Origin: a phage
DNA: 64,000 bases
Reading direction: 5' to 3' (one strand)
Sequence record: PZ154895.1
In this document: positions 1 through 64,000 of the stretch, piece after piece
Layout of the letters: the number at the start of each line of letters is the position of its first letter
Position numbering within the stretch: the stretch's first letter is position 1
Position numbers and translations under genes: made by a program
The notes under the pieces: model-generated
The model's input: the letters and a program-made list of their open reading frames with translations, nothing else
Database searches by the model: none
Told to the model about the DNA's origin: nothing

Positions 1-21
1 TTGTTGACGAAAACAATGTAG

Positions 22-324
22 ATGAAATCATTGAACTTTTGCGAAAAACTTTTAAGGCCTAATATGACTAAAGATGATTTCCTGGATGCGGTAGAAAAAG
101 CTAGTGAGAAATTTGAAGTGATGGGTGTACGGGTCCATAAAGACAGAAATTACGGGCTCGATATTCAAACGTATTCGTTATGGCTTGTGGGTGAACACAG
201 TCTTGTAACCAGTTTAGTTATGGGTGTCGATACCTATCCTCTATTGGTTAAGTTCAGAAGTATGGAAAAGGCTACTAAAGAAATGATTAAGCTTGGTAAG
301 TGGCTCGATAAAATTCAAAAATAA
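22..324 (+). CDS. hypothetical small protein (100 aa)
   Basis: ORF in early-gene orientation upstream of frd; no recognisable motif. Confidence 0.4.
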   Translation: MKSLNFCEKLLRPNMTKDDFLDAVEKASEKFEVMGVRVHKDRNYGLDIQTYSLWLVGEHSLVTSLVMGVDTYPLLVKFRSMEKATKEMIKLGKWLDKIQK

Positions 325-624
325 TTGTTTACAACAGGCTATGGTAGTGATACTATAGCCTTATCAACTAAGGAGAATAAAATGAGATTACAACGCCAGA
401 GCATCAAAGATTCAGAAGTTAGAGGTAAATGGTATTTTAATATCATCGGTAAAGATTCTGAGCTTGTTGAAAAAGCTGAACACCTTTTACGTGATATGGG
501 ATGGGAAGATGAATGCGATGGATGTCCTCTTTATGAAGACGGAGAAAGCGCAGGATTCTGGATTTACCATTCTGACGTTGAACAGTTTAAAGCTGATTGG
601 AAAATTGTGAAAAAGTCTGTTTAA
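325..624 (+). CDS. hypothetical small protein (99 aa)
   Basis: ORF preceded by AGGAG-like RBS and an early-type promoter at 327-356; Cys-rich C-terminal part (C-x2-C). Confidence 0.45.
   Translation: MFTTGYGSDTIALSTKENKMRLQRQSIKDSEVRGKWYFNIIGKDSELVEKAEHLLRDMGWEDECDGCPLYEDGESAGFWIYHSDVEQFKADWKIVKKSV
327..361 (+). promoter_or_regulatory. early-type sigma70 promoter (GTTTAC -35, tactat -10) embedded in inverted repeat aggctat/atagcct
   Basis: gtttac at 327-332, -10-like at 351-356, 7-bp inverted repeat 336-342/355-361. Confidence 0.4.
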
Positions 625-634
625 GGAAAATAAT

Positions 635-1461
<827 letters not shown>

Positions 1462-1469
1462 AATAACGC

Positions 1470-1829
1470 ATGGCGGAAAATATGAACTTTAATTATTACC
1501 CTATTCTATTAGAAAAAGACGCGAAACAACCAAAATGGCAGGGTCCTCAGTTTATTAAAGGCGTCTATCAATTAGTAGTTCCTAAAGACAAGATTTATAG
1601 CAGTTGTTTCACTGAATCCGCTTGTAGTATTTTCGGTAATAGTTCTCCGTATTGGAATTTTGATATAAAACTAGATAGAAATATCGATATTTGGTTGAAA
1701 GCTATGGATATTGGCAATATCACGTTTGATGAGAATAATTATCATATTATTGGTCGTTTTTCCAAACGTGGTAAAGAATTATATTTCACGCCTGAAATTG
1801 AAAGAAAATTTGATGCTAAACCGTATTGA
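1470..1829 (+). CDS. hypothetical protein (119 aa) occupying an insertion between frd and td
   Basis: ORF lies between frd stop and td start; no recognisable motif; start could also be the ATG at 1482. Confidence 0.5.
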   Translation: MAENMNFNYYPILLEKDAKQPKWQGPQFIKGVYQLVVPKDKIYSSCFTESACSIFGNSSPYWNFDIKLDRNIDIWLKAMDIGNITFDENNYHIIGRFSKRGKELYFTPEIERKFDAKPY

Positions 1830-1833
1830 TTAT

Positions 1834-1858
1834 TTAGCTTCATAAAATGTATTATAAT
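1834..1858 (+). promoter_or_regulatory. putative promoter for td (MotA-box-like tagcttca plus tataat -10)
   Basis: tagcttca 1834-1841, tataat 1853-1858, about 12 bp apart, 17 bp upstream of td ATG. Confidence 0.3.
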
Positions 1859-1874
1859 TTATATAAGGTACTAA

Positions 1875-2735
1875 ATGAAACAATACCAAGATTTAATTAA
1901 AGACATTTTTGAAAATGGCTATGAAACCGATGACCGAACAGGCATAGGAACAATTGCTTTGTTCGGTACTAAATTACGCTGGGATTTAACTAAAGGTTTT
2001 CCTGCAGTAACGACTAAGAAGCTCGCCTGGAAAGCTTGCATTGCTGAGCTCCTTTGGTTTTTATCAGGAAGCACAAATGTTAATGATTTACGATTAATTC
2101 AACATGATTCATTAATTCAAGGCAAAACAGTCTGGGATGAAAATTACGAAAATCAAGCAAAAGATTTAGGATATCATAGTGGTGAACTTGGTCCAATTTA
2201 TGGAAAACAGTGGCGTGATTTTGGTGGTGTAGACCAAATTGTAGAAGTTATTAATCGTATTAAAAAACTACCAAATGATAGGCGACAAATTGTTTCTGCA
2301 TGGAATCCAGCTGAACTTAAATATATGGCATTACCGCCTTGTCATATGTTCTATCAGTTTAATGTGCGTAATGGCTATTTGGATTTGCAGTGGTATCAAC
2401 GTTCGGTAGATGTTTTTCTTGGTCTTCCATTTAATATTGCATCATATGCTGCGTTAGTTCATATTGTAGCTAAGATGTGTAATCTTATTCCAGGAGATTT
2501 GATATTTTCTGGCGGTAATACTCATATCTATATGAATCACGTAGAACAATGTAAAGAAATTTTGCGTCGTGAACCTATGGATTTGTGCGAATTACAATTA
2601 AAATTTCCAGATGAATTTGATGAATGGGACACAGAATCTCAGGTATTTTGGTTGAGTCAATTCGCAAAGCCGCATAATTTTGTTCTTAACAACTATGTAT
2701 CTCATCCGCCAATTAAAGGAAAAATGGCGGTGTAA
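1875..2735 (+). CDS. td: thymidylate synthase (uninterrupted, no intron)
   Basis: 286 aa continuous ORF; MKQYQDLIKDIFENGYETDDRTGIGT... recognised as T4-type TS; active-site region PPCH present. Confidence 0.93.
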   Translation: MKQYQDLIKDIFENGYETDDRTGIGTIALFGTKLRWDLTKGFPAVTTKKLAWKACIAELLWFLSGSTNVNDLRLIQHDSLIQGKTVWDENYENQAKDLGYHSGELGPIYGKQWRDFGGVDQIVEVINRIKKLPNDRRQIVSAWNPAELKYMALPPCHMFYQFNVRNGYLDLQWYQRSVDVFLGLPFNIASYAALVHIVAKMCNLIPGDLIFSGGNTHIYMNHVEQCKEILRREPMDLCELQLKFPDEFDEWDTESQVFWLSQFAKPHNFVLNNYVSHPPIKGKMAV

Positions 2736-2758
2736 TTAATTATTAATTGTGAGGATAT

Positions 2759-3022
2759 ATGATTTTACGATTTAAAGATACTTCTGGTGTCGTTCTTTTT
2801 ACACTTCCTAATCCAAGCGAGTTAGAAGTTCCAGGACCAGAACAGCCTATTATCATTTATGGCAAAAAATATTATACTCATAAAATGACTCGTGAGTATT
2901 TTGATAATAAAATTTCCACAGTTAAAACTTCTTCTGATTGCTATTATGATATTACTGTTTTAACGGAAAAACAATATGACGAACTATTACCGCGCGGGCC
3001 GTCTATGCCGGGTAGTGAATAA
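2759..3022 (+). CDS. hypothetical small protein (87 aa)
   Basis: ORF with GAGGA RBS between td and nrdA. Confidence 0.45.
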
Positions 3023-3302
3023 ATATAAATCCGACTTTGATGTTAATATTCACCGTGGTACATTTTGGGGAAATTACGTCGGTAAAGATGCTGGCAGCCG
3101 GGAGGCTGCCATTGAATTATTCAAAAAAGATTTTATACGTCGAATTAAATCCGGAGAAATAACTAAAGCACATTTAGAGCCTTTGCGTGGAATGAGGCTA
3201 GGATGCACATGTAAACCAAAGCCATGTCATGGTGATATAATAGCTCATATAGTTAACCGATTGTTTAAAGACGATTTTCAAGTTGAGGACTTATGCAATT
3301 AA
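2976..3302 (+). CDS. hypothetical protein with C-x-C-x5-C-H cluster (DUF4326-like, from memory)
   Basis: 108 aa; GNYVG ... [13 protein letters not shown] motif; overlaps neighbours at both ends. Confidence 0.5.
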
Positions 3303-5557
3303 TTAATGTTATCAAAAGTAGTGGTGTTTCTCAGAGCTTTGACCCGCAAAAAATTATTAAAGTTTTATCTTGGGCAGCTGAAGGAACATCTGTAGATCCT
3401 TATGAATTATATGAAAATATTAAATCATATCTCCGTGATGGAATGACAACTGATGACATTCAAACCATTGTAATTAAGGCTGCTGCGAATTCTATTTCGG
3501 TTGAAGAGCCTGATTATCAATACGTAGCTGCACGGTGTTTAATGTTTGCTCTTCGTAAGCATGTTTACGGACAATATGAACCACGTTCATTTATTGACCA
3601 TATTTCTTACTGTGTAAATGAAGGTAAATATGACCCTGAACTGCTGTCAAAATATTCAGCAGAAGAAATTACATTTTTAGAATCAAAAATTAAGCACGAG
3701 CGGGATATGGAATTTACTTATTCCGGGGCGATGCAATTAAAAGAAAAATATCTCGTTAAAGATAAAACCACTGGTCAAATTTATGAAACTCCGCAGTTTG
3801 CATTTATGACTATTGGAATGGCATTGCATCAAGATGAACCTGTTGATAGATTAAAACACGTTATTCGTTTTTATGAAGCAGTATCTACTCGACAGATTTC
3901 ATTACCAACTCCTATTATGGCTGGTTGTCGTACTCCAACTCGACAGTTTAGTTCATGCGTTGTTATTGAAGCAGGTGATTCGCTGAAGTCTATCAATAAG
4001 GCTTCTGCTTCAATTGTTGAGTATATTTCTAAACGAGCTGGAATTGGCATTAACGTTGGTATGATTCGTGCTGAAGGTTCTAAGATTGGCACAGGTGAAG
4101 TACGTCATACTGGTGTTATTCCTTTTTGGAAACATTTTCAGACTGCTGTTAAATCATGCTCACAGGGTGGAATTCGTGGCGGCGCTGCTACTGCTTATTA
4201 TCCTATTTGGCATTTGGAAGTTGAAAATCTTCTCGTTTTGAAAAATAACAAAGGCGTAGAAGAAAACCGTATTCGTCATATGGATTATGGCGTCCAGCTG
4301 AATGACCTAATGATGGAACGTTTTGGAAAGAACGATTACATTACTTTGTTTAGTCCGCATGAAATGGGTGGCGAACTTTATTATTCTTATTTTAAAGACC
4401 AAGACCGTTTCCGTGAATTATACGAAGCCGCAGAAAAAGACCCTAATATTCGTAAAAAGCGTATTAAAGCCCGTGAACTGTTTGAATTGCTCATGACTGA
4501 ACGCTCAGGAACAGCAAGGATTTATGTGCAGTTCATTGATAATACGAATAACTATACTCCGTTTATTCGTGAAAAGGCACCTATTCGTCAGAGCAACTTG
4601 TGTTGTGAAATTGCTATTCCAACAAATGATGTGAATAGTCCTGATGCCGAAATTGGATTGTGCACGTTATCTGCATTTGTGTTGGATAACTTCGATTGGC
4701 AAGACCAAGATAAAATTAATGAATTAGCAGAAGTTCAAGTTCGTGCTCTTGATAATCTTTTGGATTACCAAGGATATCCAGTTCCTGAAGCAGAAAAAGC
4801 TAAAAAGCGTCGAAATCTTGGTGTAGGTGTTACTAACTATGCAGCTTGGCTGGCAAGTAACTTTGCTTCTTATGAAGATGCTAACGATTTAACACATGAA
4901 CTATTTGAGAGACTACAGTATGGACTCATTAAAGCATCCATTAAGCTCGCCAAAGAAAAAGGACCTTGCGAATATTATTCAGACACTCGTTGGTCTCGAG
5001 GCGAATTACCTATCGACTGGTACAATAAAAAGATTGACCAAATCGCAGCTCCAAAATACGTTTGTGACTGGTCGTCGCTGCGGGAAGACCTTAAGCTCTT
5101 TGGCATCCGTAATAGCACATTATCAGCACTTATGCCATGTGAGTCATCTTCCCAAGTTTCTAACAGTACAAACGGTATCGAGCCTCCACGTGGACCAGTC
5201 TCGGTTAAAGAATCAAAAGAGGGTTCCTTTAATCAAGTCGTGCCCAATATTGAACATAACATAGACCTATATGATTATACATGGAAATTAGCTAAGAAAG
5301 GTAATAAACCTTATCTTACGCAAGTAGCTATTATGCTTAAATGGGTATGTCAATCAGCTTCAGCAAATACATATTATGACCCGCAGATTTTTCCAAAAGG
5401 AAAGGTTCCAATGTCAATAATGATTGATGACATGCTATACGGATGGTATTATGGCATTAAAAACTTCTATTATCATAATACTCGTGATGGTTCCGGTACT
5501 GATGATTACGAAATAGAAACTCCAAAAGCCGATGATTGCGCAGCGTGTAAATTGTAA
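3293..5557 (+). CDS. nrdA: aerobic ribonucleotide reductase large subunit
   Basis: 754 aa, same length as T4 NrdA; ATP-cone-like N-terminus; class I RNR large subunit context with nrdB downstream. Confidence 0.93.
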   Translation: MQLINVIKSSGVSQSFDPQKIIKVLSWAAEGTSVDPYELYENIKSYLRDGMTTDDIQTIVIKAAANSISVEEPDYQYVAARCLMFALRKHVYGQYEPRSFIDHISYCVNEGKYDPELLSKYSAEEITFLESKIKHERDMEFTYSGAMQLKEKYLVKDKTTGQIYETPQFAFMTIGMALHQDEPVDRLKHVIRFYEAVSTRQISLPTPIMAGCRTPTRQFSSCVVIEAGDSLKSINKASASIVEYISKRAGIGINVGMIRAEGSKIGTGEVRHTGVIPFWKHFQTAVKSCSQGGIRGGAATAYYPIWHLEVENLLVLKNNKGVEENRIRHMDYGVQLNDLMMERFGKNDYITLFSPHEMGGELYYSYFKDQDRFRELYEAAEKDPNIRKKRIKARELFELLMTERSGTARIYVQFIDNTNNYTPFIREKAPIRQSNLCCEIAIPTNDVNSPDAEIGLCTLSAFVLDNFDWQDQDKINELAEVQVRALDNLLDYQGYPVPEAEKAKKRRNLGVGVTNYAAWLASNFASYEDANDLTHELFERLQYGLIKASIKLAKEKGPCEYYSDTRWSRGELPIDWYNKKIDQIAAPKYVCDWSSLREDLKLFGIRNSTLSALMPCESSSQVSNSTNGIEPPRGPVSVKESKEGSFNQVVPNIEHNIDLYDYTWKLAKKGNKPYLTQVAIMLKWVCQSASANTYYDPQIFPKGKVPMSIMIDDMLYGWYYGIKNFYYHNTRDGSGTDDYEIETPKADDCAACKL

Positions 5558-6288
5558 TGAATTATCAAAAAATCTATAACGACCTAATTTCCCGAGCTCA
5601 GGCTCGGGAATCTTTATCAGAATATAAAGAGACACATCATATAATCCCTAGATGTATGGGAGGTTCTGATGATAAGGAAAATTTAGTTGAATTAACAGCC
5701 AGAGAACATTTTATAGCTCATCTACTACTATGTAAGATAAATGAAGGCCATTTTGGGCTTGCCTCTGCGTTAACGTTAATGGCAACAGATAAAGCTGGCA
5801 ATAGAATTAATAACAGATTGTACAGCTTACACAGAAAATTATTTGCTAAAGCTAATTCTGAGTTCTTTAAGAAATATTGGAAAAATAATCCTCATCCTAA
5901 AGGAATGTTAGGCAAGCACCATAAAAACGAAACTAAAGAGCATGTATCAAACGTGAATAGATATGCATGCCCATCTATAGAAATACATAAATTCTCATTA
6001 GATGGGGATTTCATAGAAACCTTTCACTCTATTGCGGCAGCGTCCCGGTCAGTTAATGGAAACGGGTCAAATATCAAATATTGTGCCGAGGGTAAATTTC
6101 AATATGCTTATGGATTTAGATGGTCATATCAACTTGATGCAAAGTTTGACAAAATAAAACCAAGAGATTATAAAGGAATCCGCGGTAAGAAATGGATTAA
6201 TAATGGAAGTGAATGCACGCTTATAGGTAAAGATGATATTATACCGCCAGGTTGGAATCACGGCAGAATTTTAAAGAGGAAAAATTAA
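5557..6288 (+). CDS. mobE: HNH homing endonuclease between nrdA and nrdB
   Basis: 243 aa; HNH motif HHIIPRCMGGSDDKENLVELTAREH; position matches T4 mobE between nrdA and nrdB. Confidence 0.75.
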   Translation: MNYQKIYNDLISRAQARESLSEYKETHHIIPRCMGGSDDKENLVELTAREHFIAHLLLCKINEGHFGLASALTLMATDKAGNRINNRLYSLHRKLFAKANSEFFKKYWKNNPHPKGMLGKHHKNETKEHVSNVNRYACPSIEIHKFSLDGDFIETFHSIAAASRSVNGNGSNIKYCAEGKFQYAYGFRWSYQLDAKFDKIKPRDYKGIRGKKWINNGSECTLIGKDDIIPPGWNHGRILKRKN

Positions 6289-7466
6289 TGTCTACAGTTT
6301 TTAATACAAATCCAGTTGATGTTTTAAAAGAACCTATGTTCTTCGGTTCAGGTCTTGGTATTGCGCGTTATGATATTCAACGTCATAAAGTTTTTGAAGA
6401 TTTAACCGAAAAGCAGTTGTCATTTTTCTGGCGTCCTGAAGAAGTAAACTTGATGATGGATGCTGCACAATTTAACAAGCTTCCTCAGTATCAGCAAGAT
6501 ATTTTTACTAATAACCTGAAGTATCAATCACTTCTAGATAGCATTCAGGGTCGTGCACCGTCTGCAGTACTTATGTCATTAATTTCAGACCCAAGTCTTG
6601 ATACATGGGTTGCTACATGGACTTTTAGTGAAACTATTCACAGTCGTTCATATACTCATATCATGCGAAATCTTTATACTGACCCATCAAAGGTATTTGA
6701 TGAGATTGTATTAGATAAAGCTATTATGAAACGTGCCGAGTCCATTGGTCGCTATTACGATGATGTTCTTAAGAAGACCCGTGAATGGGAAAATGCTAAA
6801 GAATTTGTAGAACTAGCTAAAGAATCTCCTGATGCTGATTTTCGTTTAAATCGAGCTATTAAACAAGAAGCCGAAGCTAAACGAGCGCTAATGAAATCTC
6901 TTTACCTCTGCTTGCATGTAATCAACGCATTGGAAGCTATTCGTTTTTATGTATCTTTCGCATGTACCTTTAACTTCCATAAGAACATGGAAATCATGGA
7001 AGGTAATGCCAAGATTATGAAGTTCATTGCGCGTGATGAGCAACTTCACCTTAAAGGCACCCAATATATTATTCGTCAACTTCAACTTGGCACTGATGGT
7101 GATGAATGGGTTAAAATTGCCCAAGAGTGTGAACAAGAAGCAGTTGATATTTTCATGGAAGTTAACCGTCAAGAAAAAGACTGGGCAGTTCATTTATTTA
7201 AAGATGGTGATGTTCCTGGATTAAATACAAATAGCATGTGGAGCTTTATTGATTACTTAACTGTATCTCGTATGAAACAGTGCGGTCTTCCATGCCCAAT
7301 TACCGATGCTCCGGTTAAACATCCGTATCCTTGGATTCGTGAATACCTTAATTCTGATAATGTTCAATCCGCGCCGCAAGAAGTAGAACTGTCATCTTAC
7401 CTTGTAGCACAGATTGATAATGATGTTGATGATAAAGTTATGATGAGTTTTAAAAAATATTTTTAA
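6288..7466 (+). CDS. nrdB: aerobic ribonucleotide reductase small subunit (uninterrupted, no intron)
   Basis: 392 aa from ATG at 6288 (MSTVFNTNPVD...); start overlaps mobE stop (TAATG); recognised as T4-type NrdB. Confidence 0.9.
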   Translation: MSTVFNTNPVDVLKEPMFFGSGLGIARYDIQRHKVFEDLTEKQLSFFWRPEEVNLMMDAAQFNKLPQYQQDIFTNNLKYQSLLDSIQGRAPSAVLMSLISDPSLDTWVATWTFSETIHSRSYTHIMRNLYTDPSKVFDEIVLDKAIMKRAESIGRYYDDVLKKTREWENAKEFVELAKESPDADFRLNRAIKQEAEAKRALMKSLYLCLHVINALEAIRFYVSFACTFNFHKNMEIMEGNAKIMKFIARDEQLHLKGTQYIIRQLQLGTDGDEWVKIAQECEQEAVDIFMEVNRQEKDWAVHLFKDGDVPGLNTNSMWSFIDYLTVSRMKQCGLPCPITDAPVKHPYPWIREYLNSDNVQSAPQEVELSSYLVAQIDNDVDDKVMMSFKKYF

Positions 7467-7471
7467 GGAGT

Positions 7472-7491
7472 GGGCCGCAAGGCCCATTTTA
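7472..7491 (+). terminator. rho-independent terminator after nrdB
   Basis: hairpin gggccgcaaggccc followed by atttt. Confidence 0.6.
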
Positions 7492-7493
7492 TT

Positions 7494-9081
<1,588 letters not shown>

Positions 9082-9083
9082 GC

Positions 9084-9140
9084 TGTTTACAAGTCCCTCG
9101 TGTTGTGTTATAGTAGTCTTACTGACATAACATGAGGACT
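9084..9140 (+). repeat. promoter/leader direct repeat copy A (~57 bp, ~90 percent identical to 24139-24195)
   Basis: gtttacaagtccctcgtgttgtgttatagtagtcttactgacataacatgagga versus copy at 24140. Confidence 0.85.
9085..9114 (+). promoter_or_regulatory. early-type promoter (GTTTAC -35, tatagt -10, 18-bp spacer)
   Basis: gtttac 9085-9090, tatagt 9109-9114. Confidence 0.55.
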
Positions 9141-9145
9141 TTATG

Positions 9146-9649
9146 ATGGATTTACAGCTTATTACTACTGAAATGGTCGTTGAAGCATACGGTGATACTA
9201 CAGATGGGATTTCTGTATTTAAAGGAAATCGTCGAGTTGGATATATCACCGATCTTAAGAAAGATTTAGCTAAGCAAGTCAAGCGGAAAACGACCATCAA
9301 AGAATATCGAAATCGTCGTCTTGAGCAAGCCCGTGATATGCTTCCTGATGCGGTTGAGGAGATGAAAGTCTTTTTAGAAAATCAGCTTGCGAAATATGAT
9401 TGTGATGTGTTCATTAATCAGACTCAACCTAATGTTCATATCAATAACTGTAAATGCTACATCATCGTTAATCCTTTGACGGGAAAACATCGTCTTGGAA
9501 TTAGTAATCCAAATCGTAGTGCATCAGATATGGCAGAAGATGTTGAGGCATGCTTTAAAATTTCTAAATCTCCGGCTGAACATCATATTTTAATTAACGG
9601 TCTTTCTCAAGACGATATTGTAGAGGTTATTAAAACTTTATGCATGTAA
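9146..9649 (+). CDS. hypothetical protein, possibly Alc by position and length (167 aa)
   Basis: ORF between rnlA and pseT block; identity inferred from synteny only. Confidence 0.5.
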   Translation: MDLQLITTEMVVEAYGDTTDGISVFKGNRRVGYITDLKKDLAKQVKRKTTIKEYRNRRLEQARDMLPDAVEEMKVFLENQLAKYDCDVFINQTQPNVHINNCKCYIIVNPLTGKHRLGISNPNRSASDMAEDVEACFKISKSPAEHHILINGLSQDDIVEVIKTLCM

Positions 9650-9993
9650 GTAATTTTACAGCTGGATTGCTATTACTTGTGATAGCATTTGGCGGAACAT
9701 CTATTATTTTAAAAAATAAGGTAGAAAGATTAGAAACATCGGTTACTGAAATTACAAAAACAGCCAATGAAAACGCTTTAGCATTAGATAATTTGCGAAT
9801 TCAGTATAATTATATTGATGCGATGAATAATAAAAATCGTGAGGCAATTGCTGCTATTGAGCGTGAAAATGAAAAACTGCGCAAAGATGCAAAGAAGGCG
9901 GATGTGGTGGCTCATAAGCCAGGATTGGTTGAAAAACAAATCAACAACTCCTTCAACAAGTTCGCAGAAGACATCCAGGACCTTTCTAAATGA
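9640..9993 (+). CDS. i-spanin (inner-membrane spanin subunit)
   Basis: 117 aa; N-terminal TM helix LLLLVIAFGGTSIIL then coiled-coil-like region; followed by lipoprotein ORF. Confidence 0.7.
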   Translation: MHVSNFTAGLLLLVIAFGGTSIILKNKVERLETSVTEITKTANENALALDNLRIQYNYIDAMNNKNREAIAAIERENEKLRKDAKKADVVAHKPGLVEKQINNSFNKFAEDIQDLSK

Positions 9994-10289
9994 TTAAACT
10001 ATCAGCAGTAATATTATCTATCGGTCTTCTAGTTGGTTGTTCGACAAAGCCTCTAGAAGTAAAGAAAGAAACAGTTCATCCTAATTGGCCTGTGCAAATA
10101 AAGTCATATGATGAAGCTAAACTATCTTGGCAAGTTAAAGTTATTGATGGTAAAGCTTGGGTCGGTATGCCATTTGAAGATTCCCAGGAATTTCGTATTT
10201 GGCTTAATGATGTAAAACGATATGTACATGACCAAAAAACTATGATATGTTATTATCGTCAAGAGCTAAAAGAGGATAAATGTAAATGA
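9990..10289 (+). CDS. o-spanin (outer-membrane lipoprotein spanin subunit)
   Basis: 99 aa; signal peptide with lipobox LLVGC; C-terminal Cys residues. Confidence 0.7.
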   Translation: MIKLSAVILSIGLLVGCSTKPLEVKKETVHPNWPVQIKSYDEAKLSWQVKVIDGKAWVGMPFEDSQEFRIWLNDVKRYVHDQKTMICYYRQELKEDKCK

Positions 10290-10512
10290 TTTCATGGCAT
10301 CAATTTGAACATCTCAAAGGATTGATTTATGAATCTGAGATGGCTGCAATGATTTATGGACGCCAGATTCAACGATTAGAATCTTTACCTCCAACTAATG
10401 ATGTTTTATTAGCTCAATCACGTGCTAATCTTAAAAATGAATACCAAAATAAGTGGGGTAAAGCATCTAAAGACCTGCATGATTATATTCAATCATTGGT
10501 TGAGAAAAATAA

Positions 10513-10516
<4 letters not shown>
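10286..10516 (+). CDS. hypothetical small protein (76 aa)
   Basis: translationally coupled ORF (ATGA overlap). Confidence 0.45.
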
Positions 10517-11719
<1,203 letters not shown>

Positions 11720-11720
<1 letters not shown>

Positions 11721-11917
11721 TGGCGTGGCATCATGAAACTTGGTCTATTGTTATTGTAAATAGTGGTTTAGTTGGTACTAGTAATGGGCAATTTTGTATA
11801 TTCACTAGTGAAATCAGAGCTTGGGAGGAATGCCTTAAATTAAGAGAAAAGAATCCTGATGTTGAACTAACAGTAAAGAAAACTAAACTACCTTTACCAT
11901 GGAAAACTTATGAATAA
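11720..11917 (+). CDS. hypothetical small protein
   Basis: ORF starting at TAATG overlap with pseT stop. Confidence 0.4.
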
Positions 11918-12110
11918 CATAGAAAAGATTTATCGTCTTTGTGATAAGATTGAAAAAGAAAAGAAATATCTATTTTGTTTATGGCCTATTGTTGATGGAA
12001 GAGTAGGCTTAGATGTTCTTGATTATGAAACAGAAGACAAAGTAGATGGTTCAACTTTTGATAATGCGTTGGATGTTATTGATTGGCTTGAAGAAAATTA
12101 TGTGAGGTAA
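11910..12110 (+). CDS. hypothetical small protein (66 aa)
   Basis: ORF in cd-pseT interval. Confidence 0.4.
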   Translation: MNNIEKIYRLCDKIEKEKKYLFCLWPIVDGRVGLDVLDYETEDKVDGSTFDNALDVIDWLEENYVR

Positions 12111-12112
12111 AT

Positions 12113-12388
12113 ATGTTTCCGACTTATTCTAAAATCGTAGAAGTAGTGTTTAGCCAAATTATCGCTAATAATATGTTTGAAAAGCTTGATAACGCAGCCG
12201 AGCTTCGAATTCATGCTCAAGTGACTCATGTATTGAACACTTTGCTTCCAGACCAGGTTGATTCTATTGCCATTACGCTGTATCCAGGTTCCGCGCATAT
12301 CATTGTCGTATTTGGTCTTGATGCTGAGCTAGTCATCAAAGGCGATATTCGCTTTGAATCACAGACATCAGAATTCAAGGCAATTTAA
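12113..12388 (+). CDS. hypothetical small protein (91 aa)
   Basis: ORF with RBS. Confidence 0.45.
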   Translation: MFPTYSKIVEVVFSQIIANNMFEKLDNAAELRIHAQVTHVLNTLLPDQVDSIAITLYPGSAHIIVVFGLDAELVIKGDIRFESQTSEFKAI

Positions 12389-12390
12389 CA

Positions 12391-12429
12391 GTTTACTTTA
12401 TGGTAGAGTTGTGATATTATAGCTCTACC
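12391..12429 (+). promoter_or_regulatory. early-type promoter inside inverted repeat tggtagag/ctctacca
   Basis: gtttac 12391-12396, tattat 12415-12420, 8-bp inverted repeat 12401-12408/12423-12430. Confidence 0.5.
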
Positions 12430-12450
12430 AAAACAAATGAGGAAAACAAA

Positions 12451-12687
12451 ATGCTAAGTGAAAAACCAATTACTGTTAAAGAATTCCAAGAAAAAGTTAA
12501 ACTATTTGCACAGGAATTGGTAAATAAGGTTTCTGAACGATTTCCTGAAACATCGGTTCGTGTTATTACCGAAACTCCTCGTTCAGTATTAGTAATTGTG
12601 AATCCAGGTGATGGTGACCAAATAACACATCTCAAATTGGATTTTGATGGATTAGTTGAAGCACAAAGGGTGTATGGCGTACTATGA
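12451..12687 (+). CDS. hypothetical small protein (78 aa)
   Basis: ORF with GAGGAAAA RBS downstream of promoter. Confidence 0.5.
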   Translation: MLSEKPITVKEFQEKVKLFAQELVNKVSERFPETSVRVITETPRSVLVIVNPGDGDQITHLKLDFDGLVEAQRVYGVL

Positions 12688-13022
12688 TGAATTTAACTGA
12701 TATAATTGATAATTGTCTTGAAAATGATACTGGCGATCATAGAGCGCTTGATTCTGAAACAGCACAGTTCATTAAAGTTATTTTAATGAATGATACTTTA
12801 GTGAATAGTATTCATCCTTCTGTGTATGATGCTATTATTGTGACGAAGTATCCAGTTGAGCTTCACAAAAAGATGGCTGGTGCAATTTTTATTGATAAGA
12901 AAAACCGCTTTAAAGATGGGCAGAATATAATTAGTTCTGTTATTAAAAGTATAACTAAACTTCGTCACGAAATTTATCGTGTTGAAACTGCTAAATCTGC
13001 TTATCTGGTGATTATGAAATGA
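12684..13022 (+). CDS. hypothetical small protein (112 aa)
   Basis: ATGA-coupled ORF. Confidence 0.45.
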   Translation: MMNLTDIIDNCLENDTGDHRALDSETAQFIKVILMNDTLVNSIHPSVYDAIIVTKYPVELHKKMAGAIFIDKKNRFKDGQNIISSVIKSITKLRHEIYRVETAKSAYLVIMK

Positions 13023-13600
13023 AAGCGAGTACAGTACTTCAAATTGCATATTTAGTATCGCAAGAATCCAAATGTTGCTCCTGGAAGGTAGGAGCAGTAA
13101 TTGAAAAGAATGGACGTATTATTTCTACCGGATATAATGGTTCACCTGCAGGTGGTGTGAATTGTTGTGATTATGCTGCTGAGCAAGGTTGGTTGCTGAA
13201 TAAGCCTAAACATACTATCATTCAAGGTCATAAGCCCGAATGTGTATCATTTGGTTCAACTGATCGTTTTGTCTTAGCGAAAGAACACCGTAGTGCTCAC
13301 TCTGAATGGTCGTCTAAAAATGAAATTCATGCTGAACTAAATGCGATTTTGTTTGCTGCACGAAACGGTTCTTCAATTGAAGGTGCTACTATGTATGTAA
13401 CACTTTCTCCTTGCCCAGATTGTGCAAAAGCGATAGCTCAATCTGGTATTAAAAAGCTGGTTTATTGCGAAACATACGATAAGAATAAACCTGGCTGGGA
13501 TGATATTCTGCGAAATGCAGGTATTGAAGTGTTTAATGTTCCTAAGAAAAACTTGAATAAGTTAAATTGGGAAAATATCAACGAATTCTGTGGTGAATAA
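13019..13600 (+). CDS. cd: dCMP deaminase
   Basis: 193 aa; zinc-binding motifs HAELNA and PCPDCA; recognised as T4 Cd. Confidence 0.92.
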   Translation: MKASTVLQIAYLVSQESKCCSWKVGAVIEKNGRIISTGYNGSPAGGVNCCDYAAEQGWLLNKPKHTIIQGHKPECVSFGSTDRFVLAKEHRSAHSEWSSKNEIHAELNAILFAARNGSSIEGATMYVTLSPCPDCAKAIAQSGIKKLVYCETYDKNKPGWDDILRNAGIEVFNVPKKNLNKLNWENINEFCGE

Positions 13601-13836
13601 TGAAATTTCGTTTGGTACAGCTCACAGCAATTAGTTCTTATTCTAACGAGAACATTTCATTTGCTGTAGAGTATAAGAAATATTTTTTCTCTAAATGGAA
13701 GCAGTATTATAAGTCAGAATGGGTTTGTATTGATAGACCGTATAGTTGGAAATCTGATTTAGAAAAATGCCAAAAATTGCTTTCCACTCTTAAAGAACGT
13801 GGAACAACCCATATTAAAACTGTAATAGGTAAATAA
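13600..13836 (+). CDS. hypothetical small protein (78 aa)
   Basis: ORF in cd-31 interval. Confidence 0.4.
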   Translation: MKFRLVQLTAISSYSNENISFAVEYKKYFFSKWKQYYKSEWVCIDRPYSWKSDLEKCQKLLSTLKERGTTHIKTVIGK

Positions 13837-14145
13837 ATGAAATTGACAACTGAACAGAAAGTAGCAATTCGTGAAATTTTGAAAACTAAATTGTCCATGG
13901 GTATTTCAAACGTGGTTTTTGAAAAGTCTGATGGTACTATTCGTACCATGAAAGGCACTCGTGATGCAGACTTTATGCCAACCATGCAAACTGGTAAATT
14001 GACTGAATCTACTCGGAAAGAATCTACTGATATGATTCCAGTATTTGATGTTGAGCTTGGTGCATGGCGAGGTTTTTCTATTGACAAATTGATTTCTGTT
14101 AATGGTATGAAAGTTGAGCATTTGCTTCAATTTATTGGTAAATAA
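13837..14145 (+). CDS. hypothetical small protein (102 aa)
   Basis: ORF in cd-31 interval. Confidence 0.45.
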   Translation: MKLTTEQKVAIREILKTKLSMGISNVVFEKSDGTIRTMKGTRDADFMPTMQTGKLTESTRKESTDMIPVFDVELGAWRGFSIDKLISVNGMKVEHLLQFIGK

Positions 14146-14146
14146 A

Positions 14147-14171
14147 TGCTTTAAGAATTATTTGTTATTAT
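14147..14171 (+). promoter_or_regulatory. middle (MotA-type) promoter for gene 31
   Basis: MotA-box-like aaTGCTTtA around 14146-14154 and tattat at 14166-14171, about 12 bp apart. Confidence 0.5.
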
Positions 14172-14201
14172 TAATTCATCTGTTAACAAAAAGGAAAAAC
14201 G

Positions 14202-14537
14202 ATGTCTGAAGTACAACAGCTACCAATTCGTGCTGTCGGTGAATATGTTATTTTAGTTTCTGAACCTGCACAAGCCGGTGATGAAGAAGTTACAGAATCA
14301 GGACTTATTATCGGTAAACGTGTCCAAGGTGAAGTTCCTGAACTGTGTGTAGTTCACTCTGTTGGTCCTGATGTTCCTGAAGGTTTCTGCGAAGTTGGTG
14401 ATTTGACTTCTCTTCCAGTTGGTCAAATTCGAAACGTTCCGCATCCTTTTGTAGCTCTGGGTCTTAAGCAGCCAAAAGAAATTAAACAAAAATTCGTTAC
14501 CTGTCACTATAAAGCTATTCCGTGTCTTTATAAGTGA
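14202..14537 (+). CDS. 31: co-chaperonin for GroEL (GroES analogue)
   Basis: 111 aa; [30 protein letters not shown]... recognised as T4 gp31. Confidence 0.93.
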
Positions 14538-14545
14538 TATAAATA
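14538..14545 (+). promoter_or_regulatory. late promoter motif TATAAATA upstream of rIII
   Basis: exact tataaata immediately after gene 31 stop. Confidence 0.45.
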
Positions 14546-14663
14546 ATAATATGAATTGAGTTTCAATTCTATGTGGTAGTCTACAACTGAGAGATCTGTC
14601 GAAAGAAGATGAAATTCAGAAGAACGTGACTACCGAGTTTTAATCTCTAACGAGAATTTTTAA

Positions 14664-14912
14664 ATGATTAAACAATTACAACACGCTCTTGAACTGCAAC
14701 GAAACGCATGGAATAATGGTCACGAAAACTATGGCGCATCTATTGATGTTGAAGCCGAAGCTCTTGAAATCCTGCGTTATTTCAAACATCTGAATCCTGC
14801 TCAAACTGCATTAGCCGCTGAGCTTCAGGAAAAAGATGAACTTAAGTATGCTAAGCCTCTGGCTTCTGCTGCACGAAAAGCAGTTCGTCACTTTGTGGTA
14901 ACACTGAAGTAA
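14664..14912 (+). CDS. rIII: lysis inhibition accessory protein rIII
   Basis: 82 aa; MIKQLQHALELQRNAWNNGHENYG... recognised as T4 rIII; synteny next to gene 31. Confidence 0.85.
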   Translation: MIKQLQHALELQRNAWNNGHENYGASIDVEAEALEILRYFKHLNPAQTALAAELQEKDELKYAKPLASAARKAVRHFVVTLK

Positions 14913-15106
14913 TTTATTGGAGAGTCACTGCCTTAGTGTGAAGTTAAAACGAGGAGCCGTCGAACTTTGTTTTACGGTGTACCTCTTGAATGTTGACGAG
15001 GTTTATGGTTATCCTGTCGGTAAATATTCAAAACCTAAGTACCCCTTGAGGGCTTTCGCAGGCAATGCCAATAAGTCCTGCATTTTCATTTAAAAGAGAA
15101 TTTATA

Positions 15107-15283
15107 ATGGCAAAACAAGCTAAAGCAAAGAAAGCAGTTGAAAAGAAAGTTGGTGATTCTAAACGCGCTGGTTACAAGCGTGGGTCGAACTCTCGTATCA
15201 ATCAAACTGTTGAGAAGATCATGCGCCGAGCACGTGCGGTTCTTCGAGATGATGCTTCTCGTTTTGGTAAGCAGAAAGCATAA
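15107..15283 (+). CDS. hypothetical small highly basic protein (58 aa)
   Basis: MAKQAKAKKAVEKK... Lys/Arg-rich; own RBS; strong terminator follows; longer ORF 15065 lacks RBS. Confidence 0.5.
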   Translation: MAKQAKAKKAVEKKVGDSKRAGYKRGSNSRINQTVEKIMRRARAVLRDDASRFGKQKA

Positions 15284-15287
15284 GTTG

Positions 15288-15316
15288 AGGACTCCTTCGG
15301 GAGTCCTTTTTTATTT
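15288..15316 (+). terminator. rho-independent terminator
   Basis: hairpin aggactccttcgggagtcct with UUCG loop followed by tttttatttt. Confidence 0.8.
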
Positions 15317-15336
15317 TCCAAAGATTGCATAAAGTT

Positions 15337-15386
15337 GTTTACAGTATAGTTCCTTTGTGATAGTATTATCTTACACAAACAAAGGA
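15337..15386 (+). promoter_or_regulatory. early-type promoter with imperfect inverted repeat spanning -10
   Basis: gtttac 15337-15342, tagtat 15361-15366; tcctttgtg / cacaaacaaagga arms. Confidence 0.45.
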
Positions 15387-15393
15387 GAATAAA

Positions 15394-15726
15394 ATGAAAA
15401 CGATTAATCTGAACGCCACAGTTAAAACTAAATGCTTCAATGGTAAATATGATGAAACTATGTGGTTCTTAATGGCAGTTGAAGGTGATATTATTGAAGT
15501 AGAAACAACAGAAGGTATGGGAACAGATTTCACCTTTACAATTCAAGTTCATAATTTCTTTACTGGTTGGATTTATGAATTGAATACAGTAATCGTTGGA
15601 AAAATTGAACAAAATGAATTGGGTGAATGGTATTATGTTACAGCTCGCCAACGTGCCGAACGCTTAATTGAGAAGATGAAAAAAGTTGGTAAACTTGACA
15701 TGCAACATTGGAAAGTAGTAAAATAA
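15394..15726 (+). CDS. hypothetical protein (110 aa)
   Basis: ORF with AAGGAG RBS. Confidence 0.5.
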   Translation: MKTINLNATVKTKCFNGKYDETMWFLMAVEGDIIEVETTEGMGTDFTFTIQVHNFFTGWIYELNTVIVGKIEQNELGEWYYVTARQRAERLIEKMKKVGKLDMQHWKVVK

Positions 15727-15728
15727 TT

Positions 15729-15768
15729 GTTTACTTTGGTACAGGATATGATATTATATACCTGTACC
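15729..15768 (+). promoter_or_regulatory. early-type promoter inside inverted repeat ggtacagg/cctgtacc
   Basis: gtttac 15729-15734, -10 tattat about 15752-15757, perfect 8-bp inverted repeat 15738-15745/15761-15768. Confidence 0.5.
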
Positions 15769-15781
15769 GCAATTAAACATC

Positions 15782-16159
15782 TTGGAGAATAAAATGAACT
15801 ACATCAACTTTGAACGTAAATATGTTTCTAATGGTATTGCAGGTTCTATTGATACTATTTGCCTTTGGAAACATCAAAATGGATCAGTATGCGAAATTGA
15901 ACAGTATATGACTCCTAACTACGTTTATATGCGATTTGAAAATGGCATCACGGTTTCAATCACGAAAGAAGGTTCTTCTTTTAAAATCGCATTAGATGAT
16001 GATTTTCGTCAACGTGATTTAGGTACTCATCCTTGCTGGAATGGCGTCAATCGTAAGCTTCTGGTTAAAACTTGGATTCGTCATATTCTGAGTAACAGAG
16101 CTAAACCTGAGCATCTTGAAGCGATCTTTGATGTAGTTCTTAACGAATTTGATATTTAA
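15782..16159 (+). CDS. hypothetical protein (125 aa)
   Basis: ORF with GGAGAAT RBS. Confidence 0.5.
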   Translation: MENKMNYINFERKYVSNGIAGSIDTICLWKHQNGSVCEIEQYMTPNYVYMRFENGITVSITKEGSSFKIALDDDFRQRDLGTHPCWNGVNRKLLVKTWIRHILSNRAKPEHLEAIFDVVLNEFDI

Positions 16160-16169
16160 AATAAAATGA

Positions 16170-16190
16170 GGGGCTTCGGCCCCTTACTGA
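16170..16190 (+). terminator. terminator-like hairpin
   Basis: ggggcttcggcccc with UUCG loop, weak T tract after. Confidence 0.5.
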
Positions 16191-16200
16191 GGAAAATACT

Positions 16201-16488
16201 ATGTTTATGACTACTTATTTTGATACCCGCAAAAATTTCTGTGAAGTGGTTTTCTCTAAGGCGCCTAAAGACCTTCCTGCTCATTTGCAGCCTACTAGTG
16301 AATCGATTAAAAACTATGTTAATGTAGTCTGCCCTTTAGAGTTCCGTACTGTAAATGGCCGCGATACTTTAGCTATCACTAAACTTAATCGTGAAATTGA
16401 CATTGACCCTTCAATTGCGCGCGAAATTAACATTTCTGATATCGGCGGCGGTAATGTTAAATCACACGGTTTTCAGATGAGATTTTAA
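16201..16488 (+). CDS. hypothetical protein (95 aa)
   Basis: ORF with GAGGAAAA RBS. Confidence 0.5.
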   Translation: MFMTTYFDTRKNFCEVVFSKAPKDLPAHLQPTSESIKNYVNVVCPLEFRTVNGRDTLAITKLNREIDIDPSIAREINISDIGGGNVKSHGFQMRF

Positions 16489-16492
16489 TAAA

Positions 16493-16708
16493 ATGTTTAA
16501 GAAATTAATCCAGAAATTACTGGGCACGGAAATGGTCGAAGTTACTTATCGTGTGACTGATGTCTCTCCGCTCACTGAAGACCATTTAGAGCCATATATT
16601 ATGACAATTAAAATGCTTAAACACGATGGCGGATTATCTATTGAAGACCGTTTACCAAGTTATGGTCATTGGGCTGATATTGAAATTATAAGTATTAAAG
16701 ATGTCTGA
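16493..16708 (+). CDS. hypothetical small protein (71 aa)
   Basis: ORF, coupled to next gene. Confidence 0.45.
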   Translation: MFKKLIQKLLGTEMVEVTYRVTDVSPLTEDHLEPYIMTIKMLKHDGGLSIEDRLPSYGHWADIEIISIKDV

Positions 16709-17159
16709 GTTAGAGATTAGAAGCAATTTTAGATGGCCATCATGTGCATTAAGTAATTTCGCCCAATGGCCTTTCGTTATGGATGGCATTCAATTTGGAG
16801 GTCTCGAAGGATTCCTCCAAGGGTGTAAGGTGAAAAATGTTGAACATCAAAGACGTATATTTGGGTTATCCGGGCTTGCCGCCCAACAAGCTGGAAGGTC
16901 TTATGCTAGAGCTCAGGACCGTGGGACCCTCTTCTGGCTTGGAGTTCCGTTTTCAAGATACTCCCCGGCGTGGAAAGAATTATACACAAATGCATATTTT
17001 GAAGCAGCGATCCAAAACAAGGGCTTTCGCGATGCATTACAAGCCTCGAAAGGAAAAGTTTTGAAGCACAGCATGGCTAGTGGTCTAACAAAAGATGATA
17101 CAATACTAACCGAAGCTGAATTTATTGATGTGTTAAACCTATTAAGAGACTCTCTATGA
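16701..17159 (+). CDS. NADAR (YbiA-like) domain protein
   Basis: 152 aa; LSNFAQWPF...DG...EGFLQGCK closely matches the YbiA/NADAR signature FSNFAAWP...DG...EHYFQAQK as I recall it. Confidence 0.65.
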   Translation: MSELEIRSNFRWPSCALSNFAQWPFVMDGIQFGGLEGFLQGCKVKNVEHQRRIFGLSGLAAQQAGRSYARAQDRGTLFWLGVPFSRYSPAWKELYTNAYFEAAIQNKGFRDALQASKGKVLKHSMASGLTKDDTILTEAEFIDVLNLLRDSL

Positions 17160-18019
17160 AGCCAACTATTTTGACTGATATTGATGGAGTATGTTTAAGC
17201 TGGCAATCAGGCCTTCCTTATTTTGCTCAGAAATATAATCTTCCGTTAGAACATATTTTAAAAATGATCCAAGATGAGAAATTTATTTCTCCAGGTAAAC
17301 TCTTTAATTGTGATGAAGAACTTGGTGTCAAGTTAATTGAAAAATACAATCGTTCAGATTTTATTCGTTACTTGTCTCCGTATAAAGATGCCCTGTGTGT
17401 AATTAACAAATTAAAAGAAGATTATAATTTTGTAGCTGTTACAGCATTGGGTGATTCTATTGACGCTCTGTTGAATCGTCAATTTAATTTGAATGCTCTT
17501 TTTCCTGGTGCCTTCTCAGAAGTAATGATGTGTGGTCATGATTCTTCAAAAGAAGAGTTATTCAAAAAGGCAAAAGAGAAATATAACGTAATTTGTTATA
17601 TTGACGATCTCGCTCACCATTGCGATCATGCGAGTGAAATATTAAATGTTCCGGTTTATTGGATGGCTCGAGGAGAGCGTGACAATATTCCAAAAACTGC
17701 GCAGCGAGTTTATACATGGAATGATGTAGAAAATAAGCTTTTTTCACCAAAGGAAAATAAAGAAAGTTTTGATAGTGAAAAAGCTATAAAAGATGTAATT
17801 GAGAAGATGGTTAAAAACGATTCTTTTCGTTGGAACACTACTTGGAGAACTCCTGGATTTAATCCGTATAATCCATATTATACACATCCATATAATCCAT
17901 ATTATACACACCCGTATCATATGAATCCATTCCATACGTGGAGTTATACCAAGCCTGGCGATGCAGGATATTTTAATAGATTTACTAGTGGTGATAATAT
18001 TTTCCAAGGAGCATTCTAA
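17156..18019 (+). CDS. HAD-superfamily phosphatase-like protein with Tyr/Pro/His-rich repeated C-terminus
   Basis: 287 aa; N-terminal DxDG motif LTDIDGV; C-terminal NPYNPYYTHPYNPYYTHPY repeat. Confidence 0.6.
   Translation: MKPTILTDIDGVCLSWQSGLPYFAQKYNLPLEHILKMIQDEKFISPGKLFNCDEELGVKLIEKYNRSDFIRYLSPYKDALCVINKLKEDYNFVAVTALGDSIDALLNRQFNLNALFPGAFSEVMMCGHDSSKEELFKKAKEKYNVICYIDDLAHHCDHASEILNVPVYWMARGERDNIPKTAQRVYTWNDVENKLFSPKENKESFDSEKAIKDVIEKMVKNDSFRWNTTWRTPGFNPYNPYYTHPYNPYYTHPYHMNPFHTWSYTKPGDAGYFNRFTSGDNIFQGAF
17861..17914 (+). repeat. intragenic tandem repeat (2 exact 20-nt copies, period 24)
   Basis: tataatccatattatacaca at 17867-17886 and 17891-17910. Confidence 0.9.
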
Positions 18020-18288
18020 TGTTTGTCGTTCACACTATTTATGAAAATGAAGGTAATACTACACGTGATTACGGTCACGTAAATCAATTTTTTAGATGCA
18101 ATCCAGAATTCCGAGCTCAAAAAGACGAACGAATTTTTAAAAAATGTGTAGAGCAAGGTTTCATTTACGTCAAGCATTGGATGCAAGGAAATAAAGTTAG
18201 AACTACATATCATAAGTCTTTGCCTGAGCTTAATGATGAATTGATTTATAATAGAGCTGTAAACCAAACCTTGAAGGATGAGCAATGA
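18019..18288 (+). CDS. hypothetical protein (89 aa)
   Basis: ATGA-coupled ORF immediately upstream of ligase. Confidence 0.5.
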   Translation: MFVVHTIYENEGNTTRDYGHVNQFFRCNPEFRAQKDERIFKKCVEQGFIYVKHWMQGNKVRTTYHKSLPELNDELIYNRAVNQTLKDEQ

Positions 18289-19748
18289 TTCTTAAAATTC
18301 TGAATGAAATAGCATCTATTAGATCAACTAAGCAGAAGCAAGCAATTCTTGAAAAGAATAAAGATAATGAATTGCTTAAACGAGTATATCGTCTGACTTA
18401 TTCTCGTGGGTTACAGTATTATATCAAGAAATGGCCTAAACCTGGTATTGCTACCCAGAGTTTTGGGATGTTGACCATTACCGATATGCTTGACTTCATT
18501 GAATTCACGTTAGCTACTCGGAAATTAACTGGCAATGCAGCAATTGAGGAATTAACTGGATATATCACTGATGGTAAAAAGGATGATGTTGAAGTTTTGC
18601 GTCGAGTGATGATGCGAGATCTTGAATGCGGTGCTTCAGTATCTATTGCAAACAAAGTTTGGCCAGGTTTAATTCCTGAACAACCTCAAATGCTCGCAAG
18701 TTCTTATGATGAAAAAGGCATTAGTAAGAATATCAAATTTCCAGCTTTTGCGCAGTTAAAAGCAGATGGAGCTCGGTGTTTTGCTGAAGTTCGAGGTGAT
18801 GAATTAGATGATGTTCGTCTTTTATCACGAGCTGGTAATGAATATCTAGGATTAGATCTTCTTAAGGAAGAATTAATCAAAATGACTGCTGAAGCCCGCC
18901 AGATTCATCCAGAAGGTGTGTTAATTGATGGCGAATTGGTATACCATGAGCAAGTTAAAAAGGAACCAGAAGGCCTAGATTTTCTTTTTGATGCTTATCC
19001 TGAAATTAGTAAAGCTAAAGAATTCGCCGAAGTAGCGGAATCTCGTACTACTTCTAATGGAATCGCCAATAAATCCTTAAAAGGAACCATTTCTGAAAAA
19101 GAAGCTCAATGTATGAAGTTTCAGGTCTGGGATTATGTCCCGTTGATAGAAATATACGGTCTTCCGGCGTTTCGTTTAAAATATGATGTACGTTTTTCTA
19201 AACTAGAACAAATGACATCAGGATATGATAAAGTAATTTTAATTGAAAACCAAGTAGTAAATAACCTAGATGAAGCTAAGGTAATTTATAAAAAATATAT
19301 TGACCAAGGTTTTGAAGGTATTATTCTCAAAAATACCGACGGATTGTGGGAAAATGCTCGTTCAAAAAATCTCTATAAATTTAAAGAAGTAATTGATGTT
19401 GATTTAAAAATTGTAGGAATTTATCCTCACCGTAAAGACCCTACTAAAGCGGGTGGATTTATTCTTGAATCAGAGTGTGGAAAAATTAAAGTAAATGCTG
19501 GTTCAGGCTTAAAAGATAAAGCCGGTGTAAAATCGCATGAACTTGACCGTACTCGCATTATGGAAAACCAAAATTATTATATTGGAAAAATTCTAGAATG
19601 TGAATGCAATGGTTGGTTAAAATCTGATGGCCGCACCGATTACGTTAAATTATTTCTTCCGATTGCGATTCGTTTACGTGAAGATAAAACTAAAGCTAAT
19701 ACATTCGAGGATGTATTTGGTGATTTTCATGAGGTAACTGGTCTATGA
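18285..19748 (+). CDS. 30: ATP-dependent DNA ligase
   Basis: 487 aa; adenylation motif KADGAR; recognised as T4 DNA ligase. Confidence 0.95.
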   Translation: MILKILNEIASIRSTKQKQAILEKNKDNELLKRVYRLTYSRGLQYYIKKWPKPGIATQSFGMLTITDMLDFIEFTLATRKLTGNAAIEELTGYITDGKKDDVEVLRRVMMRDLECGASVSIANKVWPGLIPEQPQMLASSYDEKGISKNIKFPAFAQLKADGARCFAEVRGDELDDVRLLSRAGNEYLGLDLLKEELIKMTAEARQIHPEGVLIDGELVYHEQVKKEPEGLDFLFDAYPEISKAKEFAEVAESRTTSNGIANKSLKGTISEKEAQCMKFQVWDYVPLIEIYGLPAFRLKYDVRFSKLEQMTSGYDKVILIENQVVNNLDEAKVIYKKYIDQGFEGIILKNTDGLWENARSKNLYKFKEVIDVDLKIVGIYPHRKDPTKAGGFILESECGKIKVNAGSGLKDKAGVKSHELDRTRIMENQNYYIGKILECECNGWLKSDGRTDYVKLFLPIAIRLREDKTKANTFEDVFGDFHEVTGL

Positions 19749-19933
19749 AAGCTTACTTAGAAACAATTGTCGTTGCTCAAAAAGAAGGTGGAGATGTTTC
19801 TACTTCTGTATCACAAATTATGATTGAATTTATAGATGCATATGCTTATAATAAATTCACAGAAACATTTGATGCCTACGAAAAAGGTCCAAAGTTTGAA
19901 ATATACCGTACTCTCTTACCAATAGATTATTAA
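19745..19933 (+). CDS. hypothetical small protein (62 aa)
   Basis: ATGA-coupled ORF after ligase. Confidence 0.45.
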   Translation: MKAYLETIVVAQKEGGDVSTSVSQIMIEFIDAYAYNKFTETFDAYEKGPKFEIYRTLLPIDY

Positions 19934-19957
19934 AGGCCTTCGGGCCTTTAATTTTAT
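19932..19957 (+). terminator. rho-independent terminator
   Basis: hairpin aaaggccttcgggccttt then aatttta. Confidence 0.7.
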
Positions 19958-19985
19958 AAATAGAATAAACACTAGAGAGGATATG

Positions 19986-22079
19986 ATGGAACTCATTACA
20001 GAATTATTTGACGAAGATACTACTCTTCCGATTACAAACTTAAATCCAAAGAAGAAAATACCACAAATTTTTTCAGTTCATGTTGATGACGCAATTGAAC
20101 AACCAGGCTTTCGTTTATGTACCTATACATCTGGAGGTGATACTAATCGTGATTTAAAGATGGGCGATAAAATGATGCATATTGTTCCTTTTACATTAAC
20201 TGCTAAAGGTTCAATTGCTAAATTAAAAGGTCTCGGTCCAAGCCCAATTAATTACATCAATTCAGTTTTTACTGTTGCAATGCAGACGATGCGTCAGTAT
20301 AAAATTGATGCCTGTATGCTCCGTATTCTTAAGTCTAAAACTGCTGGTCAAGCTCGTCAAATTCAACTTATTGCTGATAGACTTATCCGCAGTCGTTCAG
20401 GTGGCAGATACGTCCTTCTTAAGGAACTCTGGGATTACGATAAAAAGTATGCATATATTCTTATACATCGCAAAAATGTATCACTAGAAGACATTCCAGG
20501 AGTTCCGGAAATTAGCACCGAGCTCTTTACTAAAGTTGAATCGAAGGTCGGTGATGTTTATATCAATAAAGATACTGGAGCTCAAGTAACTAAAAATGAG
20601 GCAATTGCAGCATCTATTGCACAAGAAAATGATAAACGTTCTGACCAAGCTGTAATCGTTAAAGTTAAAATTTCCCGTAGAGCAATTGCGCAAAGTCAGT
20701 CATTGGAATCTTCTAGATTTGAAAGCGAATTATTCCAGAAGTATGAATCTACCGCAGCTAATTTCAATAAACCTGCTACCGCTCCTTTAATTCCCGAAGC
20801 AGAAGAAATGAAGCTTGGAATTAATTCATTAGCTTCTAAAACTAAAGCAGCAAAAATTATTGCCGAAGGAACTGCAGATGAACTTCACTATGACTATAAA
20901 TTCTTTTCAAAAAGTGAGGTTAATGAAGTTTCTGAAAAAATTAAAGATGTAATTCTTAATGCGATTAAAAATGAACCAACTACTTCAATAAAATGTTTAG
21001 AGAAATACGCAGCAGCTGTTAATAAATTCTTTGAAGAATACAAAGATAAATGGCTTGATAAACATAATAAAACCCGTAAAGGACAGCCAGATGAAGTCTG
21101 GGAAGAAATAACTAAAAATTCCTGGAACGCAGCAAAAACTAAATTCCTCAAACGAATGATTTATAGCTTTTCTGGAATTGGTGCAGGTCCAATGATTGAT
21201 ATTACCATTGCACGTGATGGTTCTAAATATACTCCATCGCAAAAGCGCGGTATTAGAGAGTATTGTGGATCAGGATATACTGACATCAATAATCTTCTTT
21301 TAGGCCGCTACAATCCAGAACGATATGATGTAATGAGCGAAAAAGAAATTGAATCTGCGATAAATAATTTAGATTCAGCTTTTGAAAATGGTGACCGTAT
21401 ACCAGAAGGCATTACAGTTTATCGTGCTCAAAGTATGACTGCTCCTATATACGAAGCACTAGTTAAAAATAAAGTGTTCTATTTCAGAAATTTTGTATCT
21501 ACTTCTTTAACTCCTATCATTTTTGGACGTTTTGGAATTACACATGCTGGTATCGGTCTTTTAGAACCAGAAGCTCGTAATGAATTAACAGTTGATAAAA
21601 ATGAAGAAGGAATAACTATTAATCCAAGCGAAATAAGAGCGTATAAAGAAAATCCTGAATACGTTAAAGTTCAAATAGGATGGGCAATTGATGGAGCTCA
21701 TAAAGTTAATGTTGTATATCCAGGAAGTCTCGGAATAGCAACAGAAGCTGAAGTTATTCTACCACGCGGATTGATGGTCAAAGTTAATAAAATAACTGAT
21801 GCTTCTAATAATGATGGAACAACATCTAATAATACAAAACTCATTCAAGCTGAAGTTATGACTACGGAAGAACTCACCGAATCAGTAATTTATGACGGTG
21901 ACCGTCTAATGGAAACCGGCGAAGTAGTTGCAATGACAGGTGATATTGAAATAGAAGACAGAGTTGACTTTGCATCATTTGTTTCATCAAATGTTAAACA
22001 GAAAGTAGAATCATCTCTTGGATTTATTGCGTCTTGCATAGATATTACAAACATGCCTTACAAGTTCGTTCAAGGATAA
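19986..22079 (+). CDS. alt: Alt ADP-ribosyltransferase (head-packaged)
   Basis: about 697 aa; N-terminus MELITELFDEDTTLPITNL; R / STS / E-x-E ART motifs (YRAQ, FVSTSL, EAEVILPRG). Confidence 0.9.
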   Translation: MELITELFDEDTTLPITNLNPKKKIPQIFSVHVDDAIEQPGFRLCTYTSGGDTNRDLKMGDKMMHIVPFTLTAKGSIAKLKGLGPSPINYINSVFTVAMQTMRQYKIDACMLRILKSKTAGQARQIQLIADRLIRSRSGGRYVLLKELWDYDKKYAYILIHRKNVSLEDIPGVPEISTELFTKVESKVGDVYINKDTGAQVTKNEAIAASIAQENDKRSDQAVIVKVKISRRAIAQSQSLESSRFESELFQKYESTAANFNKPATAPLIPEAEEMKLGINSLASKTKAAKIIAEGTADELHYDYKFFSKSEVNEVSEKIKDVILNAIKNEPTTSIKCLEKYAAAVNKFFEEYKDKWLDKHNKTRKGQPDEVWEEITKNSWNAAKTKFLKRMIYSFSGIGAGPMIDITIARDGSKYTPSQKRGIREYCGSGYTDINNLLLGRYNPERYDVMSEKEIESAINNLDSAFENGDRIPEGITVYRAQSMTAPIYEALVKNKVFYFRNFVSTSLTPIIFGRFGITHAGIGLLEPEARNELTVDKNEEGITINPSEIRAYKENPEYVKVQIGWAIDGAHKVNVVYPGSLGIATEAEVILPRGLMVKVNKITDASNNDGTTSNNTKLIQAEVMTTEELTESVIYDGDRLMETGEVVAMTGDIEIEDRVDFASFVSSNVKQKVESSLGFIASCIDITNMPYKFVQG

Positions 22080-22082
22080 ATC

Positions 22083-24140
22083 ATGGAACTTATTACAGAA
22101 TTATTTGACGGCGCTTCGGCGCCGGTTGTTAACTTAAATCCTAAGCATAAAATACCTCAAATTTTTGCTATTCAAGCTGGTGAAGAAAGTGTGCTTCCTG
22201 GATTTAGATTTTGTACATACACCTCTGGCGGTGATACAAATAAAAACGTTAAGCCAGGCGATAAAATGATGCATATCGTAATGATAGGTGTCAATGAGAA
22301 ACTATCATTAGTTAAACTTAAAAGCTTAGGTGGAAATCCAATTGGTGTCATTAATGCGGTTTTTGATACTGCTCTTCAAACAATGAAACAGTATAAAATT
22401 GACGCATGCCTATTCCGCGTACTAAAAAGTAAAACAAATGGCGCTGCTCGTCAAATTCAAGTTATTGCTGACCGTTTAGTACGTACTAAAGGAGCAGGTC
22501 GATATGTTCTTTTAAAGGAAATCTGGGACTATGATAAAAAGTATGCATATATTATGGTTTACCGTAAAAATGCCAATTTAGAAGACATTCCAGGTGTACC
22601 TCCTATTTCAACTGAGTTATTCACAAAAGTTGAATCAAAGGTTGGTGATGTTTATGTAGACGTTAAAACAGGTAATGCTGTTCCTAAAGCTGTTGCTGTT
22701 GCTGCTTCTATTGCTTTAGAAAATGATAAGCGTACAGATCAAGCTGTTATTCAGAAAACTAAAATTAGTCGTCGATTAGCAGCACAAGCTCAATATTCTA
22801 CTGTCGATGCTTCACTTCAGGGCGATAGCTTCGCTGCTAAGAAATATCAAGAGTTTGAATCTAAAGTTCCGGTATATAAAGCAGAAGGACCAATGAACTC
22901 TGGCGTTATTCAGATTGGTTCAAACTTCAGCAAAGGAGCTATCGGTGGTATGAGAAGTGCTTCTCGTTTTAAATCTAACGATTATGAACTAGAAAGCTTC
23001 CGAAATCATATTGCATTGGCCCATGCACGTTTACGTGATCCATCTATTAAATTACAGAGCGATATAACATATCAAGGTTCTCAGGAATATTTAAAGAATA
23101 AAGAATTCTTTGATTATAAAACCGATAAAATTTTGAGCGATCTTGCTGACATTAATATTTCTAATAGCTTTGATGTTATTAAGAAAATTGTCAATGATTT
23201 AGTTAAAGGTTCTAAAGCCACGCCAGATGAAAAGGTAGCTATTATTCAATTTGTCATGAATGGCATTTATAAATTGATTAATGAGTCTGCTTCTCAAGCG
23301 TATGAATATGCAAGTACTGAAGTACCCCCAAAAGGATTAACTCAGGCTGAGTCCGATGTAATTGAAGATTATTGTGCAGATTCATATGTTGAAATGAACT
23401 CGTTCCTCTTGGGTAAACCAGATTCTACTCGTGAAGAATACATGGAACGAGCTATTAAACACATCGAGACGCTGGATTCTGCATTCGCCAAAGGATCAGT
23501 TCTTCCTCCAGGAACTACGCTTTATCGTGGACAAGAAGTTACTTTTAAAACTTTACGCCATAATATTGAAAATAAAATGTTCTATTTCAAGAACTTCGTA
23601 TCAACATCGCTTAAACCAAATATCTTCGGTGAGTATGGTAAAAACTATATGGCTTTAGATGATTCCAGTGCAGTATTTTCTGGTGAAGGAGAAGGTTCAG
23701 TTGATGCTGAAGATTTAATGCATATGGGTAGTCACTCTGCTTATGCGAATGAAGATGCTGAAACTAGCGTGGGTATGGTAATTAAAGGAGCTGAGCGAAT
23801 CAAAGTTATCGTTCCAGGACATTTATCAGGATTTCCATCAGAAGCTGAAGTTATTTTACCGCGTGGAATTTTGCTGAAGATTAATAAAGTGAGTACGTAC
23901 ATGATGAAAGAAACTGCTTATAATAAGTATCTAATCGAAGGCACAATCGTTCCTCCTTCTGAACAATTAGAAGAATCGGTATATGATGGCGACCATCTAA
24001 TGGAAACTGGTGAAGTTCGTCCAATGGCTGGATTTAATCAATTCCTTGTAGAAGAATCAAAAGAAGAGGAAAACGAAGTTTCTCAAATCTTGGCTTCTTT
24101 GGTTAACATCAACGGAATGTCTAAAAAGTTCAAGATGTAG
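22083..24140 (+). CDS. Alt-like ADP-ribosyltransferase paralog
   Basis: 685 aa; same N-terminal propeptide MELITELFD and same R / STS / E-x-E motifs; diverged central region. Confidence 0.85.
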   Translation: MELITELFDGASAPVVNLNPKHKIPQIFAIQAGEESVLPGFRFCTYTSGGDTNKNVKPGDKMMHIVMIGVNEKLSLVKLKSLGGNPIGVINAVFDTALQTMKQYKIDACLFRVLKSKTNGAARQIQVIADRLVRTKGAGRYVLLKEIWDYDKKYAYIMVYRKNANLEDIPGVPPISTELFTKVESKVGDVYVDVKTGNAVPKAVAVAASIALENDKRTDQAVIQKTKISRRLAAQAQYSTVDASLQGDSFAAKKYQEFESKVPVYKAEGPMNSGVIQIGSNFSKGAIGGMRSASRFKSNDYELESFRNHIALAHARLRDPSIKLQSDITYQGSQEYLKNKEFFDYKTDKILSDLADINISNSFDVIKKIVNDLVKGSKATPDEKVAIIQFVMNGIYKLINESASQAYEYASTEVPPKGLTQAESDVIEDYCADSYVEMNSFLLGKPDSTREEYMERAIKHIETLDSAFAKGSVLPPGTTLYRGQEVTFKTLRHNIENKMFYFKNFVSTSLKPNIFGEYGKNYMALDDSSAVFSGEGEGSVDAEDLMHMGSHSAYANEDAETSVGMVIKGAERIKVIVPGHLSGFPSEAEVILPRGILLKINKVSTYMMKETAYNKYLIEGTIVPPSEQLEESVYDGDHLMETGEVRPMAGFNQFLVEESKEEENEVSQILASLVNINGMSKKFKM

Positions 24141-24195
24141 TTTACAAGTCACTCGTGTTGTGTTATAATAATCTTACTGACATAACATGAGGAAC
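24139..24195 (+). repeat. promoter/leader direct repeat copy B
   Basis: gtttacaagtcactcgtgttgtgttataataatcttactgacataacatgagga; matches 9084-9140. Confidence 0.85.
24140..24169 (+). promoter_or_regulatory. early-type promoter (GTTTAC -35, tataat -10)
   Basis: gtttac 24140-24145, tataat 24164-24169. Confidence 0.55.
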
Positions 24196-24200
24196 ACAAA

Positions 24201-24491
24201 ATGAAATCTTCTTTGCGCTTTTTAGGTCAAGAACTCGTAGTTGAAGGCGTTATTCCTGCTGATAACGCTTTTAATGAAGCGGTTTACGACGAATTTATCA
24301 AAATTTTTGGAACAGATAAAAAGTTCGGAATTTTTCCTTCTGAAAATTTTTCAAAGCCAGAACAGACTGAAAGCATTTTCCAAGGTGTAGTAACAGGTAA
24401 ATTTGAGTCAGAAGCTCCGGTAAAAATTGAAGTTTATATTGAAGACAGTTTAGTTGCTTCAGTTGCTGCTTTTATTTCATTCCGTAAATAA
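24201..24491 (+). CDS. hypothetical protein (96 aa)
   Basis: ORF downstream of repeated promoter; GAGGAAC RBS. Confidence 0.5.
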   Translation: MKSSLRFLGQELVVEGVIPADNAFNEAVYDEFIKIFGTDKKFGIFPSENFSKPEQTESIFQGVVTGKFESEAPVKIEVYIEDSLVASVAAFISFRK

Positions 24492-24518
24492 AAATATGGG
24501 GACCTTTCGGTCCCCATT
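24486..24518. terminator. bidirectional terminator between convergent genes
   Basis: hairpin ggggacctttcggtcccc flanked by A-run upstream and T-rich downstream. Confidence 0.7.
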
Positions 24519-24519
24519 G

Positions 24520-25485
24520 TTATATTGCTCCTAATATTTTACTTTGCGAATTGACAATTCCTGTCATAGTATTAATGTTTGAAATGCTTCCTGCAGTTCC
24601 TCCTAATCTACTAAGTCGTGAAAGCGAATTAGATAGTCCAGTAACACCTCCGCTATTTCCGAGAACGCTTTGAATGCCATTTATAGTAGCAGATTCAAGC
24701 CACTCAAGCGCAGCTTGTCTATCAACCGCTCCAGCCTGCATGACTCTATACGCAAAAGTAACATCAAATGTAGTTATTTGGTTATCTCCATCGTATGATA
24801 ACTCAGGAGCGCTCACTGACACCGGAATGCATCCAGTGAACATCACCGCAGTATGAGGTAATCCATTACGAGCATGAAGATTAACCTGAATATCTGCCTC
24901 GACATCTTGTGGCAAAGCACGCAATCCAGTTACTGGGTCTTGAACAGCGTTAACCCAGTCTTGCATCGCACGATAGTTACAAGCTTCTGAATCCATCCTA
25001 AATGAAATAACCAAAGGGTCTAATTCTCTCCCAGTTATACGAATATTAGGAGAATTATAGTTCCAGTCAGTTTCATAGGATAATCTATTCTCTGGCATTT
25101 TTACAGAATATATCATCAATCCAGATGAGTTATATGCCATGTTAAAGAAGTCAATTAAATATGTACCAACTGTAAATGAGCCCAATAAACTTTGAACTGT
25201 ACGTTGACTCATGGCACCAATAAGATATTTACTAACCCCTGATTTTCTTATCAGTTTTTGTGTGCCAGCTGTAATTAGCGTGGTAATTCCCTGATTAATA
25301 TCGCCTTGAGTCAATCCTAACCAATCTGAATTTAGACCCAAGTTATTATAAGAAAAGTTGCTAATTGAACTTATCAACGAAGAGCTTTTAGTTGATGGAG
25401 TTGTCGCAAAAACGCAGCTAAACATATTATTACGTTGGAAATCTGCGTTTATTGCTTGATTATTAAATTCCTCTAAAGAATACAT
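24520..25485 (-). CDS. 54: baseplate tail-tube initiator
   Basis: 321 aa; recognised sequence and T4 order 54-48-29-28-27-51. Confidence 0.9.
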   Translation of the reverse strand: MYSLEEFNNQAINADFQRNNMFSCVFATTPSTKSSSLISSISNFSYNNLGLNSDWLGLTQGDINQGITTLITAGTQKLIRKSGVSKYLIGAMSQRTVQSLLGSFTVGTYLIDFFNMAYNSSGLMIYSVKMPENRLSYETDWNYNSPNIRITGRELDPLVISFRMDSEACNYRAMQDWVNAVQDPVTGLRALPQDVEADIQVNLHARNGLPHTAVMFTGCIPVSVSAPELSYDGDNQITTFDVTFAYRVMQAGAVDRQAALEWLESATINGIQSVLGNSGGVTGLSNSLSRLSRLGGTAGSISNINTMTGIVNSQSKILGAI

Positions 25486-26579
25486 TAAAAAGTCCCCGCA
25501 TATAAAGAAGCACGGTTTAACGTGATAATTTCTCTCATAGTAATCTCAAGAGTAAATGTACTAGGGAGGTTTGGAGCAATAGCTAATCCATTAAAGTTAC
25601 CATTAGGCGTTTTATCAAATCTGATGCTCTGTATTTGGCATGGACCAAATATTTCCGTTTTTCCATCAAACTTAGATGTTGCACCAAAGTTTTTCACCAT
25701 CCAAATTGTCGGGTTTGAAACTACTAGAACGTTAGTTAAGCTCGATGTCATTTTCTCAAATAGTGTTTTATTTTTAGCTGCGTCTTCCGGAGATAAAGGT
25801 TCAATTAACGTAGAACGATACCAATCATCTAAATACCCCTTTATTTCAGCAGCATATTGAGATTTGCCCGTTTCACCATAAGAAAAATAGTTAAAATATT
25901 GATAGATATTAATAATAGCCATTAAATCTTCTGTTGAACGTGGAGTCAAATCCCATGTAAACACTTTAGTTCTATTCTCAGCACCGCCATACATACTTCT
26001 AGCTGTCGTATAAATCTGTTCATTATTATCAGCCATTATACCTTGCGTTATACTTTCCAGTGCCCCAAATACTGCAGTTGAAGCAATATTACTTAACACA
26101 CCAGTAGCAGTACCTCCGCCTCTGCTGATAAGACTTTCTTGAACATCATTAAATCTATGTGATGATGTATCAACGTCAGATTTAGATCTCGGTAAAAGAA
26201 TGTTTGCGACAGGAGCTTTACTTATTGTTCCTGAATTATTGTTTGATATTAATCCATTTGATAGTTTTGATACTGTACTACTAATAGTGTTTCTAGCTGT
26301 ACTTAAAATACTCGAAGATGAAGAAGAGTAGTTAGATCTCATCGATCTAAGACTTCCAGAATCCCTAGATGACATATTGTATGCAGTAAATAATAATCCA
26401 TTCTTATATAGATCTGTTACCTGGAAGTCCCCTGTAGTGTCATTACCACTAGCACGCCCAGTTGGAAACTGGGCAGTGTATGTTTTAGTTACTACTTCTG
26501 ATTTAGTACTCTGTCCGGCTGAAATTTTCTCACCGGACTTTTTAATTAAATCAGCAGTTATTTCTTTAACAATTGCCAT
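25485..26579 (-). CDS. 48: baseplate tail-tube cap
   Basis: 364 aa, same length as T4 gp48; synteny. Confidence 0.9.
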   Translation of the reverse strand: MAIVKEITADLIKKSGEKISAGQSTKSEVVTKTYTAQFPTGRASGNDTTGDFQVTDLYKNGLLFTAYNMSSRDSGSLRSMRSNYSSSSSSILSTARNTISSTVSKLSNGLISNNNSGTISKAPVANILLPRSKSDVDTSSHRFNDVQESLISRGGGTATGVLSNIASTAVFGALESITQGIMADNNEQIYTTARSMYGGAENRTKVFTWDLTPRSTEDLMAIINIYQYFNYFSYGETGKSQYAAEIKGYLDDWYRSTLIEPLSPEDAAKNKTLFEKMTSSLTNVLVVSNPTIWMVKNFGATSKFDGKTEIFGPCQIQSIRFDKTPNGNFNGLAIAPNLPSTFTLEITMREIITLNRASLYAGTF

Positions 26580-26587
26580 ATTATTCC

Positions 26588-28360
26588 TTAATTAACTCCA
26601 GTCGCATCAAATACACCAGGAGCAGTCGTGCTCGTTACGGGTGTCATATTATGAACGACAGTATTTTTCTTAACAACATTATTAGTATTATTGATCGAAG
26701 GAGATGCTTGTTGAACAGGAGCTTGCTGTGCTTTGTTCTTTTCTATTACCTGGACTTGTTTTGCTTCTGGCGATTTAGCAGAAGTTTCAGGTTTGGCATT
26801 AGGCTGATTTTTCTTTAGCTCTTGATAAGTAGCATCAATTTTAGAAAATCTAGCAGCAAGTTCTTTTTTAACTGCCGGTGAATTATTTAAATCCGGGTCA
26901 TCCATCCGTTTTTTAAGGTCTTCATAGGCAGCTTCAACTGATTTAACCGTTGAGTCTTTACTCATATCAGCTGAATCAGCATATTTTTCAAAACGAATCA
27001 TCGCGGCACGGGCTTCATTAGCCTTCATTAAAGCATTTTTTCTTTCTTCTGGTGAAAGTTGCTTTAATTTTTCTTCTTCTGCTGCACGTTCTTCGTCGGT
27101 AGTTAGTGCTTCTTTATTATCAACGCCACGAATCCAGTTAGATGCACGAGTTTTCCAATTAGCAATTTTATCTAATCCTTTTGCTATCGGACCAAGGTCT
27201 CCGTTCATTCGTTTATCTTGATAATTTGCAACTTTTTCCTGGTCTTCTTTATTGAGAGATGCTCCAGTAGAATTTTGGAAATTTTCTAGTGCTCTTCCTT
27301 CTACTTCATCAGCGGTATCCTTCATGCCAGGAATGACTCGAAGAATTGCAGCAGATAATTTAGCCATTCCAAGCTGAATAAGTTCTCCTAAATTATAAAG
27401 AACCTTTCCAAGCCCTTCTACAATAGCTACCGTCAAACCGCCCCAATCTCCCTCTTCCCAGAATTTTTTAATTTCATCAATAGAACTAAAGATGCTCTGT
27501 AATAAAGGACCCCATGTTCCGGTTTCGCTAGAGAATTTAGTAAAGTTTGAACTAAACAAATCCCAAGCCTGCGAAAATTTATCTGACCAATATTTAAAGT
27601 GAACCATCAGCAGATCTATTCCAACAACAACAGCCAATATCATTGCAGTCATTTTAGCAGCTTCAATAGCAGCACTGACGGTATACTTAAATAGCATGCT
27701 TGATATTTTATCAGTAATTGAAATAGATTTCTTAAATCCAAAATCAACAGTCTTCGTTAATTTATCTAAAGCTTGAGATAATTTTAAGTTAAATGCGTCT
27801 TTTTTCTGTTTTTCTTCTGGCGATTCTTGTTTAGGTTCAACTGGCTGAGGGGTAGGGAAAAAATCAGCATCAGGATCATTATTAACTGCTTCAGGAGCCG
27901 GTAATAAAGGACCCACAGATTCAGCTGTATCATCCTCAACAACTTTAACAGGAATAGCGCTTTCAACCGTAGCTAAACTAGTTCCCGTCTGTTGAATTCC
28001 AGCTGTCTGAATTTTTTGTTCTAGTAAACTTGTTAATTTATCTAATTTGCTCCCGAGTGATTCACCGATTTCTTTATTAATATTATTGCCAATTTCGACA
28101 GTTTCAGCAATTAACTCAGAACCGGCAGTAGTATCACTCACTGCGCTTTCTACGTTGTCAATTGCTCCAATTATTTCATTCGATTTTTCTTCGACAGTTT
28201 GAGCAATTAATTCAGAAGCAGCTTGAGCATCATCCAATTTCGTAGATATATCGTTAAGTCCAGATAAAGTGTTAGAAGCGGATTTAGCCGCTTCCTGTGT
28301 TGGTTTATTATCTGAAATAACTTTTCTACGCATCGTTTGCATTTCTTGTGGCTTTTTCAT
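26588..28360 (-). CDS. 29: baseplate hub / tail length determinator
   Basis: 590 aa, same length as T4 gp29; synteny. Confidence 0.9.
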   Translation of the reverse strand: MKKPQEMQTMRRKVISDNKPTQEAAKSASNTLSGLNDISTKLDDAQAASELIAQTVEEKSNEIIGAIDNVESAVSDTTAGSELIAETVEIGNNINKEIGESLGSKLDKLTSLLEQKIQTAGIQQTGTSLATVESAIPVKVVEDDTAESVGPLLPAPEAVNNDPDADFFPTPQPVEPKQESPEEKQKKDAFNLKLSQALDKLTKTVDFGFKKSISITDKISSMLFKYTVSAAIEAAKMTAMILAVVVGIDLLMVHFKYWSDKFSQAWDLFSSNFTKFSSETGTWGPLLQSIFSSIDEIKKFWEEGDWGGLTVAIVEGLGKVLYNLGELIQLGMAKLSAAILRVIPGMKDTADEVEGRALENFQNSTGASLNKEDQEKVANYQDKRMNGDLGPIAKGLDKIANWKTRASNWIRGVDNKEALTTDEERAAEEEKLKQLSPEERKNALMKANEARAAMIRFEKYADSADMSKDSTVKSVEAAYEDLKKRMDDPDLNNSPAVKKELAARFSKIDATYQELKKNQPNAKPETSAKSPEAKQVQVIEKNKAQQAPVQQASPSINNTNNVVKKNTVVHNMTPVTSTTAPGVFDATGVN

Positions 28361-28890
28361 TCAAATAATCCAATAATATTGCCAATTCCGGTTATTGGAC
28401 CATTAGGGCCAGGAATTGCTAAAGTTGTAAAAATATCATTTGCCCATTTTAAAACGAATGCTGGCATCTCAAGAAAATTAATTTCTTTAACTTCATCATT
28501 GACCTTAAGCAAGCACTTGGATAACATATCGCTCACCGTTAAAAATTGTTCAAATTTTCCAGGAGGTCTAAAATAAAATGTATTTCCTTGGTATTGAAAT
28601 TCCAATCTTTGGCATACATAAACATCATTAATGTCATAAGTATAACCATCTATTTCTTTACGAGATTTAATCTTTCCATTAAATTCCAATAAATGAATAG
28701 AAACGAAATCAACTTCTGCCGGTGATAAATTTGGACAAATAGAATCGATCAAAAGTTTTAAATTTTCATCAGGACCTTTAACATCTTTTAAAATGTTATA
28801 GTGTTTAAGACCCATTTTAGGAATAGAAACTTCTTTATTGCTTATTGGAAGAACTACTTTCTTCAGTGGTAGTATCAGATTTAAATTCAT
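28357..28890 (-). CDS. 28: baseplate hub distal subunit
   Basis: 177 aa; synteny. Confidence 0.85.
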
Positions 28891-30010
28891 TTTTAACCTT
28901 AACTGGGTCTATTGTTTCCAGTTTCGTTGCATTAGTGAACATATATAGATGAGTTACTGAATTATTATTGGATAATTCGTGGATAACTTCATCAACGTAA
29001 AATTCTGTTTTAAATTGGTTTTTACTATCATTAAAAATAATTTTAACGCCAGGTGTCAAGTTAAAATTACCGACAGTAGAACATTTAGCATAACCGTCAT
29101 ATTGTGCCATAGTTTGAAGACGAATAGCTTCTTCATATCCATTCCTATAAGTCATTTCAGAATAAGCACCTGACCTTGACACTACAATAGAGTTTTCTCC
29201 TTTTCCTGTAGTAATCATTGGCAATGAAGAATCTAAAAATGAATGCGCGTAGATAGTAGCGTTTTTCATTGGGTCGCGTTTGTGAGGATTCGATTTAGTC
29301 AACCAAACGAAATCATATGCTAATGGATATTTTAATTCTTGGATGAATTGACCTATTAAAGATGGCTCACCGACAATCATTGGATACGGTTCTTGATTTA
29401 TCATCATATCATAGTCCATCATGTTAACTCCCATGATGTCTTGCCATACAAATACAAATTTGTCACTTCCTACAGCTAGAGCAACTTCTCTAACATATGA
29501 CAAATAGTTTTCAAATGTGCTAGTCCACGGAATATCAGGAACATAAGCATTTATAGCATTTATTGCTGGAGTTAATAATGTGCGATCTTGATAAATGACA
29601 CCAAGCATTTCTTTTATAGATTCACCTGCATCAGGGAAAAATGGTCTGCCAAATTTAAGATTTTCTATAGAATGAATAGTTCCCAATTCAATAGCAATGA
29701 TGTTATCACCCTTTGAATCTACTGACACGGAAAAATGCTTACATCCATAAATTCTTGTTTTAACATTATTAATATCGTTTGCATTAGCTACAGAAATCTG
29801 AATTATTTCATTTCCATCCATTTTTGTATGGATATTTTTAGAATCATAAAACTGCAGCATTCCTTCATTTCGGCCATAAAGAGAATCCCGCATAGTTAAT
29901 GTGGTAATAGTAGCAGCTAATTCAACAAATCTATTATTACTCCAAGCGTCGTAGCTATCAAATAATTTAACGCTGAGATTTGGATATCCTGGGCGTTGCA
30001 ACATACTCAT
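28835..30010 (-). CDS. 27: baseplate hub subunit
   Basis: 391 aa; synteny. Confidence 0.9.
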
Positions 30011-30759
30011 TATTGTTTATCCTTCTCAATCAGTTTTAATACGAATCCGCGCTCGGCAGGAATCATTTTCATTATTGAATTTAAACTATAATTACTTTTT
30101 ACGAGTGTGTGATTAATTTGATAAAAAGTAAATATCTCATCTGGGTTAACTAATAGCTTAAACACATCTACTATATCAGTGTATTTTTTTACATACTTAT
30201 CACAGCAGGACATGTGTAGCGTTAAATTAATAGGATTCATTGCATCGAGAATTTTTTCTAATGTTTCTATCTCGATGGCATCAACAAGTTCTATTTGACT
30301 TGATTCGCTAATTTCCTTCCAATCATACCACATTTCATCTACTTGAACAGAATGAATATTTTCAGTAATCATCTTTGCTTTATTTTCATAAAACTCAGAA
30401 GGAAACTTTAATTTAATTTTAACATTAGCTACATCAAAAACAGGTTCCTTTAATTCTTTTTGATATATTTCAAATGGAACTGTCTTTTCCTTTTTACATT
30501 TTGGACATACAAATGTGACTGGTACTTTAGTTTTACCTATTGACCCTACAAATACCTGCAAAAATATAAATGGTTGCCAAGTCTTTGGATAGTCTCCAAA
30601 ATAATCAGCAATTAAATCAGCAATTATTTCTTTTTGTTCTTGTGGTGACCGATGTTCTATATCGTTTCGAACTAACAAAAAATCTCGATAATCTTCTACC
30701 GTAAATGGTTTAAAACGATGAACACCATCTGGTAATTTACAACGAATAATGTTTGCCAT
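30010..30759 (-). CDS. 51: baseplate hub assembly catalyst
   Basis: 249 aa; synteny. Confidence 0.85.
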
Positions 30760-30776
30760 AGATGCTCCTTTTATTC

Positions 30777-30788
30777 TATTTATAAATA
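30777..30788. promoter_or_regulatory. overlapping divergent late promoters (TATAAATA on both strands)
   Basis: tatttataaata: + strand tataaata 30781-30788 for gene 26, - strand tataaata 30777-30784 for gene 51. Confidence 0.7.
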
Positions 30789-30809
30789 TGATAAATAAAG
30801 GAGCTAAAT

Positions 30810-31436
30810 ATGTATGAATACAAATTTGACGTGAGAGTTGGTTCTAAAATAATCAACTGTCGCGCATTTACTCTTAAAGAATATCTAGAACTTATTACTG
30901 CTAAAAAGAACGGTTCAGTAGAAGAGATCGTTAAAAAGCTAATCAAAGAATGCACAAATGCAAAAGATTTAAACCGCCAAGAATCAGAACTACTATTGAT
31001 TCATTTATGGGCACATTCTCTTGGAGAAGTTAATCACGAAAACTCCTGGAAGTGCACCTGCGGAACTGAAATACCAACCCATATAAATCTATTACATACA
31101 CAAATAGATGCACCAGAAGACCTCTGGTATACACTGGGTGACATTAAAATTAAGTTCCATTACCCTAAAATTTTTGATGATAAAAATATAGCCCACATGA
31201 TAGTATCATGTATAGAAACGATTCATGCTAACGGTGAAAGCATTCCAATTGAAGACTTAAATGAAAAAGAGTTGGAAGATTTATATTCTATCATCACAGA
31301 GTCAGATATTGTAGCTATAAAAGATATGCTTTTAAAGCCTACTGTCTATTTGGCTGTTCCAATTAAGTGTCCAGAGTGTGGAAAATCTCACGCTCATGTA
31401 ATAAGAGGACTCAAAGAATTCTTTGAGCTATTGTAA
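30810..31436 (+). CDS. 26: baseplate hub subunit
   Basis: 208 aa; Cys pairs; synteny. Confidence 0.85.
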
Positions 31437-31834
31437 TGGCAAATATTAATAAGCTTTATTCTGACATTGACCCAGAAATGAAAATGGATTGGGACAAAGA
31501 TGTTTCTAGATCTCTTGGATTAAGGTCAATTAAAAATAGCCTTTTGGGAATTATTACAACCAGAAAAGGGTCAAGACCTTTTGACCCAGAATTTGGATGC
31601 GATTTATCTGATCAGCTTTTTGAGAATATGACTCCTCTTACTGCTGATACAGTTGAGCGTAACATCGAAAGCGCAGTAAGAAACTACGAGCCACGTATTG
31701 ATAAATTAGCAGTTAATGTAATACCAGTTTATGATGATTATACTCTGATAGTAGAAATACGCTTTTCGGTCATCGATAACCCTGATGATATTGAACAGAT
31801 AAAACTACAACTGGCTTCCAGTAATAGAGTATAA
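31436..31834 (+). CDS. 25: baseplate wedge protein (gp25)
   Basis: 132 aa; synteny and length. Confidence 0.9.
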   Translation: MANINKLYSDIDPEMKMDWDKDVSRSLGLRSIKNSLLGIITTRKGSRPFDPEFGCDLSDQLFENMTPLTADTVERNIESAVRNYEPRIDKLAVNVIPVYDDYTLIVEIRFSVIDNPDDIEQIKLQLASSNRV

Positions 31835-31859
31835 TGCTTCACGTGTAAACGTGGTATAA
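31832..31859 (+). promoter_or_regulatory. middle (MotA-type) promoter for uvsY
   Basis: MotA-box-like aaTGCTTcA 31832-31840, tataat 31854-31859, 13-bp gap. Confidence 0.5.
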
Positions 31860-31900
31860 TGAATCTAAGTCCATCCAATAACAATTGAATAGAGAACAAT

Positions 31901-32314
31901 ATGAGATTAGAAGATCTTCAAGAAGAATTGAAGAAAGATGTGTTTATAGATTCGACTAAATTACAGTATGAAGCAGCTAATAATGTGATGTTATATAGTA
32001 AATGGCTCAATAAGCATTCAAGTATTAAAAAGGAAATGCTTAGAATTGACGCGCAGAAAAAAGTTGCTCTTAAAGCTAAATTAGACTACTACTCGGGACG
32101 AGGAGATGGTGATGAATTTAGTATGGATCGTTATGAAAAATCAGAAATGAAGACAGTTCTATCAGCTGATAAGGACGTTTTAAAAGTTGATACTTCATTA
32201 CAATATTGGGGAATTTTATTGGATTTCTGTAGCGGAGCTCTTGATGCTATTAAATCACGCGGATTTGCTATTAAGCATATTCAAGACATGCGAGCATTTG
32301 AGGCTGGAAAATAA
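31901..32314 (+). CDS. uvsY: recombination mediator protein UvsY
   Basis: 137 aa; synteny 25-uvsY-uvsW; length matches T4 UvsY. Confidence 0.85.
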   Translation: MRLEDLQEELKKDVFIDSTKLQYEAANNVMLYSKWLNKHSSIKKEMLRIDAQKKVALKAKLDYYSGRGDGDEFSMDRYEKSEMKTVLSADKDVLKVDTSLQYWGILLDFCSGALDAIKSRGFAIKHIQDMRAFEAGK

Positions 32315-32538
32315 TGAAATATAGCATTGATGATGCTTTTAATTATGAAGAAGAATTTGAAACGGAAATTCAATTCTTAATGAAAAAGTATAATCTCAAG
32401 CGTCAGGATATTCGTATCCTGGCCGACCACCCATGCGGTGAAGATGTACTTTATATTAAAGGAAAATTTGCCGGATATCTTGATGAATATTTTTATTCTA
32501 AAGATATGGGTATTGATATGCATATGAGAGTTATATAA
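32314..32538 (+). CDS. hypothetical small protein (74 aa)
   Basis: ATGA-coupled ORF after uvsY. Confidence 0.5.
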   Translation: MKYSIDDAFNYEEEFETEIQFLMKKYNLKRQDIRILADHPCGEDVLYIKGKFAGYLDEYFYSKDMGIDMHMRVI

Positions 32539-32541
32539 ATA
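32534..32541 (+). promoter_or_regulatory. late promoter motif TATAAATA
   Basis: exact tataaata 26 bp upstream of small ORF at 32567. Confidence 0.4.
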
Positions 32542-32566
32542 GATATATAATTTAGAGGAGACAATC

Positions 32567-32734
32567 ATGTCAGATAAGATTTGTGTTGTCTGTAAAACTC
32601 CAATCGATTCTGCATTGGTTGTTGAAACAGACAAAGGTCCTGTACATCCTGGGCCTTGTTATAATTACATTAAAGAACTACCAGTTTCAGAAAGTTCGGA
32701 AGAACAATTAAATGAAACACAACTTTTGCTATAG
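32567..32734 (+). CDS. hypothetical 55-aa Cys-containing mini-protein (not in ORF track)
   Basis: GAGGAG RBS at 32555-32560; MSDKICVVCKTPIDS...HPGPCYNY; acidic tail; terminator follows. Confidence 0.5.
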   Translation: MSDKICVVCKTPIDSALVVETDKGPVHPGPCYNYIKELPVSESSEEQLNETQLLL

Positions 32735-32758
32735 TGTGACCTTTAGTCTATAGTTTTG

Positions 32759-32786
32759 GCCCTTCCTTTTTGGTTGGGCCTTTTTT
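32759..32786 (+). terminator. rho-independent terminator
   Basis: ggccc...gggcc stem followed by tttttt. Confidence 0.6.
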
Positions 32787-32789
32787 AAT

Positions 32790-33032
32790 TTAAAAGCTTT
32801 CTTCTACTTCATCGTCTGAATCTTCTAATTCAGCTCTTTTTCCTGCCAAAGCATCTCTCACAGAGATGTCATCAGTATCTTTTAATTCAGTTTCTTTAAC
32901 TCTTTTCTTATAATAAGCTTCAAGTTCTTCTAGACCTTCTAATGTTTGGCAAGAGGCAATTTTACCCATAAATTCATCAATAGAAGCTTCATAAAGAAAT
33001 TGTTTAAATTCTAGTAACATCTTTTTCTCCAA
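32790..33032 (-). CDS. uvsW.1: UvsW-associated small acidic protein
   Basis: 80 aa ORF immediately downstream of uvsW on the same strand. Confidence 0.6.
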   Translation of the reverse strand: MEKKMLLEFKQFLYEASIDEFMGKIASCQTLEGLEELEAYYKKRVKETELKDTDDISVRDALAGKRAELEDSDDEVEESF

Positions 33033-33045
33033 AGGGCCGAAGCCC

Positions 33046-34554
33046 TTATAAATTAACTGTTTTCATTACGTAATTAAATTTTTCATCTGCGTAGCGTTGA
33101 ATACGATCAATGCCGTGTTTTAAAAGATAGTTCAAATGAACGTATTTCTTTTTCGTATTAGCAGATTTTGGCTTAACACCGCAATCATCTATGAGGTCCC
33201 AGACCGTTGCGATTGTTTTAGAACCATGCTTACGTAATACGCGACCTATTGTTTGCAATACAATAATTTTAGATTTAACACCGTGCGCTAAAACAACGTG
33301 ATGCAGATTTTTAACTGAAATACCAGTAGAAAATACACCATAACTAGCTACTATAATTATTCCTTTACCGTTTTCAGCTAAGGTTTTCATTATATTGCGG
33401 GTTTCAGTATCAACTTCCCCTGATACGTAATAAACTTTATCGTATTCATTTTTAATTAAATCGAAAATAGCTTTACCGTGCGATACGTGTTTAAACATGA
33501 CAAAAGCGTTTTCATCTTTTTGTGCAAGTTTAATAGCTAATTTAGCGATCCATTTATTTCTTTTACTGAGCCCAGTAATAATTTTTATTTCTTCTTGGTA
33601 AGTTTTTCCCTTTAATTTAGTAGTGAACTCATCAGGATAGCGAAGAAAAATACTATTAATTTTTAACTCAGTTACTTGTCCATCTTCCATTAATTTAGAA
33701 GTCGTTACTGGCTTAAATATTTCACCAAACATTCCAACATACTGCATGATATTGGCTTTGCCATCACGTAATGAACCGGACAAACCGAATTTGAACATGC
33801 AGTTATTTAAACCTGATATGATAGATGAAATACTTTTTCCTGTAGCAAGATGGCATTCATCATTCATCATCATTCCAAACTGTGAGAACCATTCTTTTGG
33901 TTGTTTTACTACAGTTTGCCATGTACCAACAACGACTGGCGCATCATTTTTATATTTATCATCTTTTGATGCTCCACCGCCAATTTTCTTTATCATTGCA
34001 TGACTGAATAAACGATAGTCAACAAAGTCATCAGCCATCTGAGTTGTCAGAGCAGTTGTTGGAACAATGATAAGAATTTTACCTTCATAATTTTCCAAAT
34101 AATATCGAGCAAGCAAAGCTTGAATTAAAGATTTACCTGCGGATGTTGGAAGATTAAGAATTCTACGACGATTAACTAATCCTTCGAACACTGCATCTTT
34201 TTGATACCAGTGCGGTTCAATTCTTTTATTTCCTGAATAGATTTCTAATTTAGAAAGCCATTCATCAAAATCTTTTCTTGATAATTCTTCTTTTTCGTTA
34301 ATCTGTGGGTCAATCCAGGCTTTATAGCCAAAGTTATCACAGAACTTTTTAATTTGCCCGACTAAGCCGAATGGAAGAAGGCGATTATAATCTAAAAGAC
34401 GGATTCGTCCATCCCAGTTGCCATATCTGAAGCGAGGATTAAACCTATATCCATCGGCCTCAAACGAAAAGAAATCTCTTAATTCGTGGAACGTGCTCTC
34501 TTCACAATCGATGCGTACATGACTGAAGTCGTGAAAATGTACTTTAATATCCAT
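33046..34554 (-). CDS. uvsW: DNA helicase UvsW (SF2)
   Basis: 502 aa; Walker A TSAGKS, DECH box; recognised as T4 UvsW. Confidence 0.9.
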   Translation of the reverse strand: MDIKVHFHDFSHVRIDCEESTFHELRDFFSFEADGYRFNPRFRYGNWDGRIRLLDYNRLLPFGLVGQIKKFCDNFGYKAWIDPQINEKEELSRKDFDEWLSKLEIYSGNKRIEPHWYQKDAVFEGLVNRRRILNLPTSAGKSLIQALLARYYLENYEGKILIIVPTTALTTQMADDFVDYRLFSHAMIKKIGGGASKDDKYKNDAPVVVGTWQTVVKQPKEWFSQFGMMMNDECHLATGKSISSIISGLNNCMFKFGLSGSLRDGKANIMQYVGMFGEIFKPVTTSKLMEDGQVTELKINSIFLRYPDEFTTKLKGKTYQEEIKIITGLSKRNKWIAKLAIKLAQKDENAFVMFKHVSHGKAIFDLIKNEYDKVYYVSGEVDTETRNIMKTLAENGKGIIIVASYGVFSTGISVKNLHHVVLAHGVKSKIIVLQTIGRVLRKHGSKTIATVWDLIDDCGVKPKSANTKKKYVHLNYLLKHGIDRIQRYADEKFNYVMKTVNL

Positions 34555-34556
34555 AA

Positions 34557-35174
34557 TTATGCCTTACTAAATTTGCCTTTAGAGTCTCTTTTCATGAGAC
34601 GACCTTTAATAAATCCGTCGGGAATAATACCGTCTGGTTGTATTAATTTATTTATTGCTCCATTATTGACCCAAAAAGTTCCTGTGGTAGTCGGTTTGAC
34701 TTTACATCCTTTTCTGGACTTTCTATTAAAATGAACCATCCCTTTTACAAATCCTTCTGGAACAAGTTCTCCAGGTTTAATAAAAATATTTTTAGTTCCA
34801 TTAGTGTAACAAGTTGTACCTAATACCGTGCCCGGTGAGTTTTCAAATCTCTTAGCGGAAGATTCTTTCATCTTTGCTATAACCTCTGCAGTCATAACAA
34901 TTCCACCAATTCCACCAGGTTTCATATTATAATAATTTTTGCTTTTTATTAGTTCAGGAGTTATAATTTCTTCTTCATACATGTACGCTTCTTCGGAAGT
35001 TTTAAACTCTTTTAGTATTGTTCTAGAGAAATTCTTTTCACCATATTTCTTTATAGCCTGCTGAATTGCCTTACCGGAACCAAGGTAGCCATCATTCAAG
35101 TCATCAGTAGAGTGTTTTCCTATATACTTTTTACCATTTATTAGATTTGTCGTTTCATATACAAAGTGATACAT
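34557..35174 (-). CDS. segE: GIY-YIG homing endonuclease
   Basis: 205 aa; HFVYETTNLINGKKYIGKH GIY-YIG motif; position between uvsW and inh as T4 segE. Confidence 0.8.
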   Translation of the reverse strand: MYHFVYETTNLINGKKYIGKHSTDDLNDGYLGSGKAIQQAIKKYGEKNFSRTILKEFKTSEEAYMYEEEIITPELIKSKNYYNMKPGGIGGIVMTAEVIAKMKESSAKRFENSPGTVLGTTCYTNGTKNIFIKPGELVPEGFVKGMVHFNRKSRKGCKVKPTTTGTFWVNNGAINKLIQPDGIIPDGFIKGRLMKRDSKGKFSKA

Positions 35175-35223
35175 ACTATTTTCCGAGTAATAAATATATC
35201 TATATTTATACTGAGGAAATATT

Positions 35224-35904
35224 ATGATAGATAAAGATTATATTGCAGAGCTGAAGGCTCTTGATGATAATAAAGAAGCTAAGGCTAAATTAGCTGAATA
35301 TGCTGAACAGTTTGGTATAAAGGTCAAAAAGAATAAATCTTTTGATAATATCGTTAATGATATTGAAGAAGCCCTCCAGAAGCTCGCTAGTGAACCTATG
35401 CCAGAGACTGATGGGTTATCTATTAAAGACTTAATCAATGCTGCTGATGCTGCAGAGGGATTAAAATATGACGATGAAGAAGTCAATCCAGAGGCAGCAC
35501 TTCTGATTGATTCTCCGGTTAAATCTGATATTAAAATTGAAGTAGTCGAAACGGATAAAATTCCTGAAAATACCGATGTTTTGATTGAAGATACTCCTTT
35601 TGTTGAAGAAAAATTCGAACAGGCTGTAGCTGAGATTATTGAATCTGAAAAGCCGTCTGTATTTACTCTTCCGGAAAACTTTAGTCCGAATCTTCAGTTG
35701 ATTGGAAAAAATCCAGGATTCTGCACTGTTCCTTGGTGGATTTACCAGTGGATTGCTGAAACTCCGGATTGGAAATCTCACCCAACTAGTTTTGAACACG
35801 CGTCGGCACACCAAACTTTATTTAGCTTAATTTACTACATTAATCGTGACGGATCAGTTCTAATTCGTGAAACACGCAATTCTTCTTTCGTAACATTAAA
35901 ATAA
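35224..35904 (+). CDS. inh: inhibitor of prohead protease
   Basis: 226 aa; acidic protein upstream of hoc; T4 synteny. Confidence 0.8.
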   Translation: MIDKDYIAELKALDDNKEAKAKLAEYAEQFGIKVKKNKSFDNIVNDIEEALQKLASEPMPETDGLSIKDLINAADAAEGLKYDDEEVNPEAALLIDSPVKSDIKIEVVETDKIPENTDVLIEDTPFVEEKFEQAVAEIIESEKPSVFTLPENFSPNLQLIGKNPGFCTVPWWIYQWIAETPDWKSHPTSFEHASAHQTLFSLIYYINRDGSVLIRETRNSSFVTLK

Positions 35905-35913
35905 GGATAACTT

Positions 35914-37044
35914 ATGGCTTTTACAGTTGATATAACTCCTAAAACACCTACTGGAGTTATAGATCAGACTCAGCAGTTTACTGCTACACCCAGTGGTCAA
36001 ACTGGAGATGGACCTATTACATATGCTTGGACTGTAGACGATGTTCCACAGGATGGAGCTGAAGCAACTTTTAGTTATGTACTAAAAGGACCTGCCGGTC
36101 AAAAGACTATTAAAGTAGTTGCAACAAACACAGTTCCAGATACTGATGCTGAAACAGCAGAAGCTACTACAACTATCACAGTTCAAAATAAGACACAGAC
36201 AACTACCTTAGCTGTAACTCCTGATAGTCCTGCTGCTGGAGTGATTGGAACTCCTGTTGAATTTACTGCTGCTTTAGCTTCTCAACCATCAGGCGCATCT
36301 GCTACGTATCAATGGTATGTTGATGACTCTCAGGCTAGTGGGGAAACTAACTCTACATTTAGCTATACTCCAACTACAAGTGGAGTAAAAAGAATTAAAT
36401 GCGTAGCTCAAGTAACAGCGACAGATTACGATACAAAAGAAGTTACTTCTAATGAAGTATCACTGACTGTTAATAAGAAGACAATGAATCCACAGGTTAC
36501 ATTGACTCCTCCTTCTATTAACGTTCAGCAATATGCTTCGGCTACATTTACTGCTAATGTCACTGATGCCCCGGAAGAAGCGCAAATTACATATTCATGG
36601 AAGAAAGATTCTTCTCCTGTAGAAGGGTCAACTAATGTATACACCGTTGATACATCATCTATTGGAAGTCAAACTATTGAAGTTACTGCAACTGTTACCG
36701 CTACTGATTATGATAGCAAAACTATCACAGCAGAAGGTCAAGTTCAGGTAACTGATAAAGTTGCTCCAGAACCAGAAGGTGAATTACCTTATGTTCATCC
36801 TCTTCCACATCGCACTTCAGCTTATATCTGGTGTGGTTGGTGGGTTATGGATGAAATCCAAAAAATGACCGAAGAAGGTAAAGATTGGAAAACTGAAGAA
36901 CCAGATAGTAAATACTACTTACATCGTTACACTCTTCAGAAGATGATGAAAGACTATCCAGAAGTTGATGTTCAAGAATCGCGTAATGGATACATCATTC
37001 ATAAAACTGCTTTAGAAACTGGTATCATCTATACCTATCCATAA
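35914..37044 (+). CDS. hoc: highly immunogenic outer capsid protein Hoc
   Basis: 376 aa; repeated Ig-like segments (ITYAWTVDD, ATYQWYVDD, ITYSWKKD); recognised. Confidence 0.9.
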   Translation: MAFTVDITPKTPTGVIDQTQQFTATPSGQTGDGPITYAWTVDDVPQDGAEATFSYVLKGPAGQKTIKVVATNTVPDTDAETAEATTTITVQNKTQTTTLAVTPDSPAAGVIGTPVEFTAALASQPSGASATYQWYVDDSQASGETNSTFSYTPTTSGVKRIKCVAQVTATDYDTKEVTSNEVSLTVNKKTMNPQVTLTPPSINVQQYASATFTANVTDAPEEAQITYSWKKDSSPVEGSTNVYTVDTSSIGSQTIEVTATVTATDYDSKTITAEGQVQVTDKVAPEPEGELPYVHPLPHRTSAYIWCGWWVMDEIQKMTEEGKDWKTEEPDSKYYLHRYTLQKMMKDYPEVDVQESRNGYIIHKTALETGIIYTYP

Positions 37045-37048
37045 TCTC

Positions 37049-37075
37049 AGGGGCTTCGGCCCCTTTCTTCATTTT
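37049..37075 (+). terminator. rho-independent terminator after hoc
   Basis: ggggcttcggcccc then tttcttcatttt. Confidence 0.75.
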
Positions 37076-37132
37076 GAAAGCACACAAAACATAGTCAGAA
37101 AACGATGTATATAATGGCACCAACTCGATAAC

Positions 37133-37348
37133 ATGAGATTGATTATGAGAACTGAGGTTGTGGTGTTTACACTCCATGAGTCTGGAAAGTCATTCATTGA
37201 AATTGCTCGTGAATTGAACTTACAGGCGAAAGAAGTGGCTGTATTATGGGCTCGAGCTATGACTGCTAAGAATAAATTTGAGACTCGAGAAAAAGTTGTC
37301 TATAGAAAAAGACATATTAATAAGAAGGTGAAAAATGGAACAGTATGA
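37133..37348 (+). CDS. hypothetical small protein (71 aa)
   Basis: ORF between hoc and rnlB. Confidence 0.45.
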   Translation: MRLIMRTEVVVFTLHESGKSFIEIARELNLQAKEVAVLWARAMTAKNKFETREKVVYRKRHINKKVKNGTV

Positions 37349-37613
37349 TCTTTATGAAAATGAATCTTTTGCTAATCAATTACGCGAAAAAGCACTTAAA
37401 AGTAAACAGTTTAAGCTAGAGTGTTTTATTAAAGATTTTTCGGAACTTGCTAATAAAGCAGCTGAACAAGGTAAAACATATTTTAGTTATTATTGTACTG
37501 CTCGCGATAAATTGATTACTGAAGAAATTGGTGATTGGCTGAGAAAAGAAGGATTTAGCTTTAAAGTCAATAGTGATCAGCGTGATGGTGATTGGTTAGA
37601 AATTACATTTTGA
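37335..37613 (+). CDS. hypothetical small protein (92 aa)
   Basis: ORF between hoc and rnlB. Confidence 0.45.
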   Translation: MEQYDLYENESFANQLREKALKSKQFKLECFIKDFSELANKAAEQGKTYFSYYCTARDKLITEEIGDWLRKEGFSFKVNSDQRDGDWLEITF

Positions 37614-37622
37614 GGATTAATT

Positions 37623-38627
37623 ATGTTTAAAAAGTATAGCAGTCTTGAAAATCATTACAATTCTAAATTCATTGAAAAACTTTACAGTTTAGGATTGACT
37701 GGCGGCGAATGGGTAGCTCGTGAAAAGATTCATGGCACAAATTTCTCATTGATTATTGAGCGTGATAAAGTAACTTGTGCTAAACGAACTGGTCCTATTC
37801 TTCCTGCTGAAGATTTCTTTGGGTATGAAATTATTTTGAAGAATTATGCTGATTCCATTAAAGCAGTACAAGATATTATGGAAACTTCAGCGGTTGTATC
37901 TTATCAAGTTTTTGGCGAATTCGCTGGACCTGGCATTCAGAAGAATGTCGATTATGGTGATAAAGATTTTTATGTATTTGACATTATTGTTACTACCGAA
38001 AGTGGTGATGTAACTTATGTCGATGATTATATGATGGAATCATTCTGTAATACATTCAAATTTAAAATGGCTCCACTTTTGGGTCGTGGTAAATTTGAAG
38101 AGCTGATTAAATTGCCAAATGATTTAGATTCTGTCGTCCAGGATTATAATTTTACGGTAGACCATGCTGGATTAGTTGATGCAAATAAATGCGTTTGGAA
38201 TGCTGAAGCAAAAGGCGAAGTATTTACCGCTGAAGGATATGTATTGAAACCTTGTTATCCTTCTTGGCTGCCTAATCGCAATCGTGTAGCCATCAAATGC
38301 AAGAACTCTAAATTTAGTGAAAAGAAAAAGTCTGATAAGCCTATTAAAGCTAAAGTTGAGTTGTCAGAAGCTGATAATAAATTGCTGGGAATTTTAGCTT
38401 GTTACGTTACACTGAACCGAGTAAATAACGTTATTTCTAAAATTGGTGAAATTGGTCCAAAAGATTTTGGAAAGGTGATGGGACTAACGGTTCAAGATAT
38501 TTTGGAAGAAACTTCTCGCGAAGGTATTACTCTAACTCAAGCAGATAATCCTTCTTTGATTAAAAAGGAATTAGTTAAAATGGTACAAGATGTACTTCGT
38601 CCGGCTTGGATTGAATTGGTAAGTTAA
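37623..38627 (+). CDS. rnlB: RNA ligase 2
   Basis: 334 aa; nucleotidyltransferase lysine motif KIHGTN; recognised as T4 Rnl2. Confidence 0.9.
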
Positions 38628-38634
38628 ATAAAAA

Positions 38635-38658
38635 GGGACCTTTTGGTCCCTTTGTTTT
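38635..38658. terminator. bidirectional terminator between rnlB and gene 24
   Basis: gggaccttttggtccc flanked by A-run and T-run. Confidence 0.7.
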
Positions 38659-39940
38659 ATTCATCAACGATAATTTTTGGTAATTTAACACCTAATAAAA
38701 CAGACAAATCTGAACGACCCGCCATTTTATCCATGTCTCCACCATCAATTATTCTTGCTTCTTTTTCATCTTTTGCTACAGTGTAAGGATTTGCAGATAA
38801 AGCATATCTAACCAATAAACCGATAGATGGTTGTAAGCTTTCTGGATCAACTACAACTTTAAATGCACCTACATGTTCAGGGTCATCTAAGTCAAGACCT
38901 TCTGTATACGGAGCATAGAAAATTGATCCGACAATTTCTTTTTCACCAATATTTTCTACTACGCCAACGATTACATAATCTAATGGGCTGTTAGTATCGC
39001 AATAAAGCGGTAAACCATTAGCTAAGAACCCATAGGCATTTTGTGAAAGATATTTATCATCTTCTGGTTTATGTTTTAACCAACCTGATGCAGCAAGAAT
39101 CGCAGCGGCACGAGCTGAAGCAACACAGAACGTTGCTGTATAAGTTGATTCTTTTTGGATATGTGAAACCATTTCACATACCATTCGGTATAATGAACGA
39201 CCAGCTTCAGGTGCAGATGCATAACTCAAATCAATGAATCCAGTATCAGTAATTCCTGTAACTTTATAGCGTTTTGATACTGTAATCAAAGATTGCAGAA
39301 TATCTTTATTGATTTCATCCGCCATTTCAGTTGCAAGCAAATCTTCCAAGAAATTAGGAGCATCGAATCCATTTGCTTCTAAATCTTGTGCTAATTCAAC
39401 TGTAATGCCAGTTTTAAGTTTACGAGATTTAACTGCGGTTTGCCATTTATTAATCTGGAATCTAGCATCAGCAATTTCGCTATCAGAGCTTTCAAATTTG
39501 CTCGTTGACGCTGCATCAGAAAATAGACGAACCTTTAAAAGAACAATTGCAATCTGAAGAGCTAATTCTAAATCGCTTTCTTCAATGGTAGCAAATGGTG
39601 TATCTTCTAATACTTTATAAACGATATTATTATATTTGAATAAATCGCCTTTATTGAGAGTTAATTTAGACTCTTCTGTTAATTCTGTGATTTGTTCTCG
39701 GTCTACATACCCAGCTTCGCCAGCGTAAGTAGCACCAGTTTTAAACGTAAATTCGTTATCTGGGTTAAGGTATTTGATACCATAAAAAGCAGCAACAGGT
39801 TGATTAGTTCTTTGCGTTGCTACAATGTCAGAATATATTAATTTAGTGGTAGCGCGAGTCAAAGCAACGAGATTTGGGCGACCGATTGAGTTGCTATTCG
39901 TTGTGGTTGATTCGCGCAGAAGTTCGTTGATTTTAGCCAT
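38657..39940 (-). CDS. 24: head vertex protein
   Basis: 427 aa; synteny and length. Confidence 0.9.
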   Translation of the reverse strand: MAKINELLRESTTTNSNSIGRPNLVALTRATTKLIYSDIVATQRTNQPVAAFYGIKYLNPDNEFTFKTGATYAGEAGYVDREQITELTEESKLTLNKGDLFKYNNIVYKVLEDTPFATIEESDLELALQIAIVLLKVRLFSDAASTSKFESSDSEIADARFQINKWQTAVKSRKLKTGITVELAQDLEANGFDAPNFLEDLLATEMADEINKDILQSLITVSKRYKVTGITDTGFIDLSYASAPEAGRSLYRMVCEMVSHIQKESTYTATFCVASARAAAILAASGWLKHKPEDDKYLSQNAYGFLANGLPLYCDTNSPLDYVIVGVVENIGEKEIVGSIFYAPYTEGLDLDDPEHVGAFKVVVDPESLQPSIGLLVRYALSANPYTVAKDEKEARIIDGGDMDKMAGRSDLSVLLGVKLPKIIVDE

Positions 39941-39967
39941 TGTATTTTCCTTGTTGAAATATAATAC

Positions 39968-39975
39968 TATTTATA
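39968..39975 (-). promoter_or_regulatory. late promoter TATAAATA for gene 24
   Basis: + strand tatttata = - strand tataaata just upstream of gene 24 start. Confidence 0.6.
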
Positions 39976-40039
39976 AAGTTATTTACAAGACCAAAGTAAT
40001 ATGATATTATATTCATATACAAATGGAGTGGTGGTTAAA

Positions 40040-40702
40040 ATGAAATATTTAATATATCAAATTACTAATATCATCAATGGAAAAATTTACATCGGAGCTC
40101 ATGCTACTCTTGACGAAAACGATGGTTATATGGGTTCTGGCGTAAACATCAAAAAATCCATCAAAAAATATGGTATTCATAACTTTAAAAAAGAAATTCT
40201 TTATTCTTTCTCCTCATCTGAGGAGATGTATAAAATGGAAGCTTTACTAGTCAATGAGGAATTCGTTATGAGAACTGATACTTATAATGCTGCTATTGGT
40301 GGTAGAGGAAATCCAGTTATAGTTCATTTGCAAGATCCTTCATATCGTAATATGTTATCAATGCGAACAAAAGAAGGAATGACTGTGGAAGCTAAACGAA
40401 AAATATCAAAGGCAAAAACAGGCGTTAAGCAATCTGATGAAACTATCGCGAAGCGAGTTAAAGGGCGCAATGAATATTATAAAACACATGTTCATCCACG
40501 AAAAAATAAACCTATATCGATTTCACATCGTAAAGCTATTTCTGAAAAACTTAGCGGTATTAAAAAATTTATTCCAATATGTATAAAGGGTGTCAAATTT
40601 GATAATCCTGATTACGCAGCGGAGCATTTTAAAGTTAGTCCTAAAACTATTCGCAATTGGATAAATGCGGATGATATGCCTGATTGCTATCGTATAAAAT
40701 AG
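40040..40702 (+). CDS. segD: GIY-YIG homing endonuclease
   Basis: about 220 aa from MKYLIYQITNIINGKIYIGAH; GIY-YIG motif; position between 24 and 23 as T4 segD. Confidence 0.8.
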   Translation: MKYLIYQITNIINGKIYIGAHATLDENDGYMGSGVNIKKSIKKYGIHNFKKEILYSFSSSEEMYKMEALLVNEEFVMRTDTYNAAIGGRGNPVIVHLQDPSYRNMLSMRTKEGMTVEAKRKISKAKTGVKQSDETIAKRVKGRNEYYKTHVHPRKNKPISISHRKAISEKLSGIKKFIPICIKGVKFDNPDYAAEHFKVSPKTIRNWINADDMPDCYRIK

Positions 40703-40707
40703 AAAAA

Positions 40708-40730
40708 GGGAACCCGAAGGTTCCCTAAAA
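40708..40730. terminator. bidirectional terminator (downstream of gene 23 on - strand, of segD on + strand)
   Basis: gggaacccgaaggttccc flanked by A-run and T-rich sequence. Confidence 0.7.
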
Positions 40731-40751
40731 TTGTGTTTCTATCGTTAGAGA

Positions 40752-42317
40752 TTAGATACCTTTAACATATACACGTCTAAAGTAAGCGTTTTTACCAAGG
40801 CTATTCAGAATAGAAGGCATACCGCTCTGGATGCGAGAAGCCGGAGCCTGAGCAGCGGATTCTGCAAATGGGTTGATACCGATACCGTAACGAGTTTTGA
40901 ATCCCATTACTGGTTGGAAGTTCTTCGGATCGGAACCACGCAGCGGAGTCAGAGCTACATATGGAGCATAGTAAATACCAGCATCCATTTCGTTCGGACC
41001 TTTATAACCTACAGTGAAATAATCCTGTTTAGCATACTGGTCGATATATACACGGTATTTACCACCCAGAACACCAGCAAATACTGACTTGGTAGTATCA
41101 GTGTTGAAGCCGGTAGCCAGACCCTGTGCAGCATAAGAAATGCCAGTATCAACTGAAGCCAGAACGTTAACTACGTTACGGGAAGCGATAATGAAGTTAC
41201 CTTCACCACGACCGGTCTGACGAGCAATTTCAACTGCTTCTTTGTCAATCTGGAACAACAGAGCTTTAAAGGATTCACCCGCCCAGCGAGCACCACGAAT
41301 ATCAATCGGATCCTGGAAGTCAAATACACCAGCTTTAGAACCTGGAGTCAGGGTCATACCAGATTTACCAACCTGAGCTGAGTAGTTAATCCAATCAACA
41401 ACTTCGCGGTTGATTTCCAACATGATTTCGGTAGCCAGAATACCAGACAGTTCAGCATCAGCATCCATACCGTGAACAGCGCGGAGGTCTTGTGCTAATT
41501 CGATAGAGTAAGCAGCTTTCAGCTGACGAGATTTAGCTTCGATAACTTGTTTATCGATACGGAAGCCCATTTCATTCCACGGGTTATCGGTAGAACCATT
41601 GAAACCTTCCTGGAGTTCAGCGATAGAAGTAGCCATACCTTCAGCGATTTCTACCAGTGCACCAGCTTCCATTTGTTTCTTAATTTCAGCATCTAATTTA
41701 GCTGCGTCAGATGCACTAGCATCGATTGTTACTTGAACAGAAGCCTGCAGATACACAGTACCAGTGTCCTGGAAGAAGTGAGTATAGATATCACCTACTG
41801 TGGTTTGTGTGCTAGCAGCCAGAGCTGTGAATTTCTTAGCAGCACCCTGACCAGAGAACATTGCATCCGGGCCATACATTGGGTGGAATGCTTCTTTAGC
41901 GCCGGCAGCAATTGGGTCTTTACCGTATACAGCACGCAGTGCGAATACCTGACCGGTCGGGCTATTCATCGGCTGAACACCGCAAATATCGAAAGCAATC
42001 AGGTTAGGAATAGCACGACGTACCATACCCATAACAGCTGGGCCAATCTGAGTTACTGCGCCAGAAGTCTGACCTGCAGCGATGTTAGTAGCATTGTAAC
42101 CGTGGTCACCACCGATTTCAGCTTCTGTTAAGAAAGAACCGAACGCCTGAGCGATTTTTTCGTCTTTGTACTCTGGAGCTGTCTGGAAATCTTTTTCCTG
42201 GTTTTCAAAGATTTTAGCGATAATCGCTTGTTTGCTATTAGCAATTTCCGGTAAACCTTCACCTTCCAGTAATGGCTTCCATTTGTTCAAAAGTTCAGCT
42301 TTAGTTTTGATAGTCAT
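40752..42317 (-). CDS. 23: major capsid protein
   Basis: 521 aa; synteny and length. Confidence 0.93.
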   Translation of the reverse strand: MTIKTKAELLNKWKPLLEGEGLPEIANSKQAIIAKIFENQEKDFQTAPEYKDEKIAQAFGSFLTEAEIGGDHGYNATNIAAGQTSGAVTQIGPAVMGMVRRAIPNLIAFDICGVQPMNSPTGQVFALRAVYGKDPIAAGAKEAFHPMYGPDAMFSGQGAAKKFTALAASTQTTVGDIYTHFFQDTGTVYLQASVQVTIDASASDAAKLDAEIKKQMEAGALVEIAEGMATSIAELQEGFNGSTDNPWNEMGFRIDKQVIEAKSRQLKAAYSIELAQDLRAVHGMDADAELSGILATEIMLEINREVVDWINYSAQVGKSGMTLTPGSKAGVFDFQDPIDIRGARWAGESFKALLFQIDKEAVEIARQTGRGEGNFIIASRNVVNVLASVDTGISYAAQGLATGFNTDTTKSVFAGVLGGKYRVYIDQYAKQDYFTVGYKGPNEMDAGIYYAPYVALTPLRGSDPKNFQPVMGFKTRYGIGINPFAESAAQAPASRIQSGMPSILNSLGKNAYFRRVYVKGI

Positions 42318-42335
42318 TTGTGTTAACCTTTAAAA

Positions 42336-43145
42336 TTAGAAACGAGATGCGACTTTCGCATATACACTTACAATATCTTCTGCACCAGGTGCAGCTTTAT
42401 CTTCTACAGCTTCAGTGACGAAATTTAGTCCGGCTGCTTCAGTATCAGGAGTATTTATACCCTCAGTAATAGTGCTTTCATCTTTATTAGACTTCTTCAC
42501 CATTTCTACGATGGCACTCAATTTATTTGAGAATTCATCTGAATAATCCATACCTTCGACCAGAGCAGAGACTTTTTCTTTTTGAGACTCAGTCAGATCT
42601 TTAGTACTTTCGCTCAATGCCACTTCACGCTGCACATAATTGATATATGCGTCGCGCATATTGAGTTCTTCGAACAGACGAGCTGATTCTTCTTTATGTT
42701 CTTGCAGCTCTTCTTCCATTTCAGCCACAACATCAACTGATTCTTCTGGAACAACAACGTTGTGTTCAACAAAGAGCTCTTTTAATCCACCAAGCATGGA
42801 TTCAAACAGTTCGGCTTTGATGCCTTTATCAACTGCTAATTTATTTTCAGCGAGCCATTCTTTCGCAAGATGGTCGATGAATTTAGAAGCTTGCTCAGCG
42901 ATTTTCTTCTCAGCTTTTTCTTCGGCTTCTTCTTTATTTTTTTCTACTTCTTCTTCTGCTTTTTCAGCAATTTTAGCGATATGAGATTCAGCTAATTTAA
43001 CGGCGTGCTGCTTGACGGTAGCTTCGAATACAGTGCCGAAAGTTTCTTTTGCTTCCGGAGAAATATTAACTGATTCGAAAATACTATCAAGAGCAACGGA
43101 AGCATCAATTTTTTGCGCTTCAGCAATCAGTTGTTCTTTAAGCAT
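42336..43145 (-). CDS. 22: prohead core scaffold protein
   Basis: 269 aa; highly charged coiled-coil-like. Confidence 0.9.
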   Translation of the reverse strand: MLKEQLIAEAQKIDASVALDSIFESVNISPEAKETFGTVFEATVKQHAVKLAESHIAKIAEKAEEEVEKNKEEAEEKAEKKIAEQASKFIDHLAKEWLAENKLAVDKGIKAELFESMLGGLKELFVEHNVVVPEESVDVVAEMEEELQEHKEESARLFEELNMRDAYINYVQREVALSESTKDLTESQKEKVSALVEGMDYSDEFSNKLSAIVEMVKKSNKDESTITEGINTPDTEAAGLNFVTEAVEDKAAPGAEDIVSVYAKVASRF

Positions 43146-43172
43146 TTTGTAGTCCTGTTGTTTAGATAATAA

Positions 43173-43180
43173 TATTTATA
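43173..43180 (-). promoter_or_regulatory. late promoter TATAAATA for gene 22
   Basis: + strand tatttata. Confidence 0.6.
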
Positions 43181-43814
43181 ACGCTTTTTTCATGGCCTCT
43201 GCGAGAGCCATATAGGCGTCATCGGCACTTGTATCGGCTTCCGCCGTCTGTGATTCGGTAATTTCCTTAGGAGTTACCCATGCATCTGGAGCACTTGGAC
43301 CCCATACTGCATCAACACCTACAGTTAATTTGAATCCTTCGTTTACGATACGATAACCTTTATTTGTGTCAGTCAATGAACCTAATCCACGAGAAGAAAC
43401 TCCTGGAATCCATCCGGCACGAATATTAGCTGCTAATTTATCTCCAGGACCGTGGTCACCTTCAATAACACGAGCTCGTCCGTATACGTCATTTCCTTTC
43501 CACCACATATCTTCTATAATGATAGCGGCTTGCATCGGGTCAACATTAGCGCGTGGAGGATGATTTAATTCTCCGAGAGCTTGTTTAGTTAAAACTTGCT
43601 CATTAATATAGTCTTTTACCGCTTTTTCTAATATGCGTTTTGGATAAAGACGTTTATTTCTATTGACGACTTCTGCTTGCATGAATATTCCTTCGATGTA
43701 TAAACCCGGTTTTAAACCTAAGTCTTTTCCATCGTGGGATTCAAGCATTGGCACACCATCAATAATTTCGCCAGGTTGACCCCAAGTTTCAATTAGTAAT
43801 TGGGGTTCATTCAT
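43176..43814 (-). CDS. 21: prohead protease
   Basis: 212 aa; synteny and length. Confidence 0.9.
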   Translation of the reverse strand: MNEPQLLIETWGQPGEIIDGVPMLESHDGKDLGLKPGLYIEGIFMQAEVVNRNKRLYPKRILEKAVKDYINEQVLTKQALGELNHPPRANVDPMQAAIIIEDMWWKGNDVYGRARVIEGDHGPGDKLAANIRAGWIPGVSSRGLGSLTDTNKGYRIVNEGFKLTVGVDAVWGPSAPDAWVTPKEITESQTAEADTSADDAYMALAEAMKKAL

Positions 43815-44239
43815 TAGCTTAATCCTAATGCTTTACGGCGTTTAAGAGCTTTTTTACGCTTACGCTGAGCACGAGATTGACCTGCTGGATTGGCAATCTT
43901 CGTTTTGGTAGCTTTGCGAGCAATTTGTCTACGTTTTGCTTTAGACAGCCCAGTGGTTTGAAATGCATTACGTTCGCGTGTTTTGCGGTCTTTAGTACGT
44001 GTAATTTCACCACGAGCTGAAACATGCTTAACAATGAATTCATTTAACGGCATATTTTCATTAATAGAAGCTAATGCAACTGCTAAATCAGTTTCATCAT
44101 CAAGCATATTCTCGATAATTGTATTTATATCGTCTTTATTTAAAGCAGAAGACAATTCGTCAAAGCGACCCTGTGCTTCAGGAATAAGTGCTTCGACATT
44201 CTCGAGAACTAATTCATGAGTTTCAGGGATCAGAAGCAT
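43814..44239 (-). CDS. 68: prohead core protein
   Basis: 141 aa; synteny. Confidence 0.85.
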
Positions 44240-44483
44240 TATTCATCATCCTCGTCTTCGTCATCTTCGTCAGAGTCTTTGTCTTTTTTGTCGTCTTTAT
44301 CATCACTATCTTCGTCTTCATCATCCTCGTCTTCAGGTTCTTCACCTTCGATTAAGAAATTACGAGCGATAGCGATTTTTTCTTCTTTAATTAAATCAAT
44401 CGTTCTTGCAGCCATGGCTTCAGCAAATAATTTACGAGCGGCTACGAGGTCGTTTGATTTAATAGCTTCAATTAAACCTTCCA

Positions 44484-44484
<1 letters not shown>
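44239..44484 (-). CDS. 67: prohead core protein (acidic)
   Basis: 81 aa; Asp/Glu-rich C-terminus; synteny. Confidence 0.85.
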
Positions 44485-46109
<1,625 letters not shown>

Positions 46110-46141
46110 TTAAGCAGGATGGGGATTTCTCCCCATTCATT

Positions 46142-46633
46142 TTATTCCCAATAATCGAGAGCGAGAGTTACTTCAAAGGTTTGAATTTCATTGTTTGAAT
46201 CCCAATCTAATTGAAGTTCACCCACGTTAGTAGGCCACAGGCCTTTAATTTCGACTTCTTTTGTTACAGTTTTAGCGTCACGAGCATATTGGCGAACAAC
46301 AGCGCTCTTTTTATACTCTGCTGGTTTTCCACCAGTAATTTCGTTCCCTTGCCCAGCAGCAATGCTTTGCCAATCAACAAACTTCTGGCGAGCATCATGT
46401 GCCTCATCGTTCATTACTGTAATAGTCCAGTCATCGAATGTACGATCGCCTGCTACGTTAATTTTACGGTTCATAAATCCGACTGGAATTTTTTCTACAA
46501 TACCAGCTGGTAAAGCAGTGGCTTTACATTGAAACGTAAAATTTTGTCCAAGATAAGAAATTTCTACTTGGAATAAGTTAGGTCGAGCAAAATCACCAGA
46601 TTCAAACGCTCGTGTTACATCATCTACAAACAT
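46142..46633 (-). CDS. 19: tail tube protein
   Basis: 163 aa; synteny and length. Confidence 0.9.
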   Translation of the reverse strand: MFVDDVTRAFESGDFARPNLFQVEISYLGQNFTFQCKATALPAGIVEKIPVGFMNRKINVAGDRTFDDWTITVMNDEAHDARQKFVDWQSIAAGQGNEITGGKPAEYKKSAVVRQYARDAKTVTKEVEIKGLWPTNVGELQLDWDSNNEIQTFEVTLALDYWE

Positions 46634-46647
46634 ATTAGCCTCTGTAG

Positions 46648-46655
46648 TATTTATA
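46648..46655 (-). promoter_or_regulatory. late promoter TATAAATA for gene 19
   Basis: + strand tatttata. Confidence 0.55.
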
Positions 46656-46706
46656 TCCCTATGTTTAACCTAGGGCATATAGAATTAAAGAATTAAGGAT
46701 ATAGTG

Positions 46707-46733
46707 TATTTATATGGCCTGCCGAAACAGGCC
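46707..46733 (-). promoter_or_regulatory. second late promoter motif with adjacent hairpin ggcctgccgaaacaggcc
   Basis: + strand tatttata 46707-46714 and hairpin 46716-46733 downstream of gene 18. Confidence 0.45.
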
Positions 46734-46749
46734 TTTAGAATGCACCGTA

Positions 46750-48729
46750 TTAACCTGCAAGACCAGTTAACTCATCGAAATCTGCACCAGTAGCAGTTGC
46801 TACGAAGTTCAAGGTAATGTAGTTAATGCTTCTAGCCGGTTGGATGTAGAATGTTGCAACAAACTCATTTCTATCAATTACTGACGGAGTGTTATTTGTT
46901 GTATCGCAAACTACACGATATTCATAAATTCCACCGAGAGCTTTAATTCCCTGTAAGTATTGGGCAGTTTCTGTGCGGAATGATGAACGAGTAAACGCGT
47001 TGTTTAATTCGAACAAACGATATTTTGAACTACGTCCGATATTCGTTTTCAACATATTAAACAGACGACGAACGTTAATACGATCAAATGGAGAAGGAAC
47101 AGAAGTAGCTGTTTTATCACCATACAATACGTAACCATCACCACCTGTACCGGTTACCGGGTTGATAGCTTCTTGGTATAAACGATCGCGCTGCGCCTGG
47201 CGAGTTTCAATAGCAAGTTTAATAACGTTAAGAATCTGGCCACGATTATAACCAGCTGGAGACATCCAAGTCTGAGAAACGTTATCGGTTCTTGCACATA
47301 AACCAGCAATATCAGCTGCTAATGGAACCCAGCGATTTACATCATTATATTTGTCATACTGATATTTGTAGTTACCATCAATTGCTGCGTAGGTTGAACT
47401 GATATTAAAGTTATTATCAGTGTATGAACCTGCTGCAGTTCTCCAATTGACTAAGTTATCAACAGCACGAGTTACAGGAATTCCAACTACAGTTTCACGC
47501 GGTGGTGAGCACAATACCAAGCAATCTTGGCGAGCATCCCCGATTGAAACAACATGTTTTTGGACAGTAGATGCTGTTTCTAAAGATTCACCGGCACAAG
47601 AGCCAGCAATAAACAACTGAACATCAACGGATTCACGGTCAGCAAAGAAGTCCCAAGCTTCCATCAAATCTCCTGCTGTTACTTCAGCATTTGATGATAA
47701 TCCGCCAGACAGAGTTAAAATTCCAGAGAAGCCTTCTGGCCAGTTTTGTGCAGTTGCGAAAATATATTCTGAACCACCTTTTGCGAAAAAGTCATCAATA
47801 TAGATGTTACTATCGTAAATATCTTTTTCACCACGCTTTGTTGAAAGAACAACGCTTTGAACAATAGCATCATTGCGACGAACTATAATAGCGTATTGTG
47901 AATCAGTTTGTGGTCCATATCCAAACACTGCTTTGGCAGTAGATGCGCGTGTTCCGCCACCTGGATAAATTGGGAGTAATGCAGAAGCACCTTTTGCGTA
48001 GTCAGCTTTAGATACGATTTCAATTTCGATTTTATCGCCCAACTCACCTGGATAAAGAGCTACTACTCCTGGAATTCCATATTTTTCAAGATTTGTTTGA
48101 AATTCAACCGCTGTCATGGCAGCTTCAGCATTTTCAATTTCAGCTAATAAAATACCAGAATCAGTAATAATTTTTCCAAGGGTTATTACTGCAGCTAAAC
48201 CAGAGGAAGACGAAGAAATTTCCGCGGTCCAGTTAGAACCTAATGCTGGATATTCACCAACTTCTTTCGCTTTAGCGATAATTTTTGCGGTAGGAATATT
48301 AATTTTCTTAATTTTTCCATCAGCATCTACTTCGGTAATTTTACCTTCCGTTTCAATGTCTTCTGAAACATACTTAACTGTGATTTTATCTCCAACCGCG
48401 TAGTTACTACCTGGGGTAGAAATAGTGTATTCAATATTACCAGCAATCGGAGATGAGTTTTTAGCGGTATCTCTATCGACAGCACGCACAACTCGCAAAT
48501 CATTTCCATATTGTAAGAAATTCATTGCAGACATAAAATAATCAGCAGTTTCAGCTGTAGGTTGACCAAAAGTATTAACTAAATCTACTTCATTTGTAAC
48601 CTGTTTGATCTGAAAAGCAGGACCCCACTGGAATTTACCGGCCAAAGCTGCTGTACCAGTAGAGTTATTAACCACGGTGCTTTGAACCGTAGTTTCTTTG
48701 AGCTCAATGCCCGGAGATAATAAAGTCAT
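46750..48729 (-). CDS. 18: contractile tail sheath protein
   Basis: 659 aa; synteny and length. Confidence 0.93.
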   Translation of the reverse strand: MTLLSPGIELKETTVQSTVVNNSTGTAALAGKFQWGPAFQIKQVTNEVDLVNTFGQPTAETADYFMSAMNFLQYGNDLRVVRAVDRDTAKNSSPIAGNIEYTISTPGSNYAVGDKITVKYVSEDIETEGKITEVDADGKIKKINIPTAKIIAKAKEVGEYPALGSNWTAEISSSSSGLAAVITLGKIITDSGILLAEIENAEAAMTAVEFQTNLEKYGIPGVVALYPGELGDKIEIEIVSKADYAKGASALLPIYPGGGTRASTAKAVFGYGPQTDSQYAIIVRRNDAIVQSVVLSTKRGEKDIYDSNIYIDDFFAKGGSEYIFATAQNWPEGFSGILTLSGGLSSNAEVTAGDLMEAWDFFADRESVDVQLFIAGSCAGESLETASTVQKHVVSIGDARQDCLVLCSPPRETVVGIPVTRAVDNLVNWRTAAGSYTDNNFNISSTYAAIDGNYKYQYDKYNDVNRWVPLAADIAGLCARTDNVSQTWMSPAGYNRGQILNVIKLAIETRQAQRDRLYQEAINPVTGTGGDGYVLYGDKTATSVPSPFDRINVRRLFNMLKTNIGRSSKYRLFELNNAFTRSSFRTETAQYLQGIKALGGIYEYRVVCDTTNNTPSVIDRNEFVATFYIQPARSINYITLNFVATATGADFDELTGLAG

Positions 48730-48757
48730 TTTTAATCCTCTTTAATATGCTTTAATA

Positions 48758-51898
<3,141 letters not shown>

Positions 51899-51939
51899 GA
51901 TTTCTCCTAATCTGGGCTTTAATTAGTTTATAATATTTA

Positions 51940-53670
<1,731 letters not shown>

Positions 53671-53673
53671 ATG

Positions 53674-55137
53674 TTATGCTGGTGATAAAAAGGTAGAAAG
53701 TAATACCCATTCGCCGTCTTTACGAACGTAAGCTTGACCATCTTTTGGAGCTTCAGGAATATAACCTGCTTCTTGTAGAGCTTGAACATCACCTTGCAGA
53801 GAAGATATACTGCCTTTGGCTGTATTCACTTCTTGCGTAACTGATGCAATGTTGGTTTCGTTAGTTTTTATTGAGTTGGTTAATCCACGTTCTTCAACAG
53901 TTGAACCATTTGGATTAGTTCCATTTACTAAAGTATTTAACGCTACAACTTGCCCTTTAATTCCTGCGCTGTTATTACCAATCTCTACTTGTAGGTTTTG
54001 AACATCGTTGTTCAAGCTTGAAACAGAAGTTTCAATTGTAGAAACTCGGTTTAAAAGAGACCCAGGAGGAGAAGGTTGTCCACCGCTAGAATCAGTTCCA
54101 ACAATTTGGTTTAACCACGAAACATTCGCTCTTAAACCAGATGAAGTGTTTTCACCGACGATTCCATTTAGAGCTTCGATTGAAGTTGTGTTATCTTTGA
54201 TTTGGCCTTTAATACTCGAAGGAATATCATCTGAACCAATGGAAGTTTCAATAACGGTTAAACGCTGTTTAATACCTCCACTTTGATTTAGCTCTAAATT
54301 AATAGATGCAATATTATCAGTGTTTGTATTAACATTCGTAATAATCGAATTATTTCCTGGATATCCTATTGAGGTCTTAATAGCACTAATGTCAGATTCA
54401 ACTGTTGTCTGTTTAGTGTCAATTTCATTTAAGCGACTGTAAACAGTTTGTGAAAACGATGGTGGTTTAGGTCCAAGTTCTTCGCGAAGATTACCAACTT
54501 CAATAGTCAAAGAACCTACGTCAGATTCAATAAATTTTGTTTCTAATTCGCTTAAACGTATTCCCTGTGAAGTAATGACATCAGTATTATTAATAATGCG
54601 ATGCTTCATTCCTGTGCTAGGATTTCCTACAACAGGAAGACCATTAATATCTTGACCCGTGTATTGTCCAAGTTCACGCTTTATCCATAGTAAATCATTT
54701 CTGATCGTTCTGTATACAGAGTTGGCCTCGGAGTTAAATGGACCAATATCAGCAAGAATGCTGTCAACTGTACTATTGGTTCCATTTAATATTTCTGTAT
54801 GTTCACTGGTTAGCGTTTTAAGGTCAGAAATATCCTTTTTATTGATACTTATTTGGGCCAAAGCTTCAATATCACCAGATACATCTAAGATACCCTGAAT
54901 TGTTTTAATATCACTATTTGCGGTTTCTAAAGATGTTTTAAGTATTCCAATGTTTTTATCAAGAACTTCAACATTTCTTAGTACAGAAACTGTAGGTCTA
55001 TTCATTGAGCCTTCACTTCCATACTGTGTGTCAGCTCCTAATATTTCTTCGCCGTTTTTAATCCAGGAAATGCGGCTCTGGCCCTCTGCAGGAGGGCCGT
55101 CAACGAATGGTAAGTCATTCAGTACAATATCTGTCAT
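53674..55137 (-). CDS. wac: fibritin (whisker) protein
   Basis: 487 aa; long coiled-coil; C-terminal foldon-like [27 protein letters not shown]. Confidence 0.93.
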
Positions 55138-56717
55138 TCTTTTACCTTAATTATGTAGTTTAAAGAAATGTTCCATGGACGTGTTTCATTTCCAATTAAT
55201 TCAGGACGATTTAGTGTATATTTGGAATTTCGTTGTGATGCTGGGTCAATTTCATATCCATCATTGGTAAAGTATGAACGGTTATCCCAGTCAAGTCCTT
55301 TACGTGTACCAACAAAATTTGATCTACGGGTATTACCGAATGCTCCAGAATCATCATGCTCACCAAATCCGCCAGCGTGTTTATGATAAGACATCTGCTG
55401 TTTTTGTACTTCGCCAACATATCCACCGGTACAACCTACACCTAATCTAGGCTTACCAAATTGGTCATTACCATTAACGTTTGGATTTGTTAAGTGAGAG
55501 CCACGACCAGAGCCACGAACAAAAAGACCACGCATATCAGGTAATCCAGGATTTGATGAGCTTCCGCCGTATCTTGTTCCAATTCTAGAAGCATATAACG
55601 GACAATCTGATGCTGAAACAGTTCCACCATGACAGAAGCGCCAAGCATCACTAGGAAGGCTATCAGCCGCCCACATCATAATAGCTCCGACAGGAATAGT
55701 TCTATCTATTTCATTTTGCGTTACAACACGCTTACCTTGAATATAACCACCGGTCATGTTAACTGTTCCGGTAATATTTGCTCCACCTGAAGCTATTGTA
55801 AGCGTATTATTAATGCGAAGTGTTCCATTAATCGTTTGACCACCTCTTTGGTGGATAACGTCAGCATTCCAAGCTAATGCCGATGAAGCATCGCCTCCGC
55901 TCTGTGAACCGGCGGTTGTAGTTAATTTAACTACGCCTCTCATTGACGTTGTAGAACCGCGACCATTAAGAGTTGCACCAGTAACAGCAACAGAAGCATT
56001 ATTCGAGTTAACTTCTGATTGCGTTCCTAATTTAATTACGCCTTTATATTCTTCAGTAGCAGTAGAATTCATTAATGTATAAGGAGAAATTGCATAGCCT
56101 TCTCTTAAAGTTCCTTGACGAACTTGAGCTACTGTTGCTAATTGAACAACACCTTGGTCAGATTCGGTAGCTGTGGTTTCAGAAGGAGCAATTTGCGCAA
56201 TTAATTTAATAGCTAACTGTTGTGTTTTTAACGGAGTCATTGCAGTAGTATCATCAGCACCTGCCAATGCTTGCGGCAATGACGAAATTTTAATAACTCC
56301 ATTCTTTGATTCAGTTGAAACACGAGTTTCAAAGGCATTATTAAGGGCAACAGTAAATTTAGCAGGAGTTATAGAAGATTCATTATTAACTCCGGCAATT
56401 GCTTCATCATTGGTTGAATATCTTGTTAATCCGTAAACAGTTTCAGTTGCGTTTGGATAAGATAATCTTGTTGCCAACGTTGCTGGTGTAACTGCTTTGG
56501 TATTATCAGTTCCGTCGATAACTTCCTGTTCAGTGGCAAGAAATAAAATTCCCTTTGTTGTTGATGATGCATCAGGAACTCCATTTACACCAGCAGGAGA
56601 AATGGCTGCTATAGCAGCCTGAACATCAGTAATCTCTGCTGGAAAATTTGTGCCAGTTGGATCAAATTTTACATAGCGAGATTCATTAGAAACGTGTTGG
56701 TATGTATTATTACTCAT
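55134..56717 (-). CDS. 12: short tail fibre protein
   Basis: 527 aa; synteny and length. Confidence 0.92.
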
Positions 56718-57373
56718 GCTGTTCTCTCAAAATGATAAAGTACTATTGGAGTTTGCTGATTATCTAAAGTTACAGTTTGTGCACCAAGCAAATTCCATGT
56801 GCCATATCCAGGCTTAGATTCTGAAATAATTTCTTGGGAAATAGTTATTCCATATGTGGAATATGTGCTTAATACATGTTTCTGATTATCTAAATAAGTA
56901 ACTTCTAATTTACTACCATCGGTTGGATGGTCTTTATATGAATTGATAGCAGTAAATGACGCAATAGCTTCTTGTAGAGCAACACGAACTTTGGCGACAA
57001 ACTCAATAGCTGTCATTCCGGTTGTTGCTGAAACTGGAAGACCGAATACTAATACAGTAACAGGAGAACCAGGAGGAAGCGAATCATCTGTTACAGTTCC
57101 CGAAAATGCCCAATAATCAGTTTGAGAAACACCCTCAGGAGAAACACCAGTTTTATTAGTAATAATTGTACCAACGTCTTTTATAGAAAAATTATGAACG
57201 TCATTAATAGCTGATTCTACGTTTGGTTCATAAAATCCTTTCGCTAATTGAGAAATTGTCACTGACCCAACTGATTGACGATTCATTACATCGATGTCAC
57301 CAGTTTTAGGTCTAAAACCAAGAAAATCGGCTAAGCGGGAAATAACTCCCGCTTTATTATTAAGTAAACTCAT
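56714..57373 (-). CDS. 11: baseplate wedge / short tail fibre connector
   Basis: 219 aa from [20 protein letters not shown]; synteny. Confidence 0.88.
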
Positions 57374-59181
57374 TATGCAATCCTTATCCAACGATAAACT
57401 GTAATATATGGTTGAATGTTAGTTATTGATGTTGGCGGAGTGTGAGTAGAGTTAGTAGATGCTTTAGCTTCACGGTATTTCGTGTAAACTGGACCGGATT
57501 CATCTGGATCGTATTGACATCCACCAACAATGACTGATCCATTTTCATCAACTATTAGAACTTCTTCATCTGTCTCAGTTGCAGGAAGATTAGCATTTTC
57601 CAATGTAACAGAAGTAGAACCGCCTGTTCCACCCGCCGTATGTGAAGGATTTCCACCCGAATCTAAATCGTTATTATTTAGAGCAAAGTTAGGGTCCGAA
57701 ATATCTTCATTCCATCCAACTAAAACTTTTCCTTGCCCAAATAATTTCCATGAGCCGAATCCCATATATGTAACAGGGTTATTTGGATTAACAGCGTTTT
57801 CATATATAGTTCCAATAGGATAAATCGTATCAAAGATATTTGAAACAGCATTAAATTCGCGTTGATAGGATTGAACTGCTTCTACATTTGGCCAACCAAT
57901 TTTATCGAAGTCTGTTAAATTTACATCACCAGAAATATCTACTCCTGGTCCTTGCGATACATAGAGATTATCAGTTTCATCAATAATCTCGTCTTTTGTT
58001 AATAATGTACCTAAATCATTATTAAACCAGGTGATATTGATAATGTCGCCATGCTCAAATACTCTATCGAAATGTAAAATTTCCGGTATGCCGTTTTCAT
58101 CAGTTTCAACTGAATAGTCGGTATGAGACTGTTCCCAAGTTCCACCTAAAACAGAGCATTCTACTTCATCGTCTGAATCTGCACCGACACAATGAAATAA
58201 TGGCATTCCAACTGTTCCAGCCAATTCTTGTAAAATTCCATTAAAACGAACCTCAAGAGAATTAGGATTAATAGGTTCACCTGGAATTAATCCAAAAGCT
58301 GAAAACGGAATTGATTTCATTGTTGATAAATCAGTAACGTAAATGCTTCCTTCTAAAGAAGTCTTTGACGTTAATTTTGAATCTAACACTCTAATTTGAC
58401 GTCTTGTATATGAACTTCTCCACTGTGATACGCCATCCATAAATGTTTCAATTTGAACAGTATCACCAATATTACAAGGCTGTCTTAATCGAATATTAAA
58501 TCCATCAAGAGGAACTAATTCGCCTTCATTTTCGCCCGGAGAGCCAAAATCACTGTTTTCACTAAATACATCGCCGTAATACAATTCGTTACCACGATGT
58601 TTTACTCTGATGTTATTTACATTATAACTAGTTCCACGGAAAACATCTAAAAAGTCTGTTTGTCCTTGGACTTCGACTAAAAATTCTTTACGAGCTACAT
58701 TACTAATGTCTGAACTGGTAATTTTGTCAATTTGTTTATTTTTGACATATTCCCAACGTCCTGGGGCGCAATACACTAATTCCAAATCGCTGAATTGAAC
58801 ATTAATTTCAACTGGTACTGCAGACCCTTTAATTGTATCGCCGGAAGCAGCTACTAATGTAACTGGGTTGACGTTCCATGTAGCAAATACGTCTCTAGCT
58901 CTAATTACCTTGTTGTAATCATTGACAGTTCCTTTTGGAAGATTTATAGTCACTCTTCCAGAAGAGGTATTAATAGCGTATGATTTTCCCCACTCAGCTT
59001 TTAATGTTTGACCAGATGAAGCATCATAAGTTTTCCAGGCACCGGCTGAATATGGAACATCTCCATCACCAAGCTCGTAATAAAGCTCATCAAAGTTTTC
59101 ATTTATTTTTATACCACCTTTACGCAGGTAGTCACCGGTACCATCATCAACAACATTACCGATATTAATATTTTGTTTCAT
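57373..59181 (-). CDS. 10: baseplate wedge protein
   Basis: 602 aa; synteny. Confidence 0.9.
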
Positions 59182-60047
59182 TATTGAGCCACCCCGATTT
59201 TCTGCGTAGCGATAACTTTAACTGCTGCTCTCATACCGACAGTTGAAGAACTTATAGTCGCCGTTACATAATTTTCTTTAATACTAAATGCAATATTAGC
59301 GATTTCGTCTTCTTCGGTTTCATTCCCAACTCGCATGACAGCATATTCAGAAGAAATGACCTCTGAATTAACAGTATCCACAAGAATATTTATTTCTGCC
59401 GTTTTAATTTTTCTTCCATCTACCGATTGACATGTAACTAACAATTTAGCCATGTTATATTCAGTACGATGAAATAGTGGAATATCAACTGATCCGGATG
59501 TAGAAATATTCCATGTACCTTCAGCAGGTGATTCCTTTTGTCCAAACATACTTTCAATAGAATAATTCCAAACTGATGTAGAATTATCAGATGAAATACA
59601 ACGTAAAGTTACTTTACTATATGGGCTAGTTACTACTAAATTACCAGAAACACCTTTAATTGAATCAATCGCTTGAATCGTTAAAGGATTAGTAACTGAT
59701 ATAGATCCATTTGAGTTAATAAATTCAACGCAATCACCAAGTTCGCCTCTTTCAATGATAACTTTAACACCTACAGTAGAGGTATCAATATCATGTCTAG
59801 TGCCAACTTTTACTGGAGTTGCGTACTCTGCAATAGAGTGTTTTTGATAATATCCAGTAGCATGGATAATTTGGCCATCTGCTCCAGTTCCATTTGCTAC
59901 TGCCATTTTACGTTGATCGCCAAACGCATTATAAATTGCGTTAAAATCACTATTAATTTTATTACCACCGTCGAATAAGATATCACCAGTAGAAGCGTTA
60001 CCAATTTCGCCGGTATCAATCAATTTCTTTGGTTCTTGAATGAACAT
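59181..60047 (-). CDS. 9: baseplate wedge / long tail fibre socket
   Basis: 288 aa; synteny. Confidence 0.9.
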   Translation of the reverse strand: MFIQEPKKLIDTGEIGNASTGDILFDGGNKINSDFNAIYNAFGDQRKMAVANGTGADGQIIHATGYYQKHSIAEYATPVKVGTRHDIDTSTVGVKVIIERGELGDCVEFINSNGSISVTNPLTIQAIDSIKGVSGNLVVTSPYSKVTLRCISSDNSTSVWNYSIESMFGQKESPAEGTWNISTSGSVDIPLFHRTEYNMAKLLVTCQSVDGRKIKTAEINILVDTVNSEVISSEYAVMRVGNETEEDEIANIAFSIKENYVTATISSSTVGMRAAVKVIATQKIGVAQ

Positions 60048-60071
60048 AGCTGTTTCCTTATGAGTTTATAG

Positions 60072-60079
60072 TATTTATA
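60072..60079 (-). promoter_or_regulatory. late promoter TATAAATA for gene 9
   Basis: + strand tatttata. Confidence 0.6.
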
Positions 60080-60105
60080 AAGAAAAAGGGAGCCCATGGG
60101 CTCCC
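60079..60105 (-). terminator. rho-independent terminator after gene 8
   Basis: gggagcccatgggctccc with A-run on + strand. Confidence 0.7.
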
Positions 60106-60110
60106 TTAAG

Positions 60111-61115
60111 TTAAAATGTAAACAGAATATTGATTTCTTCTGTTTGATCCATTGCCATGATAATAGGTGGCCTATTTTCCATATAAATCATTTCGCCCGA
60201 ATGCCTCATTAAATCTTCCGGATCATAATAATCCTTTTCAGCTTTAACGTTTGGGTCATTTGGATGAGCTTTAGCTTCAAGAGGATTCGTGATTATTGAT
60301 ATTTGTCTAAATCCTTTATTTCCCGGCAATGCAGCTTCAGGAAAATAAACTGAATCTAAATATGCTTTAAAACGAATAGTATTTGCCTTAACCCGGTAAA
60401 TTAATCCAAAATCATCTTGCTGCCATGTGAGATTATCTTCATATCCCCATCTAGTCGGGTCTTCTTTTAATTCCTCAGGCCAAGGAACCACGATATATTC
60501 ATTCGTGCATCTATTTATAGACACATCAGGCGGAATCTCAAAAAGATATTCCCAAACATATCCGTCTCCAGGTTCAATTGTTCCTTCCGCGTCTCCTCGA
60601 CCTTCAGGAGGAGTCATTGACCTAGCAGAAGGAGTCCATTTTCCACCTAACTTAAGGCATTCATCCTTATTAGTTAAAGACTCAATTGAACACATTCCGG
60701 TATCAGGAACATCTAAACAACGATATACTAACCAGCCTGCGCCTGATTCGGTAGCATTGTAAGGAGCTGAGTTACATACTACAATATCGTTAATTCTAAA
60801 TGTGTATGGATCCGGATATCTAGTATCTCCCCAATCTCGACGAGGAATAACTGCATCAAGCATAGATGGAAGAACCTTCACGGTTCCCATCATATGAGTC
60901 CACATGTCAGTTACACCTAATACAGAATCGGTGGGATAAGGTGGGGCAAATCCCACCTCATTTTCATTTGATGACCATGGTTCTGATCTTCCAAATGTGA
61001 TAAAGATAGTGTTTTTATCCGGACCATTTCCAATTGAATTATAAAAATTCAACATTTTTTCTGTTCTAAATTTTGAAGTAACTATCGCACGATAGATAAC
61101 ACTTGAATCATTCAT
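60111..61115 (-). CDS. 8: baseplate wedge protein
   Basis: 334 aa; synteny. Confidence 0.9.
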   Translation of the reverse strand: MNDSSVIYRAIVTSKFRTEKMLNFYNSIGNGPDKNTIFITFGRSEPWSSNENEVGFAPPYPTDSVLGVTDMWTHMMGTVKVLPSMLDAVIPRRDWGDTRYPDPYTFRINDIVVCNSAPYNATESGAGWLVYRCLDVPDTGMCSIESLTNKDECLKLGGKWTPSARSMTPPEGRGDAEGTIEPGDGYVWEYLFEIPPDVSINRCTNEYIVVPWPEELKEDPTRWGYEDNLTWQQDDFGLIYRVKANTIRFKAYLDSVYFPEAALPGNKGFRQISIITNPLEAKAHPNDPNVKAEKDYYDPEDLMRHSGEMIYMENRPPIIMAMDQTEEINILFTF

Positions 61116-64000
61116 CTATTTTAACCTGTGTTGGATTTTCAGGGTCTCTTGGATTTCCTATATTATCTTTTAGACGTTTATTAACTAAATCCCTAAATTG
61201 TGCAAATGTTGTTCCAGATGCATCGAATAAAGGACTCATTAATTTACGTCGTTCAGATGGCAATTGACCTTGAAATATTGAATTATTATTTTCAGCATTA
61301 TAGTCATCAGGAAGAGGATATTTTACACCAGCCATTGGGCCAGGTTCATAAATTGCTTCACCTGTTACCGAATCATGCTCAATTTCACCGGTTGGAGTCA
61401 ATTTAGCTACTCTATCAGCATATTCAGTAGGCAATCCAGAATCCCATTTATAGTTTTTGTATTTATTAATTATAGTCTCTGTATGTTTAAGAGTTAAACC
61501 AACATTAATAAACATTGTTAAAAGAGTAATTGCTATAAATCCAAATCCTACTGGATGAACAAAACGAATAACGTCAGATTTCCAGCGAGAAGAAGGTAAA
61601 TTGGATTTAATTTTCATTACATAATATGACCGACTTCTATTAATATAGTCTATATTATTTTGAAGCAAATCCTTCCCTTTAACCCCGCGAATAATTTCGC
61701 CTTCAAAACTAGGGAGTCTTTCTGCTTTAACTTCTTGACCAGCAATTAATCTTCCCAAAAGATTATGAATAGTTACGGTCCACTGCAATTTACCGTTAGA
61801 ATAGCTTCTTTCTATATAAGTAACATTACATCTTCCTGTGGCTGTATAAATCGTTTGTCCTACTAAGTCTTCAGTCAAAGAATCAGATTGAACGATTATA
61901 TCATATTCAGTACCAGCCCCAGATTCAATTTCAATTTCAACTTCTTCATTATAAAGAACTTTAAAAAGAAATTTGTATGATGCTTCAATTCCTTTAGTAG
62001 AATAAAAATCATAGCTACGTGATTCGAAAAATCTTGCAACAGCATCACGTTTGTCAGCATTTAAATAAATGTTTCTTTTATATATCTCTGACCACAAATA
62101 TTCCCATGCATGCTCTTCTCGTGGATATTTGTTACGAATTAAATTTCGTAAATTGTTATACTGAGTTCCATATCCATCAGAAAGATACTGAATATATGCT
62201 TCGCAAAATGCCTCAAAATTTGAATCCTGTAGCAAATAAGAATCAGGCATCATTGTGCCAATCAATGGTCTTAAATCTGGGTCAGCTAATCCACGTTCTT
62301 CTTCAGGCGACCAAGGAGTTTCATGCTCTTGGTTTTGTAAAAATGCTTTTAAAAATACTTCAGTTGGTTTCCAAATAATTTCTACTGTATCTCTAACACG
62401 ATAGTTAAAATCATAGTAAGAAATTATTTCACCAGAGGCTTTATAGAAAAGCATCCCAGATGCATATTTTTTAAATCCAGTGAATTTAACATTTGGCATT
62501 ACTATAGTGCAATCGCCATCGTCCCAGTATTCATGAACTAATCTATCTGGTGATGTTTCCGGAATATTTTCTATAACTTTAGTGTATTTTAAATCAGCAT
62601 AAACTACTACAACCCTATCAGAGTTGTTTATCCAACAACGTGTGTTAGATTTTTTAGACCAGTTAAAGAATGGTTCAGAGTAGTATTTCATCGGCTGAGG
62701 AGTAAAAGTTTCCCAATCAGAATTTTCATCTGCTATAAATGCCATCATATGATAATGCTTATCAGCTAACCATTCACGAGGAAATTCATATTTAACAGCA
62801 CCGATTAACTGATATTTCGCCGCAGTTTCAGCGTCATTAACAACGTTATCACTTAAAAATTTAAAATTACTCGAAGATAGAGAAACTAATTTACCGTCAG
62901 TTGACATACTAGCATATCCAGGTTGAATACGTCTTCTTTCTTCTTCAGTGTTGCCAAAAACTCTTTTCCATGTTTTTGTGTCATGATTTAAAACATATAT
63001 TCCTTTATCAGCAGAATCAATTATTTTTGATGTTCTAGGATTAGCATTTAGTGTTTCAACTTCACCAATAATAAGAGCAAAAACTTTATCACCGACAGAA
63101 TCCATTTTATAGCATACTGCTTTAGGATTTCCAGTTATAGTCATTGTATCAGGTTCAAAAAGTCTTTCCGAATATGTTGGAGATAATGGATCAGAATCTA
63201 TAGGTGCATTACTCGTTTTTATGTATCTAACTTTGTCTCTGGCGACAACGTAAATGTAATCATCGGTGCAAGTAATAGCTTCTGCAATGCGATATACATT
63301 CGCTGGCAAAGTTGCGTAAGTTGCAAAAATTTCTACATCAAATCCTAAATGTAATTGGTCGCCAAGTTTAGCGAATGTTATATCCTGAGAACTAAATCTG
63401 ACATCGTCAGCTGACCATCTAACATCAGTCGATTTGCGGCCATAGAAAATCTTGTCGTATCCTAGAACGTATGTTGTGTTCGCAGATTGGTAATATACTG
63501 TCTTAGATAAAGGATATCCTACGCGGTCATTGAAGAGCTTTACAGCTTTCCAAGTTTGTCCTTTATCATTGGATACTTTAACTACAGGTTGATAACGCTC
63601 AAAAAGGTATAAAATCCCTTCTGATTCCATCAAATAAACTCGGTTAATATCCTTACATACTTGCTGAATAGAACCTTGTATTTCATGATACTCATTTTCA
63701 CCAATAATAAAATTACTTATTGATGAAACGTCAACATATGACGGGCTGAATTGAAATGATTCATTCATCAATGCAGCCATTATAGTGTCATTATTAAAAT
63801 TGACATAATCAGAATTATTAAGAGTAAATTTTTCCTGAATGAATTTATTAGCTAATTGCATTTCAATCATGTTTTGAAATGTATAAGCATTTGTAGCAAA
63901 AGTTTCAAACTCTTCGGTATAAATCCAATCAGACTGCTCAAAATCTTGCGCAGCAGTAGCTACTCTGATAATGTATGATGTCAATGGGTCAGCATCATCA
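61108..64000 (-). CDS. 7: baseplate wedge protein (partial, N-terminus beyond window end)
   Basis: ORF open to the window edge; over 960 aa visible; synteny 7-8-9-10. Confidence 0.85.
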   Translation of the reverse strand, partial: DDADPLTSYIIRVATAAQDFEQSDWIYTEEFETFATNAYTFQNMIEMQLANKFIQEKFTLNNSDYVNFNNDTIMAALMNESFQFSPSYVDVSSISNFIIGENEYHEIQGSIQQVCKDINRVYLMESEGILYLFERYQPVVKVSNDKGQTWKAVKLFNDRVGYPLSKTVYYQSANTTYVLGYDKIFYGRKSTDVRWSADDVRFSSQDITFAKLGDQLHLGFDVEIFATYATLPANVYRIAEAITCTDDYIYVVARDKVRYIKTSNAPIDSDPLSPTYSERLFEPDTMTITGNPKAVCYKMDSVGDKVFALIIGEVETLNANPRTSKIIDSADKGIYVLNHDTKTWKRVFGNTEEERRRIQPGYASMSTDGKLVSLSSSNFKFLSDNVVNDAETAAKYQLIGAVKYEFPREWLADKHYHMMAFIADENSDWETFTPQPMKYYSEPFFNWSKKSNTRCWINNSDRVVVVYADLKYTKVIENIPETSPDRLVHEYWDDGDCTIVMPNVKFTGFKKYASGMLFYKASGEIISYYDFNYRVRDTVEIIWKPTEVFLKAFLQNQEHETPWSPEEERGLADPDLRPLIGTMMPDSYLLQDSNFEAFCEAYIQYLSDGYGTQYNNLRNLIRNKYPREEHAWEYLWSEIYKRNIYLNADKRDAVARFFESRSYDFYSTKGIEASYKFLFKVLYNEEVEIEIESGAGTEYDIIVQSDSLTEDLVGQTIYTATGRCNVTYIERSYSNGKLQWTVTIHNLLGRLIAGQEVKAERLPSFEGEIIRGVKGKDLLQNNIDYINRSRSYYVMKIKSNLPSSRWKSDVIRFVHPVGFGFIAITLLTMFINVGLTLKHTETIINKYKNYKWDSGLPTEYADRVAKLTPTGEIEHDSVTGEAIYEPGPMAGVKYPLPDDYNAENNNSIFQGQLPSERRKLMSPLFDASGTTFAQFRDLVNKRLKDNIGNPRDPENPTQVKIDE

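What the first reader, a model, noticed from the sequence alone, without database searches (positions are those of the whole stretch)
2976..3302. Small Cys/His-cluster protein overlapping the nrdA start
This 108-aa ORF carries GNYVG followed by [13 protein letters not shown] (C-x-C-x5-C-H), which looks like a conserved metal-binding signature. From memory it resembles the uncharacterised phage-associated family catalogued as DUF4326. It overlaps the upstream ORF and the nrdA start, so it is co-expressed with the nucleotide-metabolism cluster.
Basis: partly seen in the sequence, partly recalled or inferred. Interest (0 to 1): 0.4.

Follow-up and report, generated by a model that had tools for sequence, protein, structure and literature searches.

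The report
Phage T4 nrdA.1 gene (DUF4326)
This small open reading frame is the well-known but functionally uncharacterised phage T4 gene nrdA.1, a stand-alone DUF4326 domain whose conserved cysteine/histidine loop is the family signature; it is real and expressed, but nothing about it here is new.

Summary
A 108-aa ORF lies at 2976-3302 (+). It overlaps the upstream ORF by 47 nt and the nrdA start by 10 nt, and it carries WGNYVG and [13 protein letters not shown]. The spacing is C-x-C-x4-C-H, not x5.

The window is a T4-like (Tequatrovirus) phage. The ORF is 97% identical to T4 NrdA.1 and sits in the same gene order with the same overlaps. It matches Pfam DUF4326 over the full model (78.7 bits against a cut-off of 25).

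The family is very large: 10,205 50%-identity cluster representatives. It occurs in phages, archaeal viruses, giant viruses, bacteria and archaea. C77, C79, C84 and H85 are essentially invariant across it, as are N15, D22, R27, N33 and D87.

Published T4 data show that the protein is made in the same temporal class as NrdA and NrdB. They also show that it is dispensable in the laboratory.

Linkage to ribonucleotide reductase is specific to a few phage lineages. The family-wide partners are SLOG, NADAR and Macro domain fusions and a neighbouring DUF488 gene.

The best reading is a small cysteine-loop enzyme acting on ribose-linked phosphate of nucleotide- or ADP-ribose-derived substrates. That matches an existing published prediction. 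Zinc binding is neither shown nor excluded.

Verdict: a known gene in a known family, of low interest.

The parts
2976..3302 (+). nrdA.1 orthologue: 108-aa stand-alone DUF4326 protein (stop codon included)
   Evidence: ORF list and sequence. Pfam PF14216 at E=5.5e-22. PHROG 464 at E=1.2e-48. 97.2% identical to T4 (H30). T4 gene T4p235 has the same length and the same overlaps.
3006..3020 (+). First beta-strand, C11-R-V-V-N15. V14 and N15 are conserved family-wide. C11 is conserved only in the T4-like group.
   Evidence: AlphaFold2 model has a strand at 12-15. Conservation tables.
3066..3083 (+). W31-G-N-Y-V-G36 loop. G32 and N33 are nearly invariant. Y34 replaces the proline found in more than 90% of the family.
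3198..3236 (+). Signature loop L75-G-C77-T-C79-K-P81-K-P-C84-H85-G86-D87. It runs from the end of strand 74-77, through the loop, to the start of helix 85-96.
   Evidence: Sequence. Model secondary structure. C77 154/154, C79 152/154, P81 152/154, C84 154/154, H85 153/154, G86 145/154, D87 143/154.
2976..3022 (+). 47-nt overlap with the 3' end of the upstream ORF (2759-3022, DUF5496, the nrdA.2 orthologue)
   Evidence: Pfam DUF5496 at E=1.6e-60. T4 has the same overlap, 142951-142997.
3285..3302 (+). nrdA ribosome-binding site GAGGA (3285-3289) and nrdA ATG (3293) lie inside the last codons of the ORF. The overlap is 10 nt, ending at the TAA stop (3300-3302).
   Evidence: Sequence. nrdA ORF 3293-5557. 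T4 has the same overlap, 142671-142680.

Best explanation
The ORF is the orthologue of bacteriophage T4 gene nrdA.1. It is a stand-alone DUF4326 domain, transcribed with the frd-td-nrdA early nucleotide-metabolism block and packed tightly between nrdA.2 and nrdA.

Shown: it is a real, conserved, expressed and non-essential gene.

Inferred: the protein is a small alpha/beta enzyme. Its conserved loop, C77-x-C79-K-P-x-x-C84-H85-G-D87, lies between a beta-strand and the N-terminus of a helix. That is the geometry of the cysteine active-site loop of rhodanese/tyrosine-phosphatase-type enzymes, to which the RapZ-C/DUF488/DUF4326 group has been assigned in the literature. In this reading, a cysteine thiolate (most likely C77 or C79) attacks or transfers a phosphate carried on a ribose. 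R27 and R42 would hold the phosphate, and H85, D87 and D22 would act in acid/base steps.

The likely substrates are nucleotide- or NAD+/ADP-ribose-derived molecules. Across the family the domain is repeatedly fused to SLOG, NADAR and Macro domains, which cleave or bind such molecules, and occasionally to TIR domains.

In T4-like phages the domain works alone. It is most likely an accessory enzyme for counter-defence or nucleotide salvage, not a subunit or obligatory cofactor of ribonucleotide reductase.

Confidence is about 0.98 for the identity (T4 nrdA.1, DUF4326) and about 0.35-0.4 for the mechanism.
For: Identity:
- Pfam DUF4326 at 78.7 bits and PHROG 464.
- 502 of 514 matching phage records are 95-99% identical in DNA.
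- 97.2% protein identity to T4, and RB14 annotates the gene as nrdA.1.
- T4 coordinates show the same overlaps.

Expression and dispensability:
- T4 NrdA.1 is classed 'early RNA, late protein', like nrdA, nrdB and rnlA (PMC9697503 supplement).
- The CRISPRi-ART knock-down score is -0.116, 'Not Fit' (PMC11879866 supplement).
- No terminator-like site lies between td and nrdA.

Enzyme-like conservation:
- N15, D22, R27, G32, N33, C77, C79, P81, C84, H85, G86 and D87 are each kept in at least 90% of 154 diverse domains, and R42 in 84%.

Fold:
- The model is confident (pLDDT 88.8), with strand 74-77, then the loop, then helix 85-96.
- DUF488-N3a is the only recurrent secondary Pfam hit, in 17 of 91 members.
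- A DUF488 profile built here picks this ORF as its best hit in the six-frame window, at E=0.052.

Associations:
- Of the 40 longest of the 150 best representatives (190 aa or more), 7 carry mSLOG, 6 YAcAr, 4 DprA-like, 5 NADAR (plus 1 NADAR-DarT1 match), 1 Macro and 1 TIR.
- Of 58 long ORFs in cellular genomes, 28 are mSLOG-DUF4326 fusions.
- A DUF488 gene lies next to such fusions in 17 cellular and 2 viral loci.

Literature:
- The Aravind group places DUF4326 in the rhodanese-phosphatase superfamily and proposes that it processes terminal phosphates on ribose in ADP-ribose derivatives (PMC9503650; PMC7824862).
Against: - No biochemical activity is known for any DUF4326, DUF488 or RapZ-C-type protein acting as a cysteine phosphatase.
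- Profile-profile similarity to DUF488 is not significant: hhalign probability 6-21%.
- The arginine of the classical C-x5-R phosphatase loop is absent. G86 occupies that place.
- Three cysteines and a histidine within nine residues could equally form a metal site.
- T4-like phages carry the domain without any SLOG, NADAR or Macro partner in this window, so carrying the substrate inference over from fusion proteins is indirect.
- No anti-defence phenotype has been reported for nrdA.1. Two full-text searches found none.
Confidence: 0.4

Rival explanations
1. Zinc-binding (or other metal-binding) small protein. C77, C79, C84 and H85 coordinate a metal ion that either stabilises a protein- or nucleic-acid-binding module or serves as the catalytic metal of a hydrolase. 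It may include an interaction with ribonucleotide reductase.
For: Three Cys and one His are invariant within nine residues. The related DUF488 neighbours carry a loop that is also rich in metal-ligand residues, C-S-E-H-x-P-H-x-C-H-R. In T4-like phages the gene abuts nrdA and shares its temporal class.
Against: All four candidate ligands lie in one short loop, and two of them are adjacent (C84-H85). That is unusual for a tetrahedral structural site. C11, the extra Cys of the T4 group, is not conserved in the family and sits at the opposite end of strand 1. Many non-ligand polar residues are equally conserved. No zinc-finger family or fold was hit. The RNR linkage is lineage-specific.
Confidence: 0.2
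2. Nucleic-acid end-processing enzyme. The DUF4326 domain removes or transfers a phosphate at DNA or RNA termini, or at a 2'-phosphate or ADP-ribosylated site. It would act with the neighbouring T4 repair and cleavage genes (denA, rnlA, pseT) or against host nucleic-acid-targeting defences.
For: Some family members are fused to RNase H, RNA polymerase-like, SSB or DprA-like domains. In one phage the gene follows SbcCD. In Slopekvirus it lies between nrdB and denA/rnlA. NADAR partners are known to reverse ADP-ribosylation of DNA bases (established knowledge). From memory, the abstract of the 2023 Burroughs and Aravind paper predicts DNA-end processing for some members of this clade. That paper could not be read here.
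Against: Fusions to nucleic-acid enzymes are rare compared with SLOG and NADAR fusions. No nucleic-acid-binding fold or motif was detected in the 108-aa protein.
Confidence: 0.15
3. Thiol-redox helper of ribonucleotide reductase. The C-x-C and C-H cysteines shuttle reducing equivalents to NrdA, or protect it, in the manner of a glutaredoxin or NrdH.
For: The gene is adjacent to nrdA in T4-likes, lies after nrdB in Slopekvirus, and lies directly after a thioredoxin-like gene downstream of nrdB-nrdA in Aeromonas phage LAh_6. Nine of 116 viral loci have an RNR or Td homologue within about 1.2 kb.
Against: There is no CxxC motif and no thioredoxin-fold match. Most family members are nowhere near RNR. 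The dominant partners are SLOG, NADAR and DUF488, not redox proteins.
Confidence: 0.07

Closest known systems
Bacteriophage T4 NrdA.1 (gene T4p235, UniProt P32279)
   Same: 97.2% identical over all 108 residues. Same position between nrdA.2 and nrdA, with the same 47-nt and 10-nt overlaps. Same PHROG, 464.
   Different: Three amino-acid differences only. In this window td has no intron, but the nrdA.1 locus itself is the same.
Pfam DUF4326 (PF14216)
   Same: Full-length match well above threshold. All signature residues are present.
   Different: Y34 stands where more than 90% of members have proline (GNP becomes GNY). There is an extra N-terminal Cys (C11) typical of the T4-like subgroup. It is a solo domain, whereas many members are fused to SLOG or NADAR domains.
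DUF488 (PF04343 / PF22751) and the C-terminal domain of RapZ
Cysteine phosphatases and rhodaneses (C-x5-R loop enzymes: PTP, DUSP, Cdc25, rhodanese)
   Different: Much smaller, with only two clear strands. The loop is longer and has no arginine. There are three cysteines and a histidine instead of one cysteine. No significant structural or sequence match.
NADAR, Macro and SLOG/LOG enzymes of NAD+/ADP-ribose and nucleotide processing
   Same: They are the recurrent fusion partners of DUF4326, so they probably act in the same pathways.

Membership tests
Pfam DUF4326 (PF14216) | Score above the curated gathering threshold over most of the model | tested here: met
   78.7 bits against a cut-off of 25, E=5.5e-22. 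Residues 11-90 cover profile positions 1-81 of 82.
Pfam DUF4326 (PF14216) | Signature residues VVN ... D ... R ... WGN(P) ... LGC-x-C-x-P-x-x-CHGD | tested here: met
   All are present. In 154 diverse domains, C77 is kept in 154, C79 in 152, C84 in 154, H85 in 153 and N33 in 153. The only departure is Y34 in place of the usual proline.
T4 nrdA.1 orthologue group (PHROG 464) | High identity to T4 NrdA.1 and the same position and overlaps between nrdA.2 and nrdA | tested here: met
   97.2% identity to T4. PHROG 464 at E=1.2e-48. T4 coordinates are 142671-142997, against nrdA 140416-142680 and nrdA.2 142951-143214. These give the same overlaps as window 2976-3302, 3293 and 3022.
[quoted passage not shown] | Detectable sequence-profile relationship to DUF488 | tested here: inconclusive
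   17 of 91 members give weak hits to DUF488-N3a, best E=0.0017. hhalign probability is 21% and 6%. The DUF488 profile's best hit in the window is this ORF, at E=0.052.
[quoted passage not shown] | Structural similarity to RapZ-C or to cysteine phosphatases / rhodanese | tested here: inconclusive
Cysteine phosphatase / rhodanese type active site | Conserved cysteine at the C-terminal end of a beta-strand, followed by a loop and the N-terminus of a helix | tested here: met
   The model has strand 74-77 ending at C77, loop 78-84, and helix 85-96. C77 is invariant.
Cysteine phosphatase / rhodanese type active site | C-x5-R motif with the arginine at the helix start | tested here: not met
   The loop is C77-T-C-K-P-K-P-C-H85-G86. 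It contains no arginine, and G86 is kept in 145 of 154 domains.
Cysteine phosphatase / rhodanese type active site | Catalytic activity through a cysteinyl intermediate | not testable with these tools
   This needs biochemistry.
Zinc-binding Cys3His module | Four conserved metal ligands | tested here: inconclusive
   C77, C79, C84 and H85 are invariant. However, they lie in one nine-residue loop and C84 and H85 are adjacent. C11 is not conserved.
Zinc-binding Cys3His module | Bound metal | not testable with these tools
   This needs metal analysis of purified protein.
Ribonucleotide reductase accessory protein | Conserved gene linkage to RNR genes across lineages | tested here: not met
   The gene is adjacent to RNR genes in T4-likes, Slopekvirus and LAh_6. 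But only 12 of 116 viral loci have an RNR, Td or Frd homologue in flanks averaging 8.4 kb. Pfam RNR large-subunit domains matched 2, the small-subunit domain 1 and thymidylate synthase 3 of the 125 neighbouring proteins in 33 diverse loci. It is absent from the neighbourhood in four other phage families and in cellular genomes.
Thioredoxin/glutaredoxin-like redox proteins | CxxC motif in a thioredoxin fold | tested here: not met
   There is no CxxC, and no thioredoxin-family or fold match.

The most novel reading that the evidence does not exclude
T4 NrdA.1 and its many solo DUF4326 relatives are a new class of small cysteine-dependent enzymes. They would remove or transfer the ribose-linked phosphate of NAD+/ADP-ribose-derived molecules, such as immune signalling nucleotides or the products of SLOG/NADAR-type N-glycosidases. 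In that way they would serve as a widespread viral counter-defence factor shared by phages, archaeal viruses and giant viruses.
Probability: 0.2. Interest if true: 0.6.

Novelty: already known. Interest (0 to 1): 0.15.

Why it matters
The gene itself is a catalogued T4 gene in a catalogued Pfam family, so the finding adds nothing new to the map. The only wider point is that DUF4326 is one of the most widespread viral domains without a demonstrated activity: 10,205 cluster representatives across viruses of all three domains of life. The best-studied phage carries a solo copy that is expressed and dispensable. That makes T4 nrdA.1 a convenient entry point for testing the published prediction that this domain processes ribose-linked phosphates in NAD+/ADP-ribose conflict systems.

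Tried and rejected
- Sequence searches against PDB with the single protein, the T4-like profile and a diverse profile gave nothing significant.
- Foldseek against PDB gave nothing, with every E above 3.
- Foldseek against the BFVD viral structure library returned only other DUF4326 proteins.
- The afdb50 library was not available.
- NCBIfam gave no hit.
- The search for related loci with the diverse alignment failed because no stretch was conserved enough. It was replaced by a degenerate DNA motif scan, which proved highly specific: 116 of 120 viral loci and 115 of 120 cellular loci carry a true DUF4326 ORF.
- The key 2023 Burroughs and Aravind paper on the rhodanese-phosphatase superfamily is not held. 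What is said about it rests on two earlier papers from the same group and on memory of the abstract.
- The idea of a family-wide RNR linkage was tested and rejected.
- Profile-profile comparison with DUF488 was inconclusive.
- A search for SLOG or DUF488 partners in the 64-kb window found none.
- C11 as a fourth zinc ligand was considered and rejected, because it is not conserved in the family and lies at the far end of strand 1.
- A chance ORF was rejected on conservation.
- Literature searches for DUF4326, nrdA.1 and DUF488 found no experimental function.

Full report
**1. What is there**

The window is part of a T4-like phage genome. Its first 9 kb read as follows:
- frd (853-1461)
- td (1875-2735)
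- an 87-aa ORF (2759-3022)
- the target ORF (2976-3302)
- nrdA (3293-5557)
- an HNH/NUMOD1 ORF (5557-6288)
- nrdB (to 7466)
- a GIY-YIG ORF (7470-7904)
- RNA ligase 1 (7921-9081)

The target ORF is 108 aa, with ATG at 2976 and TAA at 3300-3302. It overlaps the upstream ORF by 47 nt and nrdA by 10 nt. The nrdA ribosome-binding site, GAGGA (3285-3289), lies inside its last codons. GNYVG is residues 32-36 and [13 protein letters not shown] is residues 75-87.

No terminator-like site lies between td and nrdA, and promoter-like matches are at chance level.

**2. Identity**

A 701-nt stretch around the ORF matches 514 phage records, 502 of them at 95-99% identity. Nearly all are Tequatrovirus phages of Escherichia, Shigella and Yersinia.

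The protein is 97.2% identical to the T4 protein. RB14 annotates the same gene as nrdA.1, flanked by nrdA.2 and nrdA. T4 coordinates from two published supplements show the same overlaps: nrdA 140416-142680, nrdA.1 142671-142997 and nrdA.2 142951-143214.

Pfam gives DUF4326 (PF14216) at 78.7 bits against a cut-off of 25, covering the whole model. The upstream ORF is DUF5496, that is NrdA.2. PHROGs gives phrog_464, 'unknown function'.

**3. How big and how conserved the family is**

- tblastn finds homologues in 1,946 phage records from many genera.
- A profile search of 1.84 billion cluster representatives finds 10,205 at E<=1e-3.
- Foldseek against predicted viral structures returns DUF4326 proteins of tailed phages, haloarchaeal viruses, pandoraviruses, pithoviruses and marseilleviruses.
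Of these, 116 viral and 115 cellular loci encode a true DUF4326 ORF, in very diverse bacteria and archaea.

In 36 T4-like homologues down to 45% identity, these residues are invariant: C11, V14, N15, D22, R27, G28, G32, N33, R74, G76, C77, C79, P81, C84, H85 and G86.

Across 154 domains from the 150 best representatives, conservation is as follows:
- C77 154, C79 152, C84 154, H85 153.
- N15, D22, R27, G32, N33, P81, G86 and D87 are each kept in at least 90%, and R42 in 84%.
- C11 is not a family feature: T in 66, C in 24.
- The T4 subgroup has Y34 where more than 90% of the family has proline.

**4. Structure**

AlphaFold2 with the T4-like alignment gives a confident model (pLDDT 88.8, pTM 0.81). 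Its elements are strand 12-15, helices 36-39, 42-59 and 64-70, strand 74-77, and helices 85-96 and 103-106. The Cys/His cluster is therefore the loop between the end of a strand (C77) and the start of a helix (H85).

These weak matches agree with the literature placement of DUF4326 in a rhodanese-phosphatase-type group with RapZ-C and DUF488. They do not prove it.

Direct tests of the DUF488 link were consistent but not significant:
- DUF488-N3a is the only recurrent secondary Pfam hit, in 17 of 91 members with best E=0.0017.
- hhalign probabilities are 21% and 6%.
- A DUF488 profile built here ranks this ORF first among all six-frame ORFs of the window, at E=0.052.
- The loops look alike: DUF488 has C-S-E-H-x-P-H-x-C-H-R and DUF4326 has [10 protein letters not shown].

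**5. Context and associations**

The link with ribonucleotide reductase is real in T4-likes. It recurs in Slopekvirus (td, nrdA, nrdB, DUF4326, denA) and in the unrelated Aeromonas phage LAh_6 (nrdB, nrdA, HNH, dam, thioredoxin-like, DUF4326).

It is not a family rule:
- KVP40 carries the gene elsewhere.
- Only 12 of 116 viral loci have an RNR, Td or Frd homologue in the held flanks, which average 8.4 kb.
- The two genes on either side in 33 diverse viral loci show no recurrent family: Td 3, RNR large subunit 2, RNase H 2, HNH 2.
- Four phages of other families place it after SbcCD, among tRNAs, or among unnamed early genes.

What does recur is domain fusion and one neighbour:
- Of the 40 longest of the 150 best representatives (190 aa or more), 7 carry mSLOG, 6 YAcAr, 4 DprA-like, 5 NADAR (plus 1 NADAR-DarT1 match), 1 Macro, 1 TIR and 1 RNase H.
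- Of 58 long DUF4326 ORFs in cellular genomes, 28 are mSLOG-DUF4326 fusions.
- The only recurrent immediate neighbour in 49 diverse cellular loci is DUF488, in 7 loci.
- By motif, a DUF488 gene lies beside the DUF4326 gene in 17 of the 115 cellular loci and in 2 viral loci, where the DUF4326 gene was confirmed as an mSLOG fusion.

The 64-kb window encodes no SLOG or DUF488 relative. In this phage the domain is truly solo.

**6. What is known from experiments and the literature**

In T4, NrdA.1 RNA and protein were both detected. The gene is classed 'early RNA, late protein', together with nrdA, nrdB, nrdB.1 and rnlA. nrdA.2 and td are 'early RNA, middle protein' (PMC9697503 supplement). This supports co-expression with nrdA.

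Genome-wide CRISPRi-ART knock-down scored nrdA.1 as 'Not Fit' (-0.116), as it did nrdA, nrdB, td and frd. The same study lists the gene as of unknown function (PMC11879866 supplement).

No paper in the library reports an activity for DUF4326, DUF488 or nrdA.1.

[quoted passage not shown] The dedicated 2023 paper (doi 10.1093/nargab/lqad029) is not held. From memory of its abstract, it defines a RapZ-C-DUF488-DUF4326 clade.

**7. Most likely mechanism**

Shown: this is a real, conserved, expressed and dispensable gene. It encodes a compact alpha/beta domain with an invariant Cys/His loop at a strand-to-helix junction, plus a set of invariant polar and basic residues.

Inferred: these residues form one pocket at the C-terminal ends of the strands. 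A cysteine thiolate (C77 or C79) acts on a phosphate carried by ribose, with R27 and R42 binding the phosphate and H85, D87 and D22 assisting.

The substrate class, nucleotide- or NAD+/ADP-ribose-derived molecules, is inferred from the partners. SLOG/LOG-type and NADAR enzymes cut N-glycosidic bonds of ribose-phosphate compounds, and Macro and TIR domains process or produce ADP-ribose derivatives (established knowledge of those families).

In T4-likes the solo enzyme probably serves counter-defence or nucleotide salvage. I put about 0.4 on this reading.

**8. Rivals**

- A metal site formed by C77, C79, C84 and H85, structural or catalytic: 0.2.
- Nucleic-acid end processing: 0.15.
- A thiol-redox helper of RNR: 0.07.

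The missing arginine of the classical C-x5-R loop means the protein should not be filed as a canonical cysteine phosphatase.

**9. Verdict**

The feature is the already catalogued T4 gene nrdA.1 in the already catalogued family DUF4326, for which a published computational prediction already exists. Novelty is 'already known' and interest is low. The residual value is that T4 nrdA.1 is a convenient model for finding the activity of a very widespread viral domain.

Noticed in passing
window 1875-2735: td (thymidylate synthase) is a single uninterrupted 286-aa ORF. In T4 the td gene spans 143235-145112 and contains the intron with I-TevI. In the closest DNA match, BYEP01, td is annotated in two pieces. 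This phage therefore lacks the td intron.
   Followed up: partly
window 1470-1829: A 119-aa ORF lies between frd and td and has no Pfam match. BYEP01 has a shorter unnamed ORF in the same place.
   Followed up: no
window 5557-6288: A 243-aa ORF with HNH and NUMOD1 domains lies between nrdA and nrdB, in the slot of the T4 MobE homing endonuclease. It begins at the last base of the nrdA stop codon (5557).
   Followed up: partly
window 7470-7904: A 144-aa GIY-YIG ORF follows nrdB and precedes RNA ligase 1 (7921-9081). This is the position of endonuclease II (denA) in T4-like phages.
   Followed up: partly
L247 3881-4267 (Escherichia phage VivaForever); PHROG 24867: Small DUF4326 proteins are labelled 'NrdA-like ribonucleotide reductase' in phrog_24867 and in at least one phage record. 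The label appears to be carried over from the gene name nrdA.1. These proteins are not ribonucleotide reductases.
   Followed up: partly
L017 297-1321, L095 819-1921, and 17 cellular loci (e.g. L154, L232, L174, L143): A conserved two-gene module: a DUF488 gene (loop C-S-E-H-x-P-H-x-C-H-R) lies directly next to, and often overlaps, a DUF4326 gene that was confirmed as an mSLOG fusion in the two viral loci. It occurs in diverse bacteria and in two viral contigs.
   Followed up: partly
window 3075-3077 (Y34): The T4 subgroup has GNY where more than 90% of the DUF4326 family has GNP. The T4-like group also has an invariant C11 where the family mostly has Thr. The significance is unknown.
   Followed up: no
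homologues P0072 (61 aa, phage HY03), P0046 and P0029 (87 aa); H28 (phage CHD2BS1, match in two pieces): Some T4-like phages carry truncated or frameshifted copies of nrdA.1. This fits with the gene being dispensable, although sequencing or annotation errors are also possible.
   Followed up: no
L001 3594-6701 (phage BYEP01): In the closest DNA match, nrdA is annotated in two pieces separated by a 711-nt ORF. In the window, nrdA is one intact 754-aa ORF. This is probably a mobile insertion in BYEP01.
   Followed up: no

What the first reader, a model, noticed from the sequence alone, without database searches (positions are those of the whole stretch)
9084..24195. A ~57-bp promoter-plus-leader segment repeated directly 15 kb apart
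Segments 9084-9140 and 24139-24195 are about 90 percent identical (gtttacaagtc[c/a]ctcgtgttgtgttata[gtag/ataa]tcttactgacataacatgagga). Each supplies an early-type promoter and the leader and Shine-Dalgarno sequence for different downstream genes (9146 and 24201). Direct repeats of this size are substrates for recombination that would delete or duplicate the intervening block from rnlA to alt. They also imply co-regulation of two unrelated genes.
Basis: seen in the sequence. Interest (0 to 1): 0.5.

Follow-up and report, generated by a model that had tools for sequence, protein, structure and literature searches.

The report
Duplicated early-promoter hairpin cassette in T4-like phage
Two nearly identical 54-bp control cassettes in a T4-like phage each combine a strong early promoter with a conserved hairpin that probably lets the downstream gene (alc, alt.-3) be translated only from RNA started at that promoter.

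Summary
Segments 9085-9138 and 24140-24193 match at 51/54 positions, have unrelated flanks, and occur twice in about 500 Tequatrovirus genomes including T4.

The similarity is not generic promoter consensus. The pair shares 39/41 non-hexamer positions; other early-promoter pairs in the window share 7-25/41.

Each copy is an extended -10 early promoter followed by a 13-nt leader and the SD GAGGA. Each also encodes a long hairpin: the 5' arm is the promoter spacer, the apex holds the -10 box and start site, and the 3' arm is the leader plus SD. Opening the SD is predicted to cost 8-10 kcal/mol on RNA arriving from rnlA or alt, and 0.5-1.9 kcal/mol on RNA from the cassette's own promoter.

The alc hairpin recurs with different sequences and compensatory changes in six other lineages. 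In other genera alt.-3 has a different cassette, so copy B is a derived copy of the alc cassette.

Anatomically this is a PeSL-type regulatory cassette. It works like the T4 e/soc/49/I-TevI hairpins, but with an early promoter inside.

Repeat-mediated deletion or duplication would be lethal or too large to package, and no sampled genome shows it. I rate it a new variant of a known kind, of moderate interest.

The parts
9085..9138 (+). Cassette copy A (the alc cassette), from the G of GTTTAC to the end of SD GAGGA
   Evidence: Matches covariance model R1 at 65.1 bits.
9086..9114 (+). Early sigma-70-type promoter of copy A: -35 TTTACA 9086-9091, 17-nt spacer, TG 9106-9107, -10 TATAGT 9109-9114
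   Evidence: 10/12 matches, with TG before the -10 hexamer.
9121..9121 (+). Predicted transcription start of copy A (A, seventh nt after the -10 hexamer)
   Evidence: Inferred from the T4 early-promoter geometry described in PMC1524935. Not mapped experimentally here.
9091..9109 (+). 5' arm of hairpin A, lying in the promoter spacer
   Evidence: minimum-free-energy hairpin of 22 bp, -24.4 kcal/mol, z -4.6.
9124..9141 (+). 3' arm of hairpin A: the leader plus SD GAGGA (9134-9138)
   Evidence: Opening the SD costs 7.8-10.2 kcal/mol on read-through RNA and 0.5 on RNA from the cassette's own promoter.
7957..9081 (+). rnlA, the upstream gene. Its stop codon TAA (9079-9081) lies 3 nt before the cassette, with no terminator between
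9143..9649 (+). alc, inhibitor of host transcription. T4 annotates the start at the second ATG, 9146
   Evidence: Pfam PF17527, E 4.5e-92.
24140..24193 (+). Cassette copy B (the alt.-3 cassette), 51/54 identical to copy A
   Evidence: Matches model R1 at 69.6 bits.
24141..24169 (+). Early promoter of copy B: -35 TTTACA 24141-24146, 17-nt spacer, TG, -10 TATAAT 24164-24169. Predicted start at A24176
   Evidence: 11/12 matches, with TG.
24152..24168 (+). 5' arm of hairpin B, in the promoter spacer and running into the -10 hexamer
   Evidence: -19.6 kcal/mol, z -3.3.
24174..24191 (+). 3' arm of hairpin B: the leader plus most of SD GAGGA (24189-24193)
   Evidence: Opening the SD costs 9.0-9.9 kcal/mol on read-through RNA and 1.9 on RNA from the cassette's own promoter.
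22083..24140 (+). Second alt paralog (ADP-ribosyltransferase). The last base of its stop codon TAG is the first G of the cassette
24201..24491 (+). alt.-3 (96 aa, DUF5498), the gene served by copy B
   Evidence: The protein is detected early in T4 infection (PMC9697503).
24496..24517 (.). Bidirectional terminator hairpin between alt.-3 and the convergent gene 54. It ends the copy B transcription unit

Best explanation
The two segments are two copies of one early-gene regulatory cassette of the PeSL type.

Anatomy. Each copy holds a strong sigma-70 early promoter (TTTACA, 17 nt, TG-TATAGT or TG-TATAAT), a predicted start site (A9121, A24176), a 13-nt leader and the Shine-Dalgarno sequence GAGGA. 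The same 54 bp also encode a long imperfect hairpin. Its 5' arm is the promoter spacer, its apex carries the -10 box and start site, and its 3' arm is the leader plus SD.

Proposed mechanism (inferred). RNA polymerase arriving from the upstream gene (rnlA for copy A, the late gene alt for copy B) transcribes both arms, because no terminator intervenes. The hairpin then forms and buries the SD, so alc and alt.-3 are poorly translated from read-through RNA. RNA started at the cassette's own promoter contains only the 3' arm, is unstructured, and is translated. Synthesis of Alc and Alt.-3 is therefore tied to their own immediate-early promoter and insulated from upstream delayed-early and late transcription.

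History. Copy A is the ancestral alc cassette. Copy B arose when a copy of it replaced the ancestral alt.-3 cassette by short-patch recombination or gene conversion, before the sampled Tequatroviruses diverged.

What is shown and what is inferred. Shown: the repeat, the promoter anatomy, the hairpin and its covariation, and the different cassette at alt.-3 in other genera. Inferred: that the hairpin acts at the RNA level, that it blocks translation, the start-site positions, and the copy mechanism.
For: Structure:
- Both copies fold into the same hairpin: -24.4 kcal/mol (z -4.6) and -19.6 kcal/mol (z -3.3). RNA starting at the predicted start site is unstructured (z +1.1).
- The ensemble cost of opening the SD is 7.8-10.2 (A) and 9.0-9.9 (B) kcal/mol on read-through RNA, against 0.5 and 1.9 on RNA from the cassette's own promoter.

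Conservation:
- The rnlA-alc gap has the same design with different arm sequences in Gelderland-, Karam-, Jiaoda-, Dhaka- and Winklervirus and in the L034/35 lineage.
- Fixed-register alignment of 14 sequences from 7 lineages: 81% of cells paired (shuffles 64 +/- 1.8; slid partners 35-48). 13/17 pairs show both-sided changes. There are 42 compensatory cells against 13.1 +/- 2.8 in shuffles (0/1000).
- An Infernal alignment with the tool's own count gives 8 pairs and 20 cells with both-sided changes, against 3.3 and 6.1 in shuffles (0/500) and 1-4 and 1-7 in slid controls.

Context:
- There is no terminator between the upstream stop codons and the cassettes.
- In T4, alc and alt.-3 are early-RNA/early-protein, rnlA is early-RNA/late-protein and alt is late (PMC9697503).
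- An unrelated cassette, 30.8 at 15337, shows the same read-through-specific sequestration: 8.6 versus 0.2 kcal/mol.
- With DNA parameters copy B is no better than shuffles on either strand (z -0.5 and +0.9). In Tequatrovirus the sense RNA is 4.6-9.8 kcal/mol more stable than the antisense.

Derived status of copy B:
- In Dhaka-, Gapriver-, Mosig-, Marfa- and Karamvirus the syntenic alt.-3 gap carries a different cassette, with a small hairpin inside the spacer.
Against: - There is no experimental evidence here for the start sites, the RNA structure or a translational effect.
- In Teguna- and Kanagawavirus the alc hairpin stops 2-5 nt before the SD.
- Three other early promoters in the window (327, 12391, 15729) have hairpins straddling the -10 box that do not touch the SD. 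SD burial therefore cannot be the only reason for such hairpins.
- Across genera there is no consistent energy advantage of the sense over the antisense strand (mean difference -0.4 kcal/mol). An RNA-level role is not proven by strand asymmetry.
- PeSL stem-loops were shown in RB49 to attenuate transcription (PMC2839356), which offers a different role for the same structure.
- The covariation alignment used one free offset per sequence.
- A ribosome terminating at the alt stop codon could melt the base of hairpin B. The element might then couple the two genes rather than uncouple them (inference).
Confidence: 0.55

Rival explanations
1. The hairpin is a PeSL-type transcriptional attenuator or insulator. 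It acts on RNA polymerase or on RNA 3' ends, reducing read-through from rnlA or alt into the next unit, or stabilising the upstream mRNA's 3' end. Pairing with the SD is a by-product of squeezing a stem-loop and a promoter into a 60-nt gap.
For: - Arbiol et al. describe PeSL subclasses whose stem-loop lies between -35 and -10 or overlaps -10. They showed that one such stem-loop lowers downstream lacZ about as much as a strong terminator (PMC2839356).
- Hairpins straddling -10 without SD pairing occur at 327, 12391 and 15729, and at alc in Teguna- and Kanagawavirus.
- The hairpins always sit within 0-9 nt of the upstream stop codon.
Against: - No U-tract follows the stem in copy B or in the other genera, and the terminator scan finds nothing at either cassette.
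- The stems are rich in A-U and G-U pairs, unlike the GGGG...CCCC stems that were tested in RB49.
- The SD lies inside the covarying core of the helix in 7 lineages.
Confidence: 0.2
2. The hairpin enforces translational coupling rather than uncoupling. A ribosome finishing rnlA or alt melts the base of the helix and transiently frees the SD, so alc or alt.-3 is translated from polycistronic RNA only when the upstream gene is being translated.
For: - The upstream stop codon lies 0-9 nt from the cassette in all lineages. In copy B it overlaps the first base.
- The lower helix, with the SD, is the part closest to the stop codon.
Against: - In copy A the stop codon is 6 nt before G1 and the helix core starts at position 9-14. 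By inference, this is beyond the roughly 13-nt reach of a terminating ribosome.
- Alc and Alt.-3 appear early, while RnlA and Alt proteins appear late. That argues against coupled synthesis.
Confidence: 0.08
3. The inverted repeat acts at the DNA level. It could form a cruciform or single-strand hairpin around the -10 box that modulates promoter opening, or be the target of a phage factor, for example in the still unexplained shut-off of early promoters.
For: - Covariation is equally compatible with a DNA structure.
- Sense/antisense asymmetry is not consistent across genera.
- All six strong early promoters in the window have inverted repeats around -10.
- The mechanism of early-promoter shut-off is described as not completely understood (PMC3014915).
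Against: - With DNA parameters copy B is no better than shuffles on either strand, and the minus strand of copy A is weak (z -1.9).
- The Tequatrovirus helix relies on three G-U pairs, which are mismatches on the other strand.
- The 3' arm coincides with the SD, which has no meaning in DNA.
Confidence: 0.08
4. The repeat matters mainly as a recombination substrate. Crossing-over between the copies deletes or duplicates the 15-kb alc-to-alt block and shapes genome structure.
For: - PeSL pairs recombine to give deletions and mini-circles at about 1e-5 in RB49, and T4 recombination can use short homology patches (PMC2839356).
- The presence of an alc-type cassette at alt.-3 shows that recombination involving these sequences happened at least once.
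Against: - The interval contains the essential genes 31 and 30 and the spanins.
- Almost all of about 500 genomes keep two copies.
- The longest perfect block in this window is 22 bp.
- By inference, a 15-kb duplication exceeds T4's headful reserve.
- This reading does not explain the covarying hairpin.
Confidence: 0.05

Closest known systems
PeSL (promoter-early stem-loop) regulatory cassettes of T4-type phages (Arbiol et al. 2010, PMC2839356; Comeau et al. 2014, PMC4122927)
   Same: - The layout matches: upstream stop codon, strong sigma-70-like early promoter, a stem-loop placed within or over the promoter, then the SD and ATG of the next gene.
- The described subclasses include stem-loops 'between -35 and -10' and 'overlapping the -10 box'.
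- The cassette is repeated within a genome.
- Related cassettes sit in front of unrelated genes in different phages.
- Copy B borders an indel: an intact alt paralog here, the remnants alt.-1/alt.-2 in T4.
   Different: - The stem is long (12-22 bp), rich in A-U and G-U pairs and has no U-tract. It is not the GGGG...CCCC terminator type.
- Its 3' arm contains the SD, which the PeSL papers I could read do not describe.
- The two copies are 15 kb apart in a conserved early region with essential genes between them, not neighbours flanking an ORFan.
- The 2014 paper places the PST/T4 stem-loops just upstream of the promoter.
Structure-gated translation initiation regions of T4 genes e, soc, 49 and I-TevI (reviewed in Uzan & Miller 2010, PMC3014915)
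   Same: The SD and/or AUG is buried in a helix on long transcripts that enter from upstream. A promoter lies within the DNA that encodes the helix, so its own transcripts lack the 5' strand and are translated.
   Different: - In the known cases the internal promoter is a late one (gp55, TATAAATA) and the device delays expression.
- Here it is an immediate-early sigma-70 promoter, so the device would confine expression to the early period.
- The 5' strand is the promoter spacer itself.
- alc and alt.-3 are not listed among the known cases.
Intrinsic (rho-independent) terminators
   Same: A stable hairpin lies immediately downstream of a stop codon.
   Different: There is no G+C-rich stem and no U-tract, and the scan does not detect one at either cassette. 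A true terminator of this type sits at 24496-24517.

Membership tests
PeSL regulatory cassette | Strong sigma-70-like early promoter (-35 and -10 boxes, about 17-nt spacer) | tested here: met
   TTTACA-17-TATAGT (10/12, TG) and TTTACA-17-TATAAT (11/12, TG).
PeSL regulatory cassette | Stable stem-loop in one of five positions relative to the promoter, including overlapping the -10 box | tested here: met
   Hairpins of -24.4 and -19.6 kcal/mol, z -4.6 and -3.3, with the -10 box at the apex. Subclass definition from PMC2839356.
PeSL regulatory cassette | [quoted passage not shown] | tested here: met
   The rnlA stop is 3 nt before copy A. The alt stop overlaps the first base of copy B. SD and ATG follow within 8-12 nt.
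PeSL regulatory cassette | AT-rich tract upstream of the -35 box | tested here: inconclusive
   Copy A has ttttttgaaaaattataaaaaattt 25-50 nt upstream, inside rnlA. Copy B has only ctaaaaagttcaa.
PeSL regulatory cassette | Motif repeated at several intergenic sites of one genome | tested here: met
   Two copies per genome in about 500 Tequatroviruses. Other, more diverged cassettes of the same build lie at 327, 12391, 15337 and 15729.
PeSL regulatory cassette | Stem-loop works as a transcription terminator or attenuator | not testable with these tools
   No U-tract, and no terminator call at either cassette. A reporter or 3'-end assay is needed.
PeSL regulatory cassette | Associated with indels or cassette exchange through recombination between PeSLs | tested here: inconclusive
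   - The alt.-3 site carries a different cassette in five other genera, so the cassette was exchanged.
- The alc site carries at least three cassette types across genera.
- No deletion or duplication between the two copies was seen.
T4 e/soc/49/I-TevI-type structure-gated TIR | SD and/or AUG paired in a helix on transcripts from upstream | tested here: met
   Prediction only. Opening the SD costs 7.8-10.2 (A) and 9.0-9.9 (B) kcal/mol on read-through RNA. The helix covaries.
T4 e/soc/49/I-TevI-type structure-gated TIR | A promoter inside the helix-coding DNA gives transcripts that lack the 5' strand | tested here: met
   The -10 box is at the apex. The predicted starts at 9121 and 24176 lie 3' of the whole 5' arm. 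RNA from the cassette's own promoter needs 0.5-1.9 kcal/mol to open the SD. The start sites are inferred, not mapped.
T4 e/soc/49/I-TevI-type structure-gated TIR | The internal promoter is a late (gp55, TATAAATA) promoter | tested here: not met
   The internal promoter is an early sigma-70 type with a -35 box. The element works like this family but is not a member in the strict sense.
T4 e/soc/49/I-TevI-type structure-gated TIR | Translation shown to be lower on the long transcript | not testable with these tools
   Only indirect evidence: protein timing differs from that of the upstream genes (PMC9697503).
Intrinsic terminator | G+C-rich stem followed by a U-tract | tested here: not met
   No terminator-like site at 9085-9141 or 24140-24193.
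Any Rfam family | Match to a curated covariance model | tested here: not met
   No match at either cassette, even at E up to 1.

The most novel reading that the evidence does not exclude
Hairpins that straddle or fill the promoter spacer may be a selected, general feature of early promoters in Tevenvirinae. All six strong early promoters in this window have one, and the alc hairpin covaries across seven lineages.

This would be an unrecognised regulatory layer. In a subset (alc, alt.-3, 30.8) the hairpin would make translation depend on initiation at the gene's own promoter ('promoter-licensed translation'). Alternatively, the DNA inverted repeat could be the cis-signal for the still unexplained shut-off of early promoters.

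The identical cassette at alc and alt.-3 throughout Tequatrovirus would then reflect selection for matched, strictly immediate-early production of Alc and the uncharacterised DUF5498 protein Alt.-3, hinting at a functional link between them.
Probability: 0.2. Interest if true: 0.75.

Novelty: new variant of a known kind. Interest (0 to 1): 0.5.

Why it matters
T4 is the reference model for phage gene regulation, yet the reviews I could read list only four structure-gated translation starts, all tied to late promoters.

If the alc/alt.-3 cassette works as proposed, the same trick is used in the opposite temporal direction. It would restrict a host-shutoff protein (Alc) and an unknown early protein (Alt.-3) to the first minutes of infection, even though polymerases keep reading through from upstream middle and late units.

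It would also give PeSL stem-loops a second, translational role. It shows that regulatory cassettes, and not only ORFs, are exchanged between loci.

In practice it matters for phage engineering. Moving or deleting genes next to such cassettes, or using T4 early promoters as parts, would carry a hidden RNA structure along.

Tried and rejected
- **MAFFT plus RNAalifold.** On ten cassettes this gave no consensus structure. The arms were out of register because of a Tequatrovirus bulge and differing loop lengths.
- **N-padded sequences.** MAFFT re-gapped them (A4). I therefore used a fixed-register alignment in Python and an Infernal alignment.
- **Strand asymmetry.** Comparing sense and antisense folding to prove an RNA-level role was inconclusive across genera.
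- **Second copy in other genera.**
  - Karamvirus records show 2-3 places for their own alc cassette.
  - The extra copy is not at alt.-3 and not within 49 kb around it.
  - Two IMG/VR pattern scans did not find it; the 16-mer was too unspecific.
- **Mosigvirus reverse replacement.** I looked for an alt.-3-type cassette copied to alc. Both AV112 cassettes have the spacer-internal hairpin and share parts of the leader. Gapped identity is only 79%, against a 65-80% background between cassettes, so this is only suggestive.
- **Ongoing gene conversion.** In five genomes with both copies read, the variants are private to one copy, so it is not shown.
- **Rejected explanations.** Chance or generic consensus is rejected. 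An intrinsic terminator is rejected. No Rfam family matches.
- **Literature.** The Miller et al. 2003 T4 genome review is not held. Searches found no earlier description of an alc or alt.-3 promoter hairpin. Older subscription papers, such as Liebig & Rüger 1989, could not be checked.


Full report
**What is there.**

The window is a Tequatrovirus (T4-like) genome segment, with the + strand running in the direction of early transcription. The best match is Escherichia phage DCP2 at 99.5%.

The repeat is real. Segments 9085-9138 and 24140-24193 match at 51/54 positions, with unrelated flanks on both sides. None of 100 shuffles gives two matches.
- Copy A fills the gap between the rnlA stop codon (9079-9081) and alc (ATG 9143/9146).
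- Copy B starts at the last base of the stop codon of the second of two tandem alt paralogs (22083-24140). It precedes the 96-aa gene alt.-3 (24201-24491). A bidirectional terminator and the convergent gene 54 follow.

The pair is a genus-wide feature. About 500 Tequatrovirus records hold it, 999 places in all. T4 itself has it at 136283-136336 and 123040-123093 on the complement strand, with one difference in 54.

**More than promoter consensus.**

Both copies are called as extended -10 promoters: TTTACA, 17 nt, TG-TATAGT or TG-TATAAT. I aligned the six strong + strand early promoters of the window in register. The A/B pair shares 39/41 positions outside the two hexamers; all other pairs share 7-25/41.

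**Anatomy: a hairpin built into the promoter.**

The spacer segment just after the -35 box (CCCUCGUGUUGUGUU) is complementary to the leader and SD (GACAUAACAUGAGG).
- As RNA, copy A forms a 22-bp hairpin of -24.4 kcal/mol (z -4.6). Copy B forms one of -19.6 kcal/mol (z -3.3).
- The -10 box and predicted start site lie at the apex. RNA beginning at the predicted start (A9121, A24176) is unstructured (z +1.1).
- Opening the SD costs 7.8-10.2 (A) and 9.0-9.9 (B) kcal/mol on RNA entering from upstream. It costs 0.5 and 1.9 kcal/mol on RNA from the cassette's own promoter.
- No terminator separates the cassettes from rnlA or alt, so read-through RNA must exist.

**Is the structure selected?**

I collected the rnlA-alc gap from other genera. 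The arm sequences differ but the design recurs:

| Lineage | 5' arm / 3' arm |
|---|---|
| Gelderlandvirus | UCUCCGUUUAGUU / AACUAAACGGAGA |
| Karamvirus | CUCCAUUUGGUUG / CAACCAAAUGGAG |
| L034/35 lineage | CCUCGUUUGUU / AACAAACGAGG |
| Winklervirus | CCUCAUUUCGUU / AACGAAAUGAGG |
| Jiaodavirus | UCCUCAUCAG / CUGAUGAGGA |
| Dhakavirus | UCUCCUCAU / AUGAGGAGA |

Two alignments give the same answer.
- **Fixed-register alignment**, anchored on the -35 box with one loop-length offset per sequence; 14 sequences from 7 lineages:
  - 81% of cells are paired, against 64 +/- 1.8 in column shuffles and 35-48 with slid partners.
  - 13 of 17 pairs show changes on both sides.
  - There are 42 compensatory cells, against 13.1 +/- 2.8 in shuffles (0/1000).
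  - One position shows CG, GC, AU and UA.
- **Covariance model** built on these cassettes, counted with the tool's own controls:
  - 8 pairs and 20 cells have both-sided changes.
  - Shuffles give 3.3 and 6.1 (0/500).
  - Slid controls give 1-4 pairs and 1-7 cells.

The SD lies in the covarying core of the helix.

**Limits of the structural evidence.**

- In Teguna- and Kanagawavirus the alc hairpin ends 2-5 nt before the SD.
- In the Mosigvirus-like phage, the Acinetobacter phages and Gaprivervirus the design is absent or different.
- Strand asymmetry does not settle RNA versus DNA. Tequatrovirus favours the sense strand by 4.6-9.8 kcal/mol, Gelderlandvirus favours the antisense, and the mean difference is -0.4.
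- With DNA parameters copy B is no better than shuffles on either strand. That argues against a cruciform in this genus.

**History of the second copy.**

The alt / alt.-3 / gene 54 arrangement is syntenic in Dhaka-, Gapriver-, Mosig-, Marfa- and Karamvirus, always with a gap of about 58 nt holding an early promoter. The cassette there is of another type. It has a 4-6-bp hairpin inside the spacer with an (A)AGGA(A/U) loop, and its arms also covary.

By parsimony, copy B in Tequatrovirus is a derived copy of the alc cassette that replaced the ancestral alt.-3 cassette.

The alc site itself carries at least three cassette types across genera. The Tegunavirus alc cassette belongs to a family that sits before cd.2 in this window (12391), after tk in Serratia phage 92A1, and before an unrelated gene in Mosigvirus mogra. 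Again the arms show compensatory changes. Cassettes are therefore exchanged between loci.

A reverse replacement in Mosigvirus is only suggestive. Ongoing gene conversion is not shown, because the variants in five genomes are private to one copy.

**Comparison with what is known.**

Arbiol et al. 2010 define PeSLs as an upstream stop codon, an AT-rich tract, a strong early promoter, a stem-loop in one of five positions, then SD and ATG. The commonest stem-loop positions are between -35 and -10 or overlapping -10. They show promoter activity, attenuator activity and recombination between neighbouring PeSLs. Comeau et al. 2014 extend this to a T4 relative.

The cassette meets the anatomical criteria. 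It differs in these ways:
- It has a long stem rich in A-U and G-U pairs, with no U-tract.
- Its stem includes the SD.
- Its two copies are 15 kb apart.

Mechanistically it resembles the T4 e, soc, 49 and I-TevI hairpins, where an internal promoter removes the 5' strand of an SD-burying helix (PMC3014915). In those cases the internal promoter is late. Here it is early, so strict membership fails on that feature. Neither alc nor alt.-3 is listed there, and I found no earlier description in the held literature. Older subscription papers could not be checked.

**Expression data.**

In T4, alc and alt.-3 are both early-RNA/early-protein. rnlA is early-RNA/late-protein and alt is late (PMC9697503). 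This agrees with co-regulation of the two genes and with insulation from the upstream genes. It is not a direct test.

**The recombination idea.**

The interval contains alc, the spanins pseT.3/pseT.2, pseT, cd, 31, rIII, 30 and alt.
- A deletion would remove essential genes.
- By inference from headful packaging, a 15-kb duplication would exceed the terminal redundancy.
- Almost all genomes keep two copies.
- The longest perfect block in this window is 22 bp.

Rare crossing-over is possible but should leave no viable product.

**Generality.**

All six strong early promoters in the window have inverted repeats around the -10 box.
- Three show SD burial specific to read-through RNA: alc, alt.-3 and 30.8.
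- Three do not: 327, cd.2 and 30.7.

SD sequestration is therefore my preferred function for this cassette (confidence 0.55). A transcription- or RNA-stability-level insulator role, as proposed for PeSLs, remains the main rival (0.2).

**Verdict.**

The element is a duplicated PeSL-type early promoter cassette whose hairpin probably gates translation. It is a new variant of a known kind, with interest 0.5.

Noticed in passing
window 19983-22079 and 22083-24140: There are two full-length tandem alt paralogs. Blocks are 72-78% identical at the nucleotide level and both match Pfam ADPrib_exo_Tox. T4 keeps only the remnants alt.-1/alt.-2 of the second one, so an indel polymorphism lies directly upstream of cassette B.
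   Followed up: partly
window 327-384, 12391-12453, 15337-15396, 15729-15796: Four more + strand early-promoter cassettes have inverted repeats straddling the -10 box. At 15337 (gene 30.8) the SD is buried only on read-through RNA (8.6 versus 0.2 kcal/mol). At the other three the hairpin does not touch the SD.
   Followed up: partly
T4 NC_000866 133300-133313 (equivalent to the loop of the window cassette at 12391): The T4 record notes 'inverted complement of previously reported sequence; corrects the early promoter Pe133295 between cd.2 and cd.3'. The corrected stretch lies between the inverted-repeat arms. This suggests either a hairpin-related sequencing artefact or a real loop inversion.
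   Followed up: no
L007 1430-1760; L045 1-230 (Gaprivervirus): A truncated N-terminal duplicate of alc sits in front of the real alc gene. It is preceded by a terminator-like GGGG-TGTACAA-GCCCC-TTCTTTCT hairpin whose loop holds a -35-like hexamer. The real alc gene has no promoter of its own.
   Followed up: partly
L066, L067, L068, L069, L070 about 140-200; L057 26296-26354: Upstream of alt.-3 in five other genera there is a distinct cassette type. It has a 4-6-bp hairpin inside the promoter spacer, an SD-like (A)AGGA(A/U) loop, and arms that covary.
   Followed up: partly
NC_054916.1 (Escherichia phage vB_EcoM-G28); Karamvirus records: G28 shows three places for the Tequatrovirus cassette instead of two. 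Karamviruses show 2-3 places for their own alc cassette. I did not find the extra sites.
   Followed up: partly
window 16161-16188 and 37041-37068: A shared GGGGCTTCGGCCCC hairpin, of the UUCG-loop terminator type, occurs at two distant sites.
   Followed up: no
window 15239-15322: A sub-threshold Rfam hit to the Rhizobiales sRNA Atu_C8 (31.4 bits against a gathering score of 50, E 0.006). It is most likely chance.
   Followed up: no
window 58921-58980: A + strand promoter-like site (ATTGAC, 18 nt, TATAGT) lies inside an 11-bp inverted repeat (CCUUUUGGAAG/CUUCCAGAAGG). It sits in a region not otherwise examined, and it is unclear whether it is a real promoter.
   Followed up: no

Follow-up and report, generated by a model that had tools for sequence, protein, structure and literature searches.

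What fills the long gap between rIII and the small gene 30.9, in a genome where most neighbouring genes overlap or lie close together? The 64-kb stretch of DNA analysed here (the window) is a segment of a Tequatrovirus (T4-like) genome, and its positions 14600-15400 match Escherichia phage vB_EcoM_G50 without a difference (100% identity) and T4 at about 97% identity (Table 1). Gene 30.9 starts at the ATG at 15107-15109, and the MAKQ... N-terminus that follows from it is kept in the alignment of six genera. Since rIII stops at 14910-14912 and 30.9 begins at 15107, the spacer extends exactly from 14913 to 15106, so that the non-coding gap of about 190 bp described in an earlier note on this sequence measures 194 nt. 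Its length is as unusual as the note had remarked: it is the largest of the 63 CDS junctions in 40.6 kb of G50 annotation, most of which are overlaps or gaps of less than 60 nt, the next largest being 147 nt (gp31-rIII), 110 nt and 100 nt. Scanning of the + strand within 14913-15106 revealed no promoter or terminator; a terminator-like site on the - strand corresponds to hairpin E (Table 1) read in reverse. ARAGORN was negative for tRNA and tmRNA genes, both in the window and at T4-like loci. The annotations of G50, wV7 and Lutter also include the terminator that closes the unit downstream. Searches of Pfam and PDB gave no relative of gp30.9.

Table 1. Coordinates of the rIII-30.9 spacer, its RNA modules and the neighbouring genes in the window.
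Feature	Position	Strand	Elements and remarks
gp31	14202-14537	+	Upstream of rIII in gene order
rIII (82 aa)	14664-14912	+	ORF, TAA 14910-14912; annotated rIII in relatives; upstream gene of the spacer's transcription unit
rIII-30.9 spacer (194 nt)	14913-15106	+	Non-coding mosaic of structured RNA modules
Module A	14918-14950	+	Single ToxI-like unit (pseudo-ToxI), H-type pseudoknot; S1 14919-22/14929-32 (G-C, G-C, A.G, G.U), S2 14925-28/14938-41; plasmid-only covariance model, pair covariation
Module B	14951-14985	+	Hairpin; outer GAGG 14951-54/CCTC 14982-85, inner CCGT 14957-60/ACGG 14974-77
Module D	14994-15044	+	H-type pseudoknot, in every T4-like spacer examined; P1 14995-97/15016-18 plus 14999-15001/15013-15; P2 loop GGUU 15007-10/AACC 15032-35; conserved A-rich linker 15019-15031
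Module E	15039-15056	+	Mini-hairpin GUA-CCC-CUUGA-GGG-CUU; stem 15042-44/15050-52
Module F	15058-15081	+	Hairpin; GCAGG 15058-62/CCUGC 15077-81
Shine-Dalgarno hairpin	15083-15100	+	UUUUC 15083-87/GAGAA 15096-15100; palindrome in repeat search
Gene 30.9 (58 aa)	15107-15283	+	Very basic product, PHROG 1427; 75-95% identity across genera
Intrinsic terminator	15287-15318	+	9-bp stem followed by a T run; closes the rIII-spacer-30.9 unit
Gene 30.8	after the terminator	+	Placed by gene order

The spacer was compared across 56 loci containing both rIII and 30.9; these represent at least seven genera and comprise 48 different spacer sequences, all between 120 and 416 nt in length. By blastn, 806 phage records match the spacer. 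Close relatives share near-identical spacer ends and differ by internal indels of 1, 44, 50 and about 160-200 nt, the spacers of T4, wV7 and of both Lutter and LZ9 being 50, 95 and 204 nt longer than that of the window, respectively. These indels break every reading frame across the spacer, while base pairs covary among the same sequences. Taken singly, the window sequence does not fold with unusual energy (z = -1.0 for the + strand and -1.6 for the - strand), and the case for structure therefore rests on comparison. G-U pairs, which on the opposite strand would read as A-C, are tolerated on the + strand, indicating that the structures belong to the + strand RNA. The covariance and conservation analysis across related phages that had been proposed in the earlier note was thus run, and it shows the spacer to be a conserved, non-coding, structured RNA region of the + strand, with compensatory base changes in modules A, B and D. 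No Rfam family matched inside 14913-15106 at E values up to 10, nor was any found in the long Lutter spacer or in ten metagenomic loci. A long-range pairing present in the minimum-energy fold (TTATTGG 14914-20 with CCAATAA 15068-74) was discarded as fortuitous, given that it does not covary and that one side persists where its 5' partner is missing.

Alignment of the 48 spacers side by side revealed a mosaic of discrete elements, each folding independently, that recur in varied order between genera. Orders such as D-A-C-E-F, E-C-D, A-C-D-B' and C-B'-D-E-F were observed, and that of the window is A-B-D-E-F followed by the Shine-Dalgarno hairpin. Other T4-like phages have a module C of about 140 nt, which shows at least 90% identity between genera and 21 covarying pairs. 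Many Mosigvirus-type spacers lack module A, so this module is dispensable. In a sensitive blastn search the first 76 nt of the spacer recur at 86% identity in unrelated Phapecoctavirus phages, where they take up the space of one tRNA between the genes for tRNA-Gln and tRNA-Pro; against ESCO13, modules A and B together show 87% identity over 77 nt. This placement resembles that of T4 RNA C and RNA D, the non-tRNA stable RNAs of tRNA clusters, although the window itself has no tRNAs. Within T4-like genomes no second copy was detected at the blastn level, each record matching in one place.

Module A was identified by sequence as a copy of one repeat of ToxI, the antitoxin RNA of type III ToxIN abortive-infection systems. 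A ToxI sequence was defined as a 34-38-nt unit resembling genuine toxI repeats, which module A does, and its pseudoknot by helices S1 (positions 2-5 with 12-15) and S2 (positions 9-11 with 23-25), both of which are present in the window unit. A covariance model (R2) built solely from 13 plasmid toxI repeats matches 14918-14950 on the + strand with 28.6 bits (E = 7.9e-4), the sole match in the 64 kb, and also detects the corresponding units of other T4-like genera and the copies in tRNA arrays; the T4 allele scores 16.4 bits (E = 0.38). At the DNA level the window sequence GGAGAGTCACTGCC, TTA, GTGTGAAGTTAAAA equals repeats 2-3 of toxI from Pantoea plasmid pBH6cv2_D (NZ_CP134748), barring two 1-nt gaps in loop L3, a loop described as length-tolerant (PMC3475682). 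As RNA, the window unit reads UGGAGAGUCACUGCC-UUA-GUGUGAAGUUAAAAC and the Pantoea repeat CGGAGAGTCACTGCCGTTAAGTGTGAAGTTAAAAAAAT, with 31 of 31 aligned bases identical, and the repeats matched in this way are genuine toxI repeats located upstream of toxN on plasmids of Pantoea and E. coli. All S2 pairs are Watson-Crick in the window and the S1 pairs are exactly those of the genuine Pantoea repeats. Across 26 units the pseudoknot positions are paired in 96.2% of cases, with a covariation of 0.258 against 0.135 in shuffled alignments (0 of 500 shuffles as high). Three pseudoknot pairs show double changes among these units, including the 9-25 pair, which was also called compensatory in the paper on phage phiTE (PMC3475682).

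The toxI locus of pECA1039 consists of 5.5 copies of AGGTGATTTGCTACCTTTAAGTGCAGCTAGAAATTC directly upstream of toxN, and arrays of variant repeats precede annotated ToxN/AbiQ toxin genes on plasmids of E. coli, Pantoea, Shewanella, Vibrio and Lelliottia. The phage alleles differ by group: Klebsiella phages of the T4-like group carry the pECA1039 type, the window the Pantoea/IncF type, and some Mosigvirus relatives a type like that of phiTE. A pattern search of IMG/VR recovered the core CNCUACCUUAAGUGNG with conserved flanks in many unrelated phage contigs, one of which (142,349 bp) contains 1.5 tandem copies of the core unit. ToxI-like units often adjoin tRNA genes in many unrelated phages. 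A tRNA-like reading of modules A and B together, for which ARAGORN was negative, was dropped once the ToxI identity had been found.

Module A shares with plasmid ToxI its sequence, both helices and the A-rich 3' tail, but differs in context. Genuine toxI comprises 2-9 tandem repeats with a promoter of their own, followed by a terminator and toxN, whereas the window unit is solitary and has no toxN. Neither the model search nor the repeat search revealed tandem repetition in the window, and the start of module B (GAGGAGCC) is only loosely like the start of a second repeat. Between genuine repeats lie A-rich stretches with AU at their end (for example AAAUUC and AAAAAAAU); these include the AA/AU motif, which the ToxN of pECA1039 cleaves. 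In the window there is no AAAU on either flank, the 5' side reading UAAUUUAUU before GGAG (UAUU/GGAG) and the 3' side GUUAAAAC before GAGG (AAAAC), and therefore the unit may not be processed. In the T4 and Lutter alleles AAAAU is present at the 3' side of the unit.

The closest described system is the pseudo-ToxI of Pectobacterium phage phiTE (Blower et al. 2012, PMC3475682), likewise a non-coding, intergenic phage copy of the ToxI repeat with the same pseudoknot; it is on the transcribed strand, as the window unit is predicted to be. In phiTE, an rV5-like phage, the copy comprises 1.5 tandem repeats and a tRNA gene is found about 300 nt away, whereas the T4-like window has exactly one unit, set among other RNA modules. 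The alleles also differ, that of phiTE matching toxI of Lelliottia and of a 32-kb Pectobacterium plasmid and that of the window toxI of the Pantoea/IncF type. Anti-ToxN activity has been demonstrated for expanded phiTE loci only, the active escape loci having at least 2.5 units.

Downstream of module A, the inner stem of module B is supported by two independent compensatory changes, to CCAT/ATGG in six spacers and to CCGC/GCGG in the Phapecoctavirus copies. The window allele of this hairpin has a short loop; in T4 the loop holds a 44-nt structured insert with covarying stems of its own. Module D was recovered by pattern in 47 of the 48 spacers and in a variant form in the remaining one. In an alignment of 29 sequences, 75.6% of the cells of its pairing scheme are paired, against 64.3% in shuffled alignments, and its covariation reaches 0.342 against 0.167 (0 of 500 shuffles as high), with far lower values in slid controls. 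Duplexes between loop and tail are also more stable in cognate than in non-cognate combinations (means of -6.2 and -4.0 kcal/mol; 0 of 5000 permutations). In the window allele P2 is weak, with only about 4 bp, and an alternative pairing exists between the 5' flank of the module (14986-94) and the linker (15023-31). Module D occurs once in the window and was not found at the Phapecoctavirus tRNA loci; a pattern scan of 185,579 genomes gave only chance matches among those listed, which model R1 rejected, and was uninformative.

Module E is present in most genera, at positions that differ between them, and its stem covaries (CCU..AGG, CCUC..GAGG, GCCU..AGGC). It corresponds to the ccc-ttga-ggg stem named in the earlier note (15042-15052), which is a real and conserved hairpin; for the aaaacg...cgttt-like stem named alongside it, comparison backs a different pairing, CCGT 14957-60 with ACGG 14974-77. 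The 14-nt loop of module F (CAAUGCCAAUAAGU) is conserved and includes the ATG at 15065; in two loci (L057 and L068) the loop is retained and the stem is swapped for GAACUGG/CCAGUUC, and Klebsiella-type phages have longer GGGAGC...GCUCCC versions. The last hairpin contains the weak Shine-Dalgarno of 30.9 in its 3' arm, and in other genera a UCUCC/GGAAGA or CCUC/GAGG hairpin occurs directly upstream of the 30.9 ATG. The Shine-Dalgarno is thus paired in a conserved local hairpin, as in leaders that sequester the ribosome binding site, and an effect on translation is predicted. Structured translational leaders are known in T4, for example the autoregulatory pseudoknot of gene 32 and the hairpins that sequester the ribosome binding sites of e, soc and 25. 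The spacer resembles them in having a pseudoknot (D) upstream of a small gene together with a hairpin that includes the Shine-Dalgarno; it differs in showing no sequence similarity to them and in that D is separated from the start codon by modules of varying order.

The toxin against which module A might act, ToxN, is an endoribonuclease kept inactive by ToxI pseudoknots and thought to be freed during phage infection. Module A lies on the sense strand of rIII and 30.9, and downstream of the rIII stop codon no + strand terminator intervenes before the unit is reached. Early, middle and late promoters all drive rIII in T4 (PMC9409239). Taking these three points together, the likeliest role for the unit is that of a ToxN decoy or expansion seed, directed at a ToxN of the Pantoea/IncF type. 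The spacer RNA would be transcribed as part of the rIII-30.9 message. Module A, probably captured from a toxIN plasmid, would fold into a pseudoknot able to fill the ToxI-binding groove of a matching ToxN, and such a decoy would top up the antitoxin once host transcription stops, thereby blunting abortive infection. In phiTE, ToxN is suppressed, and escape made possible, by expansion of the pseudo-ToxI repeats or by capture of a ToxI (PMC3475682), and module A could also be a seed that expands under selection in the same way. Modules B, D, E and F and the Shine-Dalgarno hairpin would together form a structured 5' leader of 30.9, most likely setting message stability and the frequency with which ribosomes initiate on this gene. 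On balance we favour this combined interpretation, in which the spacer is transcribed RNA made up of a ToxI unit that blunts ToxIN and a structured leader of 30.9.

Two sets of observations from the literature weigh against the part of this interpretation that concerns module A. Wild-type phiTE, with its 1.5 repeats, is unprotected and requires expansion (PMC3475682), which counts against activity of the single-copy unit in the window. T4, T2 and T6 are strongly restricted by one E. coli toxIN (Laub laboratory), which counts against a broad decoy activity; a unit related to module A is present in the T4 spacer, and alignments of the T2 and T6 records extend over the stretch that corresponds to module A. 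These three phages escape toxIN by means of the TifA protein (gene 61.4) and not through the rIII-30.9 spacer. TifA (PMC9391042, PMC10853763) is, like the proposed decoy, a T4-like counter-measure to ToxIN with alleles that appear tuned to ToxN variants, but it is an experimentally validated RNA-binding protein of 85 aa encoded elsewhere in the genome, whereas the element in the window is a candidate RNA mimic. As TifA is the 85-aa product of gene 61.4, gp30.9 was ruled out as TifA.

The principal alternative is that the whole spacer is a cis-acting leader concerned with the stability, processing or translation of the rIII-30.9 message, and that the ToxI-like unit, acquired long ago by recombination with a toxIN plasmid, is a decaying relic with no present anti-defence activity. 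Pseudoknot D and the Shine-Dalgarno hairpin are universal and module A is missing from many spacers; the unit is present in a single copy without AAAU flanks; phages of the T4 group that have or align with it are restricted by toxIN; and the T4 allele scores poorly against genuine toxI. However, the unit in the window hardly differs from a present-day toxI repeat and has its pseudoknot pairs intact, when a relic should have drifted. The genera carry alleles of different natural toxI families, which suggests repeated selection, and the unit is also kept in the tRNA arrays of unrelated phages, in the absence of any 30.9 leader. We consider this alternative a serious one, with a probability well short of even.

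A further possibility is that the entire spacer is an array of interchangeable RNAs that act in trans as decoys or effectors. Each would be released from the message to target a host factor of its own, such as further defence toxins that are RNA-guided or RNA-neutralised, and D and C would be new classes that possibly act together with the basic gp30.9. The shuffled order of the modules between genera is what would be expected of autonomous units, and one of the modules resembles an antitoxin closely enough to be a putative mimic. Modules A and B occur as a tRNA-sized insert inside a tRNA array, ToxI-like units are frequent beside phage tRNAs, and the strong conservation and covariation of module C also fit such an array. 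On the other hand, blastn found no relatives of modules B-F in 72,556 plasmids or 5,426 E. coli genomes, and a spacer holding D, C, E and F likewise gave no matches in plasmids and E. coli genomes. Module D was not seen outside the spacer, whether in the window, in the Phapecoctavirus tRNA loci or among the pattern matches listed, and it is always located upstream of 30.9, which a role in cis would explain equally well. We regard the array as rather improbable. A bolder formulation, also unlikely in our view, pictures the spacer as a hot-swappable cassette array of counter-defence RNAs in which ToxI mimics would be no more than the recognisable members, D and the ~140-nt C being new phage RNA classes that would neutralise or hijack host RNA-binding defence proteins, perhaps assembled with gp30.9.

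Protein coding is very improbable. Two reading frames are open in the gap, an N-terminal extension of 30.9 from the ATG at 15065 and a TTG ORF at 14917-15093 (58 codons); the long form of 30.9 is annotated in some database records, and the ATG is retained in Tequatrovirus and Mosigvirus. Neither frame is conserved. The ATG is in frame with 30.9 in Tequatrovirus, is converted by a 1-nt deletion in Mosigvirus into the start of a 13-codon uORF ending in UAAUG, and is ACG in another group, in keeping with the earlier judgement that the 15065 start is unconvincing. Indels of 1, 44 and 50 nt in close relatives destroy the TTG ORF, which gave no PHROG match, the scanned coordinates running into a stop codon, and substitutions preserve RNA pairs rather than codons.

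Least probable of all is a function at the level of DNA, as a replication origin or recombination hotspot for instance, which would suit the frequent insertion, deletion and module shuffling at the spacer but sits poorly with the lack of iterons or repeated boxes in the repeat search of the spacer and with the acceptance of G-U wobble on the + strand only; to our knowledge, no T4 origin maps between rIII and 30.9. From the options of small RNA, leader or origin raised in the earlier note, covariation and the Shine-Dalgarno hairpin thus speak for the two RNA options, and nothing was found in support of the origin.

ToxIN serves as a model of abortive infection, and T4 as the model phage in which escape from it is studied. 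The T4 literature searched credits this escape to TifA, and a ToxI RNA mimic is on record in phiTE only. In the literature searched, phiTE is the only described pseudo-ToxI precedent, and pseudoknot D and the other parts of the spacer are undescribed. No report of pseudo-ToxI in T4-like phages was found there, in a search of incomplete coverage that leaves an earlier description possible, and two papers on T4 and toxIN make no mention of a toxI-like sequence in T4. The spacer comparison also draws attention to conserved structured RNAs of a genome that ranks among the best studied, namely pseudoknot D and the 140-nt module C, the latter in relatives. If the putative antitoxin unit acts as proposed, the tracking of toxI families by spacer alleles, together with the occurrence of such units beside tRNAs in unrelated phages, would mean that antitoxin-RNA mimicry is widespread and not an isolated case, and it offers a hypothesis, open to direct test, on why therapeutic T4-like phages differ in host range.

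In the window, hairpin F carries in its loop an ATG that shares the reading frame of 30.9. In Mosigvirus the ATG of the same loop starts a uORF of 13 codons, and the stop codon of this uORF overlaps the start of 30.9 (UAAUG). In Klebsiella-type leaders, AUGUAUUUCUCC..AUGGAAGA is present and is either in frame or forms a uORF of 8 codons. Given these arrangements upstream of 30.9, the loop-F ATG and the uORFs could mediate translational coupling, opening the Shine-Dalgarno hairpin of this gene. Further upstream, the conserved 5' flank of pseudoknot D (UUGAAUGUU) can pair over 9 bp with the 'linker' of the pseudoknot (AAUAUUCAA), giving an outer helix that would stack under P1. This pairing is retained in the wV7-type allele through an A-U to U-A change and is poorer in the T4-type alleles.

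Two GGAG motifs, the target of the RegB endoribonuclease, occur shortly 3' of rIII, one in module A and one in module B. The rIII product is an inhibitor of S1-dependent RegB activation (PMC9409239). Among the gaps, the one between gp31 and rIII ranks second in size (147 nt according to the annotation of Escherichia phage vB_EcoM_G50), and a T4 late-promoter box, TATAAATA, is located at its start.

Many T4-like genera carry in the rIII-30.9 spacer an RNA element, module C, which is absent from the window and has no match in Rfam. Its identity across genera is at least 90% (541 records), and the fold obtained with RNAalifold includes a GNRA-type hairpin and has 43 predicted pairs in all, compensatory changes being seen at 21 of these. 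Module B', also absent from the window, replaces module B where present; across genera, its internal loop and hairpin loop are invariant and its stems covary fully.

Comparison of hairpin B alleles revealed a short loop of 13-15 nt in the window, in one other genus (L057) and in the Phapecoctavirus copies, and a structured insert of 55-62 nt in the loop of T4 and most relatives. The Phapecoctavirus copy is best matched by the A and B modules of the window (87% over 77 nt), hinting at a recent exchange between these two phage families.

Coordinates of the RNA elements and neighbouring sites
Feature	Location	Remarks
ATG in hairpin F loop to 30.9 start	window 15065-15109	
Pseudoknot D flank and linker	window 14986-14997 with 15020-15031	
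GGAG motifs	window 14919-14922; 14953-14956	modules A; B
gp31-rIII gap	window 14538-14663	
Late-promoter box	window 14537-14544	
Hairpin B alleles compared	window 14951-14985; L002 955-1045	
Module C	L003 1040-1180 (phage Lutter); also L007, L032, L034, L037, L076	~140-nt RNA element, rIII-30.9 spacer
Module B'	L008 765-800; L032 486-520; L035 ~795-830; L076	stem-CCCA-stem-UGUACG-stem-GUAA-stem
phiTE pseudo-ToxI/genuine toxI array comparison	L260 485-800; L085 2948-3008	
ToxI-like units	L005 1500-1534; L006 1500-1534; L115 9200-9234; L118 3341-3413	same strand as nearby tRNA genes
ToxI-like units	L125 1050-1084; L108 46-82; L082 64-98; L083	4 copies in L083

The 'pseudo-ToxI' of phiTE is 100% identical to repeats in genuine toxI arrays that adjoin toxN on plasmids from Lelliottia, Hafnia and Pectobacterium; it is therefore a copy of a real antitoxin belonging to another ToxIN variant. 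In addition, many unrelated phage contigs harbor a ToxI-like unit within ~300 nt of tRNA genes on the same strand, or flanked by two tRNAs, and a single jumbo-phage contig has four copies. These units were confirmed by a model made from plasmid toxI only. Their position in so many unrelated contigs is suggestive of widespread ToxI mimicry and of co-expression of the mimics with phage tRNAs.

Follow-up and report, generated by a model that had tools for sequence, protein, structure and literature searches.

Gene content and organization of the region

The DNA analysed here, a phage sequence stretch of 64,000 nucleotides (the window), is AT-rich, with a GC content of ~0.35. Two consecutive open reading frames on the plus strand, at 16701–17159 and 17156–18019, carry the NADAR-like and HAD-like motifs that an earlier, sequence-only reading of this stretch had attributed to them. 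Shigella phage SH-1 is 97.7% identical to window positions 16400–18300, and 686 records of T4-type phages match this segment. The window belongs to a Tequatrovirus, and the two open reading frames are T4 genes 30.3 and 30.2. Gene 30.3 (adfN) is full length and encodes a protein of 152 aa that matches PF08010 (Phage_30_3, E=6.5e-70). Gene 30.2 encodes 287 aa, with a predicted HAD-superfamily phosphatase domain (residues 1–200) followed by a disordered C-terminal tail, and belongs to PHROG 420 (E=3.3e-89).

All open reading frames around this pair lie on the plus strand and represent T4 families in T4 order, and the gene order of the window agrees with the annotated records of T4 and RB69. Upstream are gene 30.7 (15782–16159; PF06919), gene 30.6 (16201–16488; assigned by its position relative to the T4 and RB69 records) and gene 30.4 (16493–16708; PHROG 2042). 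Downstream are gene 30.1 (18019–18288; DUF3045, PF11243, E=5.6e-63), gene 30, which encodes the ATP-dependent DNA ligase (18285–19748; PF01068, E=4.3e-32), alt.1 (19745–19933; also assigned by position), alt (19983–22079; PF03496, E=1.5e-37), whose product shares 70% of its residues with T4 Alt, and a second, full-length paralogue of Alt (22083–24140; PF03496, E=3e-20; 41% identical in pairwise comparison). The ligase and the two PF03496 ADP-ribosyltransferases ~2 kb downstream are thus present as the sequence-only reading had described them. That 30.3 and 30.2 are neighbours at all follows from the conserved order of the T4 genes from rIII to lig.

The stop codon of 30.3 and the start codon of 30.2 overlap in an ATGA (17156–17159), as they do in T4, and the two genes are probably translationally coupled through this overlap. 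A 75-aa open reading frame lying within 30.3 in another frame (16837–17064, plus strand) is probably equivalent to the internal 228-nt open reading frame annotated in T4 as 30.3'. A scan of positions 14171–22808 gave no match to a MotA-box middle promoter before 30.3 or 30.2, and the result of a scan for sigma-70 promoters and terminators was at chance level.

gp30.3 is a NADAR-superfamily enzyme

The N-terminal signature of gp30.3 (16752–16829) consists of SNFAQWP (aa 18–24, nt 16752–16772), DG (aa 28–29) and EGFLQGCK (aa 36–43, nt 16806–16829) and falls in invariant or near-invariant alignment columns. Among 31 homologues, ranging down to 34% identity, residues S18, N19, F20, G29, E36, G37, F38, Q40 and H123 are invariant. 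These include the catalytic glutamate E36 (codon at 16806–16808) and H123 (17067–17069; predicted strand 120–122/123), the last-strand histidine that marks the phage gp30.3 subfamily of NADARs; the catalytic lysine K43 (16827–16829) is conserved in at least 90% of the homologues. With key residues invariant across 31 homologues of each of the two proteins, the motifs quoted in the earlier reading are real and not chance matches. The gp30.3 signature aligns to YbiA FSNFAAWPIKVDG...SEHYFQAQK.

That reading had proposed a Pfam search for PF08719 (NADAR) and HAD models. Neither was matched, and the Pfam placement of gp30.3 is instead PF08010, the sole model reported by hmmscan at E≤1, covered over its full length (138/138 model positions). 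One homologue (P0183) matches both PF08010 and PF08719, and several others have been named YbiA/DUF1768 by JGI, so PF08010 represents the phage branch of the NADAR superfamily. Since gp30.3 itself falls outside PF08719, its membership in the superfamily was tested independently by alignment, profile and fold. Searched singly against the PDB with phmmer, gp30.3 and gp30.2 gave marginal matches at best; a profile of the gp30.3 family retrieved E. coli YbiA at E=1.4e-3, the match spanning SNF...E..FQ..K. The AF2 model of gp30.3 (pLDDT 94.3, pTM 0.89), in which residues 138–151 form a C-terminal helix, has as its significant Foldseek matches in the PDB only the three solved NADARs: YbiA (2b3w; E=2.4e-5, TM 0.68), the Phytophthora NADAR PnNADAR with ADP-ribose (8bau), and the Geobacter lovleyi NADAR (8bat). 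On the profile match to YbiA, these fold matches and the presence of E36, K43 and H123, gp30.3 is a NADAR-superfamily enzyme with the YbiA fold, as its motifs had indicated.

This fold is shared with YbiA (2b3w) and with DarG1 and the DarT1-associated NADAR antitoxins (BC4488 family; 8bat), as is the N-terminal SNF...E..FQ..K catalytic motif of the DarG1-type proteins and YbiA. Guanine-ADPr hydrolase activity in vitro is likewise common to all tested members, whereas the catalytic residue of the last strand is His in gp30.3, Asp in the DarG1-type proteins and Glu in YbiA (PMC11125620); phage gp30.3 proteins form the NADAR branch in which histidine replaces Glu/Asp in this strand (PMC11125620). 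Further, gp30.3 lacks the N-terminal extension of DarG1, is an orphan in that no toxin is linked to it and, unlike the DarG1-type antitoxins, fails to detoxify DarT1 when the cells are uninfected (PMC11825919, PMC11125620).

Anti-DarT function of the 30.3 product

T4 gene 30.3 has been renamed adfN, for anti-DarT factor NADAR (Johannesman et al., Nat Commun 2025, PMC11825919). [quoted passage not shown] Purified AdfN, alone in vitro, strips ADP-ribose from DarT1-modified DNA, and the substitutions E36A and K43A impair the T4 protein (PMC11825919); the same guanosine-ADPr activity in vitro was found in a second study (Toxins 2024, PMC11125620). AdfN is ineffective against the thymidine-modifying DarTG2 and thymidine-ADPr (PMC11825919, PMC11125620). 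The RB69 allele carries a frameshift and is missing its final 15 residues, and ectopic AdfN rescues this phage (PMC11825919). According to the mechanism shown for the T4 protein, the host toxin DarT1 puts ADP-ribose on guanine of phage DNA to block its replication; AdfN, a small NADAR-fold N-glycosidase, hydrolyses the ADP-ribose–guanine bond in the phage DNA during infection; and, with ADP-ribose released and the DNA restored, the phage is able to grow on DarTG1 hosts.

The protein encoded in the window is identical to T4 gp30.3 at 150 of 152 positions, has the same length and lies at the same map position. No functional difference from T4 AdfN is expected from the two substitutions, Q49H and I125M (T4 residue first), the second of which brings in Met, the consensus residue of the family at this site. 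Apart from these two residues, it shares with T4 AdfN the C-terminal helix missing from the RB69 allele as well as the residues E36, K43 and H123, and it is full length. Given its 99% identity to the T4 protein, the AdfN function can be assigned to the gp30.3 of the window with high confidence, and the window contributes one more intact adfN allele. The reversal of ADP-ribosylation suggested by the sequence-only reading was therefore right in kind, having already been shown for T4 AdfN on DNA guanine against DarTG1 (PMC11825919, PMC11125620). The NADAR biology of gp30.3 is known from these publications, as is its importance: phages carry orphan antitoxin-like enzymes that undo DNA ADP-ribosylation by DarTG1.

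The same studies show that T4 AdfN does not rescue uninfected E. coli from DarT1 toxicity and that its rescue of non-T-even phages is partial, for which the authors propose an additional T-even factor (PMC11825919, PMC11125620). Failure in uninfected cells and partial action in non-T-even phages imply that something else in T-even infection contributes.

gp30.2, a predicted HAD-superfamily phosphatase

We found no literature on gp30.2. The motif LTDIDGV, which had led to the proposal that the second protein is of the HAD type, occupies aa 6–12 and contains HAD motif I (D8-I-D10-G-V12; 17177–17191), with the nucleophile Asp and, two residues on, the Asp that serves as general acid/base. An Asp at position +2 of this motif is typical of phosphatases. 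Motif II is T96 (17441–17443), at the end of core strand 91–96, at least 90% conserved and replaced by Ser in one homologue; motif III is K132 (17549–17551); and motif IV is D150-D151 (17603–17608), the Mg2+ ligands at the end of strand 145–150. In an alignment of 31 homologues D8, D10, G11, K132, D150 and D151 are invariant and T96 is nearly so. Conservation extends to 125 relatives, down to ~20% identity, from an exhaustive search with a gp30.2 profile (1480 representatives at E≤1e-3): D8, D10, R108 and K132 are invariant among them, and at least 90% have D151. In this wider set the invariant R108 and the near-invariant W16 and N111 are specific to the family.

The gp30.2 protein of the window matched no model in Pfam (E≤1) or NCBIfam, so it was assigned through family profiles and structure. 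Its AlphaFold model has pLDDT >90 through residue 190 and shows, directly after strand 1, a helical insertion of ~60 residues (residues 16–72) that corresponds to a C1 cap. Foldseek returned 113 PDB matches at E≤1e-3; all 50 of those listed have the HAD fold, and the lowest rmsd and highest target TM among the matches listed belong to the cytosolic and mitochondrial 5'(3')-deoxyribonucleotidases. With four motifs conserved, D8, D10 and K132 invariant in the 125 relatives, and these fold matches, the HAD assignment holds: conservation and model together make a solid case for gp30.2 as a HAD-superfamily phosphatase with a Rossmann-like core and all four motifs conserved. We infer that it is a catalytically intact HAD phosphomonoesterase. 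Such an enzyme would depend on Mg2+ and would use Asp8 as the nucleophile that forms the aspartyl-phosphate, with Asp10 as general acid/base; Thr96 and Lys132 would bind the phosphate, Asp150 and Asp151 would bind Mg2+, and the helical C1 cap would close over the active site.

The last ~85 residues form a tail rich in Pro, Tyr and Asn that has pLDDT <50 and is predicted to be disordered. Within its coding sequence lies a 24-bp tandem repeat (17862–17917; 2.3 copies, TRF score 98) encoding a duplicated NPYYTHPY; relative to T4, which lacks the duplication, it amounts to a 10-aa insertion. Several long members of the gp30.2 family (P0257, P0328, P0206 and P0245) have extra regions without a Pfam match.

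Nearest relatives and likely substrate of gp30.2

A narrow gp30.2 profile (A1) searched against the PDB found 2jao at E=0.028, and a broad profile (A3) found 3bwv at E=1.4e-7 over the full length, with the nucleotide phosphatases Sdt1/SSM1, an XMP phosphatase and mdN ranking next. The NT5C model PF06941 is matched by 35 of the 125 remote relatives (E≤1e-3), and individual scans placed the relatives P0340 and P0346 above its gathering cut-off; gp30.2 of the window does not reach that cut-off and has no match in Pfam at E≤1. Its identity to the NT5C nucleotidases (3bwv, 2jao, 2i7d and 1q92) is ~17–21%, and it is set apart from them by its own R108, W16 and N111 and by the disordered, repeat-bearing tail of ~85 aa. 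Judged by these profiles and alignments, the gp30.2 family is a sister group of the NT5C 5'(3')-deoxyribonucleotidases and not a member of that family. A nucleoside monophosphate is accordingly the best candidate for the substrate of gp30.2, whose closest relatives are 5'(3')-(deoxy)nucleotidases.

Its relatives are found in more than 1400 sequenced phages, in many of them beside adfN and including nearly all T4-like phages, where the family, to judge from its motifs, would supply a catalytically intact HAD phosphatase.

Conservation of the 30.3–30.2 neighbourhood

We surveyed the viral loci surrounding relatives of gp30.2 (79 loci) and of gp30.3 (80 loci), searching each set with the profile of the other family. 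In 37 of the 79 gp30.2 loci, which come from several T4-like genera, the gp30.2 gene is preceded on its own strand, at a distance of 0–1.7 kb, by a NADAR gene. The remaining 42 have no NADAR gene within 6 kb, and in the genomes of at least eight of these a NADAR gene is found ~55–70 kb from 30.2 (contig coordinates). Conversely, a gp30.2 relative occurs within 6 kb in 19 of the 80 NADAR loci, or 22 with the broader profile, with which 58 loci show no gp30.2-family HAD nearby. One distant phage (L113) has the reverse order, HAD-x-x-NADAR. No HAD–NADAR fusion was found among 346 collected proteins, and in some phages a truncated 30.3 stands beside an intact 30.2. From the counts in the 79 and 80 loci, the lack of fusions and the truncated 30.3 genes beside intact 30.2, we conclude that the 30.3–30.2 adjacency is a lineage-limited conserved synteny in part of the family and not a fixed pair. 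Protein searches of a phage collection returned 1440 and 1511 records for the two families, with nearly the same host distributions; such near-equal counts and hosts fit two widely conserved T4-like genes and are confounded by common descent.

Functional interpretation

The locus very probably contains two neighbouring T4-type genes, adfN for a guanine-ADPr glycohydrolase and 30.2 for a putative HAD phosphomonoesterase, that function separately from each other and from Alt. The sequence-only reading had combined the NADAR and HAD proteins into a joint nucleotide or ADP-ribose processing module. This part of it was not supported: the adjacency is lineage-limited, AdfN works alone in vitro, and phages whose 30.3 is truncated or lies at another site still keep the HAD gene.

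A role for gp30.2 in overcoming host defences, either as the T-even factor needed for the full anti-DarTG1 activity of AdfN or as a separate counter-defence nucleotide phosphatase, is a speculative and unlikely proposal. In the second form gp30.2 might destroy a nucleotide-derived precursor or signal, in the manner of the T5 Dmp protein against Kongming. T5 Dmp is a deoxynucleoside-5'-monophosphatase and anti-Kongming factor (bioRxiv 10.1101/2024.12.20.629578), and as such a precedent for a phage phosphatase that acts on dNMPs and has a counter-defence role; the analogy to gp30.2 is functional speculation. As a homologue of gp30.2 it was rejected (hhalign probability 1.9%), and Dmp has no Pfam match. 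The whole unique T5 genome contains no member of the gp30.2 family, even at E≤10, and our literature search on phage deoxyribonucleotidases and counter-defence returned nothing relevant.

The first form, in which gp30.2 and AdfN make up a functional pair and gp30.2 is the T-even-specific factor required for full AdfN activity in vivo, is improbable when considered by itself. It would address the failure of AdfN against DarT1 in uninfected E. coli, which calls for another T-even contributor, possibly a neighbour such as 30.2, and gp30.2 has a suitable distribution, being present in T4 and RB69, in which AdfN works fully, and absent from T5, in which rescue is partial (PMC11825919). However, presence in T-even phages and absence from T5 are to be expected of many T-even genes, which makes this a weak filter. 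The ATGA overlap of 30.3 and 30.2 also favours a pair. Some functional link would be consistent with the 37 of 79 loci, drawn from several T4-like lineages, in which a same-strand NADAR gene stands directly, or up to 1.7 kb, upstream of gp30.2, and with the gp30.2-family HAD gene two genes upstream of the NADAR gene in L113; against this stand the 42 gp30.2 loci without a NADAR gene within 6 kb (at least eight of them in genomes with the NADAR gene ~55–70 kb away), the 58 of 80 NADAR loci without a gp30.2-family HAD gene nearby and the lack of any fusion among the 346 proteins. The nearly identical host distributions of the two families (1440 and 1511 records) point the same way as the overlap, but co-occurrence is confounded by the shared ancestry of the Straboviridae. 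In addition, phages with a truncated 30.3 retain an intact 30.2, and purified AdfN is active without a partner (PMC11825919). As to how such a pair might operate, gp30.2 could bind, stabilise or localise AdfN, or remove an inhibitory phosphorylated product or intermediate, possibilities that are equally doubtful. We give the pair a low probability since many T-even genes would pass the same distribution test and there is no biochemical rationale for it. If gp30.2 did turn out to be the T-even partner of AdfN, it would answer the question left by the authors of the AdfN work; otherwise it may be a new phage nucleotide phosphatase.

Still less probable is a role for gp30.2 as a DNA or RNA 3'-phosphatase, comparable to the HAD domain in T4 polynucleotide kinase, that would serve the neighbouring DNA ligase. 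In the HAD superfamily, members with a cap take small molecules, and capless members, such as Pnkp, take macromolecules. The ~60-residue helical C1 cap that follows motif I in the gp30.2 model, predicted to lie over the active site, accordingly points to a small-molecule substrate and argues against an end-phosphatase. Moreover, nucleotidases outscore other matches in both the sequence and the fold searches with gp30.2, and T4 already encodes Pnkp. We therefore favour a nucleoside monophosphate as the substrate.

Alt modifies arginine in proteins. It is extremely unlikely that the NADAR and HAD proteins and the two Alt enzymes constitute a single ADP-ribose module, with AdfN editing or reversing the ADP-ribosylation made by the phage's own Alt, even though one strand carries all these genes at a distance of ~2 kb: on DNA, the NADARs that have been tested, T4 gp30.3 among them, hydrolyse guanosine-linked and not thymidine-linked ADPr (PMC11125620), the phenotype of adfN deletion is specific to host DarTG1 (PMC11825919), and in many T4-like genomes the NADAR gene is ~55–70 kb from the 30.2–lig region. 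On the published substrate specificity and the variable position of the NADAR gene, reversal of Alt-made modifications was rejected. The link to the Alt enzymes suggested by the sequence-only reading found no support, the published substrate being the DNA adduct made by host DarT1; the order 30.3-30.2-30.1-lig-alt is the plain T4 map, and the proximity of these genes reflects nothing beyond it. The closeness of NADAR and ADP-ribosyltransferase (ART) genes in T4-like phages had been remarked on previously (PMC9503650).

Variation in adfN and its flanking genes

In many T4-like phages gene 30.3 (adfN), which encodes the NADAR-superfamily protein gp30.3, is represented by truncated or fused ORFs of 86–126 aa (homologues P0107, P0113, P0117 and P0148; viral locus L012, 5636–6001), and some of these ORFs are joined to other Pfam families. 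Natural disruption of adfN therefore appears to be frequent, extending beyond the known frameshift in RB69. The disrupted ORFs are adjoined by an intact gene 30.2, encoding the HAD-superfamily phosphatase gp30.2. In the window, gene 30.3 contains a putative 75-aa ATG ORF in a different frame (16837–17064, + strand), which has the same length as 30.3' of T4, annotated as internal translation in another frame. The gp30.3 proteins of T4 and of the window both consist of 152 aa, whereas the published T4 NADAR construct is given as 'gp30.3; residues 1-208' (Toxins 2024, PMC11125620, Methods).

The gene order varies as well. In a locus from an uncultivated phage of ~166 kb (L113, 4736–6456), the gene for a distant gp30.2-family HAD protein (190 aa, motif LTDIDGC) comes first and that for a gp30.3-type NADAR protein lies two genes downstream, the reverse of the T4 order. 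T4 gene 30.5 has no counterpart in the window at 16201–16708, where gene 30.6 (16201–16488) is followed directly by gene 30.4 (16493–16708), the same arrangement as in RB69.

C-terminal tail and fusions of gp30.2

The gp30.2 tail is disordered and rich in Pro, Tyr and Asn. Its coding region includes a 24-bp tandem repeat (17862–17917, + strand; 2.3 copies, 90% matches) that duplicates the peptide NPYYTHPY and produces an insertion of 10 aa compared with T4; proteins at least 99% identical to that of the window are found in 41 phage records. In many gp30.2 homologues, a variable disordered linker leads into a semi-conserved C-terminal peptide, G-x-EYL-x-NR/Q-PT-A/S (columns 300–407 of alignment A1, which comprises gp30.2 homologues). 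This terminal peptide, which may be a docking motif, has diverged in the window to AGYFNRFTSGDNIFQGAF (about 17900–18016), and about one-third of the homologues (roughly 200–220 aa) lack the tail entirely. In some members of the family, the HAD domain is joined to additional sequence that matches no Pfam model: judging from sequence motifs, the N-terminal part of P0257 (591 aa), with GDLDI, appears nucleotidyltransferase-like, and the C-terminal part of P0245 (365 aa), with GRHR, appears to resemble a ParB-like domain.

A second Alt-like ADP-ribosyltransferase

Immediately 3' of alt, the window encodes a full-length second Alt-like ADP-ribosyltransferase (22083–24140, + strand; 685 aa, 41% identity to T4 Alt) that retains R...STS...ExE-type motifs (YRGQE, FVSTSL and EAEVILP). 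T4, in contrast, has only remnants of the alt duplication, alt.-1 and alt.-2. The full second copy is common, with at least 80% of it covered in 402 phage records.

Follow-up and report, generated by a model that had tools for sequence, protein, structure and literature searches.

A 24-nt in-frame coding repeat of variable copy number in the predicted disordered tail of a T4-like gp30.2

The window, by which we mean the whole 64-kb stretch of phage DNA analysed here (64,000 nucleotides of record PZ154895.1), carries an orthologue of T4 gene 30.2 on its plus strand (17156..18019, +; 287 aa). The gene is preceded by the orthologue of gene 30.3, which encodes AdfN (16701..17159, +), and followed by those of gene 30.1 (DUF3045; 18019..18288, +) and gene 30, the ATP-dependent DNA ligase (18285..19748, +). 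The start codon of 30.2 overlaps the stop codon of 30.3 (ATGA), and its stop codon overlaps the start codon of 30.1 (TAATG). The annotated T4 match of the gene is gene 30.2, a 'conserved hypothetical protein', and the T4 order 30.3 - 30.2 - 30.1 - 30 (DNA ligase) was found to be identical in the window. Megablast of the 30.2 ORF returned 618 phage records, nearly all Tequatrovirus, including T4, T2, T6, the RB phages and many Escherichia, Shigella and Yersinia isolates. The top identity to the window gene was 98.8%, with no record in the collection higher, and a 22-kb stretch of the window was ~97% identical to several Tequatrovirus genomes, which were the best matches in the collection. The window therefore comes from a Tequatrovirus to which no genome in the collection is identical. 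Upstream of the 30.x genes, a match to the Rhizobiales sRNA Atu_C8 at 15239-15322 (+) fell below the Rfam threshold (31.4 bits, where the gathering score is 50; E 0.0018) and is probably due to chance. The product of gene 30.3 is AdfN, described as a NADAR anti-DarTG1 counter-defence factor of T4 in a paper where 30.2 is named as a map landmark (PMC11825919). Our literature searches for gp30.2, including those combining 30.2 with HAD or phosphatase, returned no paper on this protein.

Residues 1-195 of gp30.2 (17156..17740, +) form a domain with the fold of HAD phosphatases, as judged from its motifs, AlphaFold2 and Foldseek. The catalytic motifs can be assigned to D8 and D10 (motif I), T96 (motif II), K132 (motif III) and D150 and D151 (motif IV). 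In an alignment of 77 homologues, D8, D10, K132, D150 and D151 were invariant and T96 was at least 90% conserved. AlphaFold2 modelled the domain with pLDDT of 92-98, and a Foldseek search of the PDB with the model gave 95 matches at E <= 0.001 (best E 4e-8, probability 1.0); the best 50 of these 95, three engineered designs among them, all had the HAD fold. The protein thus has both the motifs I-IV and the Rossmann-like core with a cap by which members of the HAD superfamily are recognised. The label 'HAD-like', which the original prediction had attached to this protein, is justified by motifs and fold, and we regard gp30.2 as a predicted, confidently modelled HAD-fold phosphatase.

Family-level assignment of the protein was less direct. 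Pfam and NCBIfam scans of the whole window gp30.2 gave no match, and PHROGs placed it in phrog_420 ('unknown function') with a weak match to polynucleotide kinase. PF00702 was matched by 8 of the 77 homologues (best E 1e-4), and PF06941 weakly by 6 of the 77 (best E 1.2e-4), the window protein not being one of these six. Closest in fold were the 5'(3')-deoxyribonucleotidases cdN and mdN (NT5C, PF06941; 2jao, 2i7d, 1mh9) and the deoxyribonucleotidase-like 3bwv, which share with gp30.2 the HAD Rossmann-like core, an alpha-helical cap and a DxDGV motif I (target-normalised TM 0.63-0.71, rmsd 4.3-5.9 Å, Foldseek probability 1.0). However, sequence identity to these nucleotidases was 13-20%, and they have no aromatic/Pro-rich tail. 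The gp30.2 family profile matched 2jao weakly (E 0.058); gp30.2 is at most a candidate member of the NT5C family.

The domain is joined, through a helix predicted by AlphaFold2 with moderate confidence at residues 202-220 (17759..17815, +), to an aromatic/Pro-rich and predicted disordered tail at residues 229-287 (17840..18016, +). The tail contains, in order, the anchor WRTPG (17843-17857, +), the repeat, the segment HMNPFHTW and a degenerate end motif, GDAGYFNRFT. In the AlphaFold2 model, pLDDT of residues 228-287 was mostly below 50, and a second model, made for a T4-type allele with the GIEYL-type alignment, agreed with the first (tail pLDDT 30-40). These models predict that the repeat-bearing tail is disordered, although low pLDDT may instead reflect a shallow or poorly aligned MSA. 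The window tail (residues 229-287) is composed of 15% Tyr, 14% Pro, 12% Thr, 10% Asn, 10% Phe and 7% His and is poor in charged residues, and in 53 homologous tails only Trp (3.1x), Pro (3.0x) and Thr (2.0x) were enriched relative to the domain. Searched alone, the tail matched no Pfam family, and its matches to PDB sequences were at chance level (all E > 0.5).

The tail was absent from 16 of the 77 homologues, which end 25 residues or fewer from W188 and include proteins of Acinetobacter and Shewanella phages. From this alignment, the tail is best described as an optional or accessory extension across the family. In the Acinetobacter phage (L031, 2517-5181), a tail-less homologue of 219 aa immediately precedes the ligase gene, the order being 30.3 - 30.2 - ligase. 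In the Thanatos-like Shewanella phage (L033, 3001-5008), a tail-less homologue of 199 aa is found in the order 30.2 - ligase, with no 30.3. These two tail-less homologues still adjoin the ligase gene, and the adjacency of the HAD gene and the ligase gene is therefore older than the tail.

Where the tail is present in the T4-containing subfamily, it carries two conserved islands, W(K/R/V)xP(G/D) and GxGIEYLxxQPT, separated in the aligned GIEYL-type subfamily by roughly a dozen to ~30 residues. The duplication in the window sits in the gap-rich block between the two islands. T4 and distant Klebsiella- and Enterobacter-type phages retain GxGIEYLxxQPT, with Glu, Tyr and Thr at least 90% conserved (n = 19). 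The end motif of the window/T2-type tail, GDAGY-FNR(F/L)T (17948-17980, residues ~265-275), is a degraded form of this second island. Pairwise Nei-Gojobori dN/dS was 0.00-0.05 in the HAD domain; in the tail, where only ~50 codons could be compared, it was 0.0-0.4, and no value exceeded 1. This indicates that the tail is translated and constrained, less so than the domain, with no sign of diversifying selection.

Inspection of the sequence located the exact 20-mer tataatccatattatacaca at 17867-17886 and again at 17891-17910, a start-to-start distance of 24 nt, as the original prediction had described. TRF reported an array at 17862-17917 (period 24, 2.3 copies, 90% matches, 0 indels, score 98) with a weaker 9-nt period, TAATCCATA, nested within it at 17860-17902. 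The first full unit (17862..17885, +; ATCCGTATAATCCATATTATACAC) reads PYNPYYTH in the gene frame from 17864. The second (17886..17909, +; ATCCATATAATCCATATTATACAC) was 96% identical to it in the repeat search, the sole mismatch being a synonymous G/A difference (CCG/CCA). A partial third unit (17910..17917, +; ACCCGTAT) completes the 2.3 copies and closes the array at its 3' end. Within the ORF at 17156-18019 the repeat is in frame and encodes residues 236-254, NPYNPYYTHPYNPYYTHPY, the Tyr/Pro/His peptide near the C-terminus that had been claimed. When the window was simulated 200 times under a first-order Markov model, the longest exact tandem run per simulation (period 4-60) averaged 11.3 nt and reached at most 15 nt, compared to the 20 nt observed. 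The array was also the only tandem repeat with a score of at least 50 in the whole 64-kb window. The repeat is therefore no chance match: it is real and far beyond chance expectation, with at least two copies head to tail as in a VNTR.

The original prediction held further that such a repeat can expand or contract, giving tails of variable length, and proposed a comparison of copy number among related isolates. Copy number in the relatives was not identical. A 76-nt query across the array matched 61 phage records, 60 of which were listed and assessed. Intact two-unit arrays were present in 56 of these 60 (~49 distinct phages after GenBank/RefSeq de-duplication), so that two-unit phages make up roughly 10% of gp30.2-bearing records; with gp30.2 carried by 618 records, all allele frequencies given here are estimates from samples. 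In the remaining four, the matched span was 24 nt shorter (D5505), 9 nt longer (RPN226), split in two (BYEP01) or scrambled (AV120). Translation of the arrays gave NPY-(NPYYTHPY)x2 before HM in the window, IME339 and others (2 copies, gene of 864 nt), NPY-NPYYTHPY before HM in D5505 (1 copy, 840 nt) and NPY-(NPYYTHPY)x3 before HM in BYEP01 (3 copies, 888 nt). The unit added in BYEP01 has the same sequence as the internal one. RPN226 carries a 33-nt register variant, (NPYNPYYTHPY)x2 before HM (873 nt). Among the listed records of the window haplotype, two copies were found in ~56, one copy in 1-2 and three copies in 1. The predominance of two copies could reflect either shared ancestry or selection for two copies.

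Deletion of one 24-nt period from the window array yields exactly the D5505 sequence. D5505, with one copy, differed from the metagenome contig L024, with two, by 1 substitution in 840 nt in addition to the 24-nt indel. The copy-number change is therefore recent and took place on an essentially identical background. A metagenome search with a degenerate back-translated pattern recovered one contig with the haplotype, this same L024 with its 2 copies, and none of the 10 loci found in an IMG/VR scan had the window haplotype. With 1-, 2- and 3-copy alleles and a 33-nt register variant on one haplotype, the predicted expansion and contraction of the tail is directly supported.

Outside this haplotype, the corresponding peptide is NPYNPYHPYQ in T4, NPYNLYHPYHPYQ in T6, NPYNHLYHPYQ in ime09, NPYNPYYTHSHQ in T2 and NPYNPYHPYYTHSHQ in G8, DalCa and JK38, and Ozark is a recombinant of the two tail types, window/T2-type and T4-type. 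These other T-even alleles vary by whole 9-nt modules encoding xPY or YTH. Gene lengths of 837, 840, 843, 849, 855, 864, 873 and 888 nt were observed, all multiples of 3, and every intact allele reads through to the common C-terminus IFQGAF. The frame was kept in 11 of the 12 full-length genes compared, the exception being AV120. Variation of copy number between close relatives, by a unit that is a multiple of 3 and keeps the frame, is the behaviour of a coding VNTR.

Two of the genomes showed irregular arrangements at the locus. In AV120 (OR352950; L021, 893-1000), the array is scrambled (AATCCATTATAATCCATATTATACAATCC...) and contains an in-frame stop, and the annotation splits the gene into two CDS; either the repeat was sequenced wrongly or the gene is a true pseudogene. 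In phage Ge15 (PP359696, ~20170-22555), the annotation places IS-type transposase genes, InsC and InsD, immediately behind 30.2, and a second copy of the 30.2 3' end follows them, with the 2-unit repeat in both copies. Either an IS element has inserted into this lytic T4-like genome, with a duplication, or the assembly is chimeric.

We believe that the array is an in-frame 24-bp coding VNTR, produced by slippage or unequal recombination in a length-tolerant linker, and that its copy number is approximately neutral; we put the probability of this reading at about three in four. T4 recombination is very active, and T4 is prone to slippage and unequal-recombination events; the deletions and duplications between short direct repeats in the rII genes are the classical case. 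The duplicated unit is the 8 residues NPYYTHPY, lying in what would be an intrinsically disordered linker within the C-terminal extension of gp30.2, and this linker is made up of 9-nt xPY modules, AATCCATAT and CATCCATAT. The 9-nt direct repeats, and now also the 20-nt exact repeats, likely mispair during replication or T4 recombination, the pair of exact 20-mers (17867..17910, +) being the proposed substrate in the window. Mispairing of this kind would add or remove whole modules, by slipped-strand mispairing or by unequal homologous recombination, two routes that would leave indistinguishable sequences. Out-of-frame products would be lost, as they would destroy both the constrained distal tail and the TAATG coupling of 30.2 to 30.1, to which 30.2 is probably coupled in translation. 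In this scheme, purifying selection on the downstream tail lets none but the in-frame products survive. The number of units most likely has little or no phenotypic effect because the segment would act as a flexible linker.

The same variation could in principle be adaptive. The xPY array might form an interaction surface, or a spacer that sets the reach of the C-terminal motif, with copy number under selection; candidate partners would be a host protein, a T4 replication or nucleotide-metabolism protein, or AdfN. Conservation of the short motifs W[KR]xPG and GxGIEYLxxQPT across genera is suggestive of a docking peptide, purifying selection acts on the tail (omega 0.1-0.4), and the 2-copy allele predominates on its haplotype among the listed records. 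AdfN, encoded directly upstream, may require another T-even protein for full function (PMC11825919). However, the end motif is degraded in the window/T2-type haplotype itself, dN/dS never exceeded 1, linker length varies widely where the tail exists at all, and the tail matched no known domain or solved structure. We consider tuning of this kind unlikely. A more specific version, in which the xPY array and its conserved flanking motifs make up a fast-evolving tether that couples gp30.2 to AdfN, the ligase or a host defence protein, with adaptive copy number, strikes us as decidedly improbable.

The peptide composition had also prompted the suggestion, in the original prediction, of a role in metal binding or protein interaction. 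A His/Tyr-rich repeat could chelate metal, each duplication adding sites, and each unit does contribute one His and three Tyr, with 4 His in the 59-residue tail. However, the four His of the window tail are scattered, with no HxH or HH cluster, and they are not conserved between T-even alleles, T4 having different residues here. The tail thus offers no clustered, conserved His/Cys ligands. Across the 53 homologous tails, His was depleted relative to the domain (0.63x) and Tyr was not enriched (0.92x). HAD enzymes hold their Mg2+ in the core by means of motifs I and IV, both of which gp30.2 has intact. Metal chelation by the repeat thus appears very doubtful. More generally, sequence comparison lends no support to a function resting on the Tyr/Pro/His character of the tail, and neither do the absence of the tail from part of the family and its predicted disorder.

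The array could alternatively act as DNA, with the TATAAT in each unit serving as an extra -10-like box for transcription of 30.1 or the ligase gene. TATAAT does occur twice in the array, and a sigma-70-like site with 10/12 matches ends at 17872 (+). However, promoter-like sites were not enriched (8, compared to 6.8 ± 2.7 in shuffles), and TATAAT is no more than the two codons for Tyr and Asn in the PYN peptide. Conservation of both frame and peptide modules in 11 of the 12 full-length genes points instead to a constraint acting on the protein. Scans for promoters, terminators and Rfam families found nothing at the repeat, and we give a DNA-level role very little credence. A sequencing or assembly artefact, for which the possibly erroneous AV120 array might be cited, is a negligible prospect: 56 of the 60 listed records, which come from many laboratories, share the identical 2-copy array, an independent metagenome contig carries it too, and at 56 nt the array is far shorter than a sequencing read.

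The array has little significance on its own; it is a tidy natural case of a phage gene that expands and contracts in frame through its repeat, with possible use as a strain-typing marker among Tequatrovirus isolates. It also draws attention to gp30.2, a conserved, uncharacterised protein with the fold of HAD phosphatases, encoded between the AdfN and DNA ligase genes of T4-like phages. The order of HAD gene and then ligase gene is kept as far as the phages of Acinetobacter and Shewanella, and in the Tevenvirinae the enzyme bears an aromatic/Pro-rich tail, predicted to be disordered, with short conserved motifs. If the tail were a partner-binding tether, the natural 1-, 2- and 3-unit alleles would be ready-made variants of linker length. 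If, further, the tether were adaptive, the copy-number change would amount to an adaptive 'contingency' mechanism in a lytic phage.

Phase-variable contingency loci resemble the array in that a slippage-prone repeat lies in the gene of an accessory, possibly host-interacting, region. In contrast to such loci, the 24-nt unit and its 9-nt sub-unit keep the frame, and there is no on/off switching. We rejected phase variation on the grounds that all length changes were multiples of 3, every intact allele was in frame and promoter-like sites were not enriched. Coding VNTRs in disordered segments were the closer parallel: like them, the array has head-to-tail units, a unit length that is a multiple of 3, alleles of 1, 2 and 3 copies and a location in a low-complexity segment predicted to be disordered. 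It differs from the usual coding VNTRs in being very short (1-3 units), in its nested 9-nt sub-period and in having no attached phenotype. The instance in the window appears to be undescribed, and as an in-frame VNTR in a segment predicted to be disordered it belongs to a kind that is well known.

Follow-up and report, generated by a model that had tools for sequence, protein, structure and literature searches.

The window analysed is a stretch of phage DNA of 64,000 nucleotides (record PZ154895.1). At 19986-24140 it carries two adjacent open reading frames on the + strand, and inspection of their coordinates and lengths confirmed the initial annotation, which had described tandem frames of about 697 and 685 aa. 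The ORF1 frame starts at 19983/19986, and it is the second ATG (19986) which gives the 697-aa form beginning MELITE. The pair is situated between ligase/alt.1 and alt.-3/gene 54, which is the gene order found in T4, T2, T6 and RB14. The features of the locus, where ART denotes the ADP-ribosyltransferase domain, are as follows.

19934..19949, + strand: GC-rich hairpin AAAGGCCTTCGGGCCTTT followed by a T-rich run, from direct reading of the sequence
19955..19962, + strand: late promoter box of the T4 type, TATAAATA, 24 nt ahead of the start of ORF1
19986..22079, + strand: ORF1, 697 aa, assigned as the alt ortholog (Alt1) from the reading frame, alignment and profile matches
ORF1 aa 1-6: propeptide, predicted cut between ITE6 and L
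ORF1 aa 7-238: N domain
ORF1 aa 239-410: variable centre
ORF1 aa 411-629 (approximate): ART domain
ORF1 L630-T-E632: C-terminal site, predicted cut between E632 and S
ORF1 aa 633-697: C-terminal propeptide
21423..21752, + strand: ORF1 catalytic motifs (R480 at 21423-21425, STS at 21498-21506, EAE at 21744-21752)
22073..22077, + strand: Shine-Dalgarno sequence AAGGA of ORF2, within the final ORF1 codons
22083..24140, + strand: ORF2, 685 aa, assigned as a second Alt paralog (Alt2) from the reading frame, alignment, profiles and structural model
ORF2 aa 1-6: propeptide
ORF2 aa 7-238: N domain
ORF2 aa 239-415: helical variable centre
ORF2 aa 416-628: ART domain
ORF2 L629-E-E631: C-terminal site, predicted cut between E631 and S
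ORF2 aa 632-685: C-terminal propeptide
23526..23849, + strand: ORF2 catalytic motifs (R482 at 23526-23528, STS at 23601-23609, EAE at 23841-23849)

The hairpin AAAGGCCTTCGGGCCTTT together with its T-rich run is probably the terminator which ends the upstream gene 30/alt.1 unit. It was absent from the output of a strict consensus terminator scan; a predicted terminator conserved in front of alt has been described (Nolan et al. 2006). The late box TATAAATA is the only one within 14538-30777, and T4 alt is known to be expressed late (PMC9697503). The stop codon of ORF1 occupies 22077-22079, with the ATG of ORF2 3 nt further on, and neither a promoter nor a terminator was found at the junction. 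A single late promoter, TATAAATA, is predicted to serve both genes. A GC-rich UUCG hairpin inside ORF2 (22109-22124) was considered as a regulatory element and rejected, as its folding energy was ordinary (z = -1.6).

Both proteins matched PHROG 802 from end to end (ORF1 residues 1-696 at 7e-272; ORF2 residues 1-685 at 3e-255), and both scored above the gathering cut-off of 23.4 bits for Pfam PF03496 (ADPrib_exo_Tox), with 129.3 bits (1.5e-37) for ORF1 and 72.8 bits (3e-20) for ORF2. No NCBIfam model matched either protein. The R / STS / E-x-E motifs quoted in the initial annotation are present in both ORFs, as YRAQ at 479 in ORF1 and YRGQ at 481 in ORF2, STS at 505 and 507 respectively, and EAEVILPRG at 587 in each, and the columns concerned are conserved across the family. 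In ORF2 numbering, R482, S507, E587 and E589 are invariant in an alignment of 19 sequences and in 57/57 full-length family representatives, while S509 is invariant in the same alignment and kept by 56/57 representatives. Loss of catalytic residues in one copy, which had been raised as a possibility, was checked by alignment, and both copies keep them. In an alignment of ORF1 with CDTa, the R and E-x-E motifs of the two coincide. Among solved structures none is of an Alt protein, and the top PDB sequence match was CDTa (E=4e-4); in the AlphaFold model of ORF2 (pLDDT 76) the ART domain matches Vis, C3, Certhrax, CDTa and VIP2. Assignment of both ORFs as Alt-type ADP-ribosyltransferases with intact R-S-E residues is supported by sequence, and the E-x-E motif predicts an NAD+:arginine ADP-ribosyltransferase activity on host proteins, for example the RNA polymerase alpha subunit.

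The N domain (aa ~7-238) is an alpha/beta domain of ~230 residues conserved in both ORFs, and evidence for it is also provided by Pfam PF26846, precomputed on database relatives which are 98% identical. A GNAT-like acetyltransferase fold was rejected for this domain, as a strong structural match together with a conserved acetyl-CoA-binding motif was not found. Beyond the N domain, both proteins have a helical variable centre and an ART domain of the C3/VIP2 type, and the tail that follows the C-terminal site has about 55-65 residues.

Both ORFs begin MELITELFD, a context previously proposed to be that of prohead-protease cleavage. Mass spectrometry of T4 Alt has placed gp21 cuts at ITE-6 and, C-terminally, at LTE-619 (PMC5694885), and the proposed cut between MELITE and LFD is the first of these mapped sites. 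The C-terminal gp21 site had been overlooked; an L-x-E ahead of S-x-YDGD is kept as LTE632 in ORF1 and LEE631 in ORF2. Among the family members, ITE-6 is conserved in 55/57 and the C-terminal L-x-E in 56/57. The motif [LI]-x-E is short and occurs 10 times in ORF1 and 7 times in ORF2, and by itself such a motif is no proof of cleavage; the argument rests on positional conservation. T4 Alt is present in the virion at ~40 copies per head and is injected, and one Alt homolog has been detected in virions of a Morganella T4-like phage. With respect to virion proteomics with two Alt proteins, a literature search found nothing relevant.

When ORF1 was compared with ORF2 by BLASTP, 41% identity over 718 columns was obtained (E=4e-159), well beyond chance. 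By region, the two are 100% identical over residues 1-6, 67% over 7-238, 21.5% over 239-410, 37% over 411-620 and 41% in the C-terminal tail. The strong central divergence noted previously therefore holds in a regional pairwise alignment. The ART domain of the pair is likewise much diverged. Profile-profile comparison of the centres of the Alt2 and Alt1 lineages gave an hhalign probability of 0.2% from shallow alignments (6 vs 4 sequences), so that homology of the two centres is unsupported, a weak negative which leaves them either non-homologous or diverged past detection. The centre is hypervariable throughout the family, with 11% mean pairwise identity among 57 Alt members, and given this value and the 32% identity between ORF1 and T4 Alt in the same region, the divergence is not peculiar to this pair. 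Recent gene conversion between ORF1 and ORF2 was ruled out by a dS of 1.32 in the shared N domain.

Like T4 Alt (gpAlt, NP_049811, 682 aa), ORF1 lies between alt.1 and alt.-3/gene 54, carries ITE-6 and LTE cleavage motifs as well as the R-S-E residues, and is preceded by a late promoter. Identity between the two proteins is 99% for residues 7-238 and 92-100% in the C-terminal part, but falls to 32% in the centre (aa 239-410) and 65% in the ART domain. Since dS between them is 1.1-1.35 in the centre/ART segments as against 0.11 in the N domain, ORF1 is the T4 alt ortholog in the form of a mosaic allele, and its orthology is not a simple one. Overall, ORF2 has 41-42% identity to T4 Alt, with 67% in the N domain and no similarity between the centres (10% identity over aligned columns).

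At an identity of at least 95%, ORF2 was found in 397 phage records, including T2, T6 and RB14. In these three phages the gene is labelled alt.-2 or hypothetical protein, the T6 label reading 'alt.-2, apparent insertion... also similar to alt', and RefSeq often names both genes Alt-like ('Alt-like RNA polymerase ADP-ribosyltransferase'). [quoted passage not shown] 2006, the one relevant paper in which a literature search found 'alt.-2'; no experimental work on ORF2 was found in that search. The tandem pair is real, but it is ordinary, and the existing annotations of T2, T6, RB14 and hundreds of other genomes include it. Comparison of ORF2 with its RB14 and SHFML-26 orthologs gave dN/dS values of 0.03-0.055 at a dS of ~0.2, with values of 0.016-0.039 in the ART domain; strong purifying selection acts on the orthologs of ORF2. 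Between ORF1 and ORF2, dS is saturated (~1.2-1.3), and Dhakavirus WG01/JS10 carry an Alt2-lineage gene in the equivalent position, adjoining alt.-3. The duplication is ancient, older than the Tequatrovirus/Dhakavirus split, and the two-gene state is the common condition in the genus.

T4 has two short genes, alt.-1 and alt.-2 (61 and 67 aa, 'hypothetical proteins'; PHROGs 23015 and 15247), which its record describes as a duplicate of the start of alt. Of the two ORFs, ORF2 gives by far the better match to both PHROGs, and the T4 alt.-1/alt.-2 DNA is 96% identical to 22041-22430 of the window, corresponding to the first ~116 ORF2 codons. Unlike the window, T4 is missing 22431-24120 and has an internal stop. 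A 9-bp direct repeat is found at the endpoints of this deletion.

22422..22430, + strand: left copy of CTAAAAAGT, left endpoint of the T4 deletion
24121..24129, + strand: right copy of CTAAAAAGT, right endpoint of the T4 deletion

Measured between their left-hand edges, the two copies are separated by 1,699 bp, which is the size of the T4 deletion, and the deletion junction is spanned in 90 phage records. These comparisons indicate that alt.-1 and alt.-2 are the remains of a full-length second alt gene, of which ORF2 is the intact form, and that T4 is a deletion derivative retaining Alt1 alone.

T4 Alt is an arginine-specific mono-ADP-ribosyltransferase carried in the phage head. The reading which we favour, with a rough probability of 0.6, is that the two genes form a late operon and encode old paralogs of Alt, both packaged and injected and with partly overlapping targets, and that T4 has lost Alt2. 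On the precedent of T4 Alt, ORF1 and ORF2 would both be made late and enter the prohead scaffolding core, where gp21 would trim each at both ends to ~626 and ~625 residues respectively. The trimmed proteins would remain in the head and be injected with the DNA, and both would use NAD+ to ADP-ribosylate arginines in host proteins within the first seconds of infection. For ORF2 we infer packaging, enzyme activity and distinct targets, the 'different targets' of the initial annotation being an argument from divergence. More weakly, the substrates of the two may overlap only in part, because the centres are unrelated in sequence, identity between the ART domains is 37% and the residues just before E-x-E differ within the pair (..LGIATEAE vs ..SGFPSEAE); on the analogy of C3-like toxins, these residues may form the ARTT substrate-recognition loop. 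As T4 is fully viable without ORF2, and alt itself is non-essential in T4, the contribution of ORF2 may be small or conditional.

That ORF2 is instead an active but unpackaged ART, acting late inside the producing cell on host or phage proteins, has a precedent in ModA and ModB, which are ARTs of this clade and work unpackaged. We consider it unlikely, as ORF2 retains the whole Alt N domain (67% to Alt1) and both of the family-conserved gp21 motifs, for which there is no obvious unpackaged role, and is predicted to be co-transcribed from a late promoter with a known head protein. Redundancy, in which the duplication simply provides more dose and ORF2 is dispensable, as its loss from T4 suggests, would fit the absence of ORF2 from T4 and ~90 related records as well as the arginine specificity predicted by E-x-E in both proteins. 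It seems to us improbable for a duplicate that is ancient, with strong purifying selection on both copies, and present in ~400 genomes; nor would dosage duplicates be expected to last so with unrelated centres and ART domains only 37% identical. Although ModB, of the same R-S-E clade, performs RNAylation (PMC10468400), modification of RNA or DNA by ORF2, or a ModB-like joining of NAD-capped RNA to proteins, is very improbable, as the E-x-E motif and close kinship to Alt favour protein-arginine modification. Equally hard to credit is a head or internal protein, catalytically dead or repurposed, with no more than the look of an enzyme, given that ORF2 keeps all family-invariant catalytic residues, has ART dN/dS values of 0.016-0.039 among orthologs and is modelled with a C3/Vis-like ART fold.

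Alt is a textbook case of an enzyme injected along with phage DNA, and knowledge of it comes almost entirely from T4. T4 is atypical in this respect, since most Tequatroviruses, including T2 and T6, carry an intact and strongly conserved second Alt paralog. If the favoured reading of two packaged paralogs is correct and Alt2 is active, a typical T-even phage delivers, as infection begins, more ADP-ribosylating enzymes than the T4 model implies. A tentative extension, which we regard as possible though with the odds against it, is that Alt2 is a second injected ART with host targets of its own, which instead of RNA polymerase might be a defence or stress protein. The Alt locus would then be a cassette system, in which the N domain for head delivery and the processing sites stay constant and are combined with interchangeable centre-plus-ART modules that evolve in an arms race. 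If this is true, the 1.7-kb deletion that removed Alt2 would partly account for the different behaviour of T4 on some hosts as compared with T2, T6 and the majority of wild T-even phages. The genomic observation itself is nothing new, as the genes are already annotated, and it offers a modest experimental lead.

With respect to known systems, C3 exoenzyme, Vis, Certhrax and the iota/CDTa/VIP2 enzymatic components share their catalytic-domain fold with ORF2 (Foldseek E 1e-7 to 1e-4) and have the R / STS / E-x-E arrangement in common with the Alt pair. Unlike the pair, they are toxins secreted by bacteria, their delivery domains are different, and sequence identity is 12-20%. ModA and ModB of T4 belong with ORF1 and ORF2 to the R-S-E ART clade, but they are small (~200 aa), expressed early and not injected from the head, and they are without the Alt N domain and the propeptides. 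Tandem Alt arrays are also present elsewhere in the Tevenvirinae, in Dhakavirus WG01 (three genes), JS98 (alta/altb in the GenBank record) and 44RR (ORF187c). These arrays are like the window in locus and architecture, the gene adjoining alt.-3 being of the ORF2 lineage (44-48% identity, including the centre), whereas the copy number and identity of the extra copies vary. The 685-aa gene of T2 (T2_202), T6 and RB14 (alt.-2) is the same gene as ORF2, with 97.4-99.6% protein identity and a like position; there is no substantive difference between them, and ORF2 of the window is another allele.

The window is a segment of a T4-like (Tequatrovirus) genome in which two Alt genes, ORF1 (Alt1, the alt ortholog) and ORF2 (Alt2), lie in tandem. 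The coordinates, lengths and motifs quoted for both in the initial annotation were all correct; the observation itself is real and, as far as sequence goes, its interpretation is right. The two ORFs are plainly paralogous, at 41% identity (E=4e-159); both are far over threshold for Pfam ADPrib_exo_Tox, and PHROG 802 ('Alt-like RNA polymerase ADP-ribosyltransferase') covers each from first to last residue.

Features of the alt locus
Upstream of DNA ligase, + strand: genes 30.3, 30.2 and 30.1, in that order
18285-19748, + strand: DNA ligase
19745-19933, + strand: alt.1
19934-19949: hairpin and T-run, probable terminator of the unit upstream of ORF1
19955-19962: late-promoter box TATAAATA, 24 nt 5' of ORF1, the sole such box nearby
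19986-22079, + strand: ORF1, 697 aa
22083-24140, + strand: ORF2, 685 aa
24201-24491, + strand: alt.-3 homolog, 96 aa, PHROG 1739
After the alt.-3 homolog, minus strand: genes 54, 48 and 29

The ORF1 stop is followed after 3 nt by the ORF2 start, which has AAGGA in front, and scanning of the ORF1/ORF2 junction revealed neither promoter nor terminator. A single late bicistronic message for both ORFs would be the most economical reading. A strong sigma-70-like promoter candidate for the alt.-3 homolog (TTTACA-17-TATAAT with TG upstream, 11/12 matches) lies directly past the ORF2 stop at 24141-24169, and a bidirectional terminator follows that gene at 24496-24517. In T4, mutations escaping CmdTAC defence are C-terminal extensions of Alt.-3 (PMC11618068). 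Within codons 9-14 of ORF2 (22109-22124, + strand) lies a hairpin, CGGCGCTTCGGCGCCG, with a GC-rich stem of 6 perfectly paired bp and a UUCG loop, which has no counterpart in ORF1 and which T4 alt.-1 probably shares, to judge by the identical peptide encoded there; its folding energy was not significant against shuffles (z = -1.6). The gene 30.2 homolog (17156-18019, + strand) carries a short tandem peptide repeat at its C-terminus (NPYNPYYTHPYNPYYTHPY...) and encodes 287 aa versus 278 codons (837 bp) in T4, which suggests repeat expansion.

In T4, Alt is made late, each head carries about 40 copies of it, and it is injected along with the DNA; mass spectrometry showed that the prohead protease gp21 cuts off six residues at ITE-6 and 63 at LTE-619 (PMC5694885). 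The shared N-terminus proposed to lie in a gp21 context was borne out, as both ORFs begin MELITE|LFD (the bar marks the predicted cleavage point), matching the T4 site. At the C-terminus, ORF1 has L630-T-E632|SVIYDGD and ORF2 has L629-E-E631|SVYDGD. A search of 1.84 billion proteins supplied 57 full-length family representatives, of which 55 have [LI]-x-E followed by [VAL]-F close to the N-terminus and 56 have [LIV]-x-E followed by S-x-YDGD. On the same economical reading, both proteins would enter the prohead core and be trimmed at both ends, a route we infer for ORF2 because these features are conserved.

The claim that ORF2 retains its catalytic residues also held, with R482, S507, S509, E587 and E589 invariant in a 19-sequence alignment; R482, S507, E587 and E589 were found in 57/57 full-length representatives and S509 in 56/57. 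Comparison of ORF2 with its RB14 and SHFML-26 orthologs gave dN/dS of 0.03-0.055 (dS ~0.2), and 0.016-0.039 for the ADP-ribosyltransferase (ART) domain alone, values indicative of strong constraint. The AlphaFold model of ORF2 (pLDDT 76, pTM 0.68) consists of an alpha/beta N domain (~10-215), a helical centre (~250-415), the ART domain (~420-625) and a low-confidence C-terminal tail, and its best PDB matches were Vis, C3, Certhrax, CDTa and VIP2. When ORF1 is aligned with CDTa, the R and E-x-E motifs of the two coincide. In C3-like transferases E-x-E, not Q-x-E, predicts arginine specificity, and the E-x-E of both ORFs predicts the same by analogy.

With respect to the central regions, reported as strongly diverged, identity between ORF1 and ORF2 was indeed 21.5% in the centre, versus 67% in the N domain, 37% in the ART domain and 41% in the tail, and profile comparison of ORF1-type with ORF2-type centres detected no relationship. 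Such divergence is not peculiar to this pair. Averaged over pairs of the 57 members, identity was 11% for the centre, as against 39% for the N domain, 33% for the ART domain and 31% for the C-terminal part; centre length ranged from 117 to 193 residues, and many database relatives aligned in two stretches with the centre skipped. The centre may serve to recognise targets, act as a spacer or have some part in life inside the head. A further difference between the ART domains lies in the loop directly before E-x-E, which we take to be the ARTT loop of C3-like enzymes, and this would argue for different substrates no less well than the diverged centre does.

By sequence, the Alt N domain was also found in three proteins with no Pfam ART domain (P0201, 485 aa; P0217, 541 aa; P0232, 1142 aa) and, by predicted structure (BFVD), in uncharacterised proteins of Ackermannviridae-like, Vibrio and Agrobacterium jumbo phages, some of them with Zeta toxin, deaminase or ParB/sulfiredoxin domains (E 1e-6 to 5e-3, 10-16% identity). 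Head delivery of various cargoes may be the general role of this module.

Alignment identified ORF1 as the positional ortholog of T4 Alt, with 99% identity over residues 7-238 and 92-100% in the C-terminal part, but just 32% in the centre (239-410) and 65% in the ART domain. With dS of 1.1-1.35 in the centre and ART segments versus 0.11 in the N domain, ORF1 is a mosaic alt allele. At least two allelic classes of Tequatrovirus alt, with near-identical ends and a centre and ART segment at dS > 1, are seen when the window (19986-22079) is compared with T4 and SHFML-26. SHFML-26 carries the T4-type allele at the position of ORF1, adjoining an intact ORF2, which indicates that the two genes reassort independently.

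The pair is widespread. Megablast with the 4.8-kb region returned 356 records with at least 80% coverage, many annotating 'Alt-like RNA polymerase ADP-ribosyltransferase (x2)', and ORF2 was found at 95% protein identity or more in 397 records. T2 and T6 carry both genes at 97.5-98.7% identity to the window, as does RB14, with an ORF2 97.4% identical. At the same locus Dhakavirus WG01 (1012-7124) has three tandem Alt-like genes (631, 693 and 707 aa), each with the N-terminal motif L-N-E|V-F, and the copy adjoining alt.-3 belongs to the ORF2 lineage, centre included (44-48%). Synonymous sites between ORF1 and ORF2 are saturated. The duplication is older than the split of Tequatrovirus and Dhakavirus, and recent gene conversion between the two ORFs is ruled out.

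The T4 small ORFs alt.-1 and alt.-2 are the remains of a gene whose intact version is ORF2. Their protein sequences run straight along the ORF2 N-terminus, and their PHROGs are matched better by ORF2 than by ORF1. T4 DNA aligns to the window at 22041-22430 with 96% identity and then jumps to 24121-24520, and the 9-bp CTAAAAAGT is found at both window breakpoints; T4 has therefore lost 1,699 bp from a second, full-length alt gene through a deletion between short repeats. With an 80-nt probe for the T4 junction, 90 phage records spanned the whole probe, and about 380 others matched one half only and thus are not deleted.

The tandem pair is already annotated and noted in the literature, and Nolan et al. 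2006 listed alt.-1/alt.-2 and the full-length 44RR duplicate as alt paralogs; our literature search found no study of Alt2. Added here are the evolutionary polarity, in which T4 is the derivative by deletion, together with the exact breakpoints, the C-terminal processing site conserved in both ORFs, and the strong constraint on the second copy. The T4 record reads alt.-1 and alt.-2 differently, as 'an old duplication of the first part of gene alt'.
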